Source of the DNA: an uncultured Nitrososphaerota archaeon | GTDB taxonomy: Archaea > Thermoproteota > Nitrososphaeria > Nitrososphaerales > Nitrosopumilaceae | DNA: 64,000 bases | Direction: 5' to 3' | NCBI GenBank assembly: GCA_963701075.1 | Contig: OY969559.1 | Coordinates: forward strand, 1,728,001 to 1,792,000 | Part shown: in pieces, positions 1 through 64,000 of the stretch | How the letters are laid out: every line of letters begins with the position of its first letter | Position numbering within the stretch: the first letter of the stretch is position 1 | Program-made: the position numbers and the translations under genes | The notes under the pieces: generated by a model | What the model saw: the letters and a program-made list of their open reading frames with translations, nothing else | Told to the model about the DNA's origin: nothing | Database searches by the model: none

Positions 1-321
1 GTATTTGCTCCTGTAAAAACCGACCAGTTTGTCATTTAGCGTGCCTACAAAATTAATCAAAAGTGCAGCCCTTCCAGATATTTTTTCAGGGATATCTAGA
101 ACAAGTTCCTCATTTTTCTCGTCAAGCCTTACTTTTGCCTTTATCTTTTTTTCATTCCAGAGTACAGTGCAGTCCTGAATATCAAGTTCTGCCGAGTGTA
201 GAATTATCTGTCGTGTTGGTCTTGATACATTTATGATAATTTTCTCTTTTCCCCTAAACTTGAATCTGTCAAAGTCTGGCTCAAATTCCAGCTCATAGTT
301 AATTGGTAAAACAGATTTCAT
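1..321 (-). CDS. M1-family aminopeptidase N-terminal region (runs off window start)
   Basis: Manual translation MKSVLPINYELEFEPDFDRFKFRGKEKI...LHSAELDI...FVGTLNDKLVGFYRSKY matches the typical M1 aminopeptidase N-domain pattern. Confidence 0.8.
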   Translation of the reverse strand, partial: MKSVLPINYELEFEPDFDRFKFRGKEKIIINVSRPTRQIILHSAELDIQDCTVLWNEKKIKAKVRLDEKNEELVLDIPEKISGRAALLINFVGTLNDKLVGFYRSKY

Positions 322-355
322 AATATTTGGTTCCAAGATACAAGTAATATACCTT

Positions 356-853
356 CTAATGCAGAATATGAAAAAGCCAGTGCAAGAAATGAACGCTCAA
401 AAATACTATTGCAATTGATTTTACTGTCTTTCCAGTTGTCATCGCAATAGAATATTTTATAATGTTATATTTTTTGGTCCCAGCTATTATGGATACGATA
501 TCCCCAATTATTGGAATCCAAGGAGAGATAAAAATTACTGTACTCCAACCGTACTTTGTCATTATGTTTACGCTTTTTTGTTCATATTTTGGAGTAGATT
601 TTCGAAATTTTCCTATCAGCCTTCCCTCGTATCCAAGATAATATGCAATGTAACCACCGATTATAGAGCCAATTGTCAAAACCACAAAGACATGAAACGG
701 TTTTGCACCTCCCAAAAGCAGAGTCGAGGTGGTGATTTCAGTTGGAATTGGAATAAATGAAGAAAACATCCCATTGAAGAAAAGACCGACAAGACCATAT
801 TTTATGAACACAGTATCATGAAATATTGCATGTATGACATCCCATAGAACCAT
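356..853 (-). CDS. YqaA/DedA (VTT domain) membrane protein
   Basis: SSFIPIPTE, GSIIGGYIAYYLG and PWIPIIGD motifs; hydrophobic. Confidence 0.8.
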   Translation of the reverse strand: MVLWDVIHAIFHDTVFIKYGLVGLFFNGMFSSFIPIPTEITTSTLLLGGAKPFHVFVVLTIGSIIGGYIAYYLGYEGRLIGKFRKSTPKYEQKSVNIMTKYGWSTVIFISPWIPIIGDIVSIIAGTKKYNIIKYSIAMTTGKTVKSIAIVFLSVHFLHWLFHILH

Positions 854-868
854 CGCCTGACCTTTTCC

Positions 869-1096
869 TTAGCTCATTTTAAATGAATTGCCATATTTTT
901 CGTCTTTATCATAAATTGCAATTGAGATTTTTTTGAGAAGTTTCTTCTTTGATTTTTGTGCTTTGGCATCATTGCCATAATCTTTTTGTTCTAAAAGAGT
1001 GTGCAGGCGCTCAAGCTCAACTCTTGAGAGCGCTTGAACTCCCCTGCTCATTATCACTTCCAAAAGCGTTACTCTCTCAAGATCGTCGTTTGACAT
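869..1096 (-). CDS. small hypothetical protein
   Basis: 75-aa ORF with plausible composition, co-oriented with neighbours. Confidence 0.6.
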   Translation of the reverse strand: MSNDDLERVTLLEVIMSRGVQALSRVELERLHTLLEQKDYGNDAKAQKSKKKLLKKISIAIYDKDEKYGNSFKMS

Positions 1097-1149
1097 ATAG
1101 AGTAACTACCTCTTTGTTTAATATTTGTCTTGCAGAACAAAGTTCACAA

Positions 1150-1359
1150 TTGCTATACAAGGTAACGGTCTTTTTCCACACGGACTATATCGAGGTAAAA
1201 GACGACAAAATTGAGATAGGAGTAATGTCAAGGCCGCAAAAAGGCAAGGCCAATTCCGAGATTATTAAAAAAATTGCCAAGCATTTTGGGGTCCCTCGTT
1301 CCAATGTCAGGCTAGTTTCAGGAGAAAAATCAAGAAGCAAGATCATCGAAGTAACATGA
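1150..1359 (+). CDS. DUF167/YggU family protein (true start approximate, within ORF 949..1359)
   Basis: PQKGKANSEIIKKIAKHFGVPRSNVRLVSGEKSRSKIIEV motif. Confidence 0.8.
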   Translation: MLYKVTVFFHTDYIEVKDDKIEIGVMSRPQKGKANSEIIKKIAKHFGVPRSNVRLVSGEKSRSKIIEVT

Positions 1360-1424
1360 CAGGCAGATTGACCAAAAAACCTTCTACGTATAAAATATAA
1401 CGAGGTAAAAACTGCCCTCTTCCT

Positions 1425-2975
1425 GTGAAGAAGAACACAAAAAAGCTTTTTGCTTTTGGTTTTATGGCAATTTTTATAATTTCAACTATTACTGTAGTGG
1501 GAGCAGGTTACTTTCATGGTAACCCGCAACAGACAACCCCCCCAGCTGCCTTGACTGGAACGCCTGAGGACAATTATTCTCCTGACAAGAGAACAACTTT
1601 TTGCCAAAGTCAAAATGATACAGAGTCAACAAAATACATTACCGAGTTTAAGATTCCAACCCTGTGCACACAACCTCTTGCAGTTATCACCGATCCTTCT
1701 GGAAATGTGTGGTTTACCGAAACTAATACTGGAAATATTGGAGAGTTTGTTCCCGCCACGTCTTCATTTCATGAATTTGACAACCCATTATGGCAGAAAG
1801 GAGAGAAATCAATGCTATGGGGAATCTACTATGCCCCTGACGGTAACATTTGGTTTAGTGATTCACAGCACAGCTTGATATGGGAATTTAATACACAATC
1901 AAAGAATTATTCAAGTTTCATATTTCCAAAGACTACAGATCAATCAGAGTCATTTCCTCAGATGCTAAAGCCTGATGGTTCTGATATCATGGTAAATGAC
2001 TTTACGGGGAAAAAAGTTGCCGTTTTCAGTACAGACCAAACTGGTAATGACTTGACTACAACCAATATCATCTCTCCTGGAAATTATAACTTTACAAGCG
2101 ACATGGCAACTGACTCTACAAACAAAATTTGGTATACAGTGTGGAACTATCAGCTGGGAGGTCTTCTTGTAAGCTATAACCCACAGACTTCACAGTTCTC
2201 AAACTATACACTTCCTACTGGAATACTTGCACCAAATGGAATCTCAGTTGGGCCCAATGGCAAGATATGGCTGACAGATACTGCAAGTAGCATGTTTGTT
2301 AGTTTTGACCCACAGTCTCAGCAATTTACGAAATATATCACTGCGCCACCACAACTCTCGACGTATGGCAACGTCTCAGGACTGATAAAGACTCCAATTA
2401 CAAGACCGTATTGGAATCAATTCGATAGTCAAGGAAGGCTTTGGTTCAACGAGCAAGTAGCAAACTCACTAGCAGTATTTGACCCAATAAAAGAATCTCT
2501 TGTAGAATACTTGGTACCGTCAAAGAACCCCAACTGGTCAGATTGCGGTAACCAGACCGATTGTGGAGTGGCCCAAGTGCTCGCTTTTACGGTTGCAGAC
2601 AACAAGGTATGGTTTCCAGAGTGGGTTGAAAATAACATTGGCGTGCTAGACCCAACTGTTCCACTACCACTTGCTCTGAATGCATCTACTACAGTGGTCA
2701 CCCTACACAGAGGTCAGAATGAAACCGTGAATGTTACACTCAGTCCAAATGAGCAGCTAACCAGTACAGTGGATATACTTACACAGCAAACAGCAAATAC
2801 GCAAGACCTTAGCGTTACACCAACCAATCAGACAATTACATTGGATAAACAAAAAACCATACCAGTAAATCTGGCTGCTGACGATTTTGCGCTTTCAGGT
2901 ACATACAAGGTTGTGGTTGCGGCAAGATACCAAGATGTAACAATATCGCAATTCATTACAGTTACCATACAGTAA
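1425..2975 (+). CDS. exported Vgb-lyase-like/NHL beta-propeller protein with C-terminal Ig-like domain
   Basis: N-terminal signal/TM; repeated DxxGxxWF blades (GNVWFTE, GNIWFSD, GKIWLTD, GRLWFNE). Confidence 0.75.
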   Translation: MKKNTKKLFAFGFMAIFIISTITVVGAGYFHGNPQQTTPPAALTGTPEDNYSPDKRTTFCQSQNDTESTKYITEFKIPTLCTQPLAVITDPSGNVWFTETNTGNIGEFVPATSSFHEFDNPLWQKGEKSMLWGIYYAPDGNIWFSDSQHSLIWEFNTQSKNYSSFIFPKTTDQSESFPQMLKPDGSDIMVNDFTGKKVAVFSTDQTGNDLTTTNIISPGNYNFTSDMATDSTNKIWYTVWNYQLGGLLVSYNPQTSQFSNYTLPTGILAPNGISVGPNGKIWLTDTASSMFVSFDPQSQQFTKYITAPPQLSTYGNVSGLIKTPITRPYWNQFDSQGRLWFNEQVANSLAVFDPIKESLVEYLVPSKNPNWSDCGNQTDCGVAQVLAFTVADNKVWFPEWVENNIGVLDPTVPLPLALNASTTVVTLHRGQNETVNVTLSPNEQLTSTVDILTQQTANTQDLSVTPTNQTITLDKQKTIPVNLAADDFALSGTYKVVVAARYQDVTISQFITVTIQ

Positions 2976-2979
2976 AGAA

Positions 2980-4181
2980 GTGGTCCCAAAGACTAGATAA
3001 TTTAATTGGAATTTCCATCTATTGTACCAATACACAAGGTACTGGAGGAAAGATACGAACAAGCCAAGACCAATTCTTTGTGTCCGAAGTCTTGCGCGAG
3101 AAGACACTTGCAAAGATTTCACAGTCTGGAAACTATGCAGTCTTTAGGTTAAAAAAATCTGGAATTGATACAAACCATGTACTCTCAGACATATTAAAAA
3201 AACAGGGCTTGCGATTGAAGGCACTTGGCCTAAAGGACGCAAATGCCACAACTGAGCAGTTTGTTTGCGACATGAATGCCTCACGTATGCATGAAAACAT
3301 AACAACAAACAGGTATACACTTGAAAGAATCGGTTTTGTTCAAAAACCTCTTACAAAAAAGGACATGGTTGGAAATCATTTCAAGATCAAGATAGAGGAT
3401 GCGGATTTTGCAAAGATTTCAGGTTTTGACCAGTATGATAAGATTCTAAACTTTTACGGATACCAGAGATTTGGGAGCAGAAGAGCAGTCTCGCATCTCA
3501 TAGGAAAGGCAATGTTGCAGAGAAACTTTGACCTAGCCGTTGAAGTCCTACTTTCATCAACCTCAGAGTATGACTTTCCTGAAAACAACAAGATCAGGGA
3601 GGCGCTCAAGGACAAGGCAAACTATTTAAAAATTTTCGATGACGTGCCTCCACAGATGGATACCGAGAGAGTTGTCCTAAAAGAAATGATAGAGCACGGT
3701 GATGCACTAAAGGCATTGCGTGCCATACCAATATCTCTGAGAAGATTTTTTGTTGAGGCATATCAATCATTTATCTTCAATCGCACTGTCAGCATGGCAT
3801 ACGAAATGGGCGAGAATATGTTAGCGCCACAAGCAGATGATGTGTGTTATGACAGGGACGATAATCTCGGCAGATATCAAAATGATCCAGAACAAAAGCC
3901 TGTCCATACCTCTTGTCGGGTACTCATATTCAAAGAGAAACAGGTTTGACTATCAGATATCAAAGATACTTGGCGAAGAGCAGATGAGCCCAAAAGATTT
4001 CTTTGTAAAAGAGATGCAAGAGATAAGTGGAGAGGGCGGATTCAGGCATGCCGTCATGCTCTGCAGAGATTTTGCATCAAGCCCGCCACATGTAAGTTTC
4101 ACACTTTCAAGAGGCTCGTATGCAACCATGTTGCTAAGAGAGATAATCAAGCCATCTGATCCTGTTGCAGCTGGTTTCTGA
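2980..4181 (+). CDS. truD: tRNA pseudouridine(13) synthase TruD, split by apparent frameshifts
   Basis: GLKDANATTEQ, NFYGYQRFG and FTLSRGSYATMLLREI motifs across ORFs 3080..3949 and 3837..4181; N-terminus in another frame from ~2980. Confidence 0.85.
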
Positions 4182-4226
4182 GAAAATGTAAAATCAACTG
4201 CCAATTTATCAGCGTCATAATTTTTA

Positions 4227-5742
4227 TTGTCATTTCTCCAACATGCAAACATGTTCGACAAGTTTTACACCAAAGTAACAAAGGCTCCAGAATTTCCGTC
4301 CAACTTTGACTGGATTAACTCAAACGAGCCTCTCTCACTTGAGAAACTCAGGGGACATGTAATTGTTCTAGACTTTTGGACATATTGCTGCATAAACTGC
4401 ATGCACACACTGCCTGTCTTGGCCCAACTTGAAAGAAAATACGAGGAAAAACCAGTGGTATTCATTGGAGTTCATTCTGCAAAATTTTTCAACGAACAAG
4501 ACAGAAACAACATAGAGCAGGCCGTGAGAAGATACGAGATCTCTCATCCCGTTTTAGTAGATAAGCAGATGACAGTCTGGCAAAAATATGACGTCAGCGG
4601 CTGGCCTACAATTGTAATCATCGACCCAAGCGGCACCATAGTGTACAAGCAATCAGGGGAGGGCCAGAAAGAAGTGATAGAGGATACAATAGATGTACTG
4701 CTAGAAAAATATGGTAAAAGCGGAGATTTTGCCAAGGTGCCAATCAAAATTACTCGTCACATTCCCCAAGACAAGACAACTCTTTCTTATCCCGGCAAAT
4801 TATCCATATCAAATGGCAAGGTAGCAATCTCTGATTCAAATCACAACCGAATTGTCGTGACAGATATGACAGGCAAGATTGAGCACATCATAGGAAGTGG
4901 AAAGATAGGACTGGTCGATGGAAATTTTGCAGACGCCGCGTTTTTCAGGCCGCAGGGAGTGGTTTTCAAAGACAACACAATCTTTGTTGCCGATACTGAA
5001 AACCACGCCATACGAAAGATAGACATGGTTACAAGTAAAGTAACCACAGTTGCAGGTACCGGAAAACAAGGACCTTGGATGTCAAGTGGTGGAAAAGGAA
5101 AAGAGGCATCGCTTTCTTCACCTTGGGATGTCACTGCAAAAGACAATCTCATTTTCATTGCCATGGCAGGAAACCACCAGATATGGACATATGACACCAA
5201 GACAGACATGACATACCCTTTTGCAGGAAATGGTTATGAAAATATCATAGATGGTGACAGGATGAGAGCACAGCTGAGCTCAGCCAAGCGGTCTTTCAAT
5301 ATCGGATGACAGATTATATTTTGCAGATAGTGAAACTTCATCAATTCGCGAGGTAGACCTCCAGTCAGGGTATGTCAGAACAATTGTAGGACAGGGGCTT
5401 TTTTCCTTTGGATACAAAGACGGACATCATGATGAGGCACTCTTCCAGCACCCGCTTGGATTGTGTGCAACATCAAACCAAGTTTTTGTTGCAGACACCT
5501 ACAACTCTGCACTAAGAGCCATAGATTTGAAAAATGAGAATGTGACAACAATAATTGGAAAGCAAGGCATGTCTGGAATTTGTAGACTTGGTGACCCAAG
5601 TTGTGATTCTCTTGGACTCTACGAGCCAAGCGATGTCAAGTTTTACCAAGACAGGCTATACATTTCAGACACCAACAATCATTTGATACGAGTCTATGAT
5701 CTCAAAACAAATGTTCTCAAAACTCTGGAAATTACCAATTAG
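4227..5742 (+). CDS. thioredoxin-like + NHL-repeat protein (frameshift near 5280)
   Basis: LDFWTYCCINC, IGVHSAKF, ISDSNHNRI, VADTENHAIR motifs; continues in ORF 5461..5742. Confidence 0.85.
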
Positions 5743-5758
5743 ACCAAAAGATGAAAAT

Positions 5759-6049
5759 CTAATCAAAGAAATCTTTTGGTATGATTTGCTGATTTATTGC
5801 AAAATCCTCGACTTGTTGAAAAGTTACTGTGCCCTTTTTGTATTGTTCCCAGATAAACTCTAGATACTGTATCCTTTCTGGATGTTCCCCGTCTGGAGAT
5901 TTTGGCGATTTTTTTATGACATCGACACACAGTTTCTCAAGATGTGGATACTCGAACTTGTCAAATATAGCACTCAGTTTTTCCACATTCTCGTCTTTTG
6001 GTTTTGTTTTGCCAAAAAGTCCCATACGGCTTGTTAGATATATGGTCAT
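5759..6049 (-). CDS. hypothetical protein (likely start MGLFGK)
   Basis: 96-aa ORF convergent with the upstream gene. Confidence 0.6.
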   Translation of the reverse strand: MTIYLTSRMGLFGKTKPKDENVEKLSAIFDKFEYPHLEKLCVDVIKKSPKSPDGEHPERIQYLEFIWEQYKKGTVTFQQVEDFAINQQIIPKDFFD

Positions 6050-6184
6050 TTAAAAACTCTAGAATTAATTCCCAATGTACAATAAAATATAGCAAATGAA
6101 CCAAGTCTTCCAAATTTCCATCAAGAACAAAAGAATCCCTCCCATTTCAAGTAAGATTTTAAAGCTGTATTTTGTTACAATACC

Positions 6185-6415
6185 ATGGAAAAAGCATACA
6201 TATTGATTGGCTGCGAACTTGGCGCAGAAGGCGAGATAGTGGAGAAGATAAAACACATGGAGAAGGTCAAGGACGCAAGAGTTGTCTATGGAGATTACGA
6301 CATTGTCGTGGAAGCAGAAGCAAGTACCGATGTCCAGTTGGATAACCTAATTACAAAGAAGATAAGAAAGATGGAAAAGGTCAGGTCAACTATGACCTTG
6401 GGCGTCGTAAGCTAA
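6185..6415 (+). CDS. stand-alone Lrp/AsnC ligand-binding domain protein
   Basis: AYILI...VYGDYDIVV...VRSTMTL pattern. Confidence 0.85.
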   Translation: MEKAYILIGCELGAEGEIVEKIKHMEKVKDARVVYGDYDIVVEAEASTDVQLDNLITKKIRKMEKVRSTMTLGVVS

Positions 6416-6695
6416 TTCCAATTCCAAATACAACAATTCCCGTACCTGCAGCAGCTATCACTCCGCCGTTTACAATCCATTTGGGATTAGAGTACATAAA
6501 AGACGAATGTGGTCCTACAATTGAATTTCCCTGTAAAAAGAAGATTATGCCAAAGGCTGCAATGATGGCGCCTATCCCTATCAGTGGAATCCCCACACTG
6601 CGTGCTTTAGAAAGTTTTCCTCTACTCCTCATGTAAAAGTATGCGATAACAACTGCCGCAATTGCGACGCCAACTATGATTGTACTTGCCGGCAT
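6390..6695 (-). CDS. small membrane protein
   Basis: Three hydrophobic segments; SFMYSNPKWIVNG loop. Confidence 0.65.
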   Translation of the reverse strand: MPASTIIVGVAIAAVVIAYFYMRSRGKLSKARSVGIPLIGIGAIIAAFGIIFFLQGNSIVGPHSSFMYSNPKWIVNGGVIAAAGTGIVVFGIGISLRRPRS

Positions 6696-6883
6696 TATTG
6701 ATTCACAGGTTTATTACTATTAAGTGGTGATAAGCGTAGCAGATCCAAATTTAAGAACAAAGAGGCAACAATGATTGCGTCTATCCCCATAGTCCCTACT
6801 CTCAGGGTGTGATGCAGTACACTATTGATAAAAGACAAAATGAGTTGATAAAATAGACAAAATCATTTGGATTTCTTTCTTTA

Positions 6884-7603
6884 ATGAGCTTTCATAAAAC
6901 AAATCTAAGATTGGACGAGTGGGGACCTGACCTATTTGAGCTTGGACACAAAAGAAGCTGGTTTGATATCGGCATCTTTGCCGGAGCAGCAGCGCTCTCA
7001 ATACTAGTTTCCGTGGTATATGGCACTGTCATTAACCAAGCCATCGGACAGTCGCCAATCATTGTTGACTTGATGTTCATTCCGTCTTTTCTCATTGGCC
7101 TGCTTTATGGAGTAAAGATGGCAGAACGTGTAATGTCTCCTGCAGCACCCCGAAGTCCAGTCAGGAGAGGGATAATCAAGATATTTTTGTTCATATTCAT
7201 GATGGGTTCGATATTCACATCTGTTTCATTTGCGCTTCATGGAGGAGCTCATCCTCCAGAGAATTCCATTTTAAAAGAAGGAGTGATAAAGTGGATAAAC
7301 GAGTTCGTCCAGGCAAATGGAGGACTGACATTTCTAATAGTATCAAGTATTACCATGATGGCTGCTGCAACTAAGCGCATAGTTGGAATGGATGGTCTTC
7401 TAAGTAAGGTTTTCACATTTGTTGGAACGTATATTTTCTTTACAATGATTGCCTTGAGTCTAACACATAGCGACCCTACCCATTCCCAGGTGTACTTGTA
7501 TGCATGCTACCAAGCAGGAATAGTTGGCGGAATATTTTACCAGGTTAACAAGTTTACCACGCGCTCAAACATGTGGGAAGACTATAACAATGGATTCTGC
7601 TAG
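6884..7603 (+). CDS. multi-pass membrane protein of unknown function
   Basis: About six hydrophobic segments. Confidence 0.65.
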   Translation: MSFHKTNLRLDEWGPDLFELGHKRSWFDIGIFAGAAALSILVSVVYGTVINQAIGQSPIIVDLMFIPSFLIGLLYGVKMAERVMSPAAPRSPVRRGIIKIFLFIFMMGSIFTSVSFALHGGAHPPENSILKEGVIKWINEFVQANGGLTFLIVSSITMMAAATKRIVGMDGLLSKVFTFVGTYIFFTMIALSLTHSDPTHSQVYLYACYQAGIVGGIFYQVNKFTTRSNMWEDYNNGFC

Positions 7604-8115
7604 ATCTTTTGGTATCGCATAGTCAGAAACAAGATTCCAAAAGATGCGGCCATTATCATTGGAACAATTCCTGAAAACTCTGGCAGGTATGTTGTTCCTG
7701 TTATGTCAGTTTCCACCTTGCCAGTTTGGTTAAACTTTAAGATTATAGTAGTAAGATTATTGGCGTTCCTCAGCACGATGGGGTGAAGTTGCGTTCCGTT
7801 CTGAAAAGTAGTATAGTTTCCGCCAATGAGGTTAGTTGGTATATCTATTTCGGCAATGTTTCCAGTGTGAGAACTGTTGCCAATAAATGCCAATGTCTTG
7901 GTATTGTTGTTAAATGTTACATTTTGCATATCATAGTTTGATGTAGTGACTACTGTAAAGATCCACTGGCTTGCCTTGATTGGCCATTCCCATTTTATTC
8001 CAGGGTGGTAAAGTTTGAGATGCTGTGGATTTGTCTGACCAAAGGCCTGTGTTGAGAATAATACAGATGATATACCTAGAACAAGTACAAGCGCTAAGAA
8101 AAGAGCTGCCTTCAA
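7600..8115 (-). CDS. exported protein with PEF-type C-terminal sorting signal
   Basis: Signal peptide; C-terminal LPEFS + TM helix + basic tail. Confidence 0.7.
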   Translation of the reverse strand: MKAALFLALVLVLGISSVLFSTQAFGQTNPQHLKLYHPGIKWEWPIKASQWIFTVVTTSNYDMQNVTFNNNTKTLAFIGNSSHTGNIAEIDIPTNLIGGNYTTFQNGTQLHPIVLRNANNLTTIILKFNQTGKVETDITGTTYLPEFSGIVPMIMAASFGILFLTMRYQKI

Positions 8116-8570
8116 TTCTTCAGGCCAGCGATTTTGCCGCGCATTTCTCTGTCGGTAGATATTCTTGGATGCGACGGATCAGCCAGTATAATTTCATACC
8201 ACAAATAGACACCGTCTTGGTAAAGATAGTATGAACCGAGAAGTTTCATGTTTGGAAATCTTTCTAAAACTCTGCGTTCTGCCACTCTTTGCATGCTAAG
8301 TGCAGGCTTTATTCGTAGTACACCAAGATGTTTTGGCCTTCTTCCTGCAACAGGTCTCTTTTTGCGCATGTTTCCTCTGCCCACGCGCATCCTTACTACT
8401 GCTATACCCTGCTTTGCCTTGTATCCAAGTTGTCTTGCTTTGTGTAACCTGCTTGGCCTGTCAATTCTTTCCAGGGCGTGCTGCTTTCTCCATTCCACAG
8501 CCTTTGCTCTAAGCTCAGGTGAATTTTCTTTCCACATCTTAAGCCATACCTGTTCCTGGTGACCTACCAT
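8112..8570 (-). CDS. rpl15e: 50S ribosomal protein L15e
   Basis: KARQLGYKAKQG and WYEIILADPSHP motifs. Confidence 0.95.
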   Translation of the reverse strand: MVGHQEQVWLKMWKENSPELRAKAVEWRKQHALERIDRPSRLHKARQLGYKAKQGIAVVRMRVGRGNMRKKRPVAGRRPKHLGVLRIKPALSMQRVAERRVLERFPNMKLLGSYYLYQDGVYLWYEIILADPSHPRISTDREMRGKIAGLKN

Positions 8571-8670
8571 ATACCCCGCACTACTAAATTCCCCCTTAAT
8601 ATTCTGTTACAACAACCCATGCATACCAAGTTTCAAAACCCTATTATGAAATTGAATTGTTGCAAATTCT

Positions 8671-9294
8671 ATGAAGTTTGTAGCAATGTTAGTAATCGTA
8701 ATGGCAGTAGCATTTCTTGGTTTGATTGGAGTATCATATGCTTTGCCTGAGATATCAGTTGTTACAAGCAGGCCAGTTTACCAATATGGCGACAGCCTTT
8801 CTTTTTCAGTTACAGTCTCCAACGTTACAGGAGACATGGCAGTTTTAGAGATTGTAGATCAGTCAAACAAATCATCATCACCAATTGATATGATAATTAC
8901 AAAGCCCGTCTCAAATATCACGGCTCCAGTTCCATTTTATAAAACGATTTTTGCCCCTGGCACTTATTTTGTCAAGATTCAATATTCAGGTTCCAATGCA
9001 ACGACAAGTTTTCAACTTGTGGACACGGGAGATATTGTGATTCCCCCACAGTTCAAAGAGGTAGCAAGTTCCTGGGGTCAGAACCAAACATCTAACAAGT
9101 TATTTGGAGAAAATATTTTCTATCTTGTCGATTCAGGTACAATCAAGATAGACGGTTACCACGACCAAAACATGACAGCAATTCCATCATGGTTCAAAAA
9201 TGACGCACTTTGGTGGTCAAATGGCTCTATTTCAGACAATGATTTCGGACATGCCGTGCAATATCTTTTGGAATCCAAAATAATGATAGTCTAG
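8671..9294 (+). CDS. exported protein with thaumarchaeal IPxWxKN...WW C-terminal domain
   Basis: Signal peptide; IPSWFKNDALWWSNGSISDNDF motif. Confidence 0.7.
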   Translation: MKFVAMLVIVMAVAFLGLIGVSYALPEISVVTSRPVYQYGDSLSFSVTVSNVTGDMAVLEIVDQSNKSSSPIDMIITKPVSNITAPVPFYKTIFAPGTYFVKIQYSGSNATTSFQLVDTGDIVIPPQFKEVASSWGQNQTSNKLFGENIFYLVDSGTIKIDGYHDQNMTAIPSWFKNDALWWSNGSISDNDFGHAVQYLLESKIMIV

Positions 9295-9424
9295 TAGCTC
9301 TTTACAGTCTTACTTGGCCTTTTTCTTGCAGTACTTGCAATTACAATTACTACAACAATAGAAATGGCTCCAATTACTGCACAGTCAATTGGGCTCAGGT
9401 GGATGGTTGCGTTTGGAATATATG

Positions 9425-10298
9425 CAACTCATCCTAAAACCCTCCAATACATCATTATTCCAGTAATGTTAAGAAATGCCAGATAATTTTCTGCAATTCT
9501 CTCATATCTGATTCTAATTCTGTGGAATCCACATTTGAGCCATGCAAAGAATCTCTCCACCACGTATCTTGTCCTGTTGTAATTACTCTGACTTTTCTTA
9601 TTGTTGTTATTTTTGAAATTTCTGGATGGAATGCAGTCCCTGATGTTTCTATTCTTTAGATACTCTCTAATCTTTTTTGCATCATAACCCTTGTCTGCAT
9701 ATACAGCTACAATCTGTTCTATGGAATCATCATCAAGATATTCAGAGATGTTTTCCATCACATCGATGAGCTTTGTTGAATCATGCTCATTTGCAGGACC
9801 AATAATTATTGATACTGGAAGTGAATTGCAATCTACTGCAACATGTATTTTCGTGCCTGATATTCTTTTGAATCCGTCGTATCCTGTCACATCTCCCCTT
9901 TTTTGGCTGCAACAGTTGACGAATCAACCGATACCTTTTGCAGCTGTATCTTCCCTGAATGGTGTGCTGATTTTATTGCATCAGATAAGATATTTTGCCA
10001 GATTCCTTTTTGCTGCCATTTCTGCAATCTGAGATGAGCAGTTGATTTTGAGCCGTATCTTTTTGGCATCTCCTCCCACCTGCAGCCGGTAACCAGAATA
10101 AACATGATTCCATTTATTGTGGTACGGTCATCACACCTTGGTCTGCCTGTTCTGGCAGGCGATGGAAGGTGTTTTTGTATTGTTTCCCATTGTTTGTCTG
10201 AGATTTCTTGGAATTTCATGGAATCAGTGTGATTATTCCATCTGATAGATCCAGTGATCGTCAAAAATTTACTAAATGATCAGTTTTAGGATGAGTTG
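9425..10298 (-). mobile_element. IS5-family insertion sequence, 874 bp
   Basis: Perfect 16-bp TIR CAACTCATCCTAAAAC (9425-9440 / 10283-10298); 3-bp ATG duplication (9422-9424 / 10299-10301). Confidence 0.9.
9429..10264 (-). CDS. IS5-family transposase in two ORFs (9887..10264 and 9429..9890), likely programmed frameshift
   Basis: TGCRW, VDSS..AKKG, GTKIHVAVD, ADKGYD, RYVVERFFAWL motifs; AAAAAAGGGG slippery run at the junction. Confidence 0.88.
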
Positions 10299-10949
10299 AT
10301 GGTATCGTAAAAACAATGTTTCCTCCTGCATTTGTTTTAGATGGAGTATTTCCCGGCGTTGTGCTTGGCGGTGTTTTTGATGTAACTTTAGATAGCGGGG
10401 ATTGTGTTGTTGAATTTTTTGTGGTAGCATATGGAGATGTCTGCGATACAGTATGATTATGCACCTGTGACAATGGCGGGGTTTTCGGTGTATTGTTAGA
10501 AGGTGGCAATTGAGTCACGCCTCCGTTTGGCCCAGGTGTCACAAGGTAAGTTCCAATTATCTCAATTTGTTTATTGTCAGGAGTAAGTTGTAGTGACAGG
10601 GTTCTTGTGGTTGCAGTTGGAGTCTTTTCTTCAATATTTGCAGGTGTTCCGTCAATTACTGCAAGAAATGGAGTGTCATTGTTATGTTGATCTTTAGCGT
10701 CAAGTAGCGCACGAGGTATTGTCAGGTCAAGAGACGCACTTTGACTTGATACCTGTACTGATATCGTAAGCTCGTCGCCGTATGTTAGATTTGGTTCAAT
10801 GTCCTGTATCTTAACTCCATTTGCGTTATAGTTTATCTGATATGTATTTCCAAAAATAACTGGAAACGAACCCGTGTCAGCAAAGACAGGAGAGAATGGA
10901 AGTAATACCAAGAATAATGCAGGCACTACTAGTGCTAGACGTACCAAGT

Positions 10950-11883
10950 CTAGATTACGCCACGAAGAATCATTATTATCTTTTCTGCTATAACATTTGC
11001 AGCTGAAAGCCTGAGCTTCTCTTGTCTGAGCTCCTATGTGAGGTGTGCAGATTACGTTGGGCAGAGTGGTAAGCTTGTTTCCAACAGCAGGCTCTTTCTC
11101 AAATACATCTAACGCTGCTCCCGCAATCTTTCCTTCCTTTAGTGCATTGTAAAGGGCATCTTCGTCAATTATCTCACCCCGGGATGTATTGATGATACAA
11201 GTTGTCTTTTTCATCTGGGACAACCTTTGCGCATTTACAAGGTGATGTGTTTCTGGAGTAAAGGGTACATGAAATGAGATGTAATCTGCACTTGATAGCA
11301 ATGTATCAAGATCTGCCTTGACTAGTCCCACTTCCCTTGAGAACTCGTCTGGTATAGGAATTACATCAAAACCTATGATATTCATGTTCAGAGCCTTTGC
11401 ATGTCTTGCAAGTTTCTTTCCAATGTTTCCCAGCCCAACTATTCCAAGATATTTGCCAGAAAGTTCGCTGCCCATCAATTCCTTCTTTAGCCATTTGCCA
11501 TTTCGTATCTCTCTGTCTGCTCGTGGTATCTCTCTTGCAAGCGATAGCATCAATCCCAATACAAGCTCAGCAACTGCATTCATTGCACCTTCTACTGCAT
11601 TGATTACACGTATGCCCTTTGCCTTTGCAGCGTCAGTATCAACATTATCAAGGCCCACCCCAACTCGTGCAATTATTTTACACTTGTTGGCTTTTTCAAT
11701 CAAGTCCCGTGTTAGCTTGGTCCTGCTTCGCACTATGACGATTTCATAGTTGCCAATTTTTTCCTTTATCTGTTCTGGTGTAATCTCCGGCTCGTATGTA
11801 ATTTTCAAACCATTTTTTTGCAAAATTTCATTTAGTATTTTATCAACTTGATCACAGATGAGAACTGTTTGGTTCATGCTCAT
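10950..11883 (-). CDS. serA: D-3-phosphoglycerate dehydrogenase-family hydroxyacid dehydrogenase (apparent frameshift near 11005 fuses it to the next ORF)
   Basis: ARVGVGLDNVD, GLGNIG, NTSRG, TPHIGA; natural end AANVIAEKIIMILRGVI* in another frame, stop at 10950-10952. Confidence 0.8.
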
Positions 11884-11961
11884 GCAAGAATCCCACTATG
11901 TACAGAATATAATCATTGTGTGATACTAGGATAAAAAAGGAAAAAGTTGGAATTAATGGAC

Positions 11962-13296
11962 TTATTGTCCAGACATTCCGGTCATGCTTCCTGACATTCC
12001 GGTCATGTTTAGTTGGGCAGCACGATCGCTTGAGCATTCACAGTGGACAAATGTCTGCTGTGCGATGCTTGTATCAGGTACGCTCGAGACTGGAGGTACA
12101 GCATCCGATGGATTTGGAGCTGGACTTGCCTGAGCTAACTGGACTGCAGCTGCACCAGTAAAGATTGCAGCATAGTCATGATTGACTATCACATATGCGC
12201 CCGGTTGGTCATAGACCACATCAACTATTGCATCTTGTGAACCACCAATGTTCCATGTCTGAGTGCCCATTGCTTGTACCATATTACCTTGTGTAACTCT
12301 GTCCATCTGTCCTCCCACAATGTGGAAGAATACTGGCATGTTACCTTGGTTCACTACGAAGTATCGTATGTGTTGACCAACTGGTAGAATCAACGGGGCA
12401 GACTTGTCATTAGCTGCTGGAGCATTGTTCCATACCTTTGTTACAACTGGATCATAGCCAAATGGCTTGCCGTTGATTACAGTCCAAGTTGTATTGTGTA
12501 AGAACATTGCAGCTTGGTTGTAAGATCCGTCTGCATTAAGGTATAGTTGGCTGAATTGCAAAGTGAACTCGTATGCTGCTGGGTCAATCAAGGTTTGGTT
12601 TAGTACAACCTGACCGTTTTGTGTCGCGGTTCTTGTGATTAGGAGTTTGTGATATCCATTGAGTGGATCAACAATTATCATTCCGTACATGCCGGAAAGA
12701 ACATGCTGGTCCATTCCAATAACACCTACACCTTCACAGTGATACTTGAAGGCACCAGGATAGTTTGCAATGTATGCATATGTGTTCGACTTGCCTGGCA
12801 TCACAGGACCAAAGTTTGGCACTGCTGAGATTTGAGCAGCGTGCATGTCAAGGCTATGACCTGTCAGCTCAGTTGATGGTACATTTAGTGTAACTTCGAC
12901 TACATCGCCTTGTGTTACTCTAATTGTTGGACCAGGAACTTGGCCGTCAAAAGTCATTGCATCATACATTTGTCCGCCAGGAATTGGCAGCTTGACGCTT
13001 TGTGCGGTCAGGGTAATCTCATGTACGGTTCGACCATTTGCTTTTTCAACAGCAACTTGATCTAGAGGAATTGCATCCGCTCCGACCATATTGAATACCA
13101 GACCACCGACGCTCTGTACATCTTTTGCAGTGACAGAATCAATTGTCTGTGGTGTGACTTTGTCAATTGTAGCTGGTGATACGCTTTGTGCGTTACCAGA
13201 TACTACCTGCGTGTTTGAATATGTGCTACCGAACAGAAAGCTGGCCACTGCTACTACTGCAACAATGGACAGTATACTGTATCGTTTATTCATCAT
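11962..13296 (-). CDS. nirK: copper-containing nitrite reductase (NirK-type multicopper protein)
   Basis: Cu-ligand motifs HSLDMH, YHC, HVLSGM, FFHIVG, VNHD; signal peptide. Confidence 0.85.
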   Translation of the reverse strand: MMNKRYSILSIVAVVAVASFLFGSTYSNTQVVSGNAQSVSPATIDKVTPQTIDSVTAKDVQSVGGLVFNMVGADAIPLDQVAVEKANGRTVHEITLTAQSVKLPIPGGQMYDAMTFDGQVPGPTIRVTQGDVVEVTLNVPSTELTGHSLDMHAAQISAVPNFGPVMPGKSNTYAYIANYPGAFKYHCEGVGVIGMDQHVLSGMYGMIIVDPLNGYHKLLITRTATQNGQVVLNQTLIDPAAYEFTLQFSQLYLNADGSYNQAAMFLHNTTWTVINGKPFGYDPVVTKVWNNAPAANDKSAPLILPVGQHIRYFVVNQGNMPVFFHIVGGQMDRVTQGNMVQAMGTQTWNIGGSQDAIVDVVYDQPGAYVIVNHDYAAIFTGAAAVQLAQASPAPNPSDAVPPVSSVPDTSIAQQTFVHCECSSDRAAQLNMTGMSGSMTGMSGQ

Positions 13297-13394
13297 CTCG
13301 AATTTTGTTTATAAGTATATTAACCTATTGGGTTTTTGCCCCAAAACAAGTGGAACTTACGATCTTTACTTGAGATATTTTTGTAATTTTTCAA

Positions 13395-14795
13395 ATGCGA
13401 ATGAATATTAGGAATTTTGATTGCATGATGCACGTGGAATATAGAACAGAGCGAGATTCTCTAGGAGAGGTAAAGATTCCAGCAGATGCATATTATGGCG
13501 CCTTTACATCAAGGGCAATCAACCAGTACCACGTAACTGGTCTCAAGCCGCACATCAATTTGATAATGGCCTTTGTGATGATCAAAAGATCAGCTGCAGT
13601 TGCCAACATGAAGACTGGATCAATAGATGCAAAACGCGGCAATGCCATAGTCAAGGCATGCGATAAAATATTGGCAGGAAAATTTCTTGAACAGTTTCTC
13701 ATAGAGCCAATTAACTCTGGTGCTGGTACAGCATTTAACATGAATACAAACGAAGTCATTTCAAACGTAGCTTTAGAAATTCTTGGAGAAAAGAAAGGAA
13801 ATGACAAAGTCCTACATCCCAATGATCATGTCAACATGTCCCAGTCAAGCAATGACACATTTCCAACTGCCATGCATATGGCAATACTTTTCAACATAAA
13901 ACAAGTCATCCCCGCACTGGATGATCTTATAAAAATAATAACAAAAAAAGCAAGAGAGTTTTCAGGATACCAAAAAATAGGCAGAACGCATCTAATGGAT
14001 GCTCTTCCTGTAACTCTTGGAGGAGAGTTTGCAGCATATGGAACTGCTATTGCAAAAGCACGTGATGCGATTTTTGCCGCAAAAAAAGAATTGGAACACA
14101 TTGCATTAGGCGGAACTGCTGTTGGTACAGGTGCAAACACTCCAAAAGGATACAGAACTATTGTGATATCAGAGCTTGCAAAGATTTCAAAATTGCGGCT
14201 CATGCCGCAGTCTGATATGCAATATGGTTTGCAGAGCAGATTTGCAGTAGCGAATATTTCATCTGCTCTGAGAAATTTGGCTCTTGAGATGGGAAGATTT
14301 TCAAATGATCTCAGATTGATGGCTTCTGGCCCTGTTGCCGGTCTATCAGAACTTGGAATACCTGCGGTTCATGCAGGTTCTTCCATCATGCCAGGAAAAG
14401 TCAATCCCTCTCTTGCAGAATGCATGAACATGGTATGCTTTGACATCATAGGCAACGATACAACTGTAGCCCTTGCAGTACAGTCAGGTCAGTTTGAGCT
14501 CAATGTGATGCTGCCTGTAATGTTAAAGGCAGTTTTGGAATCAACAGACATGTTAAAGAATTTCGTACCAATATTTTCACGCAACCTAGTTGCAGGACTT
14601 AGCGCAAACAAACAGAAGCTTAAACATTATATCGAAAACAGTCCTGTGATAGTAACATTGCTTGCGCCAAAGCTTGGCTATCTAGCCTCTGCTGACCTGT
14701 ACAAGGAATCTCTCAAGACTGGAAAGACCATACGACAACTCGTAGTCTCAAAGGGATTAATGAGTGAAAAAGAAGTCAACTCACTATTAGGATAG
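13395..14795 (+). CDS. aspartate ammonia-lyase / class II fumarate hydratase family
   Basis: GSSIMPGKVNP signature, HPNDHVNMSQSSND, GRTHLMDA. Confidence 0.9.
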   Translation: MRMNIRNFDCMMHVEYRTERDSLGEVKIPADAYYGAFTSRAINQYHVTGLKPHINLIMAFVMIKRSAAVANMKTGSIDAKRGNAIVKACDKILAGKFLEQFLIEPINSGAGTAFNMNTNEVISNVALEILGEKKGNDKVLHPNDHVNMSQSSNDTFPTAMHMAILFNIKQVIPALDDLIKIITKKAREFSGYQKIGRTHLMDALPVTLGGEFAAYGTAIAKARDAIFAAKKELEHIALGGTAVGTGANTPKGYRTIVISELAKISKLRLMPQSDMQYGLQSRFAVANISSALRNLALEMGRFSNDLRLMASGPVAGLSELGIPAVHAGSSIMPGKVNPSLAECMNMVCFDIIGNDTTVALAVQSGQFELNVMLPVMLKAVLESTDMLKNFVPIFSRNLVAGLSANKQKLKHYIENSPVIVTLLAPKLGYLASADLYKESLKTGKTIRQLVVSKGLMSEKEVNSLLG

Positions 14796-14796
14796 C

Positions 14797-16065
14797 ATGG
14801 CAAAGATCTGGGTTGAGGCATACGGGTGTTCTGCAAGCTTTGCAGACTCTGAAATGATTATCGGTCTTGTAGTAAATGGCGGCCACACGCTTGCAGAAGA
14901 TCCTTCAGACGCTGACCTCAGTGTCATAGTTACATGTTCAGTCAAGGACGTAACTGCGCACAAGATGGCACATAGAATAAAACGATTAAAGAGCAAGCCG
15001 CTAGTTGTGGCCGGCTGCCTTCCCAAGGCAGAGACAGTAACTGTGGAAAAATTCAGTCCAAAGGCAAGCCTTCTTGGACCAAATTCTCTTGGAAGGACGC
15101 TTGAGGTAATTGATTCCACACTTAGGGGCCACAAAAGAATTGAACTTGAAGATTCAGACACATCAAAGATAGGGCTGCCAAAGGTACGCCTAAACCCAGC
15201 TGTTGGAATAGTGGAGATAGCTAGCGGGTGCATGAGCGAGTGTACTTTTTGCCAGACGAAATTATCAAAAGGAGAGATTCGCAGTTTTAGGATAGGAGAT
15301 ATCGTAAGGCAGGTAAGGCAAGAGATCGATGACGGATGCAGAGAGGTATGGCTAACATCTACTGACAATGGTTGTTATGGTTTTGATATTGGAACAGATC
15401 TTCCAAGTCTGGTAAATGCCGTATCAGAGATAGAGCGAGATTTCATGATTCGTGTAGGCATGATGAATCCAATGTACATGCCAAGAATACGCAAAGACCT
15501 GCTAGAATCATTTGAAAACCCCAAACTCTTCAAATTCCTTCACATTCCCGTTCAGAGCGGAAGCAACCAAGTCCTAAAAGACATGAAACGCGGCCATACT
15601 GCAGAGGTCTTTAGAAAGTCAAGTGAGACATTTAGGAAGAAATTTGAGAGATTTACAGTTTCCACAGATGTGATAATAGGATTTCCAACAGAGACTGAAG
15701 AAGACTTTGAGCAGACACTTGACATGATACATGAGACAAGGCCTGATATTGTCAACCTCTCAAGGTATAGCGCAAGACCTGGAACAAAGGCAGCCTTGAT
15801 GGATCAAGTAAGCGTCTCAGACATGATGGAGCGAAGCAAGAAACTTTCCGAGATGGTAAACAAGATATCCCAAGAGAGAAACCAGGAATGGGTTGGCTGG
15901 AAGGGTGAGGTCTTGTTCGATGAGATCTCAGATGATACCATAAAGGGTCGCAATTATGCATACAAGCCCGTTTTTGTACAAGAGAAGATCAAACTTGGCC
16001 AGAGGATAAAAGTGGAAATAACAAGAGCCGCAAAACATGGTCTTTATGGCCAGATTGCAAGTTAA
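14797..16065 (+). CDS. MiaB-like tRNA methylthiotransferase (archaeal MtaB/CDKAL1 type)
   Basis: YGCSAS UPF0004 domain, CMSECTFC radical-SAM motif, C-terminal TRAM. Confidence 0.88.
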   Translation: MAKIWVEAYGCSASFADSEMIIGLVVNGGHTLAEDPSDADLSVIVTCSVKDVTAHKMAHRIKRLKSKPLVVAGCLPKAETVTVEKFSPKASLLGPNSLGRTLEVIDSTLRGHKRIELEDSDTSKIGLPKVRLNPAVGIVEIASGCMSECTFCQTKLSKGEIRSFRIGDIVRQVRQEIDDGCREVWLTSTDNGCYGFDIGTDLPSLVNAVSEIERDFMIRVGMMNPMYMPRIRKDLLESFENPKLFKFLHIPVQSGSNQVLKDMKRGHTAEVFRKSSETFRKKFERFTVSTDVIIGFPTETEEDFEQTLDMIHETRPDIVNLSRYSARPGTKAALMDQVSVSDMMERSKKLSEMVNKISQERNQEWVGWKGEVLFDEISDDTIKGRNYAYKPVFVQEKIKLGQRIKVEITRAAKHGLYGQIAS

Positions 16066-16139
16066 ATTTTTTAGATTGAACTTTGGATCAAAACTAAGCA
16101 ACAAAGTTTTTTAATCATTTTTGCAAGCAAGATAGAGTC

Positions 16140-17093
16140 ATGGAATTTCAAATACAAGATCCAATCTTAGTTGTTGGATTGGGCGGAGCAGGCTGCAGAC
16201 TGGCTACAAGCATAAAGGAAAGGCTTGGCTGTGATTCTCTCCTAATAAGCCATGACCCAAAAGACCTAAACCACGACTCTTCGAAGATTTTGATAAATAC
16301 CAATCCTGTTCTCAACCCTTCAGCATATCTTATCAGAGGAATATCATTTGGAGCAAGAGGCTCGATTGCACAGAAATTAGAATCCTATTCCACTATAATG
16401 ATTGTAGCCAACTTGGCAGGAAAATCTGGCGCCGCTTTGGCTCCAGTAGTATCCCAGATTGGCAAAGAATTAGGCAAAAGCGTACTTTCCTTTGGAATAA
16501 TGCCCTTCAAGTTTGAAAAAGACAGGATCTTCTTCTCAGGGGTTTCATTGAAGAGACTAAAGGCAAATTCAGATTGTACAATAATCATTGATAATGATGC
16601 TTTGCTTGACAGCAATCCTGACCTGACACCTGATTCTTGCAATGTAATCACAAATGGAGCATTGATGCATGTTGTCTCCACCCTGAAAAATTCATCTTTG
16701 CCCCTTAAGACAAATATCCTATCAACAAGCAAAGACATATCAGATATTGAAACATCACTTAGAGATTCAATCAAGATGCTTTACGAAGACGCACCTCCAA
16801 ACAACATCAAGAGTGCATTGCTCTACGTAGTAGGCGGCAACAAAGTACCAATAGGTGTTCTAAATTCAATGGTAAGCACTGTTAGCGGCATATTCAGTAA
16901 TGACAGTACACGAGTCAGCTTGTCTGTCTCAAATGGAGAAAAATCCAAGGTTGTTTTGCTTACTTCGATAGAGGGCGAGACCCGTTTTGACAAGTACGAC
17001 CCGCTTGGAATGATTCCAAAAGAAAATGTCCTTGATTGGGACGAACCAGATGCCAGTGTAAAAATTGACTTGGATCTAGAACAGATAGAATAG
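16140..17093 (+). CDS. ftsZ: divergent FtsZ-like protein (thaumarchaeal type)
   Basis: VVGLGGAG, MPFKFE, IIIDND; tubulin signature degenerate (LAGKSG). Confidence 0.75.
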   Translation: MEFQIQDPILVVGLGGAGCRLATSIKERLGCDSLLISHDPKDLNHDSSKILINTNPVLNPSAYLIRGISFGARGSIAQKLESYSTIMIVANLAGKSGAALAPVVSQIGKELGKSVLSFGIMPFKFEKDRIFFSGVSLKRLKANSDCTIIIDNDALLDSNPDLTPDSCNVITNGALMHVVSTLKNSSLPLKTNILSTSKDISDIETSLRDSIKMLYEDAPPNNIKSALLYVVGGNKVPIGVLNSMVSTVSGIFSNDSTRVSLSVSNGEKSKVVLLTSIEGETRFDKYDPLGMIPKENVLDWDEPDASVKIDLDLEQIE

Positions 17094-17095
17094 AT

Positions 17096-17656
17096 TTACT
17101 CTTTTGATTTCTTTTCAGATTTAGTTTCTGAGGGTTTCTTTTCTTCCTTCTTTGGTTTTTCTTCTGCTTTCTTCTCTACTTTCTTTTCTTCTTTCTTTGC
17201 CTTTGGTTTTTCCTCGGCTTTCTTTTCTTCCTTTGATTCCTCTTTCTGGGGTTTCTCTTCTACTTTCTTTTCTTCAGATTTTGGTTTTTCTTCCACTAAT
17301 TTTTTCTCTTCTTTCTTTTCTTTTGACTTTTCCTCTACCTTCTTCTCTTCCTTCTTTTCATCTTTCTTTGATTTCTCTTCGCCTGTTTTCTTTTCTTCTT
17401 GATATTTTGAAACTATGATATTTCCGTCATCATCTTTTGACATCTTGACTCTAATTTTTCTTGGAGGATGTCGTATTCCGCGCTCCCACACCAAGTGACT
17501 GACATCTTCCTCAATTTTCACATTTTCTGATTTCATGTGCTTTATGGCAAATTCTCGTATCATGTTTATTGCGCGCTTTGCTCTATGATTGTTTGAAGAA
17601 AGTACTACCTTTCCCAAATTAATGGTATAAATCCGCTCTAATGCTTCTTCGGACAA
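17096..17656 (-). CDS. rpl31e: 50S ribosomal protein L31e with long Lys/Glu-rich tail
   Basis: ERIYTINL...RAKRAI...WERGIRHPPRKIRV. Confidence 0.93.
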   Translation of the reverse strand: MSEEALERIYTINLGKVVLSSNNHRAKRAINMIREFAIKHMKSENVKIEEDVSHLVWERGIRHPPRKIRVKMSKDDDGNIIVSKYQEEKKTGEEKSKKDEKKEEKKVEEKSKEKKEEKKLVEEKPKSEEKKVEEKPQKEESKEEKKAEEKPKAKKEEKKVEKKAEEKPKKEEKKPSETKSEKKSKE

Positions 17657-17658
17657 GA

Positions 17659-17817
17659 CTAACCTACCCCCACGTCAGTTTTGCGCCACTGTCTTCTCTT
17701 TGGATTTGTTCTCACTTTACGTTTTGTCTTAACTATTATCCAAGCTGGAACAACTGCATTTTGTTTCAGTTTGCTCATCAACCTTATCTTCCTTGGAGTT
17801 GACTTGTTGGCACCCAT
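17659..17817 (-). CDS. rpl39e: 50S ribosomal protein L39e (52 aa, not in ORF track)
   Basis: Manual translation MGANKSTPRKIRLMSKLKQNAVVPAWIIVKTKRKVRTNPKRRQWRKTDVGVG; adjacent to rpl31e. Confidence 0.92.
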   Translation of the reverse strand: MGANKSTPRKIRLMSKLKQNAVVPAWIIVKTKRKVRTNPKRRQWRKTDVGVG

Positions 17818-17862
17818 GAACGTTTGAAAATCTGACCTCTTTTTAAATGAATCTCGAAAATA

Positions 17863-18426
17863 TTACAGTAAACCATTTGCCGACAATGCATTGACAATCT
17901 GATTTAGCATCCTGGCAGAAGCCCCCCATATCAGATGATTTTGAAATTTGAAGGTATGCATCTCCTGGATAGACTTGTGCTCTGGATCTTTGTCTTCATC
18001 CATAGTTTTCAAAAGCGGAATTAAGGGTATTTGCAAGATGGATTCTATTTCAGAGGTGGTCCTTATCAACGGGATTTTTTCCAAGATTGTAACAAATGGA
18101 GCAATCGTAAAGCCTGAATTTAGCGTTGTAACTGGCCTGAGCTGTCCTATGACTTGATTATTGGATATTTGAACCCCTATTTCCTCCCCAGTCTCCCGTA
18201 TGGCAGTAGCAAGTAGATCTGCATCACTTTTTTCCCATCTTCCGCCAGGAAACGATATCTCACCTGCATGATGGTCCATGGTTTTTGGCCGCTCAGTCAT
18301 GATTACAGAGGGTTCCGGACCACAAATCACAATTAGTACTGCGGCAAGTTTTGTGTTCTGGCTACCTTGAACTTGTGGCGATATCGAGTCTGACAGTGCG
18401 TTCTTTATTTTTTCTAGTTCCAACAT
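17863..18426 (-). CDS. Nudix hydrolase, CoA pyrophosphatase type
   Basis: HAGEISFPGG...AIRETGEEIG Nudix box; IWGASA. Confidence 0.88.
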   Translation of the reverse strand: MLELEKIKNALSDSISPQVQGSQNTKLAAVLIVICGPEPSVIMTERPKTMDHHAGEISFPGGRWEKSDADLLATAIRETGEEIGVQISNNQVIGQLRPVTTLNSGFTIAPFVTILEKIPLIRTTSEIESILQIPLIPLLKTMDEDKDPEHKSIQEMHTFKFQNHLIWGASARMLNQIVNALSANGLL

Positions 18427-18462
18427 GATGATAATGTCACGGTTTGTTATTTTCTGTTGTGA

Positions 18463-20979
18463 TCAAAGCGCAAAGTATTCAGCTTCTGGATGGTGTACAA
18501 CGATGGCAGCAGTTGATTGTTCTGGGATTATCTGTCCTGATTCTGTTAGTGTCATGCCTGATTTTTCAGGCTCTAGCAGTTTCCAAACAATATAGTGTTG
18601 CGACACATCTGGACAGTCTGGATAGCCCCAGCTATATCGCAATCCACGTTTTCCTTCTATCTTTAGCTCATCTTTTATTTTTTGGTTTATCCATGCAGCC
18701 ATTGCTTCTGCTGTTTCAACAGCAAGGCCATGTAGATAATATGCATCAGTGTACTTGTCTTCTTTGTTCCATTGTTCTATTATCTCAGAGACCTTGGTTC
18801 CAACGGTTACTGCCTGAAAAGCCACAACATCGTCCTGCCCAAAATAATCAGCAAGGCACAGATGTTTTGCACGAGACGAGCGAGGAAATTCAAACACAAG
18901 TTTTTCGCCGTTTGGATGGTCTACAGTTAGGTTTCCATCTTTTCCGTGACACTTGAAATATCCATATACTGCTCTTGGTTCAAACAATTTTTCTGCAATA
19001 ATTTTTTTCTTCCATTCTTCAAAAAGTGTTTCATGTTCTGCCTCTGACTCTTTGGCAGACTTGCCTCTCAGGCCCCAAGATAACACAAAGAGTGATTTCT
19101 TGTCAAGATACCTCCATACTTCATTTAGGTCTATATCTTTTGGCTCAAATCTTATCGTTTTATTGATATGAGGTGGAACCGGAGGAGTGACGGGTTTTAT
19201 CTCGCTGTGCTCTATTTCCTGTCCTTGGGGTTTTTCAACTACGGTCTCAGTCCATTTCTCAATTCTTTGCTGCCACTGCTCTACAAACTTTGATCTTTCT
19301 TGCGATACAAGCGTATCCATAGTCTTGAGGCCGTCAAACATTGTTTTGCAGTAAAACACTCCTGGCTTGTATATGCCGCCGTCTTTTGCAACACGGTTTA
19401 TGTAGTTGCTGTTAATTGCAGCCCCCCCACACAGCACTGGAATCTGCATATTGTTTTTTCTTGCATGCTCGACAAAAAACTGCATCTGCTTGGATGTTGA
19501 TACCAAGAGTGCTGACAGTCCTATCGCATCTGCCTTTACCTCCTCAATCTTTTCAAGAAACTTTTGCATCGGAACCTGTTTTCCTAGATCATATACAGTG
19601 TATCCATTGTTCTCAAAAATTGTCTTGACCAGATTCTTTCCAATATCATGAACGTCGCCATAAACTGTGCCCAGGACAAGTTTTCCTTTGGTGCTTCCCT
19701 TCTCCTTTAGAAGATATTTTTCAAGTTCTGCTACTGCAGCCTTCATGCATTCTGCAGATTTTAATACAAATGGCAAGATGAGCTCTCCTGCCCCAAACTT
19801 GTCGCCCACCTCCTTCATTGCAGGTAATAGATCGTCATTTAGTGTCTTGATTGCAGCTGGATGTGTAACCTCTTTTGGAGCATCAATGACCATTGCTCCT
19901 TCCTTCTCTGAGATGCCATGTTCACCCGAAATCTTTTCGTATATTGCACTTACCACGTCCTTTTCTATGCCGTCACGAATCCTGTTTACAATCCTAAAGT
20001 TGGAGCGTTTGCCTGCAGGCCATGATGGATCTACCTCAACTTTCTTTGCGGCAAGCTGTGCCGTGCCCTTTGTTGTCTCAAAATATGCGATAAACTCTGC
20101 AAGGGCATTTGGGTGCTTGTTAAATATTAGATCCTCTGCAAGGTGCCTTTCCTTCTCGTCTATTTCCGTATATGGAATCACGTCTTTTGGGTTTATTATT
20201 ACAGTATCAAGGCCTACTTTTACGGCATGATACAAAAATACAGCATTTAGTATCTTTCTTGCCCTTGGAGACAAGCCAAAGCTTATGTTGCTTAACCCAA
20301 GTGTTGTAAACGAATTTGGAAATCTTTTCTTGACTAGGCTGATTCCCTCTAGAGTATTTTTTCCGGCATCAAGAAATTCTGCCTCACCGGTAGCTAGCGT
20401 AAAAGTAAGAACGTCGAAAATAAAGTGTTGCTCTTGCAGTCCATATTTTTTTCCTGTTTCAATAAGAAGTTCTGCTGTTTCAAGTTTCTCCTGTGGAGTC
20501 TTTGCCATACCTTTAGGTCCAATGCACATGGCAATTGCTGGAACGCCATATTGGACCATCAGAGGAGCTAGCGAATGAAACCTACTTCCATCGCCTTCAA
20601 GATTAATCGAGTTAATGATTGGTTTTCCAGGAATCTGTTCCAGTGCAGCTGCTACAACCTTGGGCTCGGTAGAATCTATCACAAGTGGAGCCTCGATTTC
20701 AAGGCTGAGTGACTTGACAAGTTTTTTCATAAACTCTAGTTCGTCTGAGCGCTCCGTTGTGGCAACGCATACATCAAGACAGTGCGCTCCATCATCTACT
20801 TGGTCTCTTGCAATTTTTACCAATTCTTCAAAATTGCCATTTAGGACACATTCCTTGGCCTTTTTCGATCCTTGCGCGTTGAGTCTCTCCCCTATAATCA
20901 TGGGGGCTGGGTCTTGCCTTAGCTCTACTGCTTTTAGTGCAGAACTTACTCTAGGATCTTTCATTGTAGTCATTCTCAA
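18463..20979 (-). CDS. metH: B12-dependent methionine synthase, pterin/cap/cobalamin/activation part
   Basis: IGERLNAQGSK, GDVHDIGKNLV, RYSWGYPDCPD motifs. Confidence 0.92.
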   Translation of the reverse strand: MRMTTMKDPRVSSALKAVELRQDPAPMIIGERLNAQGSKKAKECVLNGNFEELVKIARDQVDDGAHCLDVCVATTERSDELEFMKKLVKSLSLEIEAPLVIDSTEPKVVAAALEQIPGKPIINSINLEGDGSRFHSLAPLMVQYGVPAIAMCIGPKGMAKTPQEKLETAELLIETGKKYGLQEQHFIFDVLTFTLATGEAEFLDAGKNTLEGISLVKKRFPNSFTTLGLSNISFGLSPRARKILNAVFLYHAVKVGLDTVIINPKDVIPYTEIDEKERHLAEDLIFNKHPNALAEFIAYFETTKGTAQLAAKKVEVDPSWPAGKRSNFRIVNRIRDGIEKDVVSAIYEKISGEHGISEKEGAMVIDAPKEVTHPAAIKTLNDDLLPAMKEVGDKFGAGELILPFVLKSAECMKAAVAELEKYLLKEKGSTKGKLVLGTVYGDVHDIGKNLVKTIFENNGYTVYDLGKQVPMQKFLEKIEEVKADAIGLSALLVSTSKQMQFFVEHARKNNMQIPVLCGGAAINSNYINRVAKDGGIYKPGVFYCKTMFDGLKTMDTLVSQERSKFVEQWQQRIEKWTETVVEKPQGQEIEHSEIKPVTPPVPPHINKTIRFEPKDIDLNEVWRYLDKKSLFVLSWGLRGKSAKESEAEHETLFEEWKKKIIAEKLFEPRAVYGYFKCHGKDGNLTVDHPNGEKLVFEFPRSSRAKHLCLADYFGQDDVVAFQAVTVGTKVSEIIEQWNKEDKYTDAYYLHGLAVETAEAMAAWINQKIKDELKIEGKRGLRYSWGYPDCPDVSQHYIVWKLLEPEKSGMTLTESGQIIPEQSTAAIVVHHPEAEYFAL

Positions 20980-20996
20980 TTGCTTTTTCTAAATAC

Positions 20997-21959
20997 CTAG
21001 CGCTTATTTTCTGATTGCTTTTCATCAATTATTTTTCTTAAGAGTGCTATATGTTCAGTATTGGTGCCACAGCAGCCACCTATTATTCTGACTCGGTCAT
21101 ATTGAGACAGGAAATCTCTCATTACTTTGGCCATGTCTTGGGGCGTCATCTTGTAGACTGCTCTTCCTCCTTGGTTTTCCGGCATTCCGGCATTTGGCAC
21201 AACAAGTAGCGGTAGATCGTTTTGTTCATTTAGCCATTGTATGCTGGGGGTCATCTCAACAGGACCGGTGGAACAGTTGAGCCCAAATGCGCCTATTCCC
21301 ATATCAGATACTGTAGTATATGCTGCCTGAATATTTGTTCCAAGCAACATCTTGCCATACTTGTCTAGTGTCACATTTGCAATGATTGGAACTTTCTTTC
21401 CTGTCTTTTTCATTGCATCGTGACATGCCTCTATTGCCATCTTTACTTCCAAAATGTCTTGGCTTGTCTCAATTAGCAATGCGTCCACTCCACCCAAGAT
21501 GAGTCCCTCTGCTTGGATCTCAAATGCTTCCCTTATCTTTTCAAGTGGAATTTGTCCAAGTGACGGATCGTTTGAGCTTGGCAAAAATCCAGTCGGTCCC
21601 ATTGAACCAACTACATATCTTGGCCTATCAGAAAACTCTTTTGTGATATCAACTGCAAGCTCGGCAATTTTTTTGTTAAACTCTAATGTTTTATCTCCAT
21701 AACCATATTCCTCAAGCTTTAGCTTGTTTGAGCCAAAAGTGTTAGTCTCGATACAGTCTGCACCTGCCTTGAGATAATTTCTGTGTATATTTTTTATCCA
21801 TTCAGGTCTTGTAAAAGACAGGCCATCATTGAAGCCGTCCTTGCCGTCTGGAAAATCTTCTGGGACAGGATTTAATTTTTGAATCTCAGTTCCCATGGCT
21901 CCATCAAAGAGCACTATCTTTTGCTTCATCAATTCAACTAGAGGAATTTTTGCTGTCAA
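20997..21959 (-). CDS. methionine synthase homocysteine-binding subunit
   Basis: DGAMGTE, GLNCSTGP, GGCCGT motifs. Confidence 0.9.
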   Translation of the reverse strand: MTAKIPLVELMKQKIVLFDGAMGTEIQKLNPVPEDFPDGKDGFNDGLSFTRPEWIKNIHRNYLKAGADCIETNTFGSNKLKLEEYGYGDKTLEFNKKIAELAVDITKEFSDRPRYVVGSMGPTGFLPSSNDPSLGQIPLEKIREAFEIQAEGLILGGVDALLIETSQDILEVKMAIEACHDAMKKTGKKVPIIANVTLDKYGKMLLGTNIQAAYTTVSDMGIGAFGLNCSTGPVEMTPSIQWLNEQNDLPLLVVPNAGMPENQGGRAVYKMTPQDMAKVMRDFLSQYDRVRIIGGCCGTNTEHIALLRKIIDEKQSENKR

Positions 21960-22058
21960 CAGTAAGTGATGCTGTGTTTCAATGTATTAATTTTCTTTTG
22001 TTTTGTCACCTGTTAACTGCCTTCAAAGGTTATAATCAAGTAGCCGTGACACTCTTTT

Positions 22059-22811
22059 ATGACGATAATTTACGAGTTAAACCCGCCAAAGGTAATACAG
22101 GGCAAGATACTTTCTCACAGCGAGTTACAAGAATCTGTTGACAAGTTCAAATCAAAATCAGTTGAGATAGGAAAGGTCTGCGATAGCATACATGTGACAG
22201 ATTCTGTCCTTGGCATCCCAAGGATATCCCCTATAACGGCAGGATTTTTCATAAAAAATTCCAATGGCAAGATAAAGATCTCTGCAAGCGTTAGAGTACG
22301 AGACAGAAACTATACCTCCATCACACAAACCGTCTGCGATGCAATACTCTTGAACCTGAACGGTGTACTGATGGTCAAGGGAGACCCGCCACCCACAGGC
22401 CCAAAAGATTCCAGGCTTGTCCCAAGTGAAGTTGTAAAACAATTCAATGAGCAGGGTTTTGGAGAAAAAATTGACCTTTATCTCTCAATCTCAGGCAATC
22501 CCAACTTTGACAAGATTCACAAAAAAATAGAGGCTCAGCCAAAGGGGTTTGTCACACAGGTCATAAGTTCCATTGATCAGGTAACAAGAATAGTGGACAA
22601 GCTAAAGCCGCAAGGATTTAGGATAATACCATGTGTACTGCTCGCGTCAGAGCTTAACCAAAAATCTGCACAGATGCTCAACCTTGACTGGTCAGGATAC
22701 AGTAAAGACACGGCAGGATTTGTAAAAGAGGTTCACAAAATTGCAGGCGATGTGCTTTTGAGCTCTCCAAATGATTTCAAGGGAGCGCTTGAAGTGCTAA
22801 ACAAGATTTAA
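22059..22811 (+). CDS. methylenetetrahydrofolate reductase-like protein
   Basis: YELNPPK, VRDRN, KGDPP, FVTQ motifs; divergent from metH genes. Confidence 0.75.
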   Translation: MTIIYELNPPKVIQGKILSHSELQESVDKFKSKSVEIGKVCDSIHVTDSVLGIPRISPITAGFFIKNSNGKIKISASVRVRDRNYTSITQTVCDAILLNLNGVLMVKGDPPPTGPKDSRLVPSEVVKQFNEQGFGEKIDLYLSISGNPNFDKIHKKIEAQPKGFVTQVISSIDQVTRIVDKLKPQGFRIIPCVLLASELNQKSAQMLNLDWSGYSKDTAGFVKEVHKIAGDVLLSSPNDFKGALEVLNKI

Positions 22812-23163
22812 GAAAAAACTATTGCTAAAATGTATTAATCTTGCCTTGAGCTCTTTTAATCTCACAAGACCGACAAGATCTGCAAAAGAAGCAGAAAATT
22901 GCCATTGCTAAGACATGTGTTCAAAGTCTAGGCCGATTTCTGCATAAGATTGGTTAGTTGCCGTTTCTTTTTCTAGTTCTTGCACCTTTTTTGCCTGCTG
23001 CTACATAAGATGCATGTGATCGTTTTTTCATACTGAAATTAGGGGGAACAGAGTCATTATAGGGAGATAGTCACCATTAGTTGCTTTGTTAATAGAGTTT
23101 TTTAAACTGGAAAGAGATGATGCAAGAAAAAGAAAAACTTCATTATGGATTTTTTTTATGAAG

Positions 23164-24249
23164 TCAACCTGCTGAGGGCATAGTAGTTTCTGGTATGGTG
23201 GGCAATTTCTTTTCTTCAAGAACCTGATTTAGTATACTAAGATCAAAAATGTTGCCAAGGTCTGGTTTTTCGTTGCCTAAAAATCCCAAGTCATAGGCAG
23301 CATTGGCAGACTGATAAAGTGAACTTTCCACCGGATCGTATGTAATATCCATCCTTGAAAAGGCCTCATCTAGCTCATCAACAGGAAATGTCTTTCCAGT
23401 CAGGTTTCCTCACTGCTCGTTGAATATTGTAATTGCTTGGTCTTTGTTGCTGTTAATCCACAAGGTCTCATTTACGTGAGCTTCCAGTAGTTTTTTTATA
23501 ATATCAGGATGGTTTTGCAGATAGTCGGTTCTTGCAACAATCAGTGCAGTTGCAAATTTCCCGTTTGGCCACAAGTCTCTCTCATCGACAAGAATCTTGC
23601 CATTGGCTTCGTGCTCCAATTTGGTTCCCCATGGTTCTGGCACCCATGCACCATCAATGTTGTTTTTTAGCATCATGGCAAAAACATCGGCATTGTCTGC
23701 ATTTATGATCTGCACATTTCCCCCATTGTCTGACGTCTTGTATCCATTTTTGAGCAAAAATGATCGTAGCGCAACATCTTGTGTGTTTCCAAGTTGTGGT
23801 GACGCAAATTTTTTCCCTCCTAGATCAGCAGTAGAGTTTATTCCATCATCGTTTCTTACCACAAAGACGACTCCTCCGCTTGCCGCACCTGCAATTATTC
23901 GAAGCCCCTGGCCGTCTGACTTTATGTATCCATTGATGGCAGGATTTGGTCCAACATATGCAACATCAATCCTGTTTGCAAAGAGCGCTTCTATTGCAGA
24001 AGGACCTGAATTGAAGACCTGGGTCTGCACCTGTACTCCTGCAAGCTCCTTTTGATAGTCCCCATCTCCTAGCCCTATTACTGCCTGCGCGTGACTGATG
24101 TTTGGAAAGTATCCAATTCTTAGGATATTAGTTGAAGAGTTTGTTGCCATGTGATGAGTTTCACTAGTTTCCGGTATTGAGATAAAGCTCACAGCAATTA
24201 CAGCTGCAACTATTGCACCTGCGATTCCAAACTTTACCATTGGATTCAT
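23164..24249 (-). CDS. SsuA/TauA-type ABC substrate-binding protein (frameshift near 23405)
   Basis: LRIGYFPNISHAQA, YVGPNPAIN, PQLGNTQDVALR, WVPEPW; C-terminus in ORF 23164..23352. Confidence 0.85.
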
Positions 24250-24306
24250 AGGATAAGCGACCTCAAAGAAATTCCAATATGACCGAGTTCAGATATGAAA
24301 GTCATT

Positions 24307-25107
24307 TCAACGGTGATTGTCAAGTCCCCACTTTCTTCGTATCTTTTCTTCAATCGTGTTTAACAAAAATCTGTCAATTATCAAGCCTATGGTAAATATT
24401 GTAATCATGCTGGCAATTACTTCACTCATATCCAAAAAGTCCCTGCCTACTGAAAGAATGTGCCCTAACCCTACAATTGACATGAGTATTTCTGCTCCAA
24501 TTATTGCGTGCCACGCAAATGACCACCCCTGTCTTAATCCAATTATCAGAGATGGTGTAGCTGCAGGTATTGTGACATGTCTGAACAAGCCAAATCCCTT
24601 TGCACCCATGTTTTTTGCAGCATCAATATAGATTGGAGGTATGTTTCTGATGCTGCTATAAGTCGATATCATTACGGAAAAAATTGAGCTCATTATTACC
24701 ACAAACAGGATGCCAAAATCGTTAAAGCCTATCAACAGGATCGAGAATGGCACCCATGCAATGCTTGGAAACGCCAAGAGCCCTGCTGAGAAGGAACTCA
24801 GTGTTCTGCCAAATCCCTTGAATCTTATCATTGCAAATCCTATGAACGTGCCAAGAATTATCGAGATTGAAAATCCTGCAACAAGTCTTCCCATTGTTAC
24901 TGCAATACTGATTGGCAAAGACATGTTCAGTATTAGCTTGGCAAACGAGCCTGCAACCATGATAGGAGACGGCAGAGAGATCTTGGGAAATATTCCTAGT
25001 ACAAATACAAGCTGCCACACACCAACAAAGATTGCCAAAAGCAGAACTGCGTTTCCGGCATCATGCAAACTTTGCAGTTTTTTTTCAGAGATTGCTTTTT
25101 CACTCAT
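24307..25107 (-). CDS. ABC permease (SsuC/TauC type)
   Basis: DAAKNMGA EAA loop; TM segments. Confidence 0.88.
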   Translation of the reverse strand: MSEKAISEKKLQSLHDAGNAVLLLAIFVGVWQLVFVLGIFPKISLPSPIMVAGSFAKLILNMSLPISIAVTMGRLVAGFSISIILGTFIGFAMIRFKGFGRTLSSFSAGLLAFPSIAWVPFSILLIGFNDFGILFVVIMSSIFSVMISTYSSIRNIPPIYIDAAKNMGAKGFGLFRHVTIPAATPSLIIGLRQGWSFAWHAIIGAEILMSIVGLGHILSVGRDFLDMSEVIASMITIFTIGLIIDRFLLNTIEEKIRRKWGLDNHR

Positions 25108-25880
25108 GGGTTCTCATCTTTTATTTGCGCAATCACTTCATTTTTGAGCTCTTCTACTATCTGATGATAATATTTTTGTAGATTTTCATCTTCCATGAGC
25201 CGGGGTCTGCGGTAATCAATTGTAATCTCTTTTTTTATTTTCGAGGGCCTGTTTTTGAAAACAATTACACGGTTTCCCAGTATAACAGACTCTGAAATGT
25301 TATGGGTCACAAAAATAATTGTCTTTTTTGTCTTCTCCCAAATGAGCTGAAGCTCTACAAGCAACAAGTCGCGAGTCTGAGAATCAAGAGCAGCAAACGG
25401 CTCATCCATCAGCAAAATTTCCGGGTCCATTGCAAGTGCTCTTGCAATTGCAACTCTTTGCTTCATTCCAGTTGATAGTTGGTATGTATACGAGTCTGCA
25501 AACTTTGTTAGCTGCATCATGTCCAAGTATCGCTGAGATATCTGTCTGCGCTCATCTTTTGGGATGCCTGCCATCTTTAGTCCAAACTCTACGTTATCAA
25601 TCACCTTGAGCCATGGAAAGAGTGCACCTTCTTGGAATACCATGGTCCTGTCAGGACCTGGAGTAGAGATTGGAATTCCATTGAGCAGGATCTCCCCCGA
25701 GTCTGGCTTTTCCAGGCCAGCTACAATATTTAGAAACGTAGACTTGCCACATCCGGAAGGGCCCACTATACATACAAAGTCTCCTTCCTGCACATCCAAG
25801 TTTATCCCACCTAGGGCAATCACAGAAGTACCGTTATGATCAAAGTGCTTTACAATATTTTTTGCCTGAAGTTTTGTCAT
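25104..25880 (-). CDS. ABC ATP-binding protein (SsuB/TauB type)
   Basis: GPSGCGKS, LSTGMKQR, LLMDEPFAALD. Confidence 0.92.
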   Translation of the reverse strand: MTKLQAKNIVKHFDHNGTSVIALGGINLDVQEGDFVCIVGPSGCGKSTFLNIVAGLEKPDSGEILLNGIPISTPGPDRTMVFQEGALFPWLKVIDNVEFGLKMAGIPKDERRQISQRYLDMMQLTKFADSYTYQLSTGMKQRVAIARALAMDPEILLMDEPFAALDSQTRDLLLVELQLIWEKTKKTIIFVTHNISESVILGNRVIVFKNRPSKIKKEITIDYRRPRLMEDENLQKYYHQIVEELKNEVIAQIKDENP

Positions 25881-26120
25881 TTGTTATAACCTCCCCTCCA
25901 ATCTTTGCGATACCAGACGCTGTAAGGTGCCCGCAAAGGGGTAATTTTCATATAACAGCGTTATAATATTGCGGTTAAATAGTGTTCGAATTTTAGCTTG
26001 GACTAATTTGGTTTGTCTCATGAATTAGAAAAATAATTTACAACTTTTTGCCAAGATAAAACAAGACCGGATTGAGGATCATAAAAGATAAATGCTAAAA
26101 TCTGATCACAGAAAACCTCA

Positions 26121-27308
26121 ATGAAAGGAAAAGCGGTTTTAGCTTTCTCTGGCGGATTGGACACATCCGTCGTCGTAAAATATCTACAAGAAAAACACGG
26201 GCTAGATGTTGTTACCATTACAGTTGATGTCGGACAAGGCGACGATCTAAAAAAGATTGCAGCCAAGGCAAAAAAACTTGGAGTGATAAGACACTATAAC
26301 ATTGATGCAAGAAGCGAATTTGTAAATGACTTTATTTTACCAGCAATCAAGGCAAACGCGCTATATCAAAAAAAGTATTGTCTTGCAACTGCGCTTGCAC
26401 GACCACTCATTGCACAAAAAGTTGTAGAGATTGCCAAAAAAGAAAATGCATCTGCTCTGGCTCATGGATGCACTGGAAAAGGAAACGACCAGGTGCGATT
26501 TGATGTCACCATGCGATCAGGCTCTACTCTGCCAATCATAGCTCCCATCAGAGATCTCAACCTTACTCGCGATATAGAATTAAAATTTGCAAAAAAGCAC
26601 GGAATACAGATTGATACTGCAGCAAAAAGGTTCAGCATAGACCAAAACTTGTGGGGACGCGCAATTGAGGGCGGAGATTTGGAAGATGCATATGCAGAGC
26701 CACCAGATGACGCATTCATCTGGGTCAAGACAAAGAACATGCCAGACAAACCACAGTACCTGGAAGTCAAGTTCAGCCAGGGAGTGCCGGTTGCAGTAGA
26801 TGGCAAAAGCCTAAAACCAATTGAATTGATCGAGTACGTCAACAAAAAGGCCGGAGCATCAGGTGTTGGCATAGTGGATCATATCGAAGACAGAGTTGTT
26901 GGAATAAAATCTCGTGAAGTATATGAAACTCCGGCTGCTTTATGCCTAATTGAGGCGCATACAGATCTAGAAAAAATGGTTCTCACAAAACACGAATTAA
27001 AATTCAAAGCAATGGTTGATTCTGAATGGTCATGGTTGGCATATTCTGGACTCTGGCAAGATCCTCTCAAAGTAGATTTAGATATGTTTATCAATGCGTC
27101 ACAAAAAAGGGTTAGCGGAACTGTAAAGCTCAAAATGTTCAAAGGAAGTCTTAGAGTTGTTGGGAGAAAATCAGATTATTCATTGTATAGTCATGACTTG
27201 GCAACATATGGTTCAGGTTCCACTTTTGACCAGACTCTTGCAAAAGGGTTTGTAGAATTGTGGGGACTACAATCAACAGAAGCTAATAAATTACTAAAAA
27301 AGAGGTGA
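26121..27308 (+). CDS. argG: argininosuccinate synthase
   Basis: AFSGGLDTS, HGCTGKGNDQVRF. Confidence 0.95.
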   Translation: MKGKAVLAFSGGLDTSVVVKYLQEKHGLDVVTITVDVGQGDDLKKIAAKAKKLGVIRHYNIDARSEFVNDFILPAIKANALYQKKYCLATALARPLIAQKVVEIAKKENASALAHGCTGKGNDQVRFDVTMRSGSTLPIIAPIRDLNLTRDIELKFAKKHGIQIDTAAKRFSIDQNLWGRAIEGGDLEDAYAEPPDDAFIWVKTKNMPDKPQYLEVKFSQGVPVAVDGKSLKPIELIEYVNKKAGASGVGIVDHIEDRVVGIKSREVYETPAALCLIEAHTDLEKMVLTKHELKFKAMVDSEWSWLAYSGLWQDPLKVDLDMFINASQKRVSGTVKLKMFKGSLRVVGRKSDYSLYSHDLATYGSGSTFDQTLAKGFVELWGLQSTEANKLLKKR

Positions 27309-27487
27309 ATGATCAAAGAATGAATTGCCCAGAATGTGATGCAAATTTAAAAATTCCAGACGACGCAAGTGTTGGAGAAATAGTATCTTGTCCTGATTGC
27401 GGTGCAGATTTCGAGATTGCTTCAAAGAACGGTAGCGTGTGCGAACTAAAGCATGCTGAAAAAGTCGGCGAAGATTGGGGAGAGTAA
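27305..27487 (+). CDS. lysW: LysW/ArgW amino-group carrier protein (ends EDWGE)
   Basis: CPEC/CPDC zinc ribbon and C-terminal EDWGE. Confidence 0.92.
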   Translation: MNDQRMNCPECDANLKIPDDASVGEIVSCPDCGADFEIASKNGSVCELKHAEKVGEDWGE

Positions 27488-28345
27488 ATGCCCAAGGTCC
27501 GTATCGTGTTCGATAGAGTAAGGCTAGAGGAAAAAATGCTAGAGGAAAAAGCAATCGAGCTTGGATATGATACAAAAATGATTGATGCAAAGATAACAAA
27601 TGTCAGTACAGAAAGCAAGAAAACCGATTTTGATTTTGGCGACGTAGTACTAGAAAGATGTGTCAGTTATTTTCGAGGCCTGCATTTTACAGCATGTCTA
27701 GAGTTTCTTGATGTTCCAGTATTCAACAGGTTAGAGGTTGCCAACAATTGTGGAAACAAGATGTTGACATCGCTTTTGTTAAAAAAACACAATGTTCCCA
27801 CTCCCAAGACCTACTTTTCATTTTCATCAGAATCTGCAGCAGAGATACTTGACAAGCATGGATATCCACTTGTCATAAAACCAATCATAGGAAGTTGGGG
27901 AAGGGGTGTCATACTGCTAAAGGACAAAGAGACAGCTGATGCCATTTTTGAGGTAAGAGAGCTAACCGATGGTCCACTTGACAGGATATTTTATCTGCAA
28001 GAGGCAATAAAGAGGCCCCCAAGAGACATACGCGCAATTGCTGTCGGAGATCAGGTAGTAGCGGCAATGTACCGAACCTCAACTGGAGGATTTAAGACAA
28101 ACATTGCTCTTGGCGCAGAGCCTGTGCCTTGTGAGATAACCAAAGAACTTGAAGATGTTTGCATGAAAGCATCAAAAGCAGTAGGTGGAGGAATTCTTGG
28201 AATTGACGTAATGGAAGATGAAAAAAGAGGATTTGTGGTTCACGAAGTCAACAACACTGTAGAGTTTAAGGGACTGGCAAAGGTTGCAAAACGCAACATC
28301 CCAAAAGAAATGATAGAGTATGCAGTTAATTCAGCTCTCAGATAA
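27488..28345 (+). CDS. LysX/ArgX ATP-grasp ligase (probably ArgX)
   Basis: KPIIGSWGR, HEVNNTVEFKG; follows lysW. Confidence 0.88.
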   Translation: MPKVRIVFDRVRLEEKMLEEKAIELGYDTKMIDAKITNVSTESKKTDFDFGDVVLERCVSYFRGLHFTACLEFLDVPVFNRLEVANNCGNKMLTSLLLKKHNVPTPKTYFSFSSESAAEILDKHGYPLVIKPIIGSWGRGVILLKDKETADAIFEVRELTDGPLDRIFYLQEAIKRPPRDIRAIAVGDQVVAAMYRTSTGGFKTNIALGAEPVPCEITKELEDVCMKASKAVGGGILGIDVMEDEKRGFVVHEVNNTVEFKGLAKVAKRNIPKEMIEYAVNSALR

Positions 28346-28404
28346 AATAGAATTTAGAAAATTTTAGAGTTTAAATTATACCATGTTATGCTAGGAGATC
28401 ACTT

Positions 28405-29458
28405 ATGAGAATAGGGGTAATAGGGGCATCAGGATATGTTGGAGGAGAGATCCTAAGGTTACTTGTTAGTCACCCAAAGGTTGAGATCACAACAGTCACT
28501 TCAAGACAGCATGTTGGCGAATACATCTCAAGGGTCCAGCCAAGCCTCAAGGGATTCACTGATCTAACTTTTTCAGAACTAAATTATGACAAGTTGTCAG
28601 ACAAGTGCGACTTGGTATTTACTTCGGTACCACATGGTACGGCAGTTGAGATTGTAAAAGAGTTGTATGACAGAGGAATGAAAGTAATTGATCTGAGTGC
28701 AGACTATAGGTTGCACAATGCCCCAGACTATGACAAGTGGTATGGTTGGAACCATCCACACCCAGACTATCTTCCAAAGTCAGTATTTGGAGTTCCAGAA
28801 CTTCACAGAGAAGAGATCAAAAAGGCACAGCTGGTATCATGTCCTGGGTGCATGGCAGTTACGTCAATTCTTGCATTGTACCCACTAGTAAAGAAAGGAA
28901 TCATAGATACAGAGCATATCATAGTGGATTCCAAGATTGGATCTTCAGGAGCAGGAGCAGGTTCTGAGGCAGGAACTCACCATGCAATGAGGTCTGGTGT
29001 TGTCAGACCATACAAGCCAGCAAAGCACAGACATACGGGCGAGATTGAGCAAGAGCTGAAGTCAAGCAGCTGGAATGAAGATCAAGATATCAATGAGTCC
29101 ACATGCAGTAGACATTGTAAGAGGAATTTTGTGCACAAACCACACATTTCTCACAAAACCAGTAACAGAGATGGACATTTGGAAGATATACCGTGAGCAA
29201 TATCAAAATGAGAGATTCATCAGGCTAATTCGCGACAAGAAAGGATTCTACAAGTTTCCTGATCCAAAGTTTGTGGTAGGCTCAAACTTTTGCGATGTAG
29301 GGTTTGACATTGATGAAGACAACAACAGGCTAGTGGTATTATCAGCATCAGACAACCTAATGAAGGGTGCAGCAGGTTCTGCCATACAAAACATGAATGT
29401 AATGTCAGGATTCAACGAGATGGATGGCCTGGCATATTCTCCGCTAACTCCTGTGTAA
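28405..29458 (+). CDS. argC: LysY/ArgC phosphate reductase (frameshift near 29060)
   Basis: GASGYVG, DLSADYRL, SCPGC, DNLMKGAAG across two ORFs. Confidence 0.88.
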
Positions 29459-29462
29459 AAAT

Positions 29463-30263
29463 ATGATTACAATAAAAATAGGAGGAAGCGTGGTAGATGG
29501 TCTTCATCCTTCCACGATATCAGACTTGAAAAAAGTTTCAGAGCAGGAAAAAGTAATTCTTGTCCATGGCGGAGGAAAAGAAGTAACAAGGATTTCAGAA
29601 GCTCTTGGCAAAGAACAAAAATTCATAGTCTCACCTGGAGGCATCAAGAGCAGATACACTGACAAGGAGACTGCAGAAATTTTCACCATGGTAATGTCAG
29701 GAAAGATAAACAAGATGATTGTAGGAATGCTGCAAAAAAATGGAATCAATGCAGTGGGCCTTTCAGGCATTGATGGCAAGATAATCCAGGCGGAGAGAAA
29801 AAAGAAACTAATCGTCATGAATGAAAAAGGAAGAAAGATGGTAATTGATGGTGGATACACTGGAAAGATACGGGAGATCAACACTGGCCTCATCAAGGTA
29901 ATTTTGGACCAAGGATATGTCCCTGTAATCTCACCTATTGCCATAAGCGAAGAGTTTGACTTTCTAAACGTTGACGGTGACAGGGCAGCAGCATATGTTG
30001 CAGGCAAGATGCAGTCAGACAAGATTTTGTTTCTCACTAATGTTGATGGCCTCTTGATGGATGACAAGCTAGTAACGAAACTATCGCTTGCCGAAGCCAA
30101 GGCCATGCTTCCAAAGATAGGATTTGGTATGGAAAAGAAGATACTAGCTGCTACAGAAGCAATCGAGATGGGTGTAAAGCAGGCACTAGTTGCAAGCGGT
30201 CAGAGGGAAAACCCAATATCAAGAGCCATAGCTAACGACAACTGTACGGTGATATCAAAATGA
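29463..30263 (+). CDS. lysZ: LysZ/ArgB kinase
   Basis: IKIGGS, VHGGG, LNVDGDRAA. Confidence 0.88.
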   Translation: MITIKIGGSVVDGLHPSTISDLKKVSEQEKVILVHGGGKEVTRISEALGKEQKFIVSPGGIKSRYTDKETAEIFTMVMSGKINKMIVGMLQKNGINAVGLSGIDGKIIQAERKKKLIVMNEKGRKMVIDGGYTGKIREINTGLIKVILDQGYVPVISPIAISEEFDFLNVDGDRAAAYVAGKMQSDKILFLTNVDGLLMDDKLVTKLSLAEAKAMLPKIGFGMEKKILAATEAIEMGVKQALVASGQRENPISRAIANDNCTVISK

Positions 30264-31435
30264 CAGAAGATCAATTCATGGGAAACATTTACCAGAGGTT
30301 TCCTGTAACAATAGAGCGAGGACTTGGGGCCCATGTATGGGACCTGGACGGAAAAGAGTACATCGATTGCATGGGAGGATATGGTGTTGCACTTGTCGGC
30401 CACTGCAATCCTCGCGTAGTAAAGGCGCTAAAGGCACAGCTTGACAAAATAATTACTGTTCACAGTTCACTTTACAACAAGACACGAGAAGAGTTTCTTG
30501 AAAAACTCATCAAGATTTCACCGCCAAGTCTTAGTCAGGTATATCTTAACAACAGTGGCACAGAGGCAATAGAAGCTGCAATAAAATTTGCTCGCAAGTT
30601 CACAGGCAAAAAAGGAATGATTGCAATGAATGGCTCTTACCACGGCAAGTCATTTGGCTCACTATCAATTACATTTAATCCAAAATACCGCAAGGCCTTT
30701 GAGCCACTCCTAAGTAACGTTTCCTTTACACCATTTGGCGATATAGAGGCGCTAAAATCTGCAATAACTCCTGACACTGGATTTATCATACTAGAGCCAA
30801 TCCAGGGAGAGAGTGGAATTCATGTGGTACCAGATGGTTTTCTGCAAGAAGTAAGAAAGATTTGCAATGAGCGAGGAATTGTTTTGATATTTGACGAGAT
30901 CCAATCAGGCCTTGGAAGGACTGGCAAGATGTGGGCAAGCCAGCACTGGGATACAGCACCTGATATAATGTGCCTTGCAAAGGGAATTGCAGGAGGCGTG
31001 CCAATGGGTGCAACTCTTGTAAGACCAGACATTCTTGCATGCATTGGAAAAGGCGAACAGTCATCAACATTTGGCGGCAACCCGCTTTCATGTGCTGCAG
31101 GGATTGCTGCAATTGATGCCTTGACAGAAGATGGGTTGGTTGAAAACGCTACCAAGATGGGAAAAGTCTTCCGCGAAGGACTGGAAAGACTAAAAGAAAA
31201 ACACAAAATAATTCGCGAAATACGAGGCAAGGGACTCATGATTGGAGTCGAGATGAAGTTTGAAGTAAAAGACATCCTGTTTGATGGAATTGCAAATAAT
31301 TTGCTGCTGCTTTATTCCGGAAAAAACATACTAAGGCTGTTGCCTCCTCTTGTGATTTCAGAGTCTGACATAAACAAAGCTTTAGAAACTCTTGATCTCA
31401 TACTAACAAAAGAGGTACAAAGAAGAAATGTCTAG
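30260..31435 (+). CDS. lysJ: LysJ/ArgD class III aminotransferase
   Basis: EPIQGESG, DEIQSGLGRTG, AKGIAGG. Confidence 0.88.
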   Translation: MTEDQFMGNIYQRFPVTIERGLGAHVWDLDGKEYIDCMGGYGVALVGHCNPRVVKALKAQLDKIITVHSSLYNKTREEFLEKLIKISPPSLSQVYLNNSGTEAIEAAIKFARKFTGKKGMIAMNGSYHGKSFGSLSITFNPKYRKAFEPLLSNVSFTPFGDIEALKSAITPDTGFIILEPIQGESGIHVVPDGFLQEVRKICNERGIVLIFDEIQSGLGRTGKMWASQHWDTAPDIMCLAKGIAGGVPMGATLVRPDILACIGKGEQSSTFGGNPLSCAAGIAAIDALTEDGLVENATKMGKVFREGLERLKEKHKIIREIRGKGLMIGVEMKFEVKDILFDGIANNLLLLYSGKNILRLLPPLVISESDINKALETLDLILTKEVQRRNV

Positions 31436-31847
31436 AGACAAGATAGACGAGACAATAATTGAGATGCTAAAGAAGGACTCTAGACAATCTTTTGTAGAGA
31501 TTGGCGAAAAGCTTGGGCTCTCAGAATCCGCGGTTAGAAGAAGAGTGAAAAACCTACTTGACGGTGGTACGATAAAAAAATTCACAATAGAGACTGGCGA
31601 TAGCAATTCAACTAGCGCAATAATTCTGATATCTGTTGATTCTTCAACTGATACGTCAAAGGTTTCAGCACGACTCTCAAAACTTCAAGGAGTTCATACA
31701 GTCTACGAGATAACTGGCCAGTACGATATTGCCACAGTCATAAGGGCGCCTAACATCACAGAGATCAATGCATGCATAGATGCACTGCGTAAGGTTCCCG
31801 GTGTTTTTGACACAAATACTGTCATTATACTGAGAACCGTATCATAA
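31428..31847 (+). CDS. lysM: Lrp/AsnC regulator LysM
   Basis: HTH LGLSESAVRRRV and YEITGQYD, inside the lys/arg cluster. Confidence 0.8.
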   Translation: MSRDKIDETIIEMLKKDSRQSFVEIGEKLGLSESAVRRRVKNLLDGGTIKKFTIETGDSNSTSAIILISVDSSTDTSKVSARLSKLQGVHTVYEITGQYDIATVIRAPNITEINACIDALRKVPGVFDTNTVIILRTVS

Positions 31848-31963
31848 AACGAAGTTCGGCTCTAAATTTGAATCATTAACGAAAACCGTTGCAAAAGCTA
31901 CAAAACTAGCCGAAATCTGTACGAATATACTTATATTTCCAAAATTTTGATACTAGATCAGTA

Positions 31964-33154
31964 ATGGACGATCCGAATTATTATGCATACAAGTATAACG
32001 AGATGGGAACAAAACCAAAGAAGATCCACATCCTCGATAGTACTCTGAGGGAAGGAGAACAGCACCCAGGTGTTACGTTTTCCAACAAGCAGAGAATCCA
32101 GATTGCATGGATGCTAGACTATTTTGGTGTTGACCAAATTGAGATTTCACCAGTGGTGTCACCAGATCATAAAGAAGCTACCAAGACAATAATCAAGCAG
32201 GGACTCAAGGCAGACATCGTCACTCATGTGCGCGCCCTAAAGGAAGATGTTGATATTGCACTAGAGTGCGATGCCACATGGATGGCAACCTATCTTGGAA
32301 TATCTGACATTCACATGAAAGACAAGCTGAGAATAACAAGGGAGGAGGCACTACGAAGAGCAGTGGATACGGTAGAGTATGCAAAATCGCACGGATTTAA
32401 GATGCGATTCACAGTTGAGGACGGCAGCAGGGCTGACCCAGAATTTCTCATCAAAGTTTGCAAAGAGATTTCAGATGCAGGTGTTGACAGAATCAGCATA
32501 CCGGATACTGTTGGAATAATGAGACCAAATGGTATGTACAATCTAGTAAAGGCAGTTCGTGATAAAATAAAGACCCCGCTTGATGTGCATTGCCACAATG
32601 ACATTGGACTTGCGTTATCTAATGCACTTGCAGGATGCGATGCAGGAGCTGATCAGATTCACACTACTATAGACGGTATCGGTGAAAGAACCGGCATACC
32701 TGCCCTTGCAGAGACTGCAGTTGCACTCACTTATCTTTACAGGTCTCCAAATAATTTTAGACTGGACATGCTGATGGACCTATCAAGATTGATTGAGCAG
32801 TACACAAGCATTACCCCGTATGATTCTAAACCAATTGTTGGCTCAACCGCATACAAGCACAAGGCAGGAACACACCTGGCTGCAATTCTTAGAAACCCCG
32901 CAGCCTATGAGCCAATCGAGCCAAAGGTTGTAGGCAACAGGAGAAAAATAGTATTTGGTGAGCTTGCAGGCAAGAACGGTGCAGCATACCTCATGTCAAT
33001 ACTAGGTCTTGACCAAGATGAGGAACATGCAAAAAAAGTGGCAGCAGGCCTCAAGAATCTAAGGATGGGAGACCTACTTGAGATACCGCTTGATGACAAG
33101 CTTGAAAGAAAGATAATTAATGACACCCAGGTTAAGGTAAAGACAGGTAAGTAA
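31964..33154 (+). CDS. homocitrate synthase / LeuA-family DRE-TIM enzyme
   Basis: DSTLREGEQ, HCHNDIG, GIGERTG; no regulatory domain. Confidence 0.85.
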   Translation: MDDPNYYAYKYNEMGTKPKKIHILDSTLREGEQHPGVTFSNKQRIQIAWMLDYFGVDQIEISPVVSPDHKEATKTIIKQGLKADIVTHVRALKEDVDIALECDATWMATYLGISDIHMKDKLRITREEALRRAVDTVEYAKSHGFKMRFTVEDGSRADPEFLIKVCKEISDAGVDRISIPDTVGIMRPNGMYNLVKAVRDKIKTPLDVHCHNDIGLALSNALAGCDAGADQIHTTIDGIGERTGIPALAETAVALTYLYRSPNNFRLDMLMDLSRLIEQYTSITPYDSKPIVGSTAYKHKAGTHLAAILRNPAAYEPIEPKVVGNRRKIVFGELAGKNGAAYLMSILGLDQDEEHAKKVAAGLKNLRMGDLLEIPLDDKLERKIINDTQVKVKTGK

Positions 33155-33155
33155 T

Positions 33156-33320
33156 ATGAAATGCATAGAATGTGACGCCGACATCAACCCCCCAAAGGAT
33201 TCAATGGAGGGAGAGATTGTGACTTGTCCAGACTGTGGTGCAAGTTTTGAGTTATCCAAAGGATCCTCAGGCTTTGAGTTAAAACCAGCACAAACTGTTG
33301 GTGAGGACTGGGGCCAGTGA
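33156..33320 (+). CDS. lysW: second LysW paralogue (54 aa, ends EDWGQ; not in ORF track)
   Basis: Manual translation MKCIECDADINPPKDSMEGEIVTCPDCGASFELSKGSSGFELKPAQTVGEDWGQ. Confidence 0.88.
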   Translation: MKCIECDADINPPKDSMEGEIVTCPDCGASFELSKGSSGFELKPAQTVGEDWGQ

Positions 33321-34166
33321 GCTCCGGTCTATCGATACTCTACGATACCATCAGGTGGGAAGAAAAAGACTCTGTTTGATGCCGCAAAGAAAAAAGACAT
33401 CGATGCAAAGATGGTTGATTGTAAGAGTTTATCCATTAATTTAGACAAGACCGAAGAGAGCTATGGCACTGCCATACAGAGATGTGTCAGCTATTATCGC
33501 AGTCTGCACTCCACTGCAGCACTTGAGGGAAAAGGGGTCAATGTAATCAACAGCTTAAACACCAGCATATTTGCCGGAAACAAACTCTTCACCCACATGC
33601 TCTTGGTAAAAAATGGAATTCCAACACCATTTAGTGCAGTTGCATTCTCAGAAGAAGCTGCACTAGAGACTTTGGAAAAAAGGGGATACCCAATGGTTCT
33701 AAAACCAACTGTTGGAAGTTGGGGAAGAATGATTGCCTTGCTAAATGACAGAGATTCTGCACAAGGAATAATGGAGACACGGGAGACAATGTATCCAATT
33801 TATCAGGTGTATTACTTGGAGGAATTTGTCAACAGGCCACCACGAGATATCAGAGCCATAATGATAGGCGACCAGGTGGTCGCAGCGATTTACCGCTATT
33901 CTGGCGATGGGCAGTGGAAGACAAACATGGCTCTTGGTGGCAAGGCAGAGCCACTGAAGGTGACAAAGGAACTAGAAGACATTTGTATCAAGGCAAAAAA
34001 TGCAGTACAGGGGCAGATAGTAGGAGTAGATCTGATGGAAAGCAAGGAAAACGGCCTGGTGGTTCACGAGGTCAATAACACAACGGAATACAAAAATACC
34101 GTAAGAGTTACTGGCGTAGATATACCAGCCTTGATGATAGATTACGCAATACAGTCGAGAAAGTAA
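33317..34166 (+). CDS. lysX: LysX ATP-grasp ligase (frameshift near 33365)
   Basis: GTG start overlapping lysW stop, YDTIRWEEK, KPTVGSWGR, HEVNNTTEYKN. Confidence 0.87.
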
Positions 34167-34169
34167 GAA

Positions 34170-35306
34170 TTGGACTCTTCAATTACCATTACACCAACAT
34201 ATGCAGTAAAGATGCTAGAGAAGGCTCTAAGACTTTACACGCCATCTCTTTCTGAAAAACCACTTGCGGATTTTCTGGCAGACAAGTGCGACGACTTGGG
34301 CTTTGAAAATATTCGCGTTGATGAGGTAGGCAACCTTATTGCAACAAAGGGCTCGGGTTCCCCAAAGATACTTCTTTGCGGTCATATGGATACTGTTCCA
34401 GGAAAGATAAAGGTCAGAAATGAGAACGGGTACGTCTATGGCAGGGGAGCTTCGGATGCAAAGGCGCCATTGATGTCAATGTTGCTAGCAGCCGCATCTG
34501 TTCAAAATAACACAGGAACAGTTGTCTTTGCAGCAGTGGTGGACGAGGAAGGAAATGCAACTGGGATCAAAAGTTTGGTCAAACAAAAATTAGATATCGA
34601 TTACGCAATTTTTGGCGAGCCTAGCAGCATAAAAAATATCACCATTGCATACAAGGGAAGAATTGCCATAAACCTGAAGATAAATGTAGGAGACAGCGCT
34701 CATGCCAGTGCACCATGGCTTGCAAAAAATGCAATTGAAGAGTCATATGTTTTTACCACTGCAATAAAGGAAGCGCTGGAAGGAAACCAAGATGGCAAAC
34801 CAAAAAGCATGATGTTGACTGTTGCACTCACGGAAATAAAGGGAGGCTCAAGCCACAACGTAACTGCAGTAGAGTGTGATGCAATCATGGACATAAGAAT
34901 TCCAGTAGACATGAACTGCAAAATGGTTGGAGAAAAAATTGCAACAACAGTCCAAGAGGTTGCCAAAAAACAGGGAGTAAATGCATTTTATTCCGTTCTA
35001 GACGAGACAGAACCATTTGAGGCACCGCATGCTTCACCACTTGTCAGGGCATTGACATTAGGAGTATTAGATGTCGAAAAGGCAAGGCCGCAACTTATCA
35101 GAAAGACTGGAACAGGTGATATGAATATCATTGGAAACACACTGAATATTCCAGTGGTAACATATGGACCTGGAGACCCCCATGCATCACATACAATTGA
35201 TGAGCACGTATCAACAGATGAATATGTACGAAGCATTGAGGTATTCAAGAGAATGCTGTACCATCTCAAGAGATTGCACGACAATCACACAAGTTCTGAC
35301 AAATAA
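34170..35306 (+). CDS. lysK: LysK/ArgE M20 hydrolase
   Basis: GHMDTVPG, GRGASDAK, DEEG, GTGDMN. Confidence 0.87.
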   Translation: MDSSITITPTYAVKMLEKALRLYTPSLSEKPLADFLADKCDDLGFENIRVDEVGNLIATKGSGSPKILLCGHMDTVPGKIKVRNENGYVYGRGASDAKAPLMSMLLAAASVQNNTGTVVFAAVVDEEGNATGIKSLVKQKLDIDYAIFGEPSSIKNITIAYKGRIAINLKINVGDSAHASAPWLAKNAIEESYVFTTAIKEALEGNQDGKPKSMMLTVALTEIKGGSSHNVTAVECDAIMDIRIPVDMNCKMVGEKIATTVQEVAKKQGVNAFYSVLDETEPFEAPHASPLVRALTLGVLDVEKARPQLIRKTGTGDMNIIGNTLNIPVVTYGPGDPHASHTIDEHVSTDEYVRSIEVFKRMLYHLKRLHDNHTSSDK

Positions 35307-35348
35307 CATAAAACGAACACCAAAATATACAACAAAGAGATTTGCGTT

Positions 35349-36386
35349 ATGTTATGGTTTATCGGACTTGGGATTTCAGGACTAGATGGAATTAGCCCAA
35401 GCACATCAAAGATTTTAAAAAAAGCTGACTTGGTTTTCTTTGAAAACTTTACAAGTCCTATACCAAAAAGTGACCAGTCCAAAATAAAAAAACTTGTCAA
35501 AAACAGGTTCAGGATTGCTCCGCGGTGGCTAGTAGAGGACGGCAAGATAATTCTTGCAGCAGCCAAGAAAAAGACAGTTGTTCTTCTTGCATATGGCGAC
35601 CCTTACATTGCAACCACGCATATCGAGCTGCGAACTAGGGCAGAGATTGAAAAGATAAAGACCAAGACTGTACACGCAGCATCTGCAATACCATCCCTTG
35701 TTGGAGAGTGCGGATTACAATACTACAAGATTGGGCGCCCTGTTACGGTAATGAGAGAGCAAAAGTCTTGGAGTACCGTATACCATACCATTTACGAGAA
35801 TCTTGTAAAGGGCGCACATAGTATTTTGATACTAGAATACAGCAGCATTGAAAATTTCTTTTTAGATCCAAGAGATGCAATCTCAAGTCTCTTATTTGCA
35901 GAAAGCGAACAGAAAAGAAATGTTATCGACGAATCAACATTTATCATAGTAGCTTCAAGAATTGGATCTAGGACCCAGAGCATAACGGCTGGAAAACTCT
36001 TTACTCTTTCCAAGATGGATTTTGGAAAACCCCCGCATACAGTCATCATTCCAGGAAGGATGCACTTTACAGAAACGGACGCGCTCAAGGCGTTTGCCAA
36101 ATGTATTGACGAGCCCTTTGATAATTCATCGAAGATACAAAAAATATCAGACCAGATGATTACAAAGTATGTTCCAAAGGCAAGACGAGCACTAGACGAG
36201 GTCATCAAGATCTTCCAAGACGACAAGAGTGTACAGCCAGTCATAGAAAATGCGCATCTCTATATCGATGACGCTGAGAAATTTCAAAGCGATGGAAAAG
36301 AAGAGCTTGCAATACTTAGCATTGGATATGCAGAGGGCCTGATCGATGCGTTGCGTCTCTCAAAGGGCATAGACCCGTGGACATAG
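35349..36386 (+). CDS. dph5: diphthine synthase with C-terminal DUF357-like domain
   Basis: FIGLG, GDPYIATTH, GLQYYKIG; tail SIGYAEGLIDAL. Confidence 0.9.
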   Translation: MLWFIGLGISGLDGISPSTSKILKKADLVFFENFTSPIPKSDQSKIKKLVKNRFRIAPRWLVEDGKIILAAAKKKTVVLLAYGDPYIATTHIELRTRAEIEKIKTKTVHAASAIPSLVGECGLQYYKIGRPVTVMREQKSWSTVYHTIYENLVKGAHSILILEYSSIENFFLDPRDAISSLLFAESEQKRNVIDESTFIIVASRIGSRTQSITAGKLFTLSKMDFGKPPHTVIIPGRMHFTETDALKAFAKCIDEPFDNSSKIQKISDQMITKYVPKARRALDEVIKIFQDDKSVQPVIENAHLYIDDAEKFQSDGKEELAILSIGYAEGLIDALRLSKGIDPWT

Positions 36387-36426
36387 ATTAATCAAGTGTT
36401 AGAATATCGTATCTTGAAGCTTAAAC

Positions 36427-36483
36427 AATCCAACGCCCTGCCCTACAATTCATTTATTCTCTAATTCGTGGTCTTTCGTCAAT
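36427..36483 (+). repeat. degenerate copy of dispersed hairpin repeat (left part)
   Basis: AATCCAACGCCCT (36427) and TGGTCTTTCGTCAAT (36469) have the same 42-nt offset as in the 52982 copy. Confidence 0.7.
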
Positions 36484-36753
36484 GTGAGCGTCACCCAAAT
36501 CCTTCTTTAAAAGCGCAACTTGTTCAAGTTCTCTAAACAACATATCAGCTGTAAGAAGTTGAACATATAGCTCCATCACTTGTTCATCTGACATGTTTGT
36601 TTTTTCTGGCATTAATCCATAAGGAACTAAAACACTTTCTATAAACTTCCACATATCTTCTAACGCATGACTATTTTCATTCATACTCTTATGATGATAA
36701 CGTGAATGATATACAAGTGCATTTTCCGTTGTCGCCAACACAACTATAGCCAT
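36454..36753 (-). CDS. hypothetical cargo protein
   Basis: 99-aa ORF; its C-terminus (IDERP) is encoded by the repeat. Confidence 0.5.
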   Translation of the reverse strand: MAIVVLATTENALVYHSRYHHKSMNENSHALEDMWKFIESVLVPYGLMPEKTNMSDEQVMELYVQLLTADMLFRELEQVALLKKDLGDAHIDERPRIRE

Positions 36754-36883
36754 GAGATTTTAACACATAGTGTTCCTTTATCTCATGTCCACAACTTTTG
36801 CACTTTGCTGTATCAAGTCTATCAACAGAATCTTCTTTTCCATACATATGCGTCGTAGTCAAATTCCTACCCCCCCCCCCCAA
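36689..36883 (-). CDS. small Cys/His-rich putative zinc-binding protein
   Basis: CKSCGH...H...C...CTC pattern. Confidence 0.45.
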   Translation of the reverse strand: MGGGGRNLTTTHMYGKEDSVDRLDTAKCKSCGHEIKEHYVLKSHGYSCVGDNGKCTCISFTLSS

Positions 36884-36905
36884 GTCTTATACTTTTTGCT
36901 TACAC

Positions 36906-36992
36906 TCCCAAAATCTGGTCTTTCGTCAATTAGCGGAGTGTGGGAATGAGGAACGAGTGACGAATGTAGCGTAAGACCTGAAAGACCGCTTA
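36906..36992 (+). repeat. dispersed hairpin repeat, full copy
   Basis: TCCCAAAATCTGGTCTTTCGTCAATTAGCGGAG...AGCGTAAGACCTGAAAGACCGCTTA; near-identical to 53014-53100. Confidence 0.9.
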
Positions 36993-36999
36993 GAAAAAC

Positions 37000-37578
37000 T
37001 CACATTCCTCTATGACTTTTAGGAGGCCCAATTTGTATTCTGTATGACTGGGTATCTGCACTCCAAAGCAGAGCAAACCCTGCACCGTGTGGTCTAATCG
37101 CTTCACATGTTTCGGCATCAAGAACGAATTCTGTTTGGAATAATCTGACAGGAGTTCTTGCACCTACCAATGAAGCGTAGATTTCAAGCAGATGTTTTCC
37201 TGATGTAAAACTGAAACCATCAGTCTCGCCTGATAAAAGGAAGTGGTCAAACAAAGTCCGTCCTTCCTCACCAATTTTAACTCCTCCAAGATGAACCTTG
37301 TTTCCCTCAAAGTATATCCATTCACCGAAGGTTGCTACTGACCCATCTCGTATAACTTTGACAAACATAGATTCCACTACTTGACCACGCTTTGCAGTAC
37401 TGTAGAGTAAAGCCGTTACCACTATTTTGAACTGACCGTCATAACCATCTCTTGTAAAGAACAAGGCTGTCGGTCGTGTCAATTTCAAATTTCCTCGTTG
37501 AAAATATGTCAGGTATAATGCAACCATAGAAATGACAAAAGAACCTGATGCAATCGCTAGACTAAACAGATCAACCAT
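37000..37578 (-). CDS. membrane-anchored hypothetical cargo protein
   Basis: N-terminal TM helix then beta-rich domain. Confidence 0.65.
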   Translation of the reverse strand: MVDLFSLAIASGSFVISMVALYLTYFQRGNLKLTRPTALFFTRDGYDGQFKIVVTALLYSTAKRGQVVESMFVKVIRDGSVATFGEWIYFEGNKVHLGGVKIGEEGRTLFDHFLLSGETDGFSFTSGKHLLEIYASLVGARTPVRLFQTEFVLDAETCEAIRPHGAGFALLWSADTQSYRIQIGPPKSHRGM

Positions 37579-37619
37579 TACGCATCTATTCTTTCAAAAT
37601 AATATTAACATGTTGAACT

Positions 37620-38065
37620 ACCCCTGCCAAACGACTATCAACGAAGTTGAAGGAGTGCGGAGTCATCGTCAGATGACGGAGACCCTGCCAAACGAACGTA
37701 GTGAGTGCGGAGCGAAGCGGAGACCCTACGAGCCGACATAATCCGAGCGGAGCGAGGACGAGCCTTGCAAAGCAAGGCGAAGCCCGAGGGTGCGTATACG
37801 CACCCGAGGTGTTATGGAGGGGAGTGCGTAGGGGGTGCGTTCTGACGCACCACCGTAGCCCGTAGCACAGCGTAGGGTGAGGCCTGGAGCAAAAAGAGGG
37901 TGGCTCGAAGAGACGGGTGAATTTTTGCGTAAAGCCAAATACTGCCCTCCATAACAATAGCAATCACGGAACGAGCAAAGCGAGGAGGATTGCGTGGGTT
38001 ATGTCGGCGAGTCATAATTATGGAAGCGAAGTCTCAAGAGGGGTGTCCGAAGGACGGGGTGAATT
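37620..38065. other. GC-rich, extensively self-complementary non-coding region (candidate ssDNA origin or structured RNA)
   Basis: Nested inverted repeats 37732-37744/37996-38008 and 37810-37821/37945-37956, hairpins at 37762, 37788 and 37834, internal direct repeats. Confidence 0.75.
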
Positions 38066-38132
38066 GAGATTGAGCATATCAAAAACAATATTAGAATAAT
38101 CTACAACCAAAATAAGTATAGCAACACGCAAA

Positions 38133-38378
38133 ATGAAAATAATTAATGTTGGATTATCTGCTCTCGGCATGACAATATCATTAATTGGCACTTTTGGACT
38201 ATGGTTCACAACCCACAAATTTTATCTTTGTATAACAAATCCTGCTAATAGCGCAAATTTAACAAATTGTGTAAACATGTCTAGCGAAGATTTTCCCTAT
38301 GTTCTTATGTCAATACTGGGTATCTTCTTACCTATCTTCGCTATGGTATTAACAACAAATCTCAAAAAAGACGATTAA
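38133..38378 (+). CDS. small two-TM cargo protein
   Basis: 81 aa, two hydrophobic helices, Cys pair in the loop. Confidence 0.55.
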   Translation: MKIINVGLSALGMTISLIGTFGLWFTTHKFYLCITNPANSANLTNCVNMSSEDFPYVLMSILGIFLPIFAMVLTTNLKKDD

Positions 38379-38430
38379 AGTTGAGCCTTCGATTCTCTTG
38401 TGATGTGCAAAAGGCAGTGCATTAGCGTTG
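38375..38430 (+). repeat. short-hairpin variant of dispersed repeat
   Basis: TTAAAG-GAGCCTTCG...CTCTTGTGATGTG...GCGTTG, colinear with 38964-39024. Confidence 0.6.
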
Positions 38431-38543
38431 CAAACCACAAAATATAACGTTGTGCAACGTATCTAAGAATAGTCGGAATTTGCCAAAGCGGGGTATAAAT
38501 AACAATAAATAACAATAAATAACTCGGACGCAGTAATTACAGT

Positions 38544-38678
38544 ATGACCAGACATTGGACAGATCAAGAAGTTCAAGCCTTCAAAACATGGAATGAAAAA
38601 CGCAGTTCAGGCGGTTTAGGAAAACCTATGCGTTTTAATAACGTAGATTCTTTGATGAACTGGTTACATGCAAAATAG
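38544..38678 (+). CDS. putative antitoxin (44 aa, not in ORF track)
   Basis: MTRHWTDQEVQAFKTWNEKRSSGGLGKPMRFNNVDSLMNWLHAK; overlaps start of next ORF. Confidence 0.5.
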   Translation: MTRHWTDQEVQAFKTWNEKRSSGGLGKPMRFNNVDSLMNWLHAK

Positions 38679-38961
38679 TAATTGGGAAATCGAAGCCTAT
38701 CCACTCTCAGATTTTAAAAATGAGTTTAATTCTCTAAGTTTACCTGCACAAAATGAAATTGAACAATTACTTCGGGAGTTAGTGGTTTTATCTGACCCAG
38801 AGGATAATGATTGTGCAGTTGATTGCCCAAAATTACCTGGATTCAATAATGCTGTAAAATACATAACCCAAAATGGCGCAATCCTGATTGTTGCTTTAGA
38901 AAGAATAGAACTTGATACTCTTAACACATACACAATAGTCCTTTTCTCCTGTTCTGAATAA
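38668..38961 (+). CDS. RelE/ParE-like small protein (putative toxin)
   Basis: WEIE...DFKNEFNSL...AQNEIEQLLREL N-terminal pattern; 97 aa; coupled to upstream small ORF. Confidence 0.45.
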   Translation: MQNSNWEIEAYPLSDFKNEFNSLSLPAQNEIEQLLRELVVLSDPEDNDCAVDCPKLPGFNNAVKYITQNGAILIVALERIELDTLNTYTIVLFSCSE

Positions 38962-38963
38962 AA

Positions 38964-39024
38964 TTAAGCGAGCCTTCGGCTCACCTCTTGGGATTGTAAG
39001 AAACAGATGTTAAGGCGTTGGATT
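38964..39024 (+). repeat. short-hairpin variant of dispersed repeat
   Basis: TAAGC-GAGCCTTCGGCTC...TTGGGATTGT...GGCGTTGGATT; last 11 nt are the reverse complement of 36427-36437. Confidence 0.7.
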
Positions 39025-39076
39025 TTATTAAATCCCGACAAGACTCTTTTATACTTAGAATTGTCATACACCGTAA

Positions 39077-39460
39077 ATGTATGATATGTCATCAATAAAA
39101 GACAGATTTGATTTATTTCTCAAAGCATCTCTTCACTATAAGAATCGCATAGAGTCTTTATCCCATGATGATGACATGAAAGTATATTGTGAGATAACAA
39201 CGAATTTTTTGAGTAAAGATGTGTCATTATTAGAAGAAATAACCAAGGTCATTAAAAACAAAGATTTACAAAGTTTCAAAGATCAGATGGACAGATACCA
39301 ACCAATTATCTGTTTAGCAATAACATGCTACCTCAAGGATTTACAAAGTTTCAAAGAAAAATTACCGAAGAAATTTGAATATGTTATGCTCACTTCCTTA
39401 CAAACTGTAGCAAAGGAAATCGAAGCCATTGAAGAACTTAAAGCAAGTTTTTGTAGATAA
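39077..39460 (+). CDS. hypothetical helical cargo protein
   Basis: 127-aa AT-rich ORF with its own TATA-like upstream sequence. Confidence 0.55.
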   Translation: MYDMSSIKDRFDLFLKASLHYKNRIESLSHDDDMKVYCEITTNFLSKDVSLLEEITKVIKNKDLQSFKDQMDRYQPIICLAITCYLKDLQSFKEKLPKKFEYVMLTSLQTVAKEIEAIEELKASFCR

Positions 39461-39517
39461 CATTAAAGTGCAAGATCGCCGTATTATAACTGCCTAAGAA
39501 CTAGGCGAGGTGAAACC

Positions 39518-39673
39518 GTGTCAGACAACATCGAGCAGATGGCTTGGAAACTAGTGGAAGAAAACCCACTGTTCAAGCACGCAAAACCATACCTCAAGTA
39601 TCTAGCCATGAAAGAATTGGAATACAAGATACGAAAGGCGGTATGGGAACTCAAAGACCTCTTAAGACAGTAG
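39518..39673 (+). CDS. small hypothetical protein (51 aa, not in ORF track)
   Basis: GAGGTGA SD + GTG; SDNIEQMAWKLVEENPLFKHAKPYLKYLAMKELEYKIRKAVWELKDLLRQ. Confidence 0.5.
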   Translation: MSDNIEQMAWKLVEENPLFKHAKPYLKYLAMKELEYKIRKAVWELKDLLRQ

Positions 39674-39742
39674 CACCTTTCGAGCCACAAGAAAAGTAAG
39701 CGTTCAATCAAGAACGCCCAAAAAGTAATGTGGCTCAACCCA

Positions 39743-40057
39743 TTATTCTCTCAAAAGTCTCTTTAGTTCCTTGATTTTAGACTCGCTCACAACTTCGCTA
39801 TCACTAGAGTCGTTAAGGTAGTGCCATAGTTTCTCTTTAGACCTCTTGAAAATATGGTAACCTATTATGGCAAGCGAGTCAGACGAACCCAGCATAGAGA
39901 TAAAGTCAATCAGTTCTACAAGGCTAATCTCAGAAACAAGATAGAGAACCAGAGCCACTACACCATTAATCAAAAAGAAGGCAATCGCTATCACGACAAT
40001 CTGCGTAAAAGCAATAGCGATTTTATGGTCTTGTCTAAGCCTCATCTTTCTCATCAC
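39743..40057 (-). CDS. small membrane protein of integrated element
   Basis: Two hydrophobic segments and charged tail. Confidence 0.6.
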   Translation of the reverse strand: MMRKMRLRQDHKIAIAFTQIVVIAIAFFLINGVVALVLYLVSEISLVELIDFISMLGSSDSLAIIGYHIFKRSKEKLWHYLNDSSDSEVVSESKIKELKRLLRE

Positions 40058-40295
40058 TTGTTAGTGGCTTTTGCCTGTGCCTTCTCGCTATATGGTCTGC
40101 CAAGTTTTCTGCCGAAAAGAATCTCATGCTACACCCAGCCATACTGCACCTATACTTTGGCTGTTCTTTCTGCTCGCCTCTTGTCTTGAACCAATCCAAA
40201 AGGAGTGTGTTAATCAACTCGTTTGGGTCTATATGCTCTTCTTGTCTGAGACGTGTCAACGCCTCAAAGTTTTGTCTTGTTAGGTATATTTGCAT
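40035..40295 (-). CDS. RHH-like + C2H2 zinc-finger DNA-binding protein
   Basis: QIYLT...INTLL N-domain; CSMAGC...F...L..HIARRH finger. Confidence 0.65.
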   Translation of the reverse strand: MQIYLTRQNFEALTRLRQEEHIDPNELINTLLLDWFKTRGEQKEQPKYRCSMAGCSMRFFSAENLADHIARRHRQKPLTSDEKDEA

Positions 40296-40357
40296 TTTAT
40301 CACCAATAATGATATGATAAAAACATCTAAGAACCCATACGCCAGTTTGCTTTTACT

Positions 40358-40558
40358 TTAATGCTCAAGCACTAACATGAAAACTGCAAAACCTATCATG
40401 AAAAAAATTGGAAACAATTTTTCAAACAGTCTTTCTTTACTTCCTTTTCCAGAATCCTCTATTGCCCATTGATTTTTAGTCTTAGGATAATCTGGGTGTT
40501 TTCTTAGTAGCCTTTCAAAAAGCCACCACATCTGCGAAGCCCTATGATTTCTTGCCAT
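40358..40558 (-). CDS. small C-terminally anchored membrane protein
   Basis: 66 aa, C-terminal TM; overlaps neighbour. Confidence 0.5.
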   Translation of the reverse strand: MARNHRASQMWWLFERLLRKHPDYPKTKNQWAIEDSGKGSKERLFEKLFPIFFMIGFAVFMLVLEH

Positions 40559-40775
40559 TTAAATCCCTGAACTCTATGATGCCAAACTTTTTCTTTACAA
40601 TTATCGCCAGAACAGCAACAACAACCAAGAAAGCAATAGCAACTACAAAGATATTATTATCATGAGTAGCAAACCAACCAACAATCGCAAGAATTTCAAT
40701 TCCAAATACAAACGAAAGTATTTTCTTAAGAAACCTATACAATTCTAAACCGCTTACGCTCTTTCTCAATCTCAT
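40542..40775 (-). CDS. small two-TM protein
   Basis: 77 aa; start overlaps ATPase stop. Confidence 0.55.
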   Translation of the reverse strand: MRLRKSVSGLELYRFLKKILSFVFGIEILAIVGWFATHDNNIFVVAIAFLVVVAVLAIIVKKKFGIIEFRDLNGKKS

Positions 40776-42508
40776 TTCTCAAGTTCCTTTACAGTGTCAG
40801 CCAATTCATTTAACAAAACAATTTTTGTCTTTCCAGCCTCTACACACGAAAGATATGAATATCGTTCACGATCCTGCTCGTTGCAAACTACCGTAATCAC
40901 AAACTTATCAGACGCATTTGTCTTTTGGTCGTATTCAGCAAGGCTCTTCTTTAGCGATGTTTCGCACTCAATATCAAAGCCATCGCATATAATATCCACT
41001 CCTTGATTGATAAAACCAAGTTCATATTTTGCATTAGTCTTTTTCAGAATCACCTCACAGTCTTTGAGCATTGTGCGGTGCAATTGACTCTCTCCATTTG
41101 GGATAGAGAAGTAATATCGTCTAGGCTTCTGTCCCGCCTTCAAGGTTGAAGTTACATACAGTTTTTCACGTATTTTTTCTTCTTTAACAAGACGCTTCAG
41201 GATATTTACTATTCCAAGCCTCTCCATGCTGTTCTTGGGATAGCCTAACGCAGTTGCTATCTCTGAATAATACATACAAAAATCAGATTTTGTCAAAACT
41301 TCTATGACTCTACTTTCAATCTCATTAGCAGTTTCTTTCTCTTTCTTTGCTTCCTCCTTCTGCTCTTCTTCCGTAAAACTTTCGTCAGGTTCGGAACAAA
41401 ATCTAGCCTCTAATTTCGCATTTTCCAAGTTATCATAATTCAATTTCCATACAGGTATCACACCTTCACCATGCTCATACTTCAAATCCATAAATTCAAA
41501 ATCAGAGAGCAATCTCACTCCATCCCTGACATACGCCCCATGCGCTCCCTCAATCGCTTTCATATCTTCATCATTAGAATTACGGAAGCAAAAGACGCTA
41601 CCAAAATGCCCACGATAATCTTTATCGAGATGACAGAAATTTTGAGTTATAATTATTAGATGTATGAAATACGCACCTTGCAAAAGTAGGTTACCGATAA
41701 TAGATTTCTGTTGTTTTGCTTGTAGTAAGTGCCAAGCCTCATCTATGACAATATACAATTTCTTTTCTCTTTGTTCTTGTTCCTCGATCCTGGCAATCTG
41801 TCTTAGATAATATTCTGCAAAGAATGTTTTAACTTCCTCATCTGCTAGATTGCCAAAATCCAACACTATGTCACCCTTTCTGAAATCTATGCTACCAGTT
41901 TTAGCGTTCTTGGTTGCTTCTTCAAGTAGCCTAACCTTACTTTCAACTAAATTTGCTATGTTATTTTCCCAATTGCCTTTTGCGACCTTGTTTAACTTCT
42001 CAAAGAACTCGCTGAAACTCTGAGGCTTCTGCCTCATTACTTCTGCATATCTAGACTTTATTGTATCAATCATCAGTCCTCGACTATTTGCCTCTGCAAA
42101 GAAAGCCGTGCCAAACGCCTCTATTGCACTCTGCGAATCTTCCCAGAAATTCGGTAAATGCTGGCTTACGTCAGTCCAATTATACCCAAAATCAAAATCT
42201 CTTATTTTAAGTTGAAACTTCTTAAATGAGACGATGATTTTTCTTTGTGGTAATTTTATGCAATTATATTCTCCAAGCGAAGTCTTACCCAACCTACTTC
42301 CACCAATAATTTCTGCGTTCCTGTTTGCTTTCGATTGAGTGTACGCAATTAAATCAAAACCTGTCGAATGCACATATTGTTTTTTAATTTGTAAAAAGTT
42401 GTGCAAGTCCTTATTCTCAATCCTACAAATAACCGCAGTAATAGCCACATCAGGCTTATGCCCGTGCTTCCAAAACTTCCAACCCAAAATACTACCACCG
42501 ATCGCCAC
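40772..42508 (-). CDS. HerA/FtsK/VirB4-superfamily ATPase with N-terminal TM, wHTH and PD-(D/E)xK-like C-terminal domain
   Basis: Walker A GGSRLGKT, Walker B IVIDEAW, IIITQ; C-terminal ESQLH...VDII...DIECET; frame stays open upstream through a hydrophobic stretch. Confidence 0.75.
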   Translation of the reverse strand: MAIGGSILGWKFWKHGHKPDVAITAVICRIENKDLHNFLQIKKQYVHSTGFDLIAYTQSKANRNAEIIGGSRLGKTSLGEYNCIKLPQRKIIVSFKKFQLKIRDFDFGYNWTDVSQHLPNFWEDSQSAIEAFGTAFFAEANSRGLMIDTIKSRYAEVMRQKPQSFSEFFEKLNKVAKGNWENNIANLVESKVRLLEEATKNAKTGSIDFRKGDIVLDFGNLADEEVKTFFAEYYLRQIARIEEQEQREKKLYIVIDEAWHLLQAKQQKSIIGNLLLQGAYFIHLIIITQNFCHLDKDYRGHFGSVFCFRNSNDEDMKAIEGAHGAYVRDGVRLLSDFEFMDLKYEHGEGVIPVWKLNYDNLENAKLEARFCSEPDESFTEEEQKEEAKKEKETANEIESRVIEVLTKSDFCMYYSEIATALGYPKNSMERLGIVNILKRLVKEEKIREKLYVTSTLKAGQKPRRYYFSIPNGESQLHRTMLKDCEVILKKTNAKYELGFINQGVDIICDGFDIECETSLKKSLAEYDQKTNASDKFVITVVCNEQDRERYSYLSCVEAGKTKIVLLNELADTVKELEK

Positions 42509-42896
42509 AGCGACAAGCCAATAATGCAGATACGCAAGTAAAGCAAGAGCAGACGCTAACGCAAAGTAGCGTGCAAAATGAACGTCTTTTGGAACATGTC
42601 TTATCTAATCTACCAATAATATTATGCACCAAAATAACTAAATGGCTTTGCATCAACCACACCCTGCAGGAATTTCGTCTAGCGATTTTTTCTTCTTTCT
42701 TTTTTCAAGTATTATCTTGATAAGTTCGTATAACTCTTCAACAGGCATAGTCTCAGCCTTGGCAATCGCATTCTCGCATTCTTCTTCATAACCCAGTAAT
42801 TTATCAAGTTCTAGTGTTTCTTCGTCAGTTACTCGACAATTATACGATGATGGATTTCAAGTCGTTGTCTTACAATTTCAGAAAGTCTAATGCCAC

Positions 42897-44045
42897 TCAT
42901 GCCGTTGTAGTCTCCCCATCATCCAATTTCTTTTTCCATGAATTTACAATGCGTAAAACAACTTCGTGCTCGCTTCTAGAACTTCTAAAAATTTTTTCAA
43001 CCTCATTTTTATGAAGATCGCACCATACGCCCAAGCCACGCTCAAAAAAGTCTTTTTTGTATGACTGTAATTTGTTCCATACATTCTTTCTAGAAATAAT
43101 TATCCTTTCCTCGATTTCTACTCTAGTTGTATCTGTTCTAACCCCTAGTGCGTCTCTTTCAGAGATCACAGAAGTTCTGACATTTGTATTTGTGGCATCT
43201 CTTAATTGAATAACAGGCTGTGGTGGTGGAGGTGGTAAACGTGGTCTTAAACTCCACGCAATAGAGAAGAAAATCGCTACCACAGTCAAACAAATCAATA
43301 CTGCAACGAAGAGCCAGTTATTGAAATGGAAAGCATCATCCTGTTGCCCTGAACTTTGTCCTGTATTTTGTGGCTCATGTGCTTGACTATATGTAGACTC
43401 TGTTCCTAGATTGGAAGAACCAGAAGAGCCAACAGGGGCAGTTGAAGCCGAAGACTCAACAACATCAACATCAGTTAAATTGAATTTTGATTGATATGGA
43501 TTTCCCACCGAATTTATGGCAACAAATGCGAAAATATGCATACTTGGTAATAGATGAATTTCGTTGAATGTGAAACTAGTCGCAGGATAGTATGTTTTTA
43601 AAAATTTTCCATCTTCGTAAAGGTCAATAGAACAAGGGCATAACGTTGCATCTGGTATCCACCCTGCCACAGTAAACTCTTGACCTGCTCCAATAGTTTC
43701 ATTTAGAACCGCAGAATTGATATGAAACTCATTACTATTTTGAACACTTCCCTGTTGTCCTGAATCCTGCGCCTGACCAGAAATCCGCAAATTACTTTTT
43801 TCTTCTACACTTTTAGGGACATAATCATCACAATTCCCATAGTTATCTAATCTATCACAAACCCATCCCGTTGCAGAGCAAGAGCCTAAACCAGCCGAAT
43901 GACTGCACATGTAATTTCCATAATAATTTTCTGCAAATGCAGACTGAATAAATAAAATCAAAAAGAAAAATGAAAGAAGTGTTACGATTTTCAAGATCGC
44001 ACCTCTATTTTTCTTACGAGACTGGCGAGGTAGACATCTCCGCAT
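42897..44045 (-). CDS. exported, Cys-rich, membrane-anchored protein (adhesin/spike-like)
   Basis: Signal peptide, Cys-rich N-domain, Ser/Gly linker, TM helix, poly-Pro, cytoplasmic tail. Confidence 0.65.
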   Translation of the reverse strand: MRRCLPRQSRKKNRGAILKIVTLLSFFFLILFIQSAFAENYYGNYMCSHSAGLGSCSATGWVCDRLDNYGNCDDYVPKSVEEKSNLRISGQAQDSGQQGSVQNSNEFHINSAVLNETIGAGQEFTVAGWIPDATLCPCSIDLYEDGKFLKTYYPATSFTFNEIHLLPSMHIFAFVAINSVGNPYQSKFNLTDVDVVESSASTAPVGSSGSSNLGTESTYSQAHEPQNTGQSSGQQDDAFHFNNWLFVAVLICLTVVAIFFSIAWSLRPRLPPPPPQPVIQLRDATNTNVRTSVISERDALGVRTDTTRVEIEERIIISRKNVWNKLQSYKKDFFERGLGVWCDLHKNEVEKIFRSSRSEHEVVLRIVNSWKKKLDDGETTTA

Positions 44046-44131
44046 TTTTGACGCTGTTCTGGGCTATGTCCTGTATTATCTTCCGTTGGTCTGATGGGAT
44101 TTCCACAAACGATGCAGCGATTATTCGGCAT
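43991..44131 (-). CDS. small zinc-finger protein
   Basis: MPNNRCIVCG...H...KC. Confidence 0.5.
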   Translation of the reverse strand: MPNNRCIVCGNPIRPTEDNTGHSPEQRQKCGDVYLASLVRKIEVRS

Positions 44132-44252
44132 TTCCCTGCGATTCCTTCGGCACATACTTCCAAAGGGAGATGTATCCAATCAGTTCCTCTTTCCCGTCAG
44201 TTCCTTTTTTTACGACTTTTCCCGTATAGGTAGGGCTTGAGTTCTTTGTCAT
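44121..44252 (-). CDS. small hypothetical protein (43 aa, not in ORF track)
   Basis: MTKNSSPTYTGKVVKKGTDGKEELIGYISLWKYVPKESQGNAE; first gene of the minus-strand operon, overlaps next start. Confidence 0.4.
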   Translation of the reverse strand: MTKNSSPTYTGKVVKKGTDGKEELIGYISLWKYVPKESQGNAE

Positions 44253-44339
44253 TAAGGTTGTAATACACCGACTAAATAATTAAAAAGCCAGACCAAAACA
44301 ACCGTTGTCCAGAACGTCGCAGAAAACTTTTTAGCTCTA

Positions 44340-45053
44340 ATGGTCAAAATAGCAACAGTGTCTAATAGAGTCAACCAACCTCCAGATCCTTTCAAACATC
44401 TAGAAACATCTCAACGTCCTCCATCTTCCACAAATCTCCTAAAAGCAGAACAGTGGATTATTTTCACCCTACTTGTCGCAGACGAATTTGAATTTGATGC
44501 TGACTTTAATTTAAAAACAAAACAGTCTCACAGCAGATTATCAGTAAATGAACTTGTTAGGGCAGTCCAGAAAAATCTTAAACAATTCCAACCTGACGCT
44601 AAAATCTCAGAAACCACAATCAAAAACGCAAGACTTCATCTTGTAGAATTAGGCGTAATCAAAGAAATTCATGACAAAAAGAGCAATATCAAAAACCCTC
44701 CTACCGTGAGTTATCTTAACTATGGCAATCCATATGTTAAGTCACAGATTCAACATGAAAGACAAGAAGAATTTGAAAAAAGAATCATACCAAAATTAAA
44801 ACATGGTGTTTATCTTAAGTATTTAACAGAATTAAATTTCTATCAGACGCTATTAAGATTGATAGTGAATTCTAATGATAGACATTACTGGCAAGAACAC
44901 TCCATGGACATTCCATATCATTTCAATGGCATTACTGAAGAAGCAAAACAAGAGATATTATCTAACATAGAGGATTTAATTCAAGATAAGAAGGACGAAG
45001 TAAAAAAATTACTTGATAAATACAATAACAAAAAAATACGACTTACTCAATAA
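44340..45053 (+). CDS. winged-helix protein, divergent regulator candidate
   Basis: LSVNELV...ISETTIKNARLHLVELGVI wHTH pattern. Confidence 0.6.
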   Translation: MVKIATVSNRVNQPPDPFKHLETSQRPPSSTNLLKAEQWIIFTLLVADEFEFDADFNLKTKQSHSRLSVNELVRAVQKNLKQFQPDAKISETTIKNARLHLVELGVIKEIHDKKSNIKNPPTVSYLNYGNPYVKSQIQHERQEEFEKRIIPKLKHGVYLKYLTELNFYQTLLRLIVNSNDRHYWQEHSMDIPYHFNGITEEAKQEILSNIEDLIQDKKDEVKKLLDKYNNKKIRLTQ

Positions 45054-45056
45054 TCA

Positions 45057-46130
45057 TTACTTCTCTTTACCTAAAAGTTCATACAAATTACGAATATCTT
45101 GTTTCAGTTCAGCAATTTCTCGGTCTTTATTGTCTTGTAGTTCAGATATTTTTTCTTGTTGATTCTGAATAATTCTCTGGCTCTCATCAATCATCAACGT
45201 ATTCATGTGCTTGGCATATTCACCGAGCAGTTGAGCTGCACTTGGTTTGAAATACGAATTGTCAAGTTTTACCACTCCTGAATGTCCTGCAAGCTTTTCA
45301 ATTAAGGAAATATTAGCATTATCTGCACTCTTGCACAAAGTGATAAATCGTGTCCGATAACTATGGCTCATCGCCTGCGAATGCCTGACATACTTTCCGT
45401 AATTTTTCCCCCTGACTTTGCACGCCATTCGATACAAGACCAGCTTTATCGAAGTGTAGCTCATGGGTTTGACAGGCTCTATACCAATTCTAAAAGAAGA
45501 CCGCAATAAAGGGCTTGAACCCTTGATGCTTTCTCCAACAGTTCTACGGCTTTCAATATACGAATCCAGTAGTTTTGAGCAAGACGCATTTACGAATGCT
45601 ATGTATTCATCTTTCGTTCCAAAATACACAATAATTTTTTTGCAACCATATTCTACATTAGAAACATGTTCTATTTTCAGCAGAGGCAAAGACCCAACTC
45701 TGACTCCGCTTGCGCACAAGATATTTACGATTAGTTTGTTTCGCAGACTTTCGCCGTCCAGCATGGTCTTGATTTGTTCATTACTCCAAAATCCACCGCC
45801 TCCTGCCTTTGAGGTTTCTGGATACATCTTTTTCAATTTTTTAATCCGCACTTCCTTATCGTTCAAAGTAAGAAATAGATCAATCGCATTAATCTGCGTC
45901 CGTATAGAACTTGTGGATAATCTCTTTTTCATGTGAAACAAATAGTCTTCTAAAATCTGTTGCAGAAAATCCGTCTTTAGTTGTAATAGTCCTTCTGGAG
46001 TAGAAATCTTAGCCCATTCACAAAACTTTCTTAGTGCATAGTGGTAAGCCTTCCTCGTGGCCTCTGACTTTATCGCATTATCAAAAACCAACATAGCCCT
46101 GTTTTCCACATATCCTTTACCATTCCACAA
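45057..46130 (-). CDS. tyrosine recombinase/integrase
   Basis: Catalytic R (SGVRVG), K (GTKD), HxxR (HSYR), H (LAGH), Y (NSYF). Confidence 0.9.
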   Translation of the reverse strand: MWNGKGYVENRAMLVFDNAIKSEATRKAYHYALRKFCEWAKISTPEGLLQLKTDFLQQILEDYLFHMKKRLSTSSIRTQINAIDLFLTLNDKEVRIKKLKKMYPETSKAGGGGFWSNEQIKTMLDGESLRNKLIVNILCASGVRVGSLPLLKIEHVSNVEYGCKKIIVYFGTKDEYIAFVNASCSKLLDSYIESRRTVGESIKGSSPLLRSSFRIGIEPVKPMSYTSIKLVLYRMACKVRGKNYGKYVRHSQAMSHSYRTRFITLCKSADNANISLIEKLAGHSGVVKLDNSYFKPSAAQLLGEYAKHMNTLMIDESQRIIQNQQEKISELQDNKDREIAELKQDIRNLYELLGKEK

Positions 46131-46192
46131 TAATTAAGCTTCATATCGCCAAACTATATCAAGTGGTAAAGCTTCAGCTCTTGTGAATACAT

Positions 46193-46807
46193 TTGGACGC
46201 ACTTGACAAGGAAATAATTTCAATATGTTATGTTGCCTCACTTTCCGGAGAAGATCCAGTGGAGATAATAAGAAAAAAACTCTCTATTAGTCCCGATTAC
46301 ATCGCAAGCAGACTTGATTTGCTTGTAAAAAATGGTCTGATTGAAAAAGACAGGACATTGACTGAGATTGGGAGGGGTGCTATCAGAGTAGTGCTGGCAG
46401 GAGGAGTCTTTGATATAATTCATCCCGGGCACATACACACACTGAGAGGTGCAAAGGCACTTGGAAATGTACTGGTGGTAGTTGTCGCAACAGATGCCAC
46501 TGCACAAAAGATGAAAAAACGCATACCATTGCACAACATGGAGTTGCGAAGAGACCTTGTCGGCTCACTGTCAATGGTAGACTATGCAGTGGTTGGCCGC
46601 GAGGGTGACATATTCAAGACCGTAGAGCGCATCAAGCCCAACATTGTAGCGTTAGGCTATGACCAGATACACCAAGAAAAATTCATCATAGATGGATGCA
46701 AAAAGATTGGAGTAGAGGTATCAATTGCAAGGCTCCAGTCCCCAATACCAGATGTCAAGAGCTCAAAGATAGAAAGTGATTATGGAAAATCCATCTACGG
46801 TATCTAA
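46193..46807 (+). CDS. cytidylyltransferase-family protein (FAD synthetase-like) with N-terminal HTH
   Basis: GGVFDIIHPGH, ALGYDQ. Confidence 0.82.
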   Translation: MDALDKEIISICYVASLSGEDPVEIIRKKLSISPDYIASRLDLLVKNGLIEKDRTLTEIGRGAIRVVLAGGVFDIIHPGHIHTLRGAKALGNVLVVVVATDATAQKMKKRIPLHNMELRRDLVGSLSMVDYAVVGREGDIFKTVERIKPNIVALGYDQIHQEKFIIDGCKKIGVEVSIARLQSPIPDVKSSKIESDYGKSIYGI

Positions 46808-46818
46808 GTGTCACGCAG

Positions 46819-47512
46819 TCACTGTGAAAGTTTAGGTTTTACATTGACCCGAATCGTAACTTGTGAGCCCGTTGAAAGCTTTGTCAACTTTTTGATGTTC
46901 TCTTTTGAGACAAGCTCTATTATGGAATCATCATGGTGTGTTCGTTCAAGTAGAATCAGTGCGGCATCCACGTTGTTGATCCTTGCCGGATAGCACTTGA
47001 CCCATCCATAGGTGCGTTTGCCGTCCGAGAATCCAGCTACCATTATTGCAGGATGTGCGTCAAGTGATCGTTTTGCCTCAATGAACTCCTTGTCCTTGAG
47101 TTTTACATTGAGTGTTCCCGGAAACGGGGCATAACCAAGCTTTGACTTGAATTGTTTTGTGTAGCCTTTCATTGACATGTAGTATGCCCCCTCTCCCATC
47201 CCTGAAATTATTGTTCCCTTAAACTCCACATATGGTAAAGAGGTCTCAAGACTTGATTTTAAGACAGAGAAAATCTTTGACATCTCCGCATGTCCTTTGG
47301 TTGTAATTCGAATAGATACTTTTGGCCCTGTCCTTAGCCGCTCTATGTATCCATCAGCTTCTCAGCTCCAAGAGATGTTTTGATGCAGCTTGTTGAGATT
47401 TGTGTATGCTTTGTCCAAGCGATGAGGTTGTGATTGGAATGTAATTATATCGCGCACCTTTGGCAAAAAGTTCTGCAAGCGTGAGTATGTGTTGTAGCTT
47501 TAGTTCCGGCAT
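46819..47512 (-). CDS. ribK: CTP-dependent riboflavin kinase with wHTH (frameshift near 47363)
   Basis: SGMGEGAYY, PFPGTLN, ERTHH; upstream frame MPELKLQHILTLAELF...SQQAASKHL. Confidence 0.85.
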
Positions 47513-47517
47513 TGGTT

Positions 47518-48663
47518 TTATGCAATACCAAGCTCTGTAAATGTTTTGAGGGTCAGCCCGTCAGTTGATTTTAGGTTTGCAGCCCTATGCCCTACAACGC
47601 ACTCTATTCCTGCCTGTTTTGCAGAATCAATGAGCCTCTGTGTTATGATGCCGTCAAGTACGAGGTACTTTATTCCAGAACCAGGAGAGAGTTTTGCCAC
47701 TATCTCGCTTACAGGAACTTTGAATAGACTATTGAGTCCCTCATCTAGCGCTACAGCCTCTAGAGATTCATTGAGATCCGGATATACTTTTTTTACAATG
47801 TTTGCGATTGGTTCATCTTTTGGATCCTGAAGTTTTGGTTTGGCAGTTTCTTTTTTCATCTCCTCTGCTGTTTCCTTGAGAATATCTGCAATTTGTTGAG
47901 GAGTAAGTTCTTCTACCTCCACACCATCTGGTGCGCGATGAACCACGTCAACTGTTACAAGTGACTTTAATTCTTTTAAGATGAAACCGCCTGCCCTGTC
48001 CCCGTCAAGAAATGCAACTACTTTTTGCTTTGATTCACAAAGTGACTTGATGGATTCGTCAATCCTTGCACCTTCTATTGCAAGTGCGTTGTCAAATCCC
48101 GCCCTTAGAAGATTTATCACGTCTGCTCTTCCCTCAACTAGAATTACCCAAGGTGCATCAAAGACTCCTGAACCGCATGCAAGTTTTTCTTTTCCAAATG
48201 CAACAAGTTTTCCAGAAGATGTTACTTCTTGGACGTCCTTTAGCATCTCGTCTCCTTCACTAATTGTTTTGGTAGACCATTTCTGAACAATCTGTTTTGC
48301 TCTGTCAACAATCTCTTTCTTTTTGGCAGAACGAACATCCTCTATTGCTTCCAGTTTAAAGTTCGCCTGGAATGGGCCCACTTTATCGATGCTTTCTATT
48401 GCAGCTGCAATTAGTGCGGCAGTATTGATATCAGTACTCATAGGAATTAAGGCATCGCCTTTTGTTTGATTAGTCGTGCTCGTAGTGTTGACCTCGATTC
48501 GTCCTACTTTCGAGACTTTCTGAAGTTCATTTAGGTTCATCTCTGGACCAAGCAGACCTTCTGTTTGGCCAAAAATAGCGCCTATGATATCGGCTTTTTC
48601 GACGAGTCCATCTACGTCAAAGCTGAGCTTAACGTGATACTTGACAATTCCACTATATGGCAA
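47518..48663 (-). CDS. dnaG: archaeal DnaG-like primase
   Basis: GAIFGQTEGLLG, VEGRADV, FLDGDRAG, DGIITQRL. Confidence 0.93.
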   Translation of the reverse strand: MPYSGIVKYHVKLSFDVDGLVEKADIIGAIFGQTEGLLGPEMNLNELQKVSKVGRIEVNTTSTTNQTKGDALIPMSTDINTAALIAAAIESIDKVGPFQANFKLEAIEDVRSAKKKEIVDRAKQIVQKWSTKTISEGDEMLKDVQEVTSSGKLVAFGKEKLACGSGVFDAPWVILVEGRADVINLLRAGFDNALAIEGARIDESIKSLCESKQKVVAFLDGDRAGGFILKELKSLVTVDVVHRAPDGVEVEELTPQQIADILKETAEEMKKETAKPKLQDPKDEPIANIVKKVYPDLNESLEAVALDEGLNSLFKVPVSEIVAKLSPGSGIKYLVLDGIITQRLIDSAKQAGIECVVGHRAANLKSTDGLTLKTFTELGIA

Positions 48664-48728
48664 ATCATTATCCTCTTAATTTTTTATCAATTAACATTCT
48701 TCAGGGGCAGATATAAGTGCTTATTGTC

Positions 48729-50006
48729 GGTTCTGTCAACTTGATGGCTCATGACAGGCATGTAAACTTTTTATGATATATCACAATTACCTTCTTCTTA
48801 AGAAGATCAGAGATATCAAAAGCCTGCCGTGCTATCAGTCAAGTGTGCAACACAGAATCATCGCTGTACCGAGATTCTACCAGTGATGAAGGATTTCAGG
48901 TTTGTCGTAAACGAGGCAATAAGGCTAGGTATCGAACATGATATCACATCTAGATTTAAACTGCGTAGTCTTGTCTATCCAAGGTTCAACAAGACGATGT
49001 ATTCCGGATATGTCCAAACTGCAATCTGGAAGGCTTGTGCCATGCTCAAAAACTATCGTCGAGCAAAAAAGAAGAATACGAGTGTAAAGATACCATTTAT
49101 GAAAAGATGCATACTTGTAATTGATAACCAGAGATACGAACTGGTCTACAACCATCTCAAGTTTCCGGTTAGACCAAGACAGTTTGTCTACATCCCTCTC
49201 AATCACTATACCTGTAATGTTTTGTTGCAACCAGGTCTGAAACTAGGAGAGGTTACATTAACTGATAGAAAATTATCCATATCTTATACAAGAGAGATGC
49301 CAAGAAAGGAACCGGCTGTATGCATTGGAATTGACATGAACCTTGAGAACGCAACTGGCACGGACGAAACAGGCACCACTACGGTACTAGACATGTCTGA
49401 TATCGTATCAATGAAAGTAAGATACAGAGATGTACTGTCACACTTTACAAGAAACGATGCCAGAATACAGAAGAGACTCAAACAAAAATATGGCAAGAAA
49501 CAAAAGAACAGAGAAGATACATTCCTGCACCAGAAATCAAGGGAGATTGTATCGCAAGGCAGACAGGTCATAATGGAGAAGCTCACTGGAATGCGAAAAC
49601 TGTACAGAAAGGGAAATGGTCAGGGAAGAATATTTAGGTTCAGACTAAACTCGTGGTCAAGATTCAAGCTGCAGCGACAGATTCAATACAAGTCGGTTGA
49701 CTGGAACAGCCTTGAAGTGATTTTTGTAAAACCAAATGGGACCTCATCGAGGTGTGCGGCATGTGGGTCTAAAATGATACCCGAAGAGCACCGAGTGATG
49801 AGATGTCCGACCTGTCGTATTACGATAGACAGGGATGTAAACGCCAGCAGAAACATTCTGGCTAGAGGCTTGGCAATGCTGGAACAGAAAGTGCCAGCAC
49901 GGTTCGAGCCTGACGCAGTGCAAGGTGAAGCGATGAAGCAGTTCAAAGATGTGGAGCAGATTGCACCGAGTCTACTTGTTGGATGAGCCATCAAGTTGAC
50001 AGAACC
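48729..50006 (+). mobile_element. 1278-bp TIR/TSD-bounded element encoding only TnpB
   Basis: Perfect 24-bp TIR GGTTCTGTCAACTTGATGGCTCAT (48729-48752 / 49983-50006); 8-bp duplication TTATTGTC (48721-48728 / 50007-50014). Confidence 0.92.
48829..49986 (+). CDS. tnpB: TnpB-family RNA-guided endonuclease
   Basis: RuvC-I IGIDMN, RuvC-II IMEKL, zinc finger CAAC/CPTC, RuvC-III DRDVNASRNI. Confidence 0.92.
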   Translation: MLSVKCATQNHRCTEILPVMKDFRFVVNEAIRLGIEHDITSRFKLRSLVYPRFNKTMYSGYVQTAIWKACAMLKNYRRAKKKNTSVKIPFMKRCILVIDNQRYELVYNHLKFPVRPRQFVYIPLNHYTCNVLLQPGLKLGEVTLTDRKLSISYTREMPRKEPAVCIGIDMNLENATGTDETGTTTVLDMSDIVSMKVRYRDVLSHFTRNDARIQKRLKQKYGKKQKNREDTFLHQKSREIVSQGRQVIMEKLTGMRKLYRKGNGQGRIFRFRLNSWSRFKLQRQIQYKSVDWNSLEVIFVKPNGTSSRCAACGSKMIPEEHRVMRCPTCRITIDRDVNASRNILARGLAMLEQKVPARFEPDAVQGEAMKQFKDVEQIAPSLLVG

Positions 50007-50024
50007 TTATTGTCAGATCCTCGT

Positions 50025-50390
50025 TCAAGAGTACAAAGACAGATCCTCGATATGTCGTGCCTTGCCTTTTGTTATCTTGATCAATCTTCGTCTAAATGAG
50101 AGATCTACAGTCATGCGGTGCTCAAGGTGTGAGACTGTCCTTTTAGTAAGATATGCCCCCTTCCTGTCGTAATCAAAAAGTACAATCAGTTTCTTGAATT
50201 TTGGCATCGAGTCTACAAATTTTACCAGGCCCTTGAAGCTGTGAAACTGGCAGATCCTGCCAGAAAAGCCAAGTTCTCGTAGTGCTTCTTCGTCTTTTTT
50301 TCCCTCCACTGCTACAATACAGTCCTTTTTTGAATTAAGAGAATGGATGAAATGGTGTAACTCTGATATCTCAGATTCATCAAGATGCAT
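50025..50390 (-). CDS. small TOPRIM-domain protein
   Basis: VEGKKD and FDYDRKG motifs. Confidence 0.85.
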   Translation of the reverse strand: MHLDESEISELHHFIHSLNSKKDCIVAVEGKKDEEALRELGFSGRICQFHSFKGLVKFVDSMPKFKKLIVLFDYDRKGAYLTKRTVSHLEHRMTVDLSFRRRLIKITKGKARHIEDLSLYS

Positions 50391-50438
50391 GGTTTTATTT
50401 GCAATTAAACATATTAAGCAATTTTCAAAGATTCATCC

Positions 50439-51129
50439 ATGGCAAGCGTTCTGGCAATACAGAATACAAGAAATGAAGGAATTGCCACGCTAGGCAAGTT
50501 ATTTGAAGAAGACGGTTTTAGCATTACAACAGTTCTTGCAAAAAAAGAAAAAATCCCGTCAATTGACCCCCGTGTCATAGTAATACTTGGTGCGCCAGAG
50601 AGTGCAAACGATGACCTACCTTACCTCAAAGAAGAGATGGTATTGATACAAAATGCAGCCAAAAATAATACCCCGGTTCTTGGAATATGCCTTGGGTCGC
50701 AGCTTATCGCCAAGGCATTTGGTGCCAAGGTCTACCAAGGCAAGAGAAAGGAGATAGGATTCTATCACGACATAGAGTTTGACAACACTACAAAATCAAG
50801 GCTCTTCCAAGGAATGCAGAGTCCTGCCACCGTATTTCATTGGCATGGAGATACGTTTGATCTTCCCGATAATGCCATAAGGCTTGCCCATTCAAAAGAC
50901 TATCAGAATCAAGCAATAAAGGTTGGAAGCGCAGTAGGGGTACAGTTTCATCTAGAGGTAGACGAGCCCACAATCCAGTTATGGCTTGACAAATCCAAAG
51001 ATGAGCTGAAGTTCGGTACCATACATTAGGCCTGAAGAGATAGTCAAGAGTATCCCTCAAAATATCAATACCGTACAAAACAACATGCGAATATTTTACC
51101 AAAATTTCAAGTCAGAGTTTAATCTTTGA
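50439..51129 (+). CDS. type 1 glutamine amidotransferase (frameshift near 51010)
   Basis: GICLGSQ, HWHGD, QFHLE; C-terminus continues in another frame. Confidence 0.82.
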
Positions 51130-51199
51130 TAAAAGTTACTGGTATCATTTCTGAGAATCGTCTTCTTTCAATAAATACAAAGAAACATACCGCCATCAC

Positions 51200-51661
51200 A
51201 TGAAAGAAAACACAAAGATTGTAATTATCCTAGGCATTTCAATAGCAGCCATATCTATTGCTTCAATTTCAATAATGACTTCCAATAGGGAATCGTCTGA
51301 AGAACCGTTACATTACATGGGGGTCACAAAAGAGTTCTGGCTATTCAATAGTGATATTCCTGACTTTAATGAGACCAAAATGAACATGCCACATGATGTT
51401 TTTAGCATGCAAACCATACACGTTATAAAAGGAGATACTGTTCTGATTCACTTTTTCAATCTAGAAGAAGCAGGAGGGGATACTCATGACTTTGTCATTG
51501 GCCAACCATACAACATAAGTGTAATAGTGTATCCTGGTGAAAACAAAACTTTTTCTTTTAATGCAACCACAGCTGGAATATTTACTTACGAGTGTACATT
51601 CCATCAACCCACCATGAGAGGACAATTAATAGTAGACGAACCAAGCGCATTCAAGGACTGA
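51200..51661 (+). CDS. membrane-anchored cupredoxin-domain protein
   Basis: THDF...YECTFHQPTMRG type-1 Cu ligands. Confidence 0.82.
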   Translation: MKENTKIVIILGISIAAISIASISIMTSNRESSEEPLHYMGVTKEFWLFNSDIPDFNETKMNMPHDVFSMQTIHVIKGDTVLIHFFNLEEAGGDTHDFVIGQPYNISVIVYPGENKTFSFNATTAGIFTYECTFHQPTMRGQLIVDEPSAFKD

Positions 51662-51753
51662 TTACAAAAGACAGATTTCATTTTTGAAAAAACTAAGTGT
51701 GGTGAGTCAATCATCTTTTCATCATGGCTTTTTTTCAAATTTACGTTTTCATT

Positions 51754-52755
51754 TTAATGAACACATATTGGATTTCCAATGCAATGTAGGTTTGCACCTG
51801 CTAGAACAGCTCCCGCAAGATCAGCGTTTGTAAGATTCGCTCCTGTCAAGTCAGCATTTCCCAAATCTGCATGCGTAAGATTTGCAGACGCCAAATTGGC
51901 ATTCTTGAGTACTACCGAGCTAAGACCCGTATTTTGCAAACCTGCTCCAGATAGGTCGGTTCCCGTGAGATTAGAATTGGACAGATCAGCGTCCAAGAAA
52001 TTGGCACCTGATGCGTCTGCAGATGTAAAGTTAATGCCTGTCATGTAACATTCTTGAAAGTTGGCGCCTTTTGCATTTGCACCAGATAGATCCGCGCCCA
52101 CAAACTCTGAATGACTAAAATCAGTATTTACAAGTGTGATGTTTTCAAGCACGGCCCAGTTTAGAGAAGAGCCTCTAAGGAAAGAGTCGCTAAGGTCAGC
52201 CCCAGTCATATCTGCAAACCGCAAATCAAGATACTGTCCCAAGACGCTCACAAGGTGTGCATGTTGGAGATAGGCTCCTGGCAAGTCAGCATTTCGTATA
52301 TCCGCGTAGTTTAGGATTGAGTTTTCAAGATGTACATCTACAAGATATGCCTTCTCAAGATCTGCGCCAGACAGGTTGATTCCAGTAAGATTTGAACCAT
52401 GAAGGTCTGCATGGTTCAGGTTTACACCTGAAAAATTGCAGCCAGACCAGGTAACGATTGGAAAGTTCATATCTTGACAGTTCTTTGGTTGCCCTGCCTG
52501 AATTACTTGCGAACTCGGAATCATGGTAACAATATAACCTTCTTGCCCCTCTAGTTCCAACTGTAGCAAGTCATGTTGGATGGCATACCTGTACGCAGTA
52601 GTGAATGTCGATTCGCTTATCTTCCCTTCGTTAGCCCATTTTGCAGTATTTTGTAACCATGTAGGCGGGTTGTAATTTTCATTCTCCTCTTCGTCTTGTG
52701 CTGAGACAAAATAAATAGAACTTGGAATGGTCGCAATAACCAAGATTGCTACCAA
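51754..52755 (-). CDS. exported pentapeptide-repeat protein
   Basis: A(D/N)LxG repeats; N-terminal PTWLQNTAKW domain. Confidence 0.85.
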   Translation of the reverse strand: MVAILVIATIPSSIYFVSAQDEEENENYNPPTWLQNTAKWANEGKISESTFTTAYRYAIQHDLLQLELEGQEGYIVTMIPSSQVIQAGQPKNCQDMNFPIVTWSGCNFSGVNLNHADLHGSNLTGINLSGADLEKAYLVDVHLENSILNYADIRNADLPGAYLQHAHLVSVLGQYLDLRFADMTGADLSDSFLRGSSLNWAVLENITLVNTDFSHSEFVGADLSGANAKGANFQECYMTGINFTSADASGANFLDADLSNSNLTGTDLSGAGLQNTGLSSVVLKNANLASANLTHADLGNADLTGANLTNADLAGAVLAGANLHCIGNPICVH

Positions 52756-52981
52756 TCCTGCAACAAGATAGGAAAATGTATTTTTGGTCGTCTCAGATCA
52801 ATACACTTCACAGTATGCAGCATATTAGTAGAAAGGACGAATATCAACAATAATAACAAGAGATCATCTCAAAACCCCCGTTAATCAGAAATGATTAACT
52901 ATGATCCTTTTTTGTCAAGATATATTTTCCTGCATTCTGACAGAAGTTTAATGCCGTATTAAACTCTCTTAAACTCATTCC

Positions 52982-53100
52982 AATCTAACGCCCTACCTCT
53001 ATCTTGTTTCACATCCCAAAATCTGGTCTTTCGTCAATTAGCGGAGTGTGGGAATGAGGGACGAATGACGAACAGAGCGTAAGACCTGAAAGATCGCTAA
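52982..53100 (+). repeat. dispersed hairpin repeat, most complete copy
   Basis: AATCTAACGCCCT...TCACATCCCAAAATCTGGTCTTTCGTCAATTAGCGGAG...AGCGTAAGACCTGAAAGATCGCTAA. Confidence 0.9.
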
Positions 53101-53388
53101 GCAGGAGATTATAATTTTCCAATCTTCATCTTATAAAATACAACTAATGATGTAATACATATCAACAAAACTGGAATCGTAAATGAAAATTATTAGAATT
53201 AAGAGAATAGAAGAAAGGAAATTCAAATTAATAAATGCAAAACTTTGATTAAATGTGTCTTTGACTGTGTCCATGCTACACATCTTTCTAAATCCATCGC
53301 AGATATCAAACCCGGATTCGAAGTGAAAAACTGGCAGAGAATATCTTGAAAATAGTTTAACATTTTAAAAGATCGTAAAAGGTCAAAT

Positions 53389-53856
53389 TTAGTGGTTATA
53401 TGTAGGAATTATGCGAATAGTTTTTTCCATCGTATTGCCAAGAAACGAAATGCCGATTTTATAAATTCCTTCCTCATAGATAGCTAAACTTCCTAGACTA
53501 CCTTCGGTAAGATGCCAATTTTGAGTTACTGTCCAAGAGTTAGTCACAATATCACAATACATCGGATCTAGTCTGCTTGTCCATATGATGGTTCCATTTT
53601 CACTGGTTACAACCACGGATGGTCTTGAACACTGTTTCGAAGTAGTTGTTATGTTAAATTCAATTGGTTGACCTACTAGATATTGGTCATTCAGAATATC
53701 AACACTGAGTTTTATGCCGGTAGAATTTCTTTGAAATATGGAAATTTCGGAATTTTGTTGACTCACGATACTAGATTCCATAAAATACAACGCGAATCCC
53801 GCGATAGCTAATATGACAAGTCCTATTATAGTGAACACGGGAAGATAAAATCTCAT
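53389..53856 (-). CDS. membrane-anchored exported hypothetical protein
   Basis: N-terminal TM, Ig-like beta pattern with Cys pair. Confidence 0.65.
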   Translation of the reverse strand: MRFYLPVFTIIGLVILAIAGFALYFMESSIVSQQNSEISIFQRNSTGIKLSVDILNDQYLVGQPIEFNITTTSKQCSRPSVVVTSENGTIIWTSRLDPMYCDIVTNSWTVTQNWHLTEGSLGSLAIYEEGIYKIGISFLGNTMEKTIRIIPTYNH

Positions 53857-53966
53857 CTTGTTAAGTGGATAATTTGTACAATTTAAGAATTATGAAAGAT
53901 TGTTCTTTTATCTCAAAGAATATTTTCAAAACTGAAAATTATTTTAAAATAAAGTTGGGTAGTTGG

Positions 53967-54950
53967 TTATGACCAACTATTTGTTATTGACGCTGTTGTT
54001 GTCCCTGTTGCACTATATGACATTGATATTCCAGTACTACTTGTTGGTCCATTGTAATCTTTCATGGAGGAAGAATAAGCATCCACCATACCTGTATTGG
54101 GAACGTACAATGTAACAGAAGTAAAGCTTATGGATGAGGATGGGAAGTAGCTCGTTGTAGGAGCATCATATGCTTCTAGGCTCACAACTGGATATGGTAG
54201 GCTATCTGATAGCCCCGTATCACTGAATGGTATTACCGTAGTTACATAGTCGAAATCGTTGTTGTCTGTTGCGTAAGCAACCCATTCGCTGTCTGTGACA
54301 TCTGCATAATTTTCTGTCGATATGGAATCTCCCGCTGTTTCAGAAAGAGAATTGCCACAGAAAGTAGTGTCACAATACACTGAGCCATACTGGAAATCAC
54401 CCCAAATTTCAGTGAACATGAATGGTCCGTTGAGACTTCCAGTGTTTGTAGCATTGTATAGCCATCCCCCTTGTACCAACAAAGAAGATGAAGGACATGA
54501 TGGTCCAGAACTTCCAGAACCTGAACAATTAGTTAATCCATCCCAATAGCTTAATGCGTAATTTGTTTGTGCACTGCTTGGTGCCGAACCTATGTCTGTG
54601 TCACCAGTTATTTCATCATAAGAGGAATAATAATCAAATTCTCCTCCTGCAAAACAATGGCTACTACAATCTATAGTTGTGGGCCCCCAGCTCATAGGTC
54701 TCATATGTGGATGAATGCATGAAACTTCTTTTATTGTTTCATCTTTGAGGTTACCTGTGAGACAGCCAGCAAAATGCGGATGTGTTGTAAGCCAATTAAC
54801 AATAGGCTTTGGCATCGATAGTTCATTGACTGCATTTACATTGGGCATTATGGAGGTCGGTGATAACAGTCCCAATCCTATCACTATTGCTGAAATGATC
54901 ATTGTCGTTTTGTTGTTTTTGATGTTATTATTTGTCATTGTCCTCTTCAT
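53967..54950 (-). CDS. secreted protein, possible G1 (eqolisin-like) glutamic peptidase fold
   Basis: Signal peptide; ordered motifs YWDGL, LLVQGG, FTEIW, GDSI, SLE, ISFTSV. Confidence 0.5.
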   Translation of the reverse strand: MKRTMTNNNIKNNKTTMIISAIVIGLGLLSPTSIMPNVNAVNELSMPKPIVNWLTTHPHFAGCLTGNLKDETIKEVSCIHPHMRPMSWGPTTIDCSSHCFAGGEFDYYSSYDEITGDTDIGSAPSSAQTNYALSYWDGLTNCSGSGSSGPSCPSSSLLVQGGWLYNATNTGSLNGPFMFTEIWGDFQYGSVYCDTTFCGNSLSETAGDSISTENYADVTDSEWVAYATDNNDFDYVTTVIPFSDTGLSDSLPYPVVSLEAYDAPTTSYFPSSSISFTSVTLYVPNTGMVDAYSSSMKDYNGPTSSTGISMSYSATGTTTASITNSWS

Positions 54951-55094
54951 GTCCAGTACATGCTAATAAAACGGGCAGTTCATCATGGTTAGAAATAGTT
55001 AGATTCTAGTGCAATTGAACACAATACATTGCATGAAACACTCATAACGCTAGTTGGAATATTATTGTTCACTGCGACATTTGAATCTTTGATT
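54939..55094. repeat. ~155-bp imperfect direct repeat, copy 1 (promoter + regulator 3' remnant)
   Basis: Colinear with 56511-56666 at a constant offset of 1572. Confidence 0.85.
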
Positions 55095-55185
55095 CTACAA
55101 AAATGATGATATTCACCACCTATTCACTAAATTATTTTATGCATAATAAAAATAAAAAAGAAAATGAAGGGTTGTAGTTTTTCCG

Positions 55186-55719
55186 TTATTGTTGTACTTC
55201 TAGATTGAGAGGAATGCCGGAAGCTTTACCATCTCCTTCAAACATAACTATTGTGAGAAGATACATGCCAGGTTTGGTATCTTGGGATACTGAAATGCTC
55301 AAATTGGTCGTATCTCTTTTTGTTATAGTTATTCCGCTTGTTCCAAGTGATGGAAGATTGACAACGGTCTTATCTAATGTTGCAGATATTCCCGCGGGTA
55401 GGCTAGCCTGCCCTCCATGAATTAACCCTAAATGGTCATTCATGAGTGTTACACCTATTTTTGCTTGTAAGGCATCTGGCGAAGCAAAGATTCCTACTGG
55501 AATGACAGTACTCTGTCCAGCCTTAAGTACAATGTTCCTATCAGGAACATTCAACGCGAATGGGATTTTCTGGGACGCTGGTTGTTGTGCATCTGCCTTC
55601 TGACCAAAGAAGTTTTGTACAGATGCATCATGTGATTCAAACACAACTGCGGTTACAACTAATATTGCGATAGCAGATACAGCATACAATGATTTTTTAT
55701 GTGTGTTCAATTTTATCAT
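55186..55719 (-). CDS. exported Ig-like protein
   Basis: N-terminal TM; ISVSQDTKPGMY motif. Confidence 0.65.
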   Translation of the reverse strand: MIKLNTHKKSLYAVSAIAILVVTAVVFESHDASVQNFFGQKADAQQPASQKIPFALNVPDRNIVLKAGQSTVIPVGIFASPDALQAKIGVTLMNDHLGLIHGGQASLPAGISATLDKTVVNLPSLGTSGITITKRDTTNLSISVSQDTKPGMYLLTIVMFEGDGKASGIPLNLEVQQ

Positions 55720-55722
55720 CTC

Positions 55723-56394
55723 TTATTTGTAACACGATCCATCGTCACATATTGTCATACTGTTCGTTTCCGCGTAACCACTACTAGTACCGCCCCAGTA
55801 ATATGCTTCTGACGTTGACGGATTTCCTCCTCCTTGTGCCTGCGCATCATTGAAAACTCCTTCGTAGAATGTGTTGCTTCCGCTATTCACAAGGCTACAA
55901 TCTGTATAGTACGAACCTGATACACTTCCGCTGGTGTTGACAGGCGAACTGTCACAATATCCAACGAAGCCATTCTGGTCGTACATATCCACCTCAGTAG
56001 TCATTGCTACATAACCCGAACTTGATATCGTGTCTTGACCATAATAGCTAATGTTTGCATTATAATCTATGGTGGATGCAGAAGATGATATCGAGGGACT
56101 TGAACCGACACTGGTTCCATCATAATTATTGTAAGCTGTTGCTTCACTAACAGTCGAACTTGTTGATATTGCTACGAGTTGGTCTATACCACTGGATGGT
56201 GCATATGCACATGCCGCGGACGAACCAGTACACTGTCCATTAGAATAACTTGGTACTTCCTCGGTTAATGTCCATGGTCCACTTGATGTGTCACTTGTTG
56301 CAAATGCTGGAATTACTGAAACACCTAACAATAGTGCTGTGAATATAGTCACAATTCCTGTTAAAGCTTGTGGCTTTTCATTCTGTATTTTCAT
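55723..56394 (-). CDS. secreted Ser/Tyr-rich acidic protein
   Basis: Signal peptide ending PAFA; six Cys. Confidence 0.65.
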   Translation of the reverse strand: MKIQNEKPQALTGIVTIFTALLLGVSVIPAFATSDTSSGPWTLTEEVPSYSNGQCTGSSAACAYAPSSGIDQLVAISTSSTVSEATAYNNYDGTSVGSSPSISSSASTIDYNANISYYGQDTISSSGYVAMTTEVDMYDQNGFVGYCDSSPVNTSGSVSGSYYTDCSLVNSGSNTFYEGVFNDAQAQGGGNPSTSEAYYWGGTSSGYAETNSMTICDDGSCYK

Positions 56395-56510
56395 TTTGGA
56401 TCATTTTTCTCCTTTTGCTTTTTCCATATGAAGGGACTTTATCTTCATACCACACATATGAACATCTGTGTCATACGAATAACACATCTCATAGTGGTTA
56501 ATGTTAAGCA

Positions 56511-56666
56511 TGTCCTGTTCATGTCCAGTACATGCTAATAAAACGGGCAGTTCATTATAGTTAGAAATAGTTAGCTTCTAGTGCAATCGAACACAGAGTG
56601 TTGCTTGAAATATTCACAACGCTATTTGAAATATTATTGTTCTCTGCGATGTTTGAATTTTTATTG
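56511..56666. repeat. ~155-bp imperfect direct repeat, copy 2
   Basis: Colinear with 54939-55094; overlaps the 3' end of 56614..57177. Confidence 0.85.
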
Positions 56667-57177
56667 GCTCTTTTATGGTACAATCAATTAGTGATTTGAT
56701 AAACTCTCCAAGAAATACAGAATACTTTTCGTTGATGTTGTGAGGTATTGAAAACCAATGAATGGAGCCGTGGCTTTTATGCTCATAGCCTGCAAACCTG
56801 CCTGACCACATCTCCAAGAACTGCAAAATAGTACTCTTGTTTATGTCATGATATAGCAACCTCATGTATTCTACTGCGTTGTGCGACCCTAGCTTTTTTG
56901 CCAGCTGAATAATCTCTTTATCATCAACTAGCTCAAACAGTCCTTTTAGTGCATCATTTGGTGTTAACGTAGAATCAATCTTGTCGAAATTTACCTTGAA
57001 GGCATGTTCCTTTATCATTTGATTTAATGTCATGTTTATTGAGACGCTCTTCTTTTTTGCTTCTTTTTCCAATAACTCGTACGAATCAGGTTCTATGCGA
57101 AAGGTGTGAGATACTGGTCTTTTTGCATTCTTGTCCATTATCATGAAGATTACATCAAGATCGTACGTACGGTACAC
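56614..57177 (-). CDS. ribbon-helix-helix transcription factor (thaumarchaeal RHH + ligand-domain type)
   Basis: HTFRIE...LEKEAKKKSVSINMTLNQMI. Confidence 0.72.
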   Translation of the reverse strand: MYRTYDLDVIFMIMDKNAKRPVSHTFRIEPDSYELLEKEAKKKSVSINMTLNQMIKEHAFKVNFDKIDSTLTPNDALKGLFELVDDKEIIQLAKKLGSHNAVEYMRLLYHDINKSTILQFLEMWSGRFAGYEHKSHGSIHWFSIPHNINEKYSVFLGEFIKSLIDCTIKEPIKIQTSQRTIIFQIAL

Positions 57178-57205
57178 AAACTATTTTAGGGTTACGTATT
57201 ATAGT

Positions 57206-58290
57206 TAGGAGTTACGCAGTTGACCTTCACAAGATAGCCTAAGGATTCATTCCATAAATCTTAGATCCAAGACGATCCCCTCTTTGCAATGAACCAATCA
57301 AGATGTGATGTACTAGACTACATACAGTTCCTCATAGCATCCCAGAAGACCTTTACATGTACAGAGGCTGCAAGATGCCAGCCCGTGGAGCTGTACAAAA
57401 TCCCATCCCATGACTCCTTTACGCGCCTTCTACAACGACAGACTCAAGACACTGAGACGGTTTGGAAGGAAGCAAAGGCAATGATAGGAAGCGGGGGTGT
57501 TATTGTAGTCGACGATACCACTCTTGACAAGCCGTATGCCTCAAAGATGGACCTTGTAACATGGCACTGGAGTGGCAAGCACAGATGTGTGGTCAAGGGA
57601 ATAAACCTCATCACGCTTCTGTGGACAGATGGAAAAAAGCGCGTACCGTGTGATTGCAGGATCTACGACGCACCTGTCACAGGTCTTACAAAGAACGACC
57701 GCTTCCAGGAGATGCTGGTAAAGGCCAGGCAGAGAGGCATGAATCCGCTGTATGTGCTCTTTGACAGTTGGTACTGCAGCATTGGAAACCTCCATCTTGT
57801 CGCAAAGCTTGGATGGTATTTTCTGACAAGGCTGAAAAGCAACAGGACTGTCAGTCTGAAAGATGGTAAGAACGTGTCAGTGAGTAGCATGGAAATACCA
57901 AAGCATGGAAGAACAGTCTACCTCAAAGAGTACGGAACCATAAAGGTATTCAGGACAGTTTCCAAAAACGGAGACGCTGAGTACTGGGCAACAAACAATC
58001 TGTCAATGAATGCGGTAAGAAGGGAGGAGCTTGAAAAACATGGATGGTCAGTAGAGGTGTATCACCGTGGAATCAAGCAGTGCTGTGGTATTGAAAGGTC
58101 GCATGTCAGAAAGGCAAGATCGATAATCAGTCACATACTCTTGTCTGTCAGGGCTTTTCTGCGTCTTGAGGCATACCGGATAGAGACAGGGACGAGCTGG
58201 TATGAGGCAAAGAGTGCCATAATCCGGTATGCGATACGGAACTATCTATCCCGTCCGTTCTGTCATTTGGGCTCAACTGCGTAACTCCTA
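57206..58290 (+). mobile_element. IS701-family insertion sequence, 1085 bp
   Basis: 18-bp TIR TAGGAGTTACGCAGTTGA (57206-57223 / 58273-58290); 5-bp ATAGT duplication (57201-57205 / 58291-58295). Confidence 0.9.
57289..58284 (+). CDS. IS701-family DDE transposase
   Basis: VDDTTLDKPY, FDSWY, WSVEVYHRGIKQ motifs. Confidence 0.9.
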   Translation: MNQSRCDVLDYIQFLIASQKTFTCTEAARCQPVELYKIPSHDSFTRLLQRQTQDTETVWKEAKAMIGSGGVIVVDDTTLDKPYASKMDLVTWHWSGKHRCVVKGINLITLLWTDGKKRVPCDCRIYDAPVTGLTKNDRFQEMLVKARQRGMNPLYVLFDSWYCSIGNLHLVAKLGWYFLTRLKSNRTVSLKDGKNVSVSSMEIPKHGRTVYLKEYGTIKVFRTVSKNGDAEYWATNNLSMNAVRREELEKHGWSVEVYHRGIKQCCGIERSHVRKARSIISHILLSVRAFLRLEAYRIETGTSWYEAKSAIIRYAIRNYLSRPFCHLGSTA

Positions 58291-58361
58291 ATAGTATTGT
58301 AATATATATAAAAAATATAGATTAGTGTTTCATAAATCAAGATTGTATCAATGCTTCACGC

Positions 58362-58471
58362 TCACATCCCAAAATCTGGTCTTTCGTCAATTAGCGGAGC
58401 CTGTCAAAACTGCTGTTTTGATAAAACTTTTCCTAAAAGTTTTGCAGAGCGTAAGACAGGAAGACCGCTTA
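58362..58471 (+). repeat. dispersed hairpin repeat with replaced central region
   Basis: Same arms as 36906/53014, but centre is two AT-rich hairpins (TCAAAAC-GTTTTGA; AAAACTTTT-AAAAGTTTT). Confidence 0.9.
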
Positions 58472-58482
58472 CCATTCCAAAG

Positions 58483-59391
58483 TTATGGATTTGGAACATA
58501 CCAGATACCGATGTTGCTTAGACCTACAATATTGTATTGATAACTCATAAGAGGACATGCAGTAATCTTGTTTACCCAAGGGAGATCATTCACAGTAATG
58601 TTTGATTGGTTATCGTATCCCACTGCAAATGGCATACCTGAACAAAATATAGTTAATGCGTAGAGTCCTGTCTGATTACCTGTTTTTATCCAATATACTA
58701 CTGTAGAATTTCCTTTTGGTATTGTTGTTCTGTTTCCTAGTTCATTCCATGTTGTAATTTCTGTGGCATTTTGATTCATGTTATTTGCGTTAGAGGCTCT
58801 GATTCCTAAAGGTGCAGGAAAATCATTAAAATTGGAATATCTCACACATATTTTTCCAATAGAATTTGCAGGCATGTATAATACCACTATGCCTGTGTTT
58901 GATTGTGGAAAAGGTGTGTCACATGGCTCAAATGAGACATGTAATGTAGAATTCTGAGAACTTGTTGTATTTTTCCCACTTGATGTTTCAGAGGGAAAAG
59001 TTTTTTCCGATAAGACAGGTAGCTTTACGAGGGGATTTCTTGCCCAGCCACGTTCTATCAAGATATTGGCTGTATCAGGTGTTACACATGCTGGAGAACC
59101 ATCTTGCGATTTAAGAATCAACTCAAACCCTGTTTCACATTGAATATCTTGTGCTTGTATCCCTGATTTTAATTGTCTTAGTGGAGAAAGCATTGTTTCA
59201 GGCTGTGCAAATATTGTATTACTGCCTACAACAAGTATAACCGTCAGAATTGCAATTATTGCAAGATGTAGAGTTTTCAAAATATACCGTTCTTCAATCT
59301 TCAAACCATAAAAAACTGGCGTAGATTCCCACAATAAGATTGTTCTAAAAAGAAGCAAATTCCTTAGATGGTGTTTTCTCGATTTTGACAA
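58483..59391 (-). CDS. exported protein with thaumarchaeal SPLxQ...GSPACV domain (true start probably near LKTLHL)
   Basis: SPLRQLKSGI...C...GSPACV...LIERGW motif after a signal peptide. Confidence 0.7.
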   Translation of the reverse strand: MSKSRKHHLRNLLLFRTILLWESTPVFYGLKIEERYILKTLHLAIIAILTVILVVGSNTIFAQPETMLSPLRQLKSGIQAQDIQCETGFELILKSQDGSPACVTPDTANILIERGWARNPLVKLPVLSEKTFPSETSSGKNTTSSQNSTLHVSFEPCDTPFPQSNTGIVVLYMPANSIGKICVRYSNFNDFPAPLGIRASNANNMNQNATEITTWNELGNRTTIPKGNSTVVYWIKTGNQTGLYALTIFCSGMPFAVGYDNQSNITVNDLPWVNKITACPLMSYQYNIVGLSNIGIWYVPNP

Positions 59392-59478
59392 AAGTTTAAT
59401 ATAATGACATCAAGACTCGGATCTCGTTATGATATCTCAAACTAGAATGCAGAATGGATTCTATCCAAACAAAAAGGA

Positions 59479-61612
59479 GTGTTTGCCTTGAGCGCAGTTA
59501 AGAAAGTTTTCGAAGAAACCATATCGACAGACCACAAGGTAATAACAGAAGATCTCTCAAAAGCAGTTTTGAAAAAATATGGAATCAAGGTTCCAGGATA
59601 TGCACTGGTAAATAATGTAAAAGAGGCAACACGTGCAGCCAAAAAACTAGGATTTCCTCTTGTCATGAAAGTAGTATCACCGCAAATTCTTCACAAGACA
59701 GATGTGGGAGGAGTCAAGGTGGGTCTACAAAATGAGAAGGAAGTAAAAAAGGCCTTCACTGACATGTACTCCAGACTCTCCAAGAAGAAAGGTGTGCAGC
59801 TGAAAAGGAATCTTGCTTGAAAAGATGGTCCCACAAGGAGTTGAGCTAATTGTAGGATTACAAAACGACCACCAGTTCGGTCCTGTCATAATGGTAGGAC
59901 TTGGTGGAATCTTGACTGAAATATTCAAGGATGTTGCATTTAGAATGCTTCCAATCAGTATAGACGACGCAAAATCAATGCTTGCTGAATTGAAAGGCTC
60001 CAAGATACTTCAAGGGTACAGAGGCAGCAAGCCAGTTGATCTGAACATGCTTGCAAAGGCACTTGTCCAGATTGGAAAGATAGGAGTTGATAATGCAGAT
60101 TATTTTGACAGCGTTGACTTTAACCCAATTGTGGTATATCCAAAATCATACTATGTTGTAGATGCAAAGATAATTCTAAAAAAAGAGGTACAAAAGGGCG
60201 CAATATCAAAAGCGCAGCCAAACATAGAGTTCATGGAGACATTCTTTACCCCACAATCAGTTGCACTGGTTGGAGCTTCTGCCACGCCAGGAAAGGTAGG
60301 CAACTCTGTGCTTGATAGTATTGCAAAGCATGACTACAAAGGAAAGGTCTATCCAATAAATCCAAAAGCAGATGAGATTCTTGGAATCAAGTGTTATCCA
60401 TCTCTTGAGGCCATACAGGATCCTGTGGATCTTGTTGTAGTATGTGTGGATCTTTCTATTACCGCACCAGTTCTTGAGACGTGTGCAAAGAAGGGAATCC
60501 ACAATGTTGTCATAGTGTCAGGCGGAGGAAAGGAGCTTGGTGGAGAGCGAGCTGCATATGAAGCTGAAATAAAGAGACTCTCAGAGCAAAACAAGATTAG
60601 AATAATTGGTCCAAACTGCATAGGCATGTTCAATGCAGCAAACAGACTGGATTGTGCGTTTCAGGGTCAGGCAAGAATGGTTCGTGCAAAACAAGGTCCA
60701 GTGGCGTTGCTATCGCAGAGTGGAACAATGGGAATCAGTTTCCTTGAGACTGCAGATTCTTTTGGTTTATCTAAAATGGTAAGTTACGGAAACAGGTCAG
60801 ATGTAGATGAGGCTGACATGATTTGGTACTTGGCAAATGACCCACAAACCAAGGTAATTGCACTGTATGTAGAAGGATTTGGAGACGGACGCAAATTCAT
60901 CGAGACCGCAAAACGCGTGATGCAAGAGAAGAAAAAGCCCATTGTCATATGGAAGAGTGGAAGAACAGCACTTGGTGCAAAACAAGCTGCATCTCATACA
61001 GGCTCACTTGGAGGCTCTAACGCAATCATCATGGGCGCCTTCAAGCAAGCTGGCATAATCTCAGTAGAAAGCTATCATGAACTTGCATCTGCTGTCAAAG
61101 GGCTTGCATGGCAGCCACATGCCAAAGGTCCAAGAGTTGCTCTAGTGAGCAACGGAGCAGGTCCAATGATTGGAGCAATTGACCAGTTTGAAAAGTATGG
61201 ATTGGAGCTTGGCAAAGTAACAGAGGCTACACTAAAAGAGATGAAAGAACACTATCCTCCAACATATGTGATTGGAAATGGCAATCCTGCTGATGTCACA
61301 GGTGGTGCAAATGCAGATGATTACCGATATGCAATTCAAAAGTTCATGGACGATCCAAATATCGACATTGTAATGCCGTGGTTTGTATTCCAAGACGATC
61401 CATTAGAGGAGACAATAATTGATTACCTAGGAGAATTCTCAAAGCAAGGAAAAAAGCCATTGCTTGTAGGTGGAAATGGTGGTCCTTATACGCAGAAGGT
61501 GTCAGCACTCATTGAGAAACACAATGTTCCAGTATATGATGACGTTAGAAACTGGGTAGCAGCTGGTGCTGCTCTGTACCAATGGGGAAAGCACAAGCCA
61601 GACAAGGTTTAA
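59479..61612 (+). CDS. ADP-forming acyl-CoA synthetase, probable 3-hydroxypropionyl-CoA synthetase (frameshift near 59805)
   Basis: ATP-grasp HKTDVGGV first, then [25 protein letters not shown]; adjacent to crotonase as in the thaumarchaeal 3HP/4HB cycle. Confidence 0.82.
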
Positions 61613-61638
61613 TTTCCTCTAGTTTTTAGAGTCCCAAC

Positions 61639-62400
61639 ATGTCTCTTGTTATTGTTTCAAAGTCAGATGGAATCTGCACTGTCAAGATAAACAGACCAGA
61701 CAAGCTCAACGCCATGAACATGGATGTTGCAAATGATATCATCAAAGTATTCAAAGAAATAGAAACAGACGATTCAGTAAAGGTAGTAATTCTTACAGGC
61801 GAGGGAGACAAGGCATTCTCTGCAGGTGCAGATATTGCCTACATGTCAACTATTACGCCAATTGAGGCTGAAGCCTATGCCAAGGTTGGCCATCTTTTGA
61901 CTTTTACCGTAGAAAATTGTAGCAGGCCAACAATTGCAGCAATCAATGGATTTGCACTAGGCGGTGGATGTGAACTTGCACTTGCGTGCGACATGAGAAT
62001 AGCTGCAGATACTGCAAGGATAGGCCAGCCCGAGGTGACAATTGGAGTCTGTCCTGGATGGGGCGGTACACAAAGACTGCAGAGAATCATTGGAATATCA
62101 CAGGCAAAGGATTTGATCTATACTGGAAGAATGATAAAGTCAGACGAGGCAAAAGAGATGGGATTGGTAAACAAGGTTGTCGAGCTTGCAAAATTAATGG
62201 AAGAGACTACAAATGTTGCCAAGATGATTGCACAAAACTCTCCCATGGCAGTTAGAATGTCAAAGGTTGCAATAAACAAGGGTAGAAACTCAGATATCGA
62301 TACAGGCCTTGCACTCGAGCTTTACACGTGGGGACTGTGCTTTACACACCCAGATAGAGCCGAGAGAATGACTGCCTTTGTAAACAAGTCAAAGAAATAG
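61639..62400 (+). CDS. enoyl-CoA hydratase, probable 3-hydroxypropionyl-CoA dehydratase/crotonyl-CoA hydratase
   Basis: [28 protein letters not shown]. Confidence 0.88.
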
Positions 62401-62481
62401 AAAAACTGCCTTTTACTACCATTCATTCCTAATATGCCCGGTATGAAAAGATTATTATAATTTAGACGCCAAGTTTGACTT

Positions 62482-62832
62482 ATGAGCAATACACAGACAA
62501 CAAAACTTGTCACAATCACACCAAAGGCCGCAGAAAAGGTAACTGCTTTCATGAAAGAGGAAGCAGAGAAACCAGAGTTTCTGAGAGTTTACGTACAGGG
62601 CGGCGGATGCTCGGGATTGTCCTATGGAATGGGCTTTGAAAAACAGGCCGAGGAAGACGATCTCCTGATCGAAGAGAATGGTGTAAAGATGATCGTTGAC
62701 AGTTATAGTGCTGAATACCTCAAAGGCGCAAATATTGACTACATTGAGAGTCTAATGGGCGCGGGATTTAAGATAAACAATCCAAACGTGACCAAGTCAT
62801 GTTCTTGTGGTCACTCGTTTAGCACCTCTTAA
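62482..62832 (+). CDS. HesB/IscA A-type Fe-S carrier
   Basis: GGGCSG and CSCGHSF. Confidence 0.92.
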   Translation: MSNTQTTKLVTITPKAAEKVTAFMKEEAEKPEFLRVYVQGGGCSGLSYGMGFEKQAEEDDLLIEENGVKMIVDSYSAEYLKGANIDYIESLMGAGFKINNPNVTKSCSCGHSFSTS

Positions 62833-62881
62833 ATTCAGATCTTTTAATTTTTATTTTATGATATCTACTGGAAAGAATATT

Positions 62882-63109
62882 TCAGACCACAATTAGTGTC
62901 ATCGTAGTAAGGACATGGGGCACTTTGCGTATGTATCCTGTAACGGCCTTCTCCAGAGTCATTGAATCATTAGATTCTACTTCTACAATCACATCATATA
63001 GGCCAAGAACCCCAGTGACATTTTTTATTTCCTTTATCTCGGTAAGTTTTCGAATTACCTGCGACTCTTTTCCAGTCTCACAATGAATAACTACAAACGC
63101 CTTGGTCAT
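62882..63109 (-). CDS. stand-alone Lrp/AsnC ligand-binding domain protein
   Basis: AFVVI...GLYDVIV...TTMTL. Confidence 0.82.
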   Translation of the reverse strand: MTKAFVVIHCETGKESQVIRKLTEIKEIKNVTGVLGLYDVIVEVESNDSMTLEKAVTGYIRKVPHVLTTMTLIVV

Positions 63110-63137
63110 TGCATCATCCGAAAATAAAGAATTTTGT

Positions 63138-64000
63138 TTACGGCCAGAGGCCTCTTGCGTCGTATGCCTCTAAGACTCGTCCCACGGCAAGCACCATGCT
63201 TGCTTTTCTCATGTCCACATTGTGCTTCTTAGATAAGGCAAGTGTGTCATGGAATCCCTTGACAATGTGGTGTTCCATCTTGCCTGCCACCTCGTCAAAT
63301 GGCCAGTAGTATCTCTGCAAGTTCTGCACCCATTCCAGGTATGAAATGCATACGCCTCCAGAGTTTGCCAGTATATCTGGAATGACTGTTATCTTGTTCT
63401 TGAATAAAATCTCATCAGCTTCTGGTGTTGTCGGGCCATTTGCTGCCTCTGCAACTATCTTACAGTCAACATTTTTTGCAATCTGTGGAGTTATCTGATT
63501 TTCAAGAGCTGCCGGTACCAATATGTCACATGGAGTAGTGAGAAGCTGTTCTGTAGAGATCTTTTTGCTTCCGGGATACCCTACTACGCTTCCATTCTTG
63601 TTCTTGTACTCTAATACTTTTTTGGAATCTAGCCCCTTTGTGTTTATTATAGAACCTTTAGAGTCACTGACTGCAATTATTTTTGCACCCATTTTTTCCA
63701 TATACTCTGCAGAATATGTTGCTGCATTGCCGTATCCTTGCACTACAACCTTTGCGCCTTTTAGTCTCAGTCCAAGTTTCTTGGCAGCTTCTCTTACACA
63801 GTATGAGACACCAAGACCTGTTGCAACATTTCTTGCCTGGGAACCTCCTATAGAAAGCGGTTTACCAGTAATTACAGCAGGCTCTCCTTGTCCGTGCATC
63901 ACACTGTAGACATCCATTATCTGCGCCATCTCCTTTCCTGTAGTGTAAACATCGGGAGCAGGCACATCTTTGCCAGGTCCTATTATTTCAGAAATAGCAT
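63138..64000 (-). CDS. gdhA: glutamate dehydrogenase (5' part beyond window end)
   Basis: DVPAPDV, ITGKP, QGYGN, EAANGP, PDILANSGGV, SYLEWVQN. Confidence 0.92.
   Translation of the reverse strand, partial: AISEIIGPGKDVPAPDVYTTGKEMAQIMDVYSVMHGQGEPAVITGKPLSIGGSQARNVATGLGVSYCVREAAKKLGLRLKGAKVVVQGYGNAATYSAEYMEKMGAKIIAVSDSKGSIINTKGLDSKKVLEYKNKNGSVVGYPGSKKISTEQLLTTPCDILVPAALENQITPQIAKNVDCKIVAEAANGPTTPEADEILFKNKITVIPDILANSGGVCISYLEWVQNLQRYYWPFDEVAGKMEHHIVKGFHDTLALSKKHNVDMRKASMVLAVGRVLEAYDARGLWP

Follow-up and report, generated by a model that had tools for sequence, protein, structure and literature searches.

Integron attC sites are imperfect hairpins in which some bases bulge out, the centre varies, and RYYYAAC and GTTRRRY boxes pair at the foot of the stem. 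In bacterial integrative elements the att core is accompanied, on its int-distal side, by a conserved non-coding segment that acts in cis, and in ICE/CIME accretion the integrase-less, att-flanked remnants keep this segment and accumulate in tandem at one site. Sites of the oriT type fold on one strand only; we know of no defined transfer origin in archaea, and any comparison with oriT is therefore by analogy only. REP/BIME and MITE-type repeats are short imperfect palindromes which follow stop codons, often between convergent genes, and form mosaics with small motifs. For thaumarchaeal tyrosine-recombinase elements, the available text of Krupovic et al. (2019, PMC6563490) describes short direct repeats, intergenic targets and the tandem re-use of one site.

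We analyzed a window of 64,000 nucleotides from an uncultured Nitrososphaerota archaeon (genome G000), in which an original prediction had seen a dispersed hairpin repeat with fixed arms and a swappable centre, behaving as a cassette recombination site behind cargo genes. We argue, at a probability of roughly one half, that the repeat is a conserved but optional non-coding module of small tyrosine-integrase elements and of integrase-less remnants in this archaeal genus. It resembles attC in shape, and by that analogy a cassette-site role is a candidate only.

Anatomy and distribution of the repeat

The window holds three full copies of the repeat and one left-half copy:

36428..36483, plus strand: left-half copy, a pyrimidine-rich leader ('ext', from CCAAC) with the truncated left arm GGTCTTTCGTCAAT
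36897..36992, plus strand: repeat copy 1, centre type A, short leader, covariance-model match of 101 bits
52985..53100, plus strand: leader and repeat copy 2, centre type A, covariance-model match of 104 bits at 53005-53100
58358..58471, plus strand: repeat copy 3, short leader, covariance-model match of 76 bits

The repeat is 95-160 bases long and has hairpin-forming arms. As originally predicted, the three full copies have their arms in common: the 22-nt left arm occurs exactly at 36917, 53025 and 58378 on the plus strand (expected 0, from 100 shuffles), and the right arm is exact at 36968, has one mismatch at 53076 and is one base shorter in copy 3. Copies 1 and 2 are 92% identical across 88 nt; copies 2 and 3 are identical over 38 nt, after which the centre is wholly unlike, copy 3 having the arms of copy 2 around a unique centre with two hairpins. 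The centre is indeed swappable, as it occurs as types A, B and C and with insertions. Around this variable interior the arms make up an inverted repeat, imperfect and about 19 nt long, with GGTCTTTC/GAAAGACC as the stem base and CT, AA and G as bulges. Conserved flanks, TCCCAAAATCT on the 5' side and GCTTA on the 3' side, reach beyond the inverted repeat, and the right edge of the module is sharp, at GCTTA.

The heptamers GTTGGAT and GTTAGAT do occur in gene orientation, as reverse complements of ATCCAAC (36428) and ATCTAAC (52983). The copy that had been placed at 36427 is present and carries GTTGGAT, but it proved to be a left half only, which ends at 36483 and is homologous to the leader of L016 and L017. 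It had been conceded that a canonical RYYYAAC partner box is missing and that this is not a standard attC, and we agree, as the base of the stem shows no paired R'/R'' boxes: TCCCAAAATCT has no complement in the 3' flank, and GTTGGAT, some 65 nt away from the stem, is without a partner.

The repeat is real and lineage-specific. The covariance-model scan proposed with the original prediction found 13 carriers among 63 genomes of the genus and, as a weak match, one among 150 other genomes of the order. Carrier genomes have 1-6 copies spaced 0.4-16 kb, and every copy seen in the scanned genomes lay in variable DNA, none in a core intergenic region. G000 carries 5-6 copies; beyond the window there are copies at 1221452-1221549 (minus strand), 1870255 (a left half) and 1871068 (a short form). 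Rfam 15 gave no match at gathering scores across the window and none at E <= 1 across five copy-bearing loci, and a search of the window for tRNA and tmRNA found none. Part of the evidence comes from unpublished genomes, namely G034 (one of three complete elements), G011 (an array of two copies, and two compensatory changes) and, for synteny, G028 and G019.

Carrier islands and their att sites

All copies in the window fall within two strain-specific insertions, the first of which, element 1, is made up as follows:

36391..36398: attL core, left 8-bp direct repeat ATCAAGTG
36399..46157: integrated element 1, 9.76 kb, missing from most relatives
36415..36424, plus strand: TGAAGCTTAA, one half of an inverted repeat (the other half at 46134-46143), 16 nt away from the core
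36454..36753, minus strand: 99-aa ORF without family match, its last 10 codons overlapping the truncated left arm
37000..37578, minus strand: 192-aa cargo ORF with an N-terminal hydrophobic stretch and no family, stop 7 nt right of copy 1
40772..42508, minus strand: 578-aa ATPase (AAA_10, weak CedB match), common to the three complete elements
45057..46130, minus strand: 357-aa tyrosine recombinase, start 27 nt from the right att core
46134..46143, plus strand: TTAAGCTTCA, P-side half of that inverted repeat, 14 nt away from the core
46158..46165: attR core, right direct repeat ATCAAGTG

By Pfam and NCBIfam, element 1 encodes hypothetical genes, a CedB/VirB4-like ATPase and the integrase. In relatives window 34001-36401 joins 46158-48728, and the empty site ...TTAATCAAGTGGTAAAGC... 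is uninterrupted in 10 of them. With an integrase, flanking direct repeats and an empty site all present, 36399-46157 is a tyrosine-integrase integrative element, of which TGAAGCTTAA would form the P' side of attP. The element in G083, which has the closest relative of this integrase (68% identity), carries a corresponding pair, AAGTTTAAA/TTTAAACTT, whose members stand 18 and 19 nt away from the core; it has the same P' arm and leader and no hairpin, from which it follows that the leader belongs to the arm and that the hairpin is separable. Comparison of occupied and empty loci demonstrates, at the level of sequence, that integration of these elements is ordinary recombination, at att cores which are short, are specific to the locus and have flanking inverted repeats of their own.

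The second insertion, island 2 (51138-59383, 8.2 kb), has no integrase and is flanked by TTTGAyAAAAGTT:

51125..51137: left direct repeat TTTGATAAAAGTT, with the empty site in G034, G013, G011, G063 and G022
52937..52952: third, internal att-like copy CTGACAGAAGTTTAAT, dividing the island into two units
57200..58296, plus strand: DDE-transposase IS, just left of copy 3
58483..59391, minus strand: 302-aa cargo ORF with a WING-49 domain, stop 11 nt right of copy 3
59384..59400: right direct repeat TTTGACAAAAGTTTAAT

The internal copy CTGACAGAAGTTTAAT recurs together with its spacer in L006 and L225, and repeated att-core arrays are found, besides island 2, at a 'U' hot spot in G000, G027 and metagenome contigs.

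Copies 1 and 3 lie behind minus-strand stops, 7 nt from that at 37000 and 11 nt from that at 58483, as had been noticed from the letters; for copy 2 the nearest next ORF is 288 nt away. Over all, a minus-strand ORF ends within 70 nt right of the repeat in 18 of 24 contexts, and the ORFs right of the module are mutually unrelated, with no common BLASTP family, which upholds the description of the adjoining accessory genes as unrelated. Three complete elements (in G000, G033:C111 and G034:C70; that of G033 flanked by the repeat GTGAACAAGGCTTAA) have integrase family F1 and ATPase F5 in common and carry the full module at the end opposite to the integrase, 8.1-9.3 kb from it and 0.5-1.1 kb inside attL, not directly at attL. 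At G035:C32 the module is followed by cargo of about 4 kb, an integrase fragment of 95 aa and then core genes. Synteny breaks near the module, as the original prediction would have it: in 8 of 14 loci synteny with the G000 core ends 30-92 nt upstream. There is no clear att core alongside copies 1 and 3 (ATCAAGT at 36812 is one of five such 7-mers in 24 kb) and none upstream of copy b at G011:C4, and at G000:1221452 the cargo lies left of the hairpin.

On the proposed reading, the module would consist of the pyrimidine-rich leader from CCAAC, the motif CCCAAAATCT and the imperfect inverted repeat around a replaceable centre, and would sit at the integrase-far end just inside attL, with the att region on one side of it and, on the other, the 3' end of the last cargo gene that reads leftward. 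If the same att sites were used again and again and decay set in afterwards, several module copies in the same orientation would be left behind, which may account for the three copies in two islands of the window. The hairpin would probably be a cis-acting site read as single-stranded plus strand, and to an RNA we prefer a site for processing the DNA of the element (in transfer, in the priming of replication or as an accessory to recombination).

Like the thaumarchaeal cryptic integrated elements (PMC6563490), element 1 is about 10 kb long, with a terminal integrase, short direct repeats, an intergenic target and genes mostly of unknown function; on the other hand, the available text of that paper describes no conserved hairpin-bearing non-coding end module, which is present here. 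As with attP arms and in ICE/CIME accretion, the module lies beside att on the int-distal side and is kept in tandem integrase-less remnants. Unlike in oriT and ICE systems, no relaxase, Rep, excisionase or other single-strand-DNA enzyme was recognised in the element, and the hairpin is optional within an integrase subfamily. The link between the module and integrase family F1 is loose: the integrase family occurs in 34 of 63 genomes and the repeat in only 13, and module-adjacent integrases are only 38-40% identical mutually, no closer than the integrases of module-less elements.

A possible strand preference of the hairpin and a possible transcript-level role

It had been claimed that two stem substitutions keep G-T pairs on one strand only, and this we confirmed, GAAAGATC in copy 2 and GGAAGACC in copy 3 each giving a G-T/T-G pair on the plus strand only. 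The arms can pair, and base changes preserve pairing on the strand opposite to the coding strand of the neighbouring gene. Pairing is kept in 95% of 282 alignment cells, and wobble cells number 24 on the plus strand against 6 on the minus strand, most of the 6 in register-shifted rows; this asymmetry amounts, by our estimate, to roughly 7 independent changes. Changes on both sides of the stem were found in L018 (ATC/GAT) and L171b (GAC/GTC and CTAT/ATAG). A strong fold was not borne out by RNAalifold, whose consensus reaches only -0.79 kcal/mol and is in a different register, or by single-sequence energies. The differing centre of the 58.4-kb copy is structured, as had been stated, since it folds independently (z = -2.49 against shuffles), but copies 1 and 2 fold no better than shuffles (z = +1.37 and +0.97). 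The covariation shuffle control was not significant, the observed value being reached in 303 of 500 shuffles. In the alignment the stem changes favor plus-strand pairing, but folding energy and covariation are weak.

Plus-strand changes compatible with G-U pairs are what an RNA helix predicts, and the module might act at the transcript level, either as a small plus-strand RNA that starts in the leader and overlaps the cargo gene's 3' end in antisense, or as the 3' end or terminator of the leftward cargo operon, where on the gene strand AGAUUUUGGG comes after the hairpin. Many long copies have, just upstream of CCAAC, an A/T box that resembles a TATA box (TAAAy or TATAAC, read by eye), and the location right after stop codons suits a 3'-end signal. 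The gene strand even has the geometry of a terminator, in which the stem is followed by AG (2 nt) and a conserved TTTT, the T4 run being kept in hairpin-less leader copies too. We nevertheless hold a transcript-level role to be unlikely, as no Rfam family was matched even at E <= 1, energies and consensus fold are weak, and the plus-strand hairpin has no T-run behind it. The terminator version meets two further objections: on the gene strand the base changes would amount to A-C mismatches (24 cells against 6), so that pairing is not preserved there, and a loop of 55-100 nt is unlike those of known terminators. Furthermore, the stems are conserved in sequence and not merely in pairing, which suggests recognition by a protein or as DNA.

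Homology breakpoints and the likeness to attC

The original prediction was right that the site lies in mobile DNA which can carry a non-IntI tyrosine recombinase, and it went on to propose that this enzyme may serve the repeat as a cassette site. In such an arrangement the plus-strand hairpin, opposite to the cargo coding strand, would be recognised by its structure, and crossover at CCCAAAAT would swap or capture the cargo to its right. Set beside integron attC sites (see also Ghaly et al., 2022, PMC9668308), the repeat is like attC in being an imperfect, bulged hairpin with a variable centre, in base changes that keep pairing opposite to the cargo coding strand, and in standing immediately behind the 3' ends of accessory genes that are unrelated, all in one orientation and not far from a tyrosine recombinase.

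Breakpoints of homology do cluster at CCCAAAAT, the gene-distal 5' base of the hairpin, and for this reason capture at the hairpin keeps some plausibility; they cluster also after AATTAGCG and after GCTTA. L224 and L225 have the left side in common up to AATTAGCG and differ in centres and right flanks, and between L225 and L048 the hairpin is cleanly present or absent between CCCAAAAT and ACCCTTCTAACAT. Short-leader copies (1, 3, L226 and L227) begin at TCCCAAAATCT, and leader-only copies stop at CAAAAT(C)A. Arrays of 2-3 copies spaced 0.4-5.3 kb likewise recall cassettes. However, the breakpoints are scattered over at least six positions in all, and between one copy and the next there are 0-7 genes, lying on both strands, with att cores in places.

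The integrase itself speaks against the proposal. Its crossovers are ordinary 8-18-bp direct repeats with inverted repeats of their own, about 30 nt or more outside the repeat, and the element of its 68%-identical relative has no hairpin, so that neither the cassette site served by the integrase nor the integrase-hairpin link was upheld. It carries Pfam Phage_integrase and SAM-like domains; its best NCBIfam match, XerA, scores 61.7 bits against a cut-off of 220, XerC, XerD and PRK00283 are likewise far below their cut-offs, and no integron-integrase model is among the NCBIfam matches at E <= 0.01. Unlike in integrons, the repeat has no paired RYYYAAC/GTTRRRY boxes, there is no attI or promoter platform, copies are few and widely spaced, and the carrier islands have conventional att repeats. 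The same pattern is also expected if different elements merely have one conserved module in common: being the most conserved segment between unrelated cargo, the module would be where homology between elements starts and stops, and this would give the look of fixed arms with swappable contents. We therefore consider a cassette-site role improbable, although, if true, ordinary integrative-element tyrosine recombinases would swap and capture cargo, the islands would be modular gene-capture platforms, and the repeat would be an archaeal, non-integron counterpart of attC.

It is very doubtful that the repeat is a miniature non-autonomous insert (MITE/PATE-like, or a REP/BIME-like mosaic) landing by itself in element ends with its arms as terminal inverted repeats, because, for all its likeness to such repeats (an imperfect palindrome after stop codons with a variable interior and a sharp right edge, mosaics with the leader, 'tail' and U modules, and the clean hairpin indel of L048 against L225), its conserved flanks exceed the inverted repeat, its very low copy number is confined to variable islands, and there is no consistent target duplication. 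The single possible duplication is at TTCCAAT, where leader, copy 2 and the next 17 nt (to 53116) form a block between 52978 and 53117 which is absent from the matching metagenome locus L225, and a deletion by microhomology would explain it just as well. Of the 63 genomes, 5 have Y1-transposase genes and 4 of these 5 have the repeat, but no hairpin stands beside any Y1 gene and G000 has no such gene despite its 5-6 copies. The two IS types of the window have unrelated ends, and the DDE-transposase IS has three 100%-identical copies elsewhere in the genome.

Copies of the repeat in the window and the insertions that carry them

The original prediction described three full copies of a hairpin repeat with constant arms, and their positions were borne out: the 22-nt left arm, for which the chance expectation is none, has exact + strand occurrences at 36917, 53025 and 58378. 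For the right arm, the match is perfect at 36968 and off by one mismatch at 53076, and the arm of the 58.4-kb copy is 1 base shorter. Copies 1 and 2 share 92% identity over 88 nt. Between copies 2 and 3, a stretch of 38 identical nt gives way to completely different sequence until similarity resumes at AGAGCGTAAGAC, which agrees with the swapped centre claimed for the 58.4-kb copy. We also found a fourth copy, left half only, consisting of the leader and GGTCTTTCGTCAAT. The genome G000, a single contig of 1.916 Mb in which the window occupies 1728001-1792000, holds further copies at 1221452-1221549 (-), 1870255 (left half) and 1871068 (short form). Aligning copies from relatives defined a larger unit, the module. 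A run of 12 C lies at 36870-36881, ~25 nt upstream of copy 1, between it and a 99-aa ORF.

Features of the window
36399-46157, element 1, an integrase element
36428-36483 (+), left-half copy
36897-36992 (+), copy 1
45057-46130 (-), tyrosine recombinase
48729-50006, TnpB-only IS (Cas12f1-like TNB domain) whose 24-bp terminal inverted repeats are perfect and whose duplication, TTATTGTC, is 8 bp long
51138-59383, island 2, an integrase-less insertion
53005-53100 (+), copy 2
57200-58296, DDE-transposase IS, just left of copy 3
58358-58471 (+), copy 3

Parts of the module, in order
Pyrimidine-rich leader, ~45-70 nt, starting with CCAAC(G)C
CCCAAAATCT, nearly invariant
Left arm, GGTCTTTCGTCAATTAGCG
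Centre, of variable type: type A (copies 1 and 2), type B, a unique centre with two hairpins (copy 3), an insertion plus A (locus L022) or a 12-nt stub (locus L012)
Right arm, AGCGTAAGAC-nn-GAAAGACC
Right edge, sharp, at GCTTA

When the window was compared by DNA searches with 40 relatives, 34001-36401 adjoined 46158-48728 directly in most of them, and ten empty sites of the form ...TTAATCAAGTGGTAAAGC... were obtained, some of these sites and of the synteny rows used below coming from unpublished genomes (G011, G019, G028, G034 and G012). Therefore, the window contains a 9.76-kb insertion, 36399-46157, with ATCAAGTG at 36391 and again at 46158. This element 1 encodes hypothetical proteins (conserved ones among them at ORFs 42897-44045 and 44340-45053), a 578-aa AAA_10 ATPase weakly matching CedB and the tyrosine recombinase, whose start lies 27 nt from the right att core (the short direct repeat at the junctions). 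As a thaumarchaeal cryptic integrated element it is of the ordinary kind. We recognised no ssDNA enzyme in element 1, and PDB sequence searches with three element proteins gave nothing informative. A third att core, ATCAAGT at 36812, was rejected as background, since five such 7-mers occur in 24 kb.

Island 2 is flanked by TTTGAyAAAAGTT, and its site is empty in G034, G013, G011, G063 and G022, where 50006-51137 adjoins ~59384 onward; a third att-like copy, at 52937, precedes the copy 2 leader by ~50 nt. Both IS elements are later arrivals. The TnpB IS is missing at the same site in relatives and has three other copies in G000, 87-91% identical, and the DDE IS, a recent burst, has three 100%-identical copies near 455959, 646390 and 1636640 of that genome. 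An origin of the repeat from either was rejected, given the terminal inverted repeats and duplication of the first and the unrelated sequence of the second. Island 2 also holds a 152-nt direct repeat, 87% identical (54939-55090 and 56511-56662), near the starts and ends of hypothetical minus-strand genes. Beyond it, an ADP-forming acyl-CoA synthetase-like gene (ATP-grasp_5, CoA_binding, Succ_CoA_lig) appears as two overlapping ORFs, 59479-59820 and 59813-61612, with the ATP-grasp domain split at ~59815; a frameshift, whether accidental or programmed, or an error in sequencing could account for this. Elsewhere in the window, imperfect 12-15-nt repeats of the TTTCTTTTCTTC type form a long run at 17092-17410, which probably codes, on the minus strand, for low-complexity protein rich in lysine and glutamate.

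Distribution in relatives and relation to the integrase

Of 36 relatives in the same genus, 10 have the left arm, and none of 24 genomes of other genera has it. The covariance-model scan proposed in the original prediction, carried out with a model termed R1, matched 13 of the 63 genus genomes with 1-6 copies each and gave one weak match (28.5 bits) among 150 other genomes of the order. Exact matches of the repeat numbered only four in metagenome contigs and none in viral contigs, and matching public contigs are titled Nitrosotalea, Thaumarchaeota or Nitrosopumilaceae. As predicted, the repeat lies behind unrelated genes: in 18 of 24 contexts the stop of a minus-strand ORF is at most 70 nt from the right edge, and these ORFs belong to different BLASTP families, with Pfam domains such as zinc ribbon, NHL, MG2 and TPR, or with none. 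Small winged-helix genes (Pfam HTH_45, ~90-105 aa) recur a few kb from the repeat, with 11 members in the 24 contexts (e.g., L171 8715-9008 and L173 14986-15303).

At 14 loci the left flank is syntenic to G000, and synteny stops upstream of the model start, by 30-92 nt in eight and by 138-1520 nt in the remaining six. Three complete elements (G000, G033:C111 and, from an unpublished genome, G034:C70) have integrase family F1 and ATPase family F5 in common, and in all three the module stands at the opposite end, 8.1-9.3 kb from the integrase. The G033 element is an 11.5-kb insertion with GTGAACAAGGCTTAA on both flanks, and contig G035:C32 reads module, ~4 kb, a 95-aa integrase fragment, core genes.

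The original prediction had the recombinase at 45057 possibly serving the hairpin, which is not upheld by its relatives. Integrase homologues (E <= 1e-20) occur in 34 of the 63 genomes, far more than carry the module, and the closest, at 68% identity in genome G083, sits in a 12-kb element with the same ATPase and two small ORFs. At the integrase-distal end of that element, the att core is followed after 16 nt by TGAAGTTTAAACAAAT and a leader that starts with CCAACAC; the hairpin's place is then taken by motif U (33 nt, a T-run followed by a small hairpin). R1 with filters off found no hairpin in this element or at three other integrase loci, the best score being 18.8 bits. Thus, in this integrase subfamily the leader is part of the P' arm, whereas the hairpin is an addition that can be separated from it. 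The att core is bracketed by an inverted repeat in G000 (TTAAGCTTCA / TGAAGCTTAA, at 14 and 16 nt) and in G083 (TTTAAACTT / AAGTTTAAA, at 19 and 18 nt), where we place putative recombinase-binding sites. G000 has two more integrase genes of this family, 35-38% identical (C1:1225463-1239101 and near 564801-565823). The former lies terminally in a 13.6-kb insertion that shows in comparison with G035; their far ends have neither hairpin nor leader.

Pairing of the arms and possible roles

Paired with each other, the arms would give 8 + 3 + 3 + 1-2 base pairs, interrupted by the bulges CT, AA and G. Pairing holds in 95% of 282 cells from 19 copies, as against 35-50% with the partner slid, and this figure mostly reflects sequence conservation, because both-sided change was seen in one pair only and the shuffle control was not significant. 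More diverged copies contribute two further compensatory changes, GAC/GTC and CTAT/ATAG, both in L171b, and these changes, like a two-copy array, come from the unpublished genome G011. The one-sided changes are biased: with eight truncated sources and duplicate rows dropped, 25 distinct full-length rows gave 302 Watson-Crick cells, 24 G-T/T-G cells on the + strand, 6 wobble cells on the - strand (most of them in rows shifted one base in register), 13 other mismatches and 5 gaps. We estimate ~7 independent one-sided stem events, all in the + direction. However, neither strand of copies 1 and 2 folds better than shuffled sequence, and the RNAalifold consensus, at -0.79 kcal/mol, uses the second AAGAC in another register. 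The earlier proposal of pairing on the non-coding strand agrees with the wobble bias and finds weak backing in fold energies and covariation; since the bias stands against those energies and the weak consensus, the data no more than suggest that the + strand pairs.

We consider the module to be a cis-acting but optional part of the ends of these integrative elements and of their remnants, and to be read from the + strand, most likely as DNA, with a probability of about 0.5. Its context at such ends is well supported, while we infer the function. A role in a transcript, as antisense RNA or a 3'-end signal, is a possible but unlikely alternative: T4 follows the stem on the gene strand, yet for a 3'-end signal the base changes point to the other strand. 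An attC-like exchange site, the analogy drawn in the original prediction, retains its likeness in shape, strand and position but fails both sequence-defined tests run, i.e., paired R boxes and an integron-type integrase, and we regard it as improbable. Ghaly et al. 2022 (PMC9668308) take attC folding and an IntI with its additional domain as the defining marks of archaeal integrons; Thaumarchaeota and Nitrososphaeria have no occurrence in the main text of that paper, whose data tables may list taxa. Least probable among these readings is a miniature mobile insert.

Other candidates were rejected. No tRNA or tmRNA was found as target, and no tRNA gene lies over any copy. Rfam gave no match at gathering scores or at E <= 1, its small ribozyme families included; a hammerhead-like GUC...CUGA...GAAA failed by eye, as did C/D-box, H/ACA and K-turn, for which boxes, ACA tail or in-register tandem G-A pairs were lacking. 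As for a coding remnant, a minus-strand frame is open through the left arm (..LIDERPDFG..), yet the right arm falls in different frames in types A and B, and therefore there is no conserved peptide. The centre as a guide for target choice was dismissed, as G034 and G011 have types A and B at one and the same position of the chromosome. Y1 transposase genes are present in 5 of 63 genomes, four of which carry the module, G000 itself having none, and no Y1 gene has the hairpin beside it, which speaks against a RAYT/Y1 link.

To our knowledge, few mobile elements of ammonia-oxidising archaea have been characterised, and we know of no cis-acting sites for their movement. In a soil archaeal genus, R1 offers a sequence handle on one family of elements, marking the end away from the integrase in these and in their decayed remnants, and the module also marks sites of strain-specific surface and secreted-type genes. 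If read single-stranded, the hairpin would be either the first candidate for a thaumarchaeal transfer or replication site, or a non-integron attC-like exchange site, or a mobile-element-borne RNA. If without function, it would still be a practical marker for island boundaries and, because many copies sit at contig ends, for assembly breaks.

Possible rearrangement at the module

Short-leader copies (copies 1 and 3 and loci L226 and L227) start at TCCCAAAATCT, and leader-only copies end at CAAAAT(C)A. The metagenome loci L224 and L225 have everything in common up to AATTAGCG and continue with centres A and B and different right flanks. Between CCCAAAAT and ACCCTTCTAACAT, the hairpin alone shows clean presence/absence (L048 versus the first leader of L225). 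Leader, hairpin and 17 nt together are present in the window and absent from L225, between two TTCCAAT copies, and at G000:1221452 a 714-aa ORF lies between leader start and hairpin. Serial integration at re-used att sites with later decay would account for these patterns, as would exchange between elements at their one conserved segment and, less probably, recombination at the hairpin itself. Re-use of sites by tyrosine-recombinase elements has been described (PMC6563490).

Motif U is conserved across the genus directly after a core-gene stop, often twice, 0.5-1.2 kb apart, around small strain-specific inserts; in G000 its two occurrences are C1:1870207-1870239 (L191 4207-4239) and L191 5146-5178. 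Integrative elements, that of G083 among them, carry it as well, and the order hairpin, 17-19 nt, U is common to G000, G027 and two metagenome contigs. U looks like a separate integration hot spot. The tail, a further conserved module (ACCCTTCTAACAT...AACCCCTTTTTGCCTA), comes after the hairpin or after a leader that lacks it (L171 11372-11567, from the unpublished G011; L225/L224), and more small repeats (GAAACCCCTTTT, a short hairpin) are found beyond the tail. The ends of the islands look like mosaics in which several short repeat modules are combined.

Follow-up and report, generated by a model that had tools for sequence, protein, structure and literature searches.

A TnpB-only archaeal element with IS6-type inverted repeats and an 8-bp target-site duplication

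The window analysed here, a 64,000-nucleotide stretch of genome G000 (a single contig of 1.9 Mb) from a soil ammonia-oxidising archaeon, carries a 1278-bp element lying between a dnaG-like Toprim gene (47518-48663, reverse strand) and a small Toprim-domain gene (50025-50390, reverse strand). The element is bounded by a 24-nt inverted repeat whose arms are 100% complementary, and an exact duplication flanks it on both sides. The features of the locus are as follows.

48721-48728, no strand: left copy of the target-site duplication, TTATTGTC, single in G006 and G013, where the site is unoccupied
48729-48752, forward strand: left terminal inverted repeat, GGTTCTGTCAACTTGATGGCTCAT, of IS6 type (GG tip, G7, CTGT), which also bounds IS6-transposase elements in G014 and G011
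48768-48781, forward strand: A/T-rich, TATA-like stretch upstream of tnpB, a possible promoter judged by reading the sequence
48829-49986, forward strand: tnpB, 385 aa, GTG start, the only long ORF of the element, with its TGA stop (49984-49986) within the right repeat
49983-50006, reverse strand: right terminal inverted repeat, complementary to the left arm at every position
50007-50014, no strand: right copy of the target-site duplication, TTATTGTC

At up to three mismatches the 24-mer has exactly two matches in the window, compared with 0.00 expected from 100 shuffles. A seeming ninth matching base (C) belongs to the right repeat as its final base, which leaves a duplication of 8 bp. The perfect repeats, the exact duplication and the length of the element are thus as the first-pass annotation had described them. 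That annotation had also proposed that relatives might hold the unoccupied site with a single octamer, and that movement was recent. Such empty sites were found in G006, where the flank is 97% identical, and in G013 (88%): they read ...AAGTGC TTATTGTC AGATC..., uninterrupted and with the octamer present once. Because both relatives carry this uninterrupted site, the element is a true insertion, and the vacancy of the site in the 97%-identical relative marks the movement as recent.

The reading of the sole gene as a tnpB with the RuvC acidic residues and zinc finger was borne out by profile searches and by alignment. The protein matches Pfam Cas12f1-like_TNB (PF07282; 1.7e-16, 60.6 bits, cut-off 26.3) and NCBIfam guided_TnpB (NF040570; 104 bits, cut-off 100), and its PDB matches are TnpB, Cas12f and TranC (E 7e-9 to 1e-4). 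All 18 aligned relatives conserve RuvC residues D169, E250 and D336 and zinc-finger residues C309, C312, C326 and C329. The invariant triad and zinc finger, together with a dN/dS of 0.19-0.27 among the three intact tnpB copies of G000, support the view that the nuclease is active.

G000 contains four full copies of the element (87-91% identity to the window copy). Two of the four have a perfect 8/8 duplication and one a 7/8 duplication, all with distinct sequences, whereas the remaining copy is a pseudogene and lacks a duplication. The three intact copies occupy unrelated sites and their duplications are intact even though dS between copies is 0.24-0.45, from which it follows that they inserted after diverging. 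The copy at G000:243783 is lacking in G013 between conserved flanks, at a junction that has diverged so that the octamer is unreadable there, and searches of G006, G013 and G011 returned no orthologous flank for the 170124 copy.

The same architecture extends well beyond this genome. The end word, the repeat pair and the duplication were scored in a fixed set of 80 loci encoding TnpB relatives. The word GGTTCTG stands at the right end of 69 of the 80 loci (control word, 33/80), a repeat pair is present at 24 (control, 2), and a pair with an 8-bp duplication at 15 (control, 0). Allowing at most one mismatch in the duplication, we collected 36 unique elements with both repeats and a duplication, namely the window copy and 35 others, from Nitrosotalea, Nitrosopumilus, other Nitrososphaeria and Bathyarchaeia. 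These elements span 1209-1356 bp, and none is long enough for a transposase plus tnpB. Relatives share GGTTCTG-type ends and 8-bp duplications down to a TnpB identity of about 34-35%; the repeat sequences co-diverge with TnpB, and the duplications differ between elements. Additionally, a metagenome scan with a 22-mer returned nine stretches, including one complete element of another subfamily with ends 1277 bp apart and a 7/8 duplication, which was left out of the count of 36. The first-pass annotation had anticipated further TnpB copies with different 8-bp duplications, which G000 and its relatives supplied, and had allowed that close homologues might lack the repeats; relatives at 34-74% identity keep both repeats and duplications. 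At the level of sequence, the pairing of IS6-type ends with TnpB is not a one-off and is widespread in related archaea.

It could be argued that the copies are immobile relics whose TnpB now serves the host, perhaps in RNA-guided regulation, with no current transposition or homing. The 9-13% difference between the G000 copies would suit such a history, as would the many relatives that keep the right end only (compare the counts for right word and repeat pair above) and the little recent mobility that archaeal TnpBs generally show in the account of PMC10691335. Against this stand the window copy itself, with perfect repeats and duplication at a site that is empty in a closely similar relative, the insertion of the three intact copies after their divergence, and the intact catalytic residues, whereas domesticated TnpBs are described as typically inactivated (PMC10691335). 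We consider immobility very unlikely.

The ends point to the kind of transposase that would move the element. Published descriptions of the IS6 terminal consensus give G1, G2, G7 and a cTGT motif (PMC7986276; PMC6807381), and GGTTCTGTCAAC... has the GG tip, the G7 and the cTGTt/caaa motifs; with the 8-bp duplication, these features uphold the earlier assignment of the ends to the DDE/IS6 type. An autonomous transposase with the same repeat, which the first-pass annotation had suggested looking for, was found in two genomes. In G014 the inverted repeat, at 21/24 and 22/24 identity, bounds a 2336-bp element encoding a 455-aa IS6-family transposase (PF13610, 8e-15; NF033587, 122.1 bits, cut-off 125), a copy without a duplication. 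In G011 the same repeat bounds a 2478-bp element with an IS6 transposase (PF13610, 2e-17) and an 8/8 duplication. A search of 63 genomes of the genus with the 24-mer, at up to three mismatches, gave matches in 18, and the reversed control word matched in none; among the 18 family genomes that have a TnpB relative, a relative of the partner transposase is found in 11. The partner transposases are about 455 aa long, have N-terminal zinc-binding domains (NF050000, NF048018) and are encoded by an ORF that runs into the repeat. A SWIM-like zinc-finger motif was also read in them by eye, and an unknown passenger ORF accompanies them.

Within G000 there is one intact IS6 element, of 2278 bp, with its own 8-bp duplication TGTTTGAA (8/8) and a transposase scoring 129.7 bits against NF033587 (cut-off 125). 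As a mover of the present element this resident copy is an unproven candidate, its ends being only 16-17/24 identical to those of the element (7 of the first 8). Near-identical ends occur in genomes other than G000, namely G014 and the unpublished G011. G000 also holds decayed IS6 fragments and a solo repeat, 22/24 identical. The possibility that the solo repeat at G000:168583 closes off an autonomous element was rejected: no transposase is present up to the 170124 copy, and the intervening 1.5 kb holds HicA-like and RmlD-like genes, as read from their translations.

The transposases of the familiar TnpB-bearing families were not found: profile searches of the 1.9-Mb G000, run with positive controls, returned neither a Y1 transposase (PF01797) nor a serine recombinase (PF00239). 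The other multi-copy insertion sequences of G000 are IS5-like (nine copies) and IS4/IS701-like (four copies); their copies are 99-100% identical, which indicates that both are active, and their ends are unrelated to those of the element. IS1595 elements, too, make 8-bp duplications. It is conceivable that one of these DDE families (IS1595, IS5-like or IS4/IS701-like) moves the element and that its likeness to IS6 ends is coincidental, with the near-identity of the resident IS5-like and IS4/IS701-like copies in favour. However, the differing ends led us to reject these two as movers, the same 24-mer at both ends together with a transposase was found only with IS6-family enzymes, and the best NCBIfam model for the partner is IS6. 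The sole IS1595 match was to NF050000, the model of a shared zinc-binding domain at the N terminus, and PF12762 was absent from the Pfam hits. A mover from outside IS6 is highly improbable on this evidence.

An IS6-type transposase gene is absent from the element, and only the partner elements carry one. Because tnpB is its only gene, the element is classed as a non-autonomous IS6 derivative and not as an insertion sequence, in line with the non-autonomous status first proposed for it; for its movement it probably depends on a transposase gene at another place. What can be read directly in the DNA is the insertion with its footprint, for which action in trans by an IS6 transposase would account. 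Bacterial IS6 members form cointegrates and not simple insertions, and the IS26-like members are described as copying in via cointegrates (PMC7986276). Hence, a simple insertion here would need a resolution step.

The 3' part of tnpB and the right end of the element contain a candidate guide RNA, whose parts are listed here.

49894-50006, forward strand: candidate omega-RNA scaffold, overlapping the tnpB 3' end and reaching the element tip, proposed from remnants, low divergence and covariation (35 elements)
49917-49967, forward strand: putative long-range helix, 49917-49923 with 49961-49967, GUGCAA/UUGCAC here, with 95.9% of cells paired and 6/7 pairs changed on both sides
49970-50000, forward strand: putative terminal stem-loop, 49970-49982 with 49988-50000, loop AUGAG, 91% paired and with 5/6 pairs changed on both sides
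50007-50026, forward strand: predicted guide template (duplication and right flank), from the geometry and the description in PMC13565253, if the omega-RNA reads through the tip

Truncated remnants without tnpB keep the terminal 75-130 nt of the element, and the final 135 nt of the ORF differ at 2-8 positions, compared with a core divergence of 9-14%. Over 35 elements, a structure of 28 pairs in five helices, partly drawn by eye on the same sequences that were used for counting, is 82% paired compared with 31-41% when slid. Changes on both sides of a pair occur in 158 cells compared with 22-50 when slid, and none of 500 shuffles reaches any of the measures. Two of the five helices align poorly (57-68% paired), and the inner extension of the terminal stem was read from the sequence. 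The covariation appeared only with the diverse set: an alignment confined to close copies gave none (term +0.18). A single-sequence fold of the 3' 160 nt is unexceptional (z -0.72), and Rfam returned no family, only three chance-level matches (E 0.74-7.5). A search of sequencing runs found no RNA run containing the sequence; the three soil runs that it did find share 5-11% of its words and are probably DNA. A structured omega-RNA at the tnpB 3' end and element right end is thus a candidate supported by covariation.

The 3' arm of the terminal stem coincides with the inner bases of the right inverted repeat, and its changes track the variation of the repeat. This overlap shows one DNA sequence with two apparent roles, the right repeat serving both the transposase and, as predicted, the guide RNA. 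It also bears on how the element arose. An IS200/IS605-type solo tnpB might once have landed by accident in an IS6-derived MITE, in which case the repeats and the duplication would belong to the MITE. MITE-like elements of IS6 type with related ends do exist, for example as a 644-bp end pair in G005, and two IS6 MITEs are catalogued (PMC7986276). Accidental nesting is already contradicted, however, by the recurrence of the architecture in TnpBs of 34% to 100% identity with co-diverging repeats and different duplications, by the tight packing that leaves only 76 nt between the left repeat and the start codon and places the stop codon within the right repeat, by a terminal RNA stem that pairs and covaries with the repeat, and by a genome without a Y1 transposase. 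We accord it a negligible probability.

A further feature lies immediately outside the element.

48716-48720, forward strand: TAM-like motif AGTGC directly 5' of the left duplication, A-R-T-G-Y in the subfamily, of putative function

In the subfamily of the window copy, A-R-T-G-Y is present at that place in five of five independent insertions. Among the 36 elements, T-R occupies positions -2,-1 on the left in 28 and on the mirrored right in 11 (Fisher 1.2e-4), where flank composition predicts about 0.19; the mirrored side, at 31%, is somewhat above background. The motif differs by TnpB subfamily, being ARTGY in one and WTR in another. As a control, five autonomous IS6-type elements were scored, and T-R stands on just 2 of their 10 sides; two of 30 loci had yielded a GGTTCTG-type pair with a duplication, and a further three came from 20 multi-copy loci (G201, with a different repeat). 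The T-purine position is where a TAM must lie for the empty site to be cut, and so fits homing on the unoccupied allele. This position-specific flank motif is the one line of evidence that points to TAM-dependent, guide-dependent cleavage.

Of course, the motif may be no TAM at all. An asymmetric preference of the transposase, or small-sample bias, could produce it, with TnpB adding nothing to targeting or persistence; the excess on the mirrored side is in keeping with this, the motif is short and was defined after looking at the data, and the control is small. Part of the signal may indeed stem from the transposase, through a weak symmetric preference for its targets. Nevertheless, since the two ends are identical, a palindromic preference would be expected of the transpososome, whereas the two sides differ; the motif occupies the exact place required of a TAM relative to the orientation of tnpB and the guide, and it varies with the TnpB subfamily. 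We regard an origin of the motif independent of TnpB as rather unlikely, though it deserves real weight.

Taken as a whole, the observations are best explained, with a probability that we put at about 85%, by a member of an archaeal IS6-type lineage whose transposase has been replaced by an OMEGA module and which is moved in trans and homes. An OMEGA module (tnpB and guide-RNA scaffold) would occupy the place of the transposase gene within an IS6-type (DDE) transposon. An IS6-family transposase supplied from elsewhere would recognise the 24-bp GGTTCTG... repeats and insert the element with an 8-bp duplication. Module and transposon are fused, in that the right repeat holds both the tnpB stop and the 3' arm of the predicted terminal stem. 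The omega-RNA of IS605 and IS607 elements is described as reading through the element tip into the flank as guide (PMC13565253); a read-through transcript past the tip would here carry the duplication and right flank. The nuclease would then cut only the unoccupied allele, which presents the TAM, the single octamer and the right flank. The occupied site would be spared: at the right junction ...AGAACC stands before the full target in place of the TAM, and the left junction keeps only 8 nt of the target. Repair from the occupied copy could write the element into the empty allele, amounting to homing. Because IS6-type elements are thought to copy in and not to excise, TnpB would act here as a drive for spreading or retention and not as a device for repair after excision.

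Several known systems resemble parts of this arrangement. The capture of a TnpB by a DDE element, which the first-pass annotation had put forward as a prokaryotic parallel to Fanzor, is real in its architecture but less new than that annotation implied: prokaryotic TnpBs in DDE transposons with symmetrical ends were described in 2023 (Altae-Tran et al., PNAS; PMC10691335; summarised in PMC13565253), and the same paper reports that solo TnpBs can be mobilised in trans (PMC10691335). The branches described there share with our element a prokaryotic TnpB, symmetrical inverted ends and dependence on a DDE transposase. As far as their main-text description goes, they are set apart by the features found here, namely a transposase outside the element, IS6 as partner and a putative last guide-RNA stem that is the repeat. 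Branches DDE-2 to DDE-6 are named, IS630 (DDE-6) being the only family named in the main text (PMC10691335); IS6, IS240 and IS26 are absent from that main text as whole words, and the transposases of DDE-1 to DDE-5 may be named in the supplements. ISL2, IS630 and IS1031 are the TnpB-linked DDE families given in a 2026 review (PMC13565253). We found no literature report linking TnpB to IS6. What appears to be new is the IS6-type partner, TnpB within DDE transposons having been known since 2023.

The archaeal 'IS6-like' branch (PMC7986276; PMC6807381) shares with the element its GG tips, G7, CTGT and 8-bp duplications, and the partner transposase matches IS6 models; the element differs in having 1278 bp and no transposase, IS6 members measuring about 800 bp. 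In its available text the IS6 review records two MITEs, a single passenger-carrying member and no TnpB cargo (PMC7986276), and Harmer and Hall suggest that archaeal IS6 members may merit their own family (PMC6807381). The IS1341 group of IS200/IS605 is similar in that tnpB is the only gene, in that a guide-RNA scaffold, here a candidate, overlaps the tnpB 3' end and stops at the right tip, and in that a TAM and a guide, both predicted here, come from the left and the right flank respectively. However, IS200/IS605 elements are described as having subterminal hairpins, no inverted repeats and no duplication, and as needing a Y1 TnpA (PMC13565253; PMC3119063), whereas here there are 24-bp repeats and an 8-bp duplication and G000 has no Y1 gene. 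IS607, with a serine-recombinase TnpA, no repeats and no duplication, likewise differs from an element with both repeats and duplication in a genome where PF00239 was not found.

A further likeness is offered by the Fanzor proteins of eukaryotic TIR transposons (Bao and Jurka 2013, PMC3627910; PMC13565253), nuclease cargo of duplication-making DDE transposons whose duplication and left neighbour must also be reconciled with a TAM. The parallel drawn in the first-pass annotation stands as regards TnpB as cargo of a DDE transposon. It fails as regards the layout of the protein: Fanzor is described with the RuvC-II glutamate six residues before the zinc finger and with a eukaryotic or viral host (PMC13565253), whereas this archaeal protein has the canonical layout, E250 lying 59 residues before the zinc finger (C309), and shows no sign of Fanzor descent.

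IS6 is the family best known for copy-in cointegrate formation. The current rationale for TnpB is restorative homing, in which the nuclease cuts the scar left by scarlessly excising IS605 and IS607 elements (PMC13565253), and the 2026 review, in the text available, holds that OMEGA modules rarely pay off in DDE transposons and never in non-excising elements (PMC13565253). An old, widespread and still mobile TnpB lineage with IS6-type ends is a natural test of the restorative-homing rationale, and the one-sided TAM-like motif beside the duplication makes non-restorative homing directly testable. The finding also provides an annotation rule, GGTTCTG-type ends with 8-bp duplications delimiting many 'orphan' archaeal tnpB genes, and supplies compact pairs of TnpB and candidate omega-RNA with defined 3' boundaries.

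It is tempting to extend this reading to the whole clade in Nitrososphaeria and Bathyarchaeia, as obligate IS6-type cargo in which the repeat is the last guide-RNA stem and persistence occurs mainly at a T-purine TAM. We offer this extension tentatively, as a possibility somewhat short of even odds. Were it true, TnpB would be a true homing (gene-drive) nuclease acting on empty alleles, in contrast to the role in repair after excision proposed for IS605/IS607, and OMEGA modules would fit any transposon that leaves a TAM-compatible left flank.

A lone tnpB near dnaG, bounded by 24-bp inverted repeats and an 8-bp duplication, had been claimed in the first-pass annotation, and a repeat search together with ORF reading recovered all of these features. 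At up to three mismatches the 24-mer occurs at just two sites in the window, where none is expected (100 shuffles).

The TnpB element and its neighbours in the window
47518-48663, minus strand: dnaG-like gene, on the strand opposite to tnpB
48721-48728 and 50007-50014: target duplication TTATTGTC, abutting the outer side of each arm
48729-48752: left inverted repeat arm, 24 nt, 100% complementary to the right arm (repeat search)
48829-49986, plus strand: tnpB ORF, 385 aa, GTG start, sole long ORF of the 1278-bp element
49983-50006: right inverted repeat arm, 24 nt, 100% complementary to the left arm (repeat search)
50025-50390, minus strand: small Toprim-domain gene, the other neighbour, likewise opposite to tnpB

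The ORF matches Pfam Cas12f1-like_TNB (1.7e-16) and NCBIfam guided_TnpB (104 bits vs a cut-off of 100), and its product also matches solved TnpB, Cas12f and TranC chains in the structure database. The RuvC acidic triad and zinc finger previously read from the sequence hold: D169, E250, D336 and each of the four cysteines of the finger show no variation among 18 aligned relatives (33-58% identical).

The TnpB element is a real, recent insertion. Two congeneric genomes have the site uninterrupted, as the empty-site check proposed earlier had envisaged; the flanks, 97% identical in G006 and 88% in G013, meet there over one TTATTGTC. Further copies with different duplications, also sought on that proposal, are present in the source genome, G000, which holds four full-length copies; the other three are 87-91% identical to that in the window.

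Full-length TnpB elements in G000
1776729-1778006: window copy, duplication TTATTGTC, 8/8, intact
243783-245058: second copy, duplication GTCAAATA, 8/8, intact
170124-171403: third copy, duplication TAATCTTA / TAATCTTG, 7/8, intact
1701532-1702808: fourth copy, without duplication, three stops in frame, one repeat lacking 1 nt

The three intact tnpB genes show purifying selection (dN/dS 0.19-0.27), and their sequences indicate a TnpB that is intact and under selection. Their repeats and duplications have decayed far less than the dS among them (0.24-0.45); hence, the intact copies diverged before inserting. The copy at 170124 has a solo repeat (23/24) 1.5 kb upstream (G000:C1:168583-171403, outside the window), with HicA-like and dTDP-4-dehydrorhamnose-reductase-like genes, read from translations, in between; intramolecular transposition of the IS6 type may have left this layout as a remnant, or it may be a pseudo-compound arrangement.

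A transposase gene is absent from the TnpB element, and an autonomous transposase with the same repeat had been suggested as its partner. Sister genomes do encode cognate IS6 transposases in elements that share these ends, and G000 has a diverged one. Within three mismatches the 24-mer is found in 18/63 genomes of the genus, and the reversed control word in 0/63. In G014, two repeats that match the one in the window at 21 and 22 of 24 positions lie 2336 bp apart, and the element they delimit encodes a 455-aa protein and a 295-aa ORF; G011 carries a 2478-bp element of the same layout with a perfect duplication. The G014 (455-aa) and G011 transposase proteins match PF13610 DDE_Tnp_IS240 (8e-15 and 2e-17, respectively), and for the G014 protein, the one scanned, the best NCBIfam model is 'IS6 family transposase' (122.1 bits). 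The one intact transposase relative that G000 encodes shares 79% identity with the G011 protein and reaches 129.7 bits with the NCBIfam IS6 model (cut-off 125); the repeats of its element are just 16-17/24 identical to those of the TnpB element, and ~0.9 kb beyond that element come a solo repeat (22/24) and fragments of decayed transposase genes. The G011 genome, on which the autonomous G011 element and its duplication rest, is unpublished; the partner argument stands without it, on the elements of G014 and G000. Profile searches of G000, in which positive controls worked, returned no Y1 (PF01797) and no serine-recombinase (PF00239) match.

Other insertion sequences in G000
1816906-1819183 (588-2865 of sequence stretch L136), outside the window: autonomous IS6-type element, 2278 bp, duplication TGTTTGAA
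window 9419-10298, minus strand: IS5-family element, 880 bp, ORFs 9432-9890 and 9890-10264, two-ORF frameshift-type transposase (DUF4096 and DDE_Tnp_1)
window 57205-58292, plus strand: IS4/IS701-like element, 1088 bp, ORF 57289-58281, 331-aa DDE transposase (DDE_Tnp_1, DDE_5, ISC1217-like)

The insertion has IS6-type ends and an 8-bp duplication: its GG tip, G7 and CTGT fit the terminal features set out, together with 8-bp duplications, in the parts of two IS6 accounts drawn on here (PMC7986276, PMC6807381). There is a further likeness in layout, since the tnpB stop codon lies inside the right inverted repeat and the G011 transposase ORF extends into its own repeat, which encodes …VSHQLDRT.

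Two other abundant G000 insertion sequences each have one copy in the window. The IS5-family element has 9 copies at 99-100% identity and was therefore active very recently; the IS4/IS701-like element, with ~20-bp inverted repeats (TTAGGAGTTACGCAGTTGA...), has 4 copies at 99.8-100%. Both are out as partners because the TnpB element has unrelated ends. Another long inverted repeat, GATTCCGTCAACTGGAATTTTTTC (23/24), bounds a 1356-bp stretch outside the window (G000:C1:1547451-1548806) and continues 8 nt further outward.

The autonomous G000 element (1816906-1819183) carries, upstream of the transposase, a 265-aa ORF that looks membrane-anchored and coiled-coil; at the equivalent position the G014 and G011 elements have unrelated-looking ORFs of 295 and 341 aa. 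NCBIfam gave no match for the passenger ORFs of G000 and G014, the two scanned, and the sole Pfam match for those of G014 and G011 was sub-threshold (G011 ORF, RhoGEF, E 0.005). At autonomous element ends (stretches L039, L040, L046, L047, L053, L054, L056, L058), the inner repeat motif TGTCAACTGTCGGCTCAT recurs 10-20 nt inward of the terminal repeat, possibly as an additional site for transposase binding; the left end of TnpB elements has no such subterminal copy. A 325-bp repeat at G000:C1:1198369-1198693 and 1820112-1820434 (92.6% identical, outside the window) begins with the IS6-type terminal repeat and spans a small membrane-protein-like ORF; decayed IS6-type elements may have left it behind as passenger DNA.

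A tnpB bounded by repeats and a duplication is not a one-off. Among 201 sampled family genomes, 18 contain TnpB relatives (E <=1e-30) and 76 transposase relatives (E <=1e-40), with both in 11 of the 18. We examined the best 80 loci returned for a profile built on 18 clade members, including Nitrosotalea, Nitrosopumilus, Nitrosotenuis, other Thaumarchaeota and Bathyarchaeia.

Terminal features among the best 80 loci
GGTTCTG word (<=1 mismatch) at right end: 69/80; reversed control word 33/80
Inverted-repeat pair of at least 13/20: 24/80; reversed control word 2/80
Pair plus 8-bp duplication (<=1 mismatch): 15/80; reversed control word 0/80

In a wider scan with a looser core (<=2 mismatches), 40 of 141 gathered candidate entries, duplicates between collections included, passed. 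Removal of duplicates left 36 unique elements of 1209-1356 bp, every duplication different; one, G011_C59, comes from the unpublished genome. Across the elements the repeat keeps its first 7-8 nt unchanged, and its inner part varies by TnpB subfamily.

The last 135 nt of the tnpB ORF show 2-8 differences among the G000 copies, whose cores diverge by 9-14%. Covariation was absent in an alignment of close copies alone, and the single-sequence fold of the 3' end was unexceptional (z -0.72). When 35 diverse elements, a set excluding that of G011, were aligned over their final 150 nt, RNAalifold gave two helices in which 11/13 pairs hold pairing through two-sided changes. A five-helix, 28-pair structure, partly drawn from the sequences it was scored on, has 82% of cells paired vs 31-41% with partners slid, and 158 cells with two-sided changes vs 22-50 slid; 0/500 shuffles match any measure, and two of the five helices are badly aligned (57-68% paired).

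Principal stems of the 3' structure
49917-49923 with 49961-49967: long-range stem, 95.9% paired
49970-49982 with 49988-50000: terminal stem, 91% paired, 3' arm formed by the right repeat's inner half

The long-range stem reads GUGCAA/UUGCAC in the window and CUUCCA/UGGAAG or UCCGCA/UGCGGA elsewhere; beyond the terminal stem come AGAACC and then the flank. Rfam gave no match for the 3' region. Judged from these alignments, the 3' structure is conserved and covarying, takes in the right repeat, and is a candidate guide-RNA scaffold fused to it. Three truncated remnants (L108 285-424; L111 399-538, minus strand; L038 740-879, minus strand) retain just the terminal 75-130 nt (the scaffold region) and the right repeat, joined to unrelated host DNA; these may be adjacent-deletion products or free-standing scaffold copies.

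In IS605 and IS607 elements, as outlined in part of a 2026 review (PMC13565253), the guide RNA reads through the tip. Read-through here would make the guide the octamer (the 8-bp duplicated target) plus right flank, so that the sole full target after non-element DNA would be the empty site, and the TAM, the motif 5' of the TnpB target, would be the bases directly 5' of the left octamer. In the window subfamily, A-R-T-G-Y stands there in 5/5 independent insertions (AGTGC, AATGT, AATGC, AATGT, AATGC). The flank motif is one-sided: among the 36 unique elements T is at -2 in 28 and a purine at -1 in 31, and T-R lies left of the octamer in 28/36 (27/35 without G011_C59) vs 11/36 in mirrored form on the right (Fisher 1.2e-4), flank composition giving an expectation of ~0.19. 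In a small control set, five autonomous IS6-type elements with duplications, T-R is on 2/10 sides. That this short motif, found by inspection, is TAM-like is suggestive, at roughly even odds. Its own nuclease would spare the occupied locus: at the right junction ...AGAACC would precede the target in place of the TAM, and at the left just 8 nt of target would be left.

TnpB in DDE transposons with symmetrical ends, and a trans-mobilisation proposal, are already known: the portion of Altae-Tran et al. 2023 used here (PMC10691335) ties TnpB branches to DDE transposases, naming IS630, notes symmetrical ends and proposes trans-mobilisation of solo TnpBs. IS6, IS240 and IS26 are not whole words in its main text. 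For TnpB-bearing DDE elements, the part of the 2026 review consulted lists ISL2, IS630 and IS1031 (PMC13565253), and the IS6 accounts, in the parts used, record two MITEs, one passenger-carrying member and no TnpB cargo (PMC7986276, PMC6807381). Full-text literature searches found, among the papers listed, none on a TnpB-IS6 link (judged by title and abstract) and none for TnpB, Thaumarchaeota and insertion sequence together. New here are the IS6 partner family, the repeat-guide RNA fusion, the TAM-duplication geometry and the clade breadth.

We propose that the TnpB element would be mobilised in trans, that transcript read-through past the tip would form the guide, that TnpB would cleave the empty allele and that recombination would copy the element into it. 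Bacterial IS6 members form cointegrates and need resolution, according to the part of the IS6 literature drawn on (PMC7986276); a simple insertion here would presumably call for such a step. The point of interest is that, if archaeal IS6-type enzymes also copy in, restorative homing would be ruled out as the role of TnpB here.
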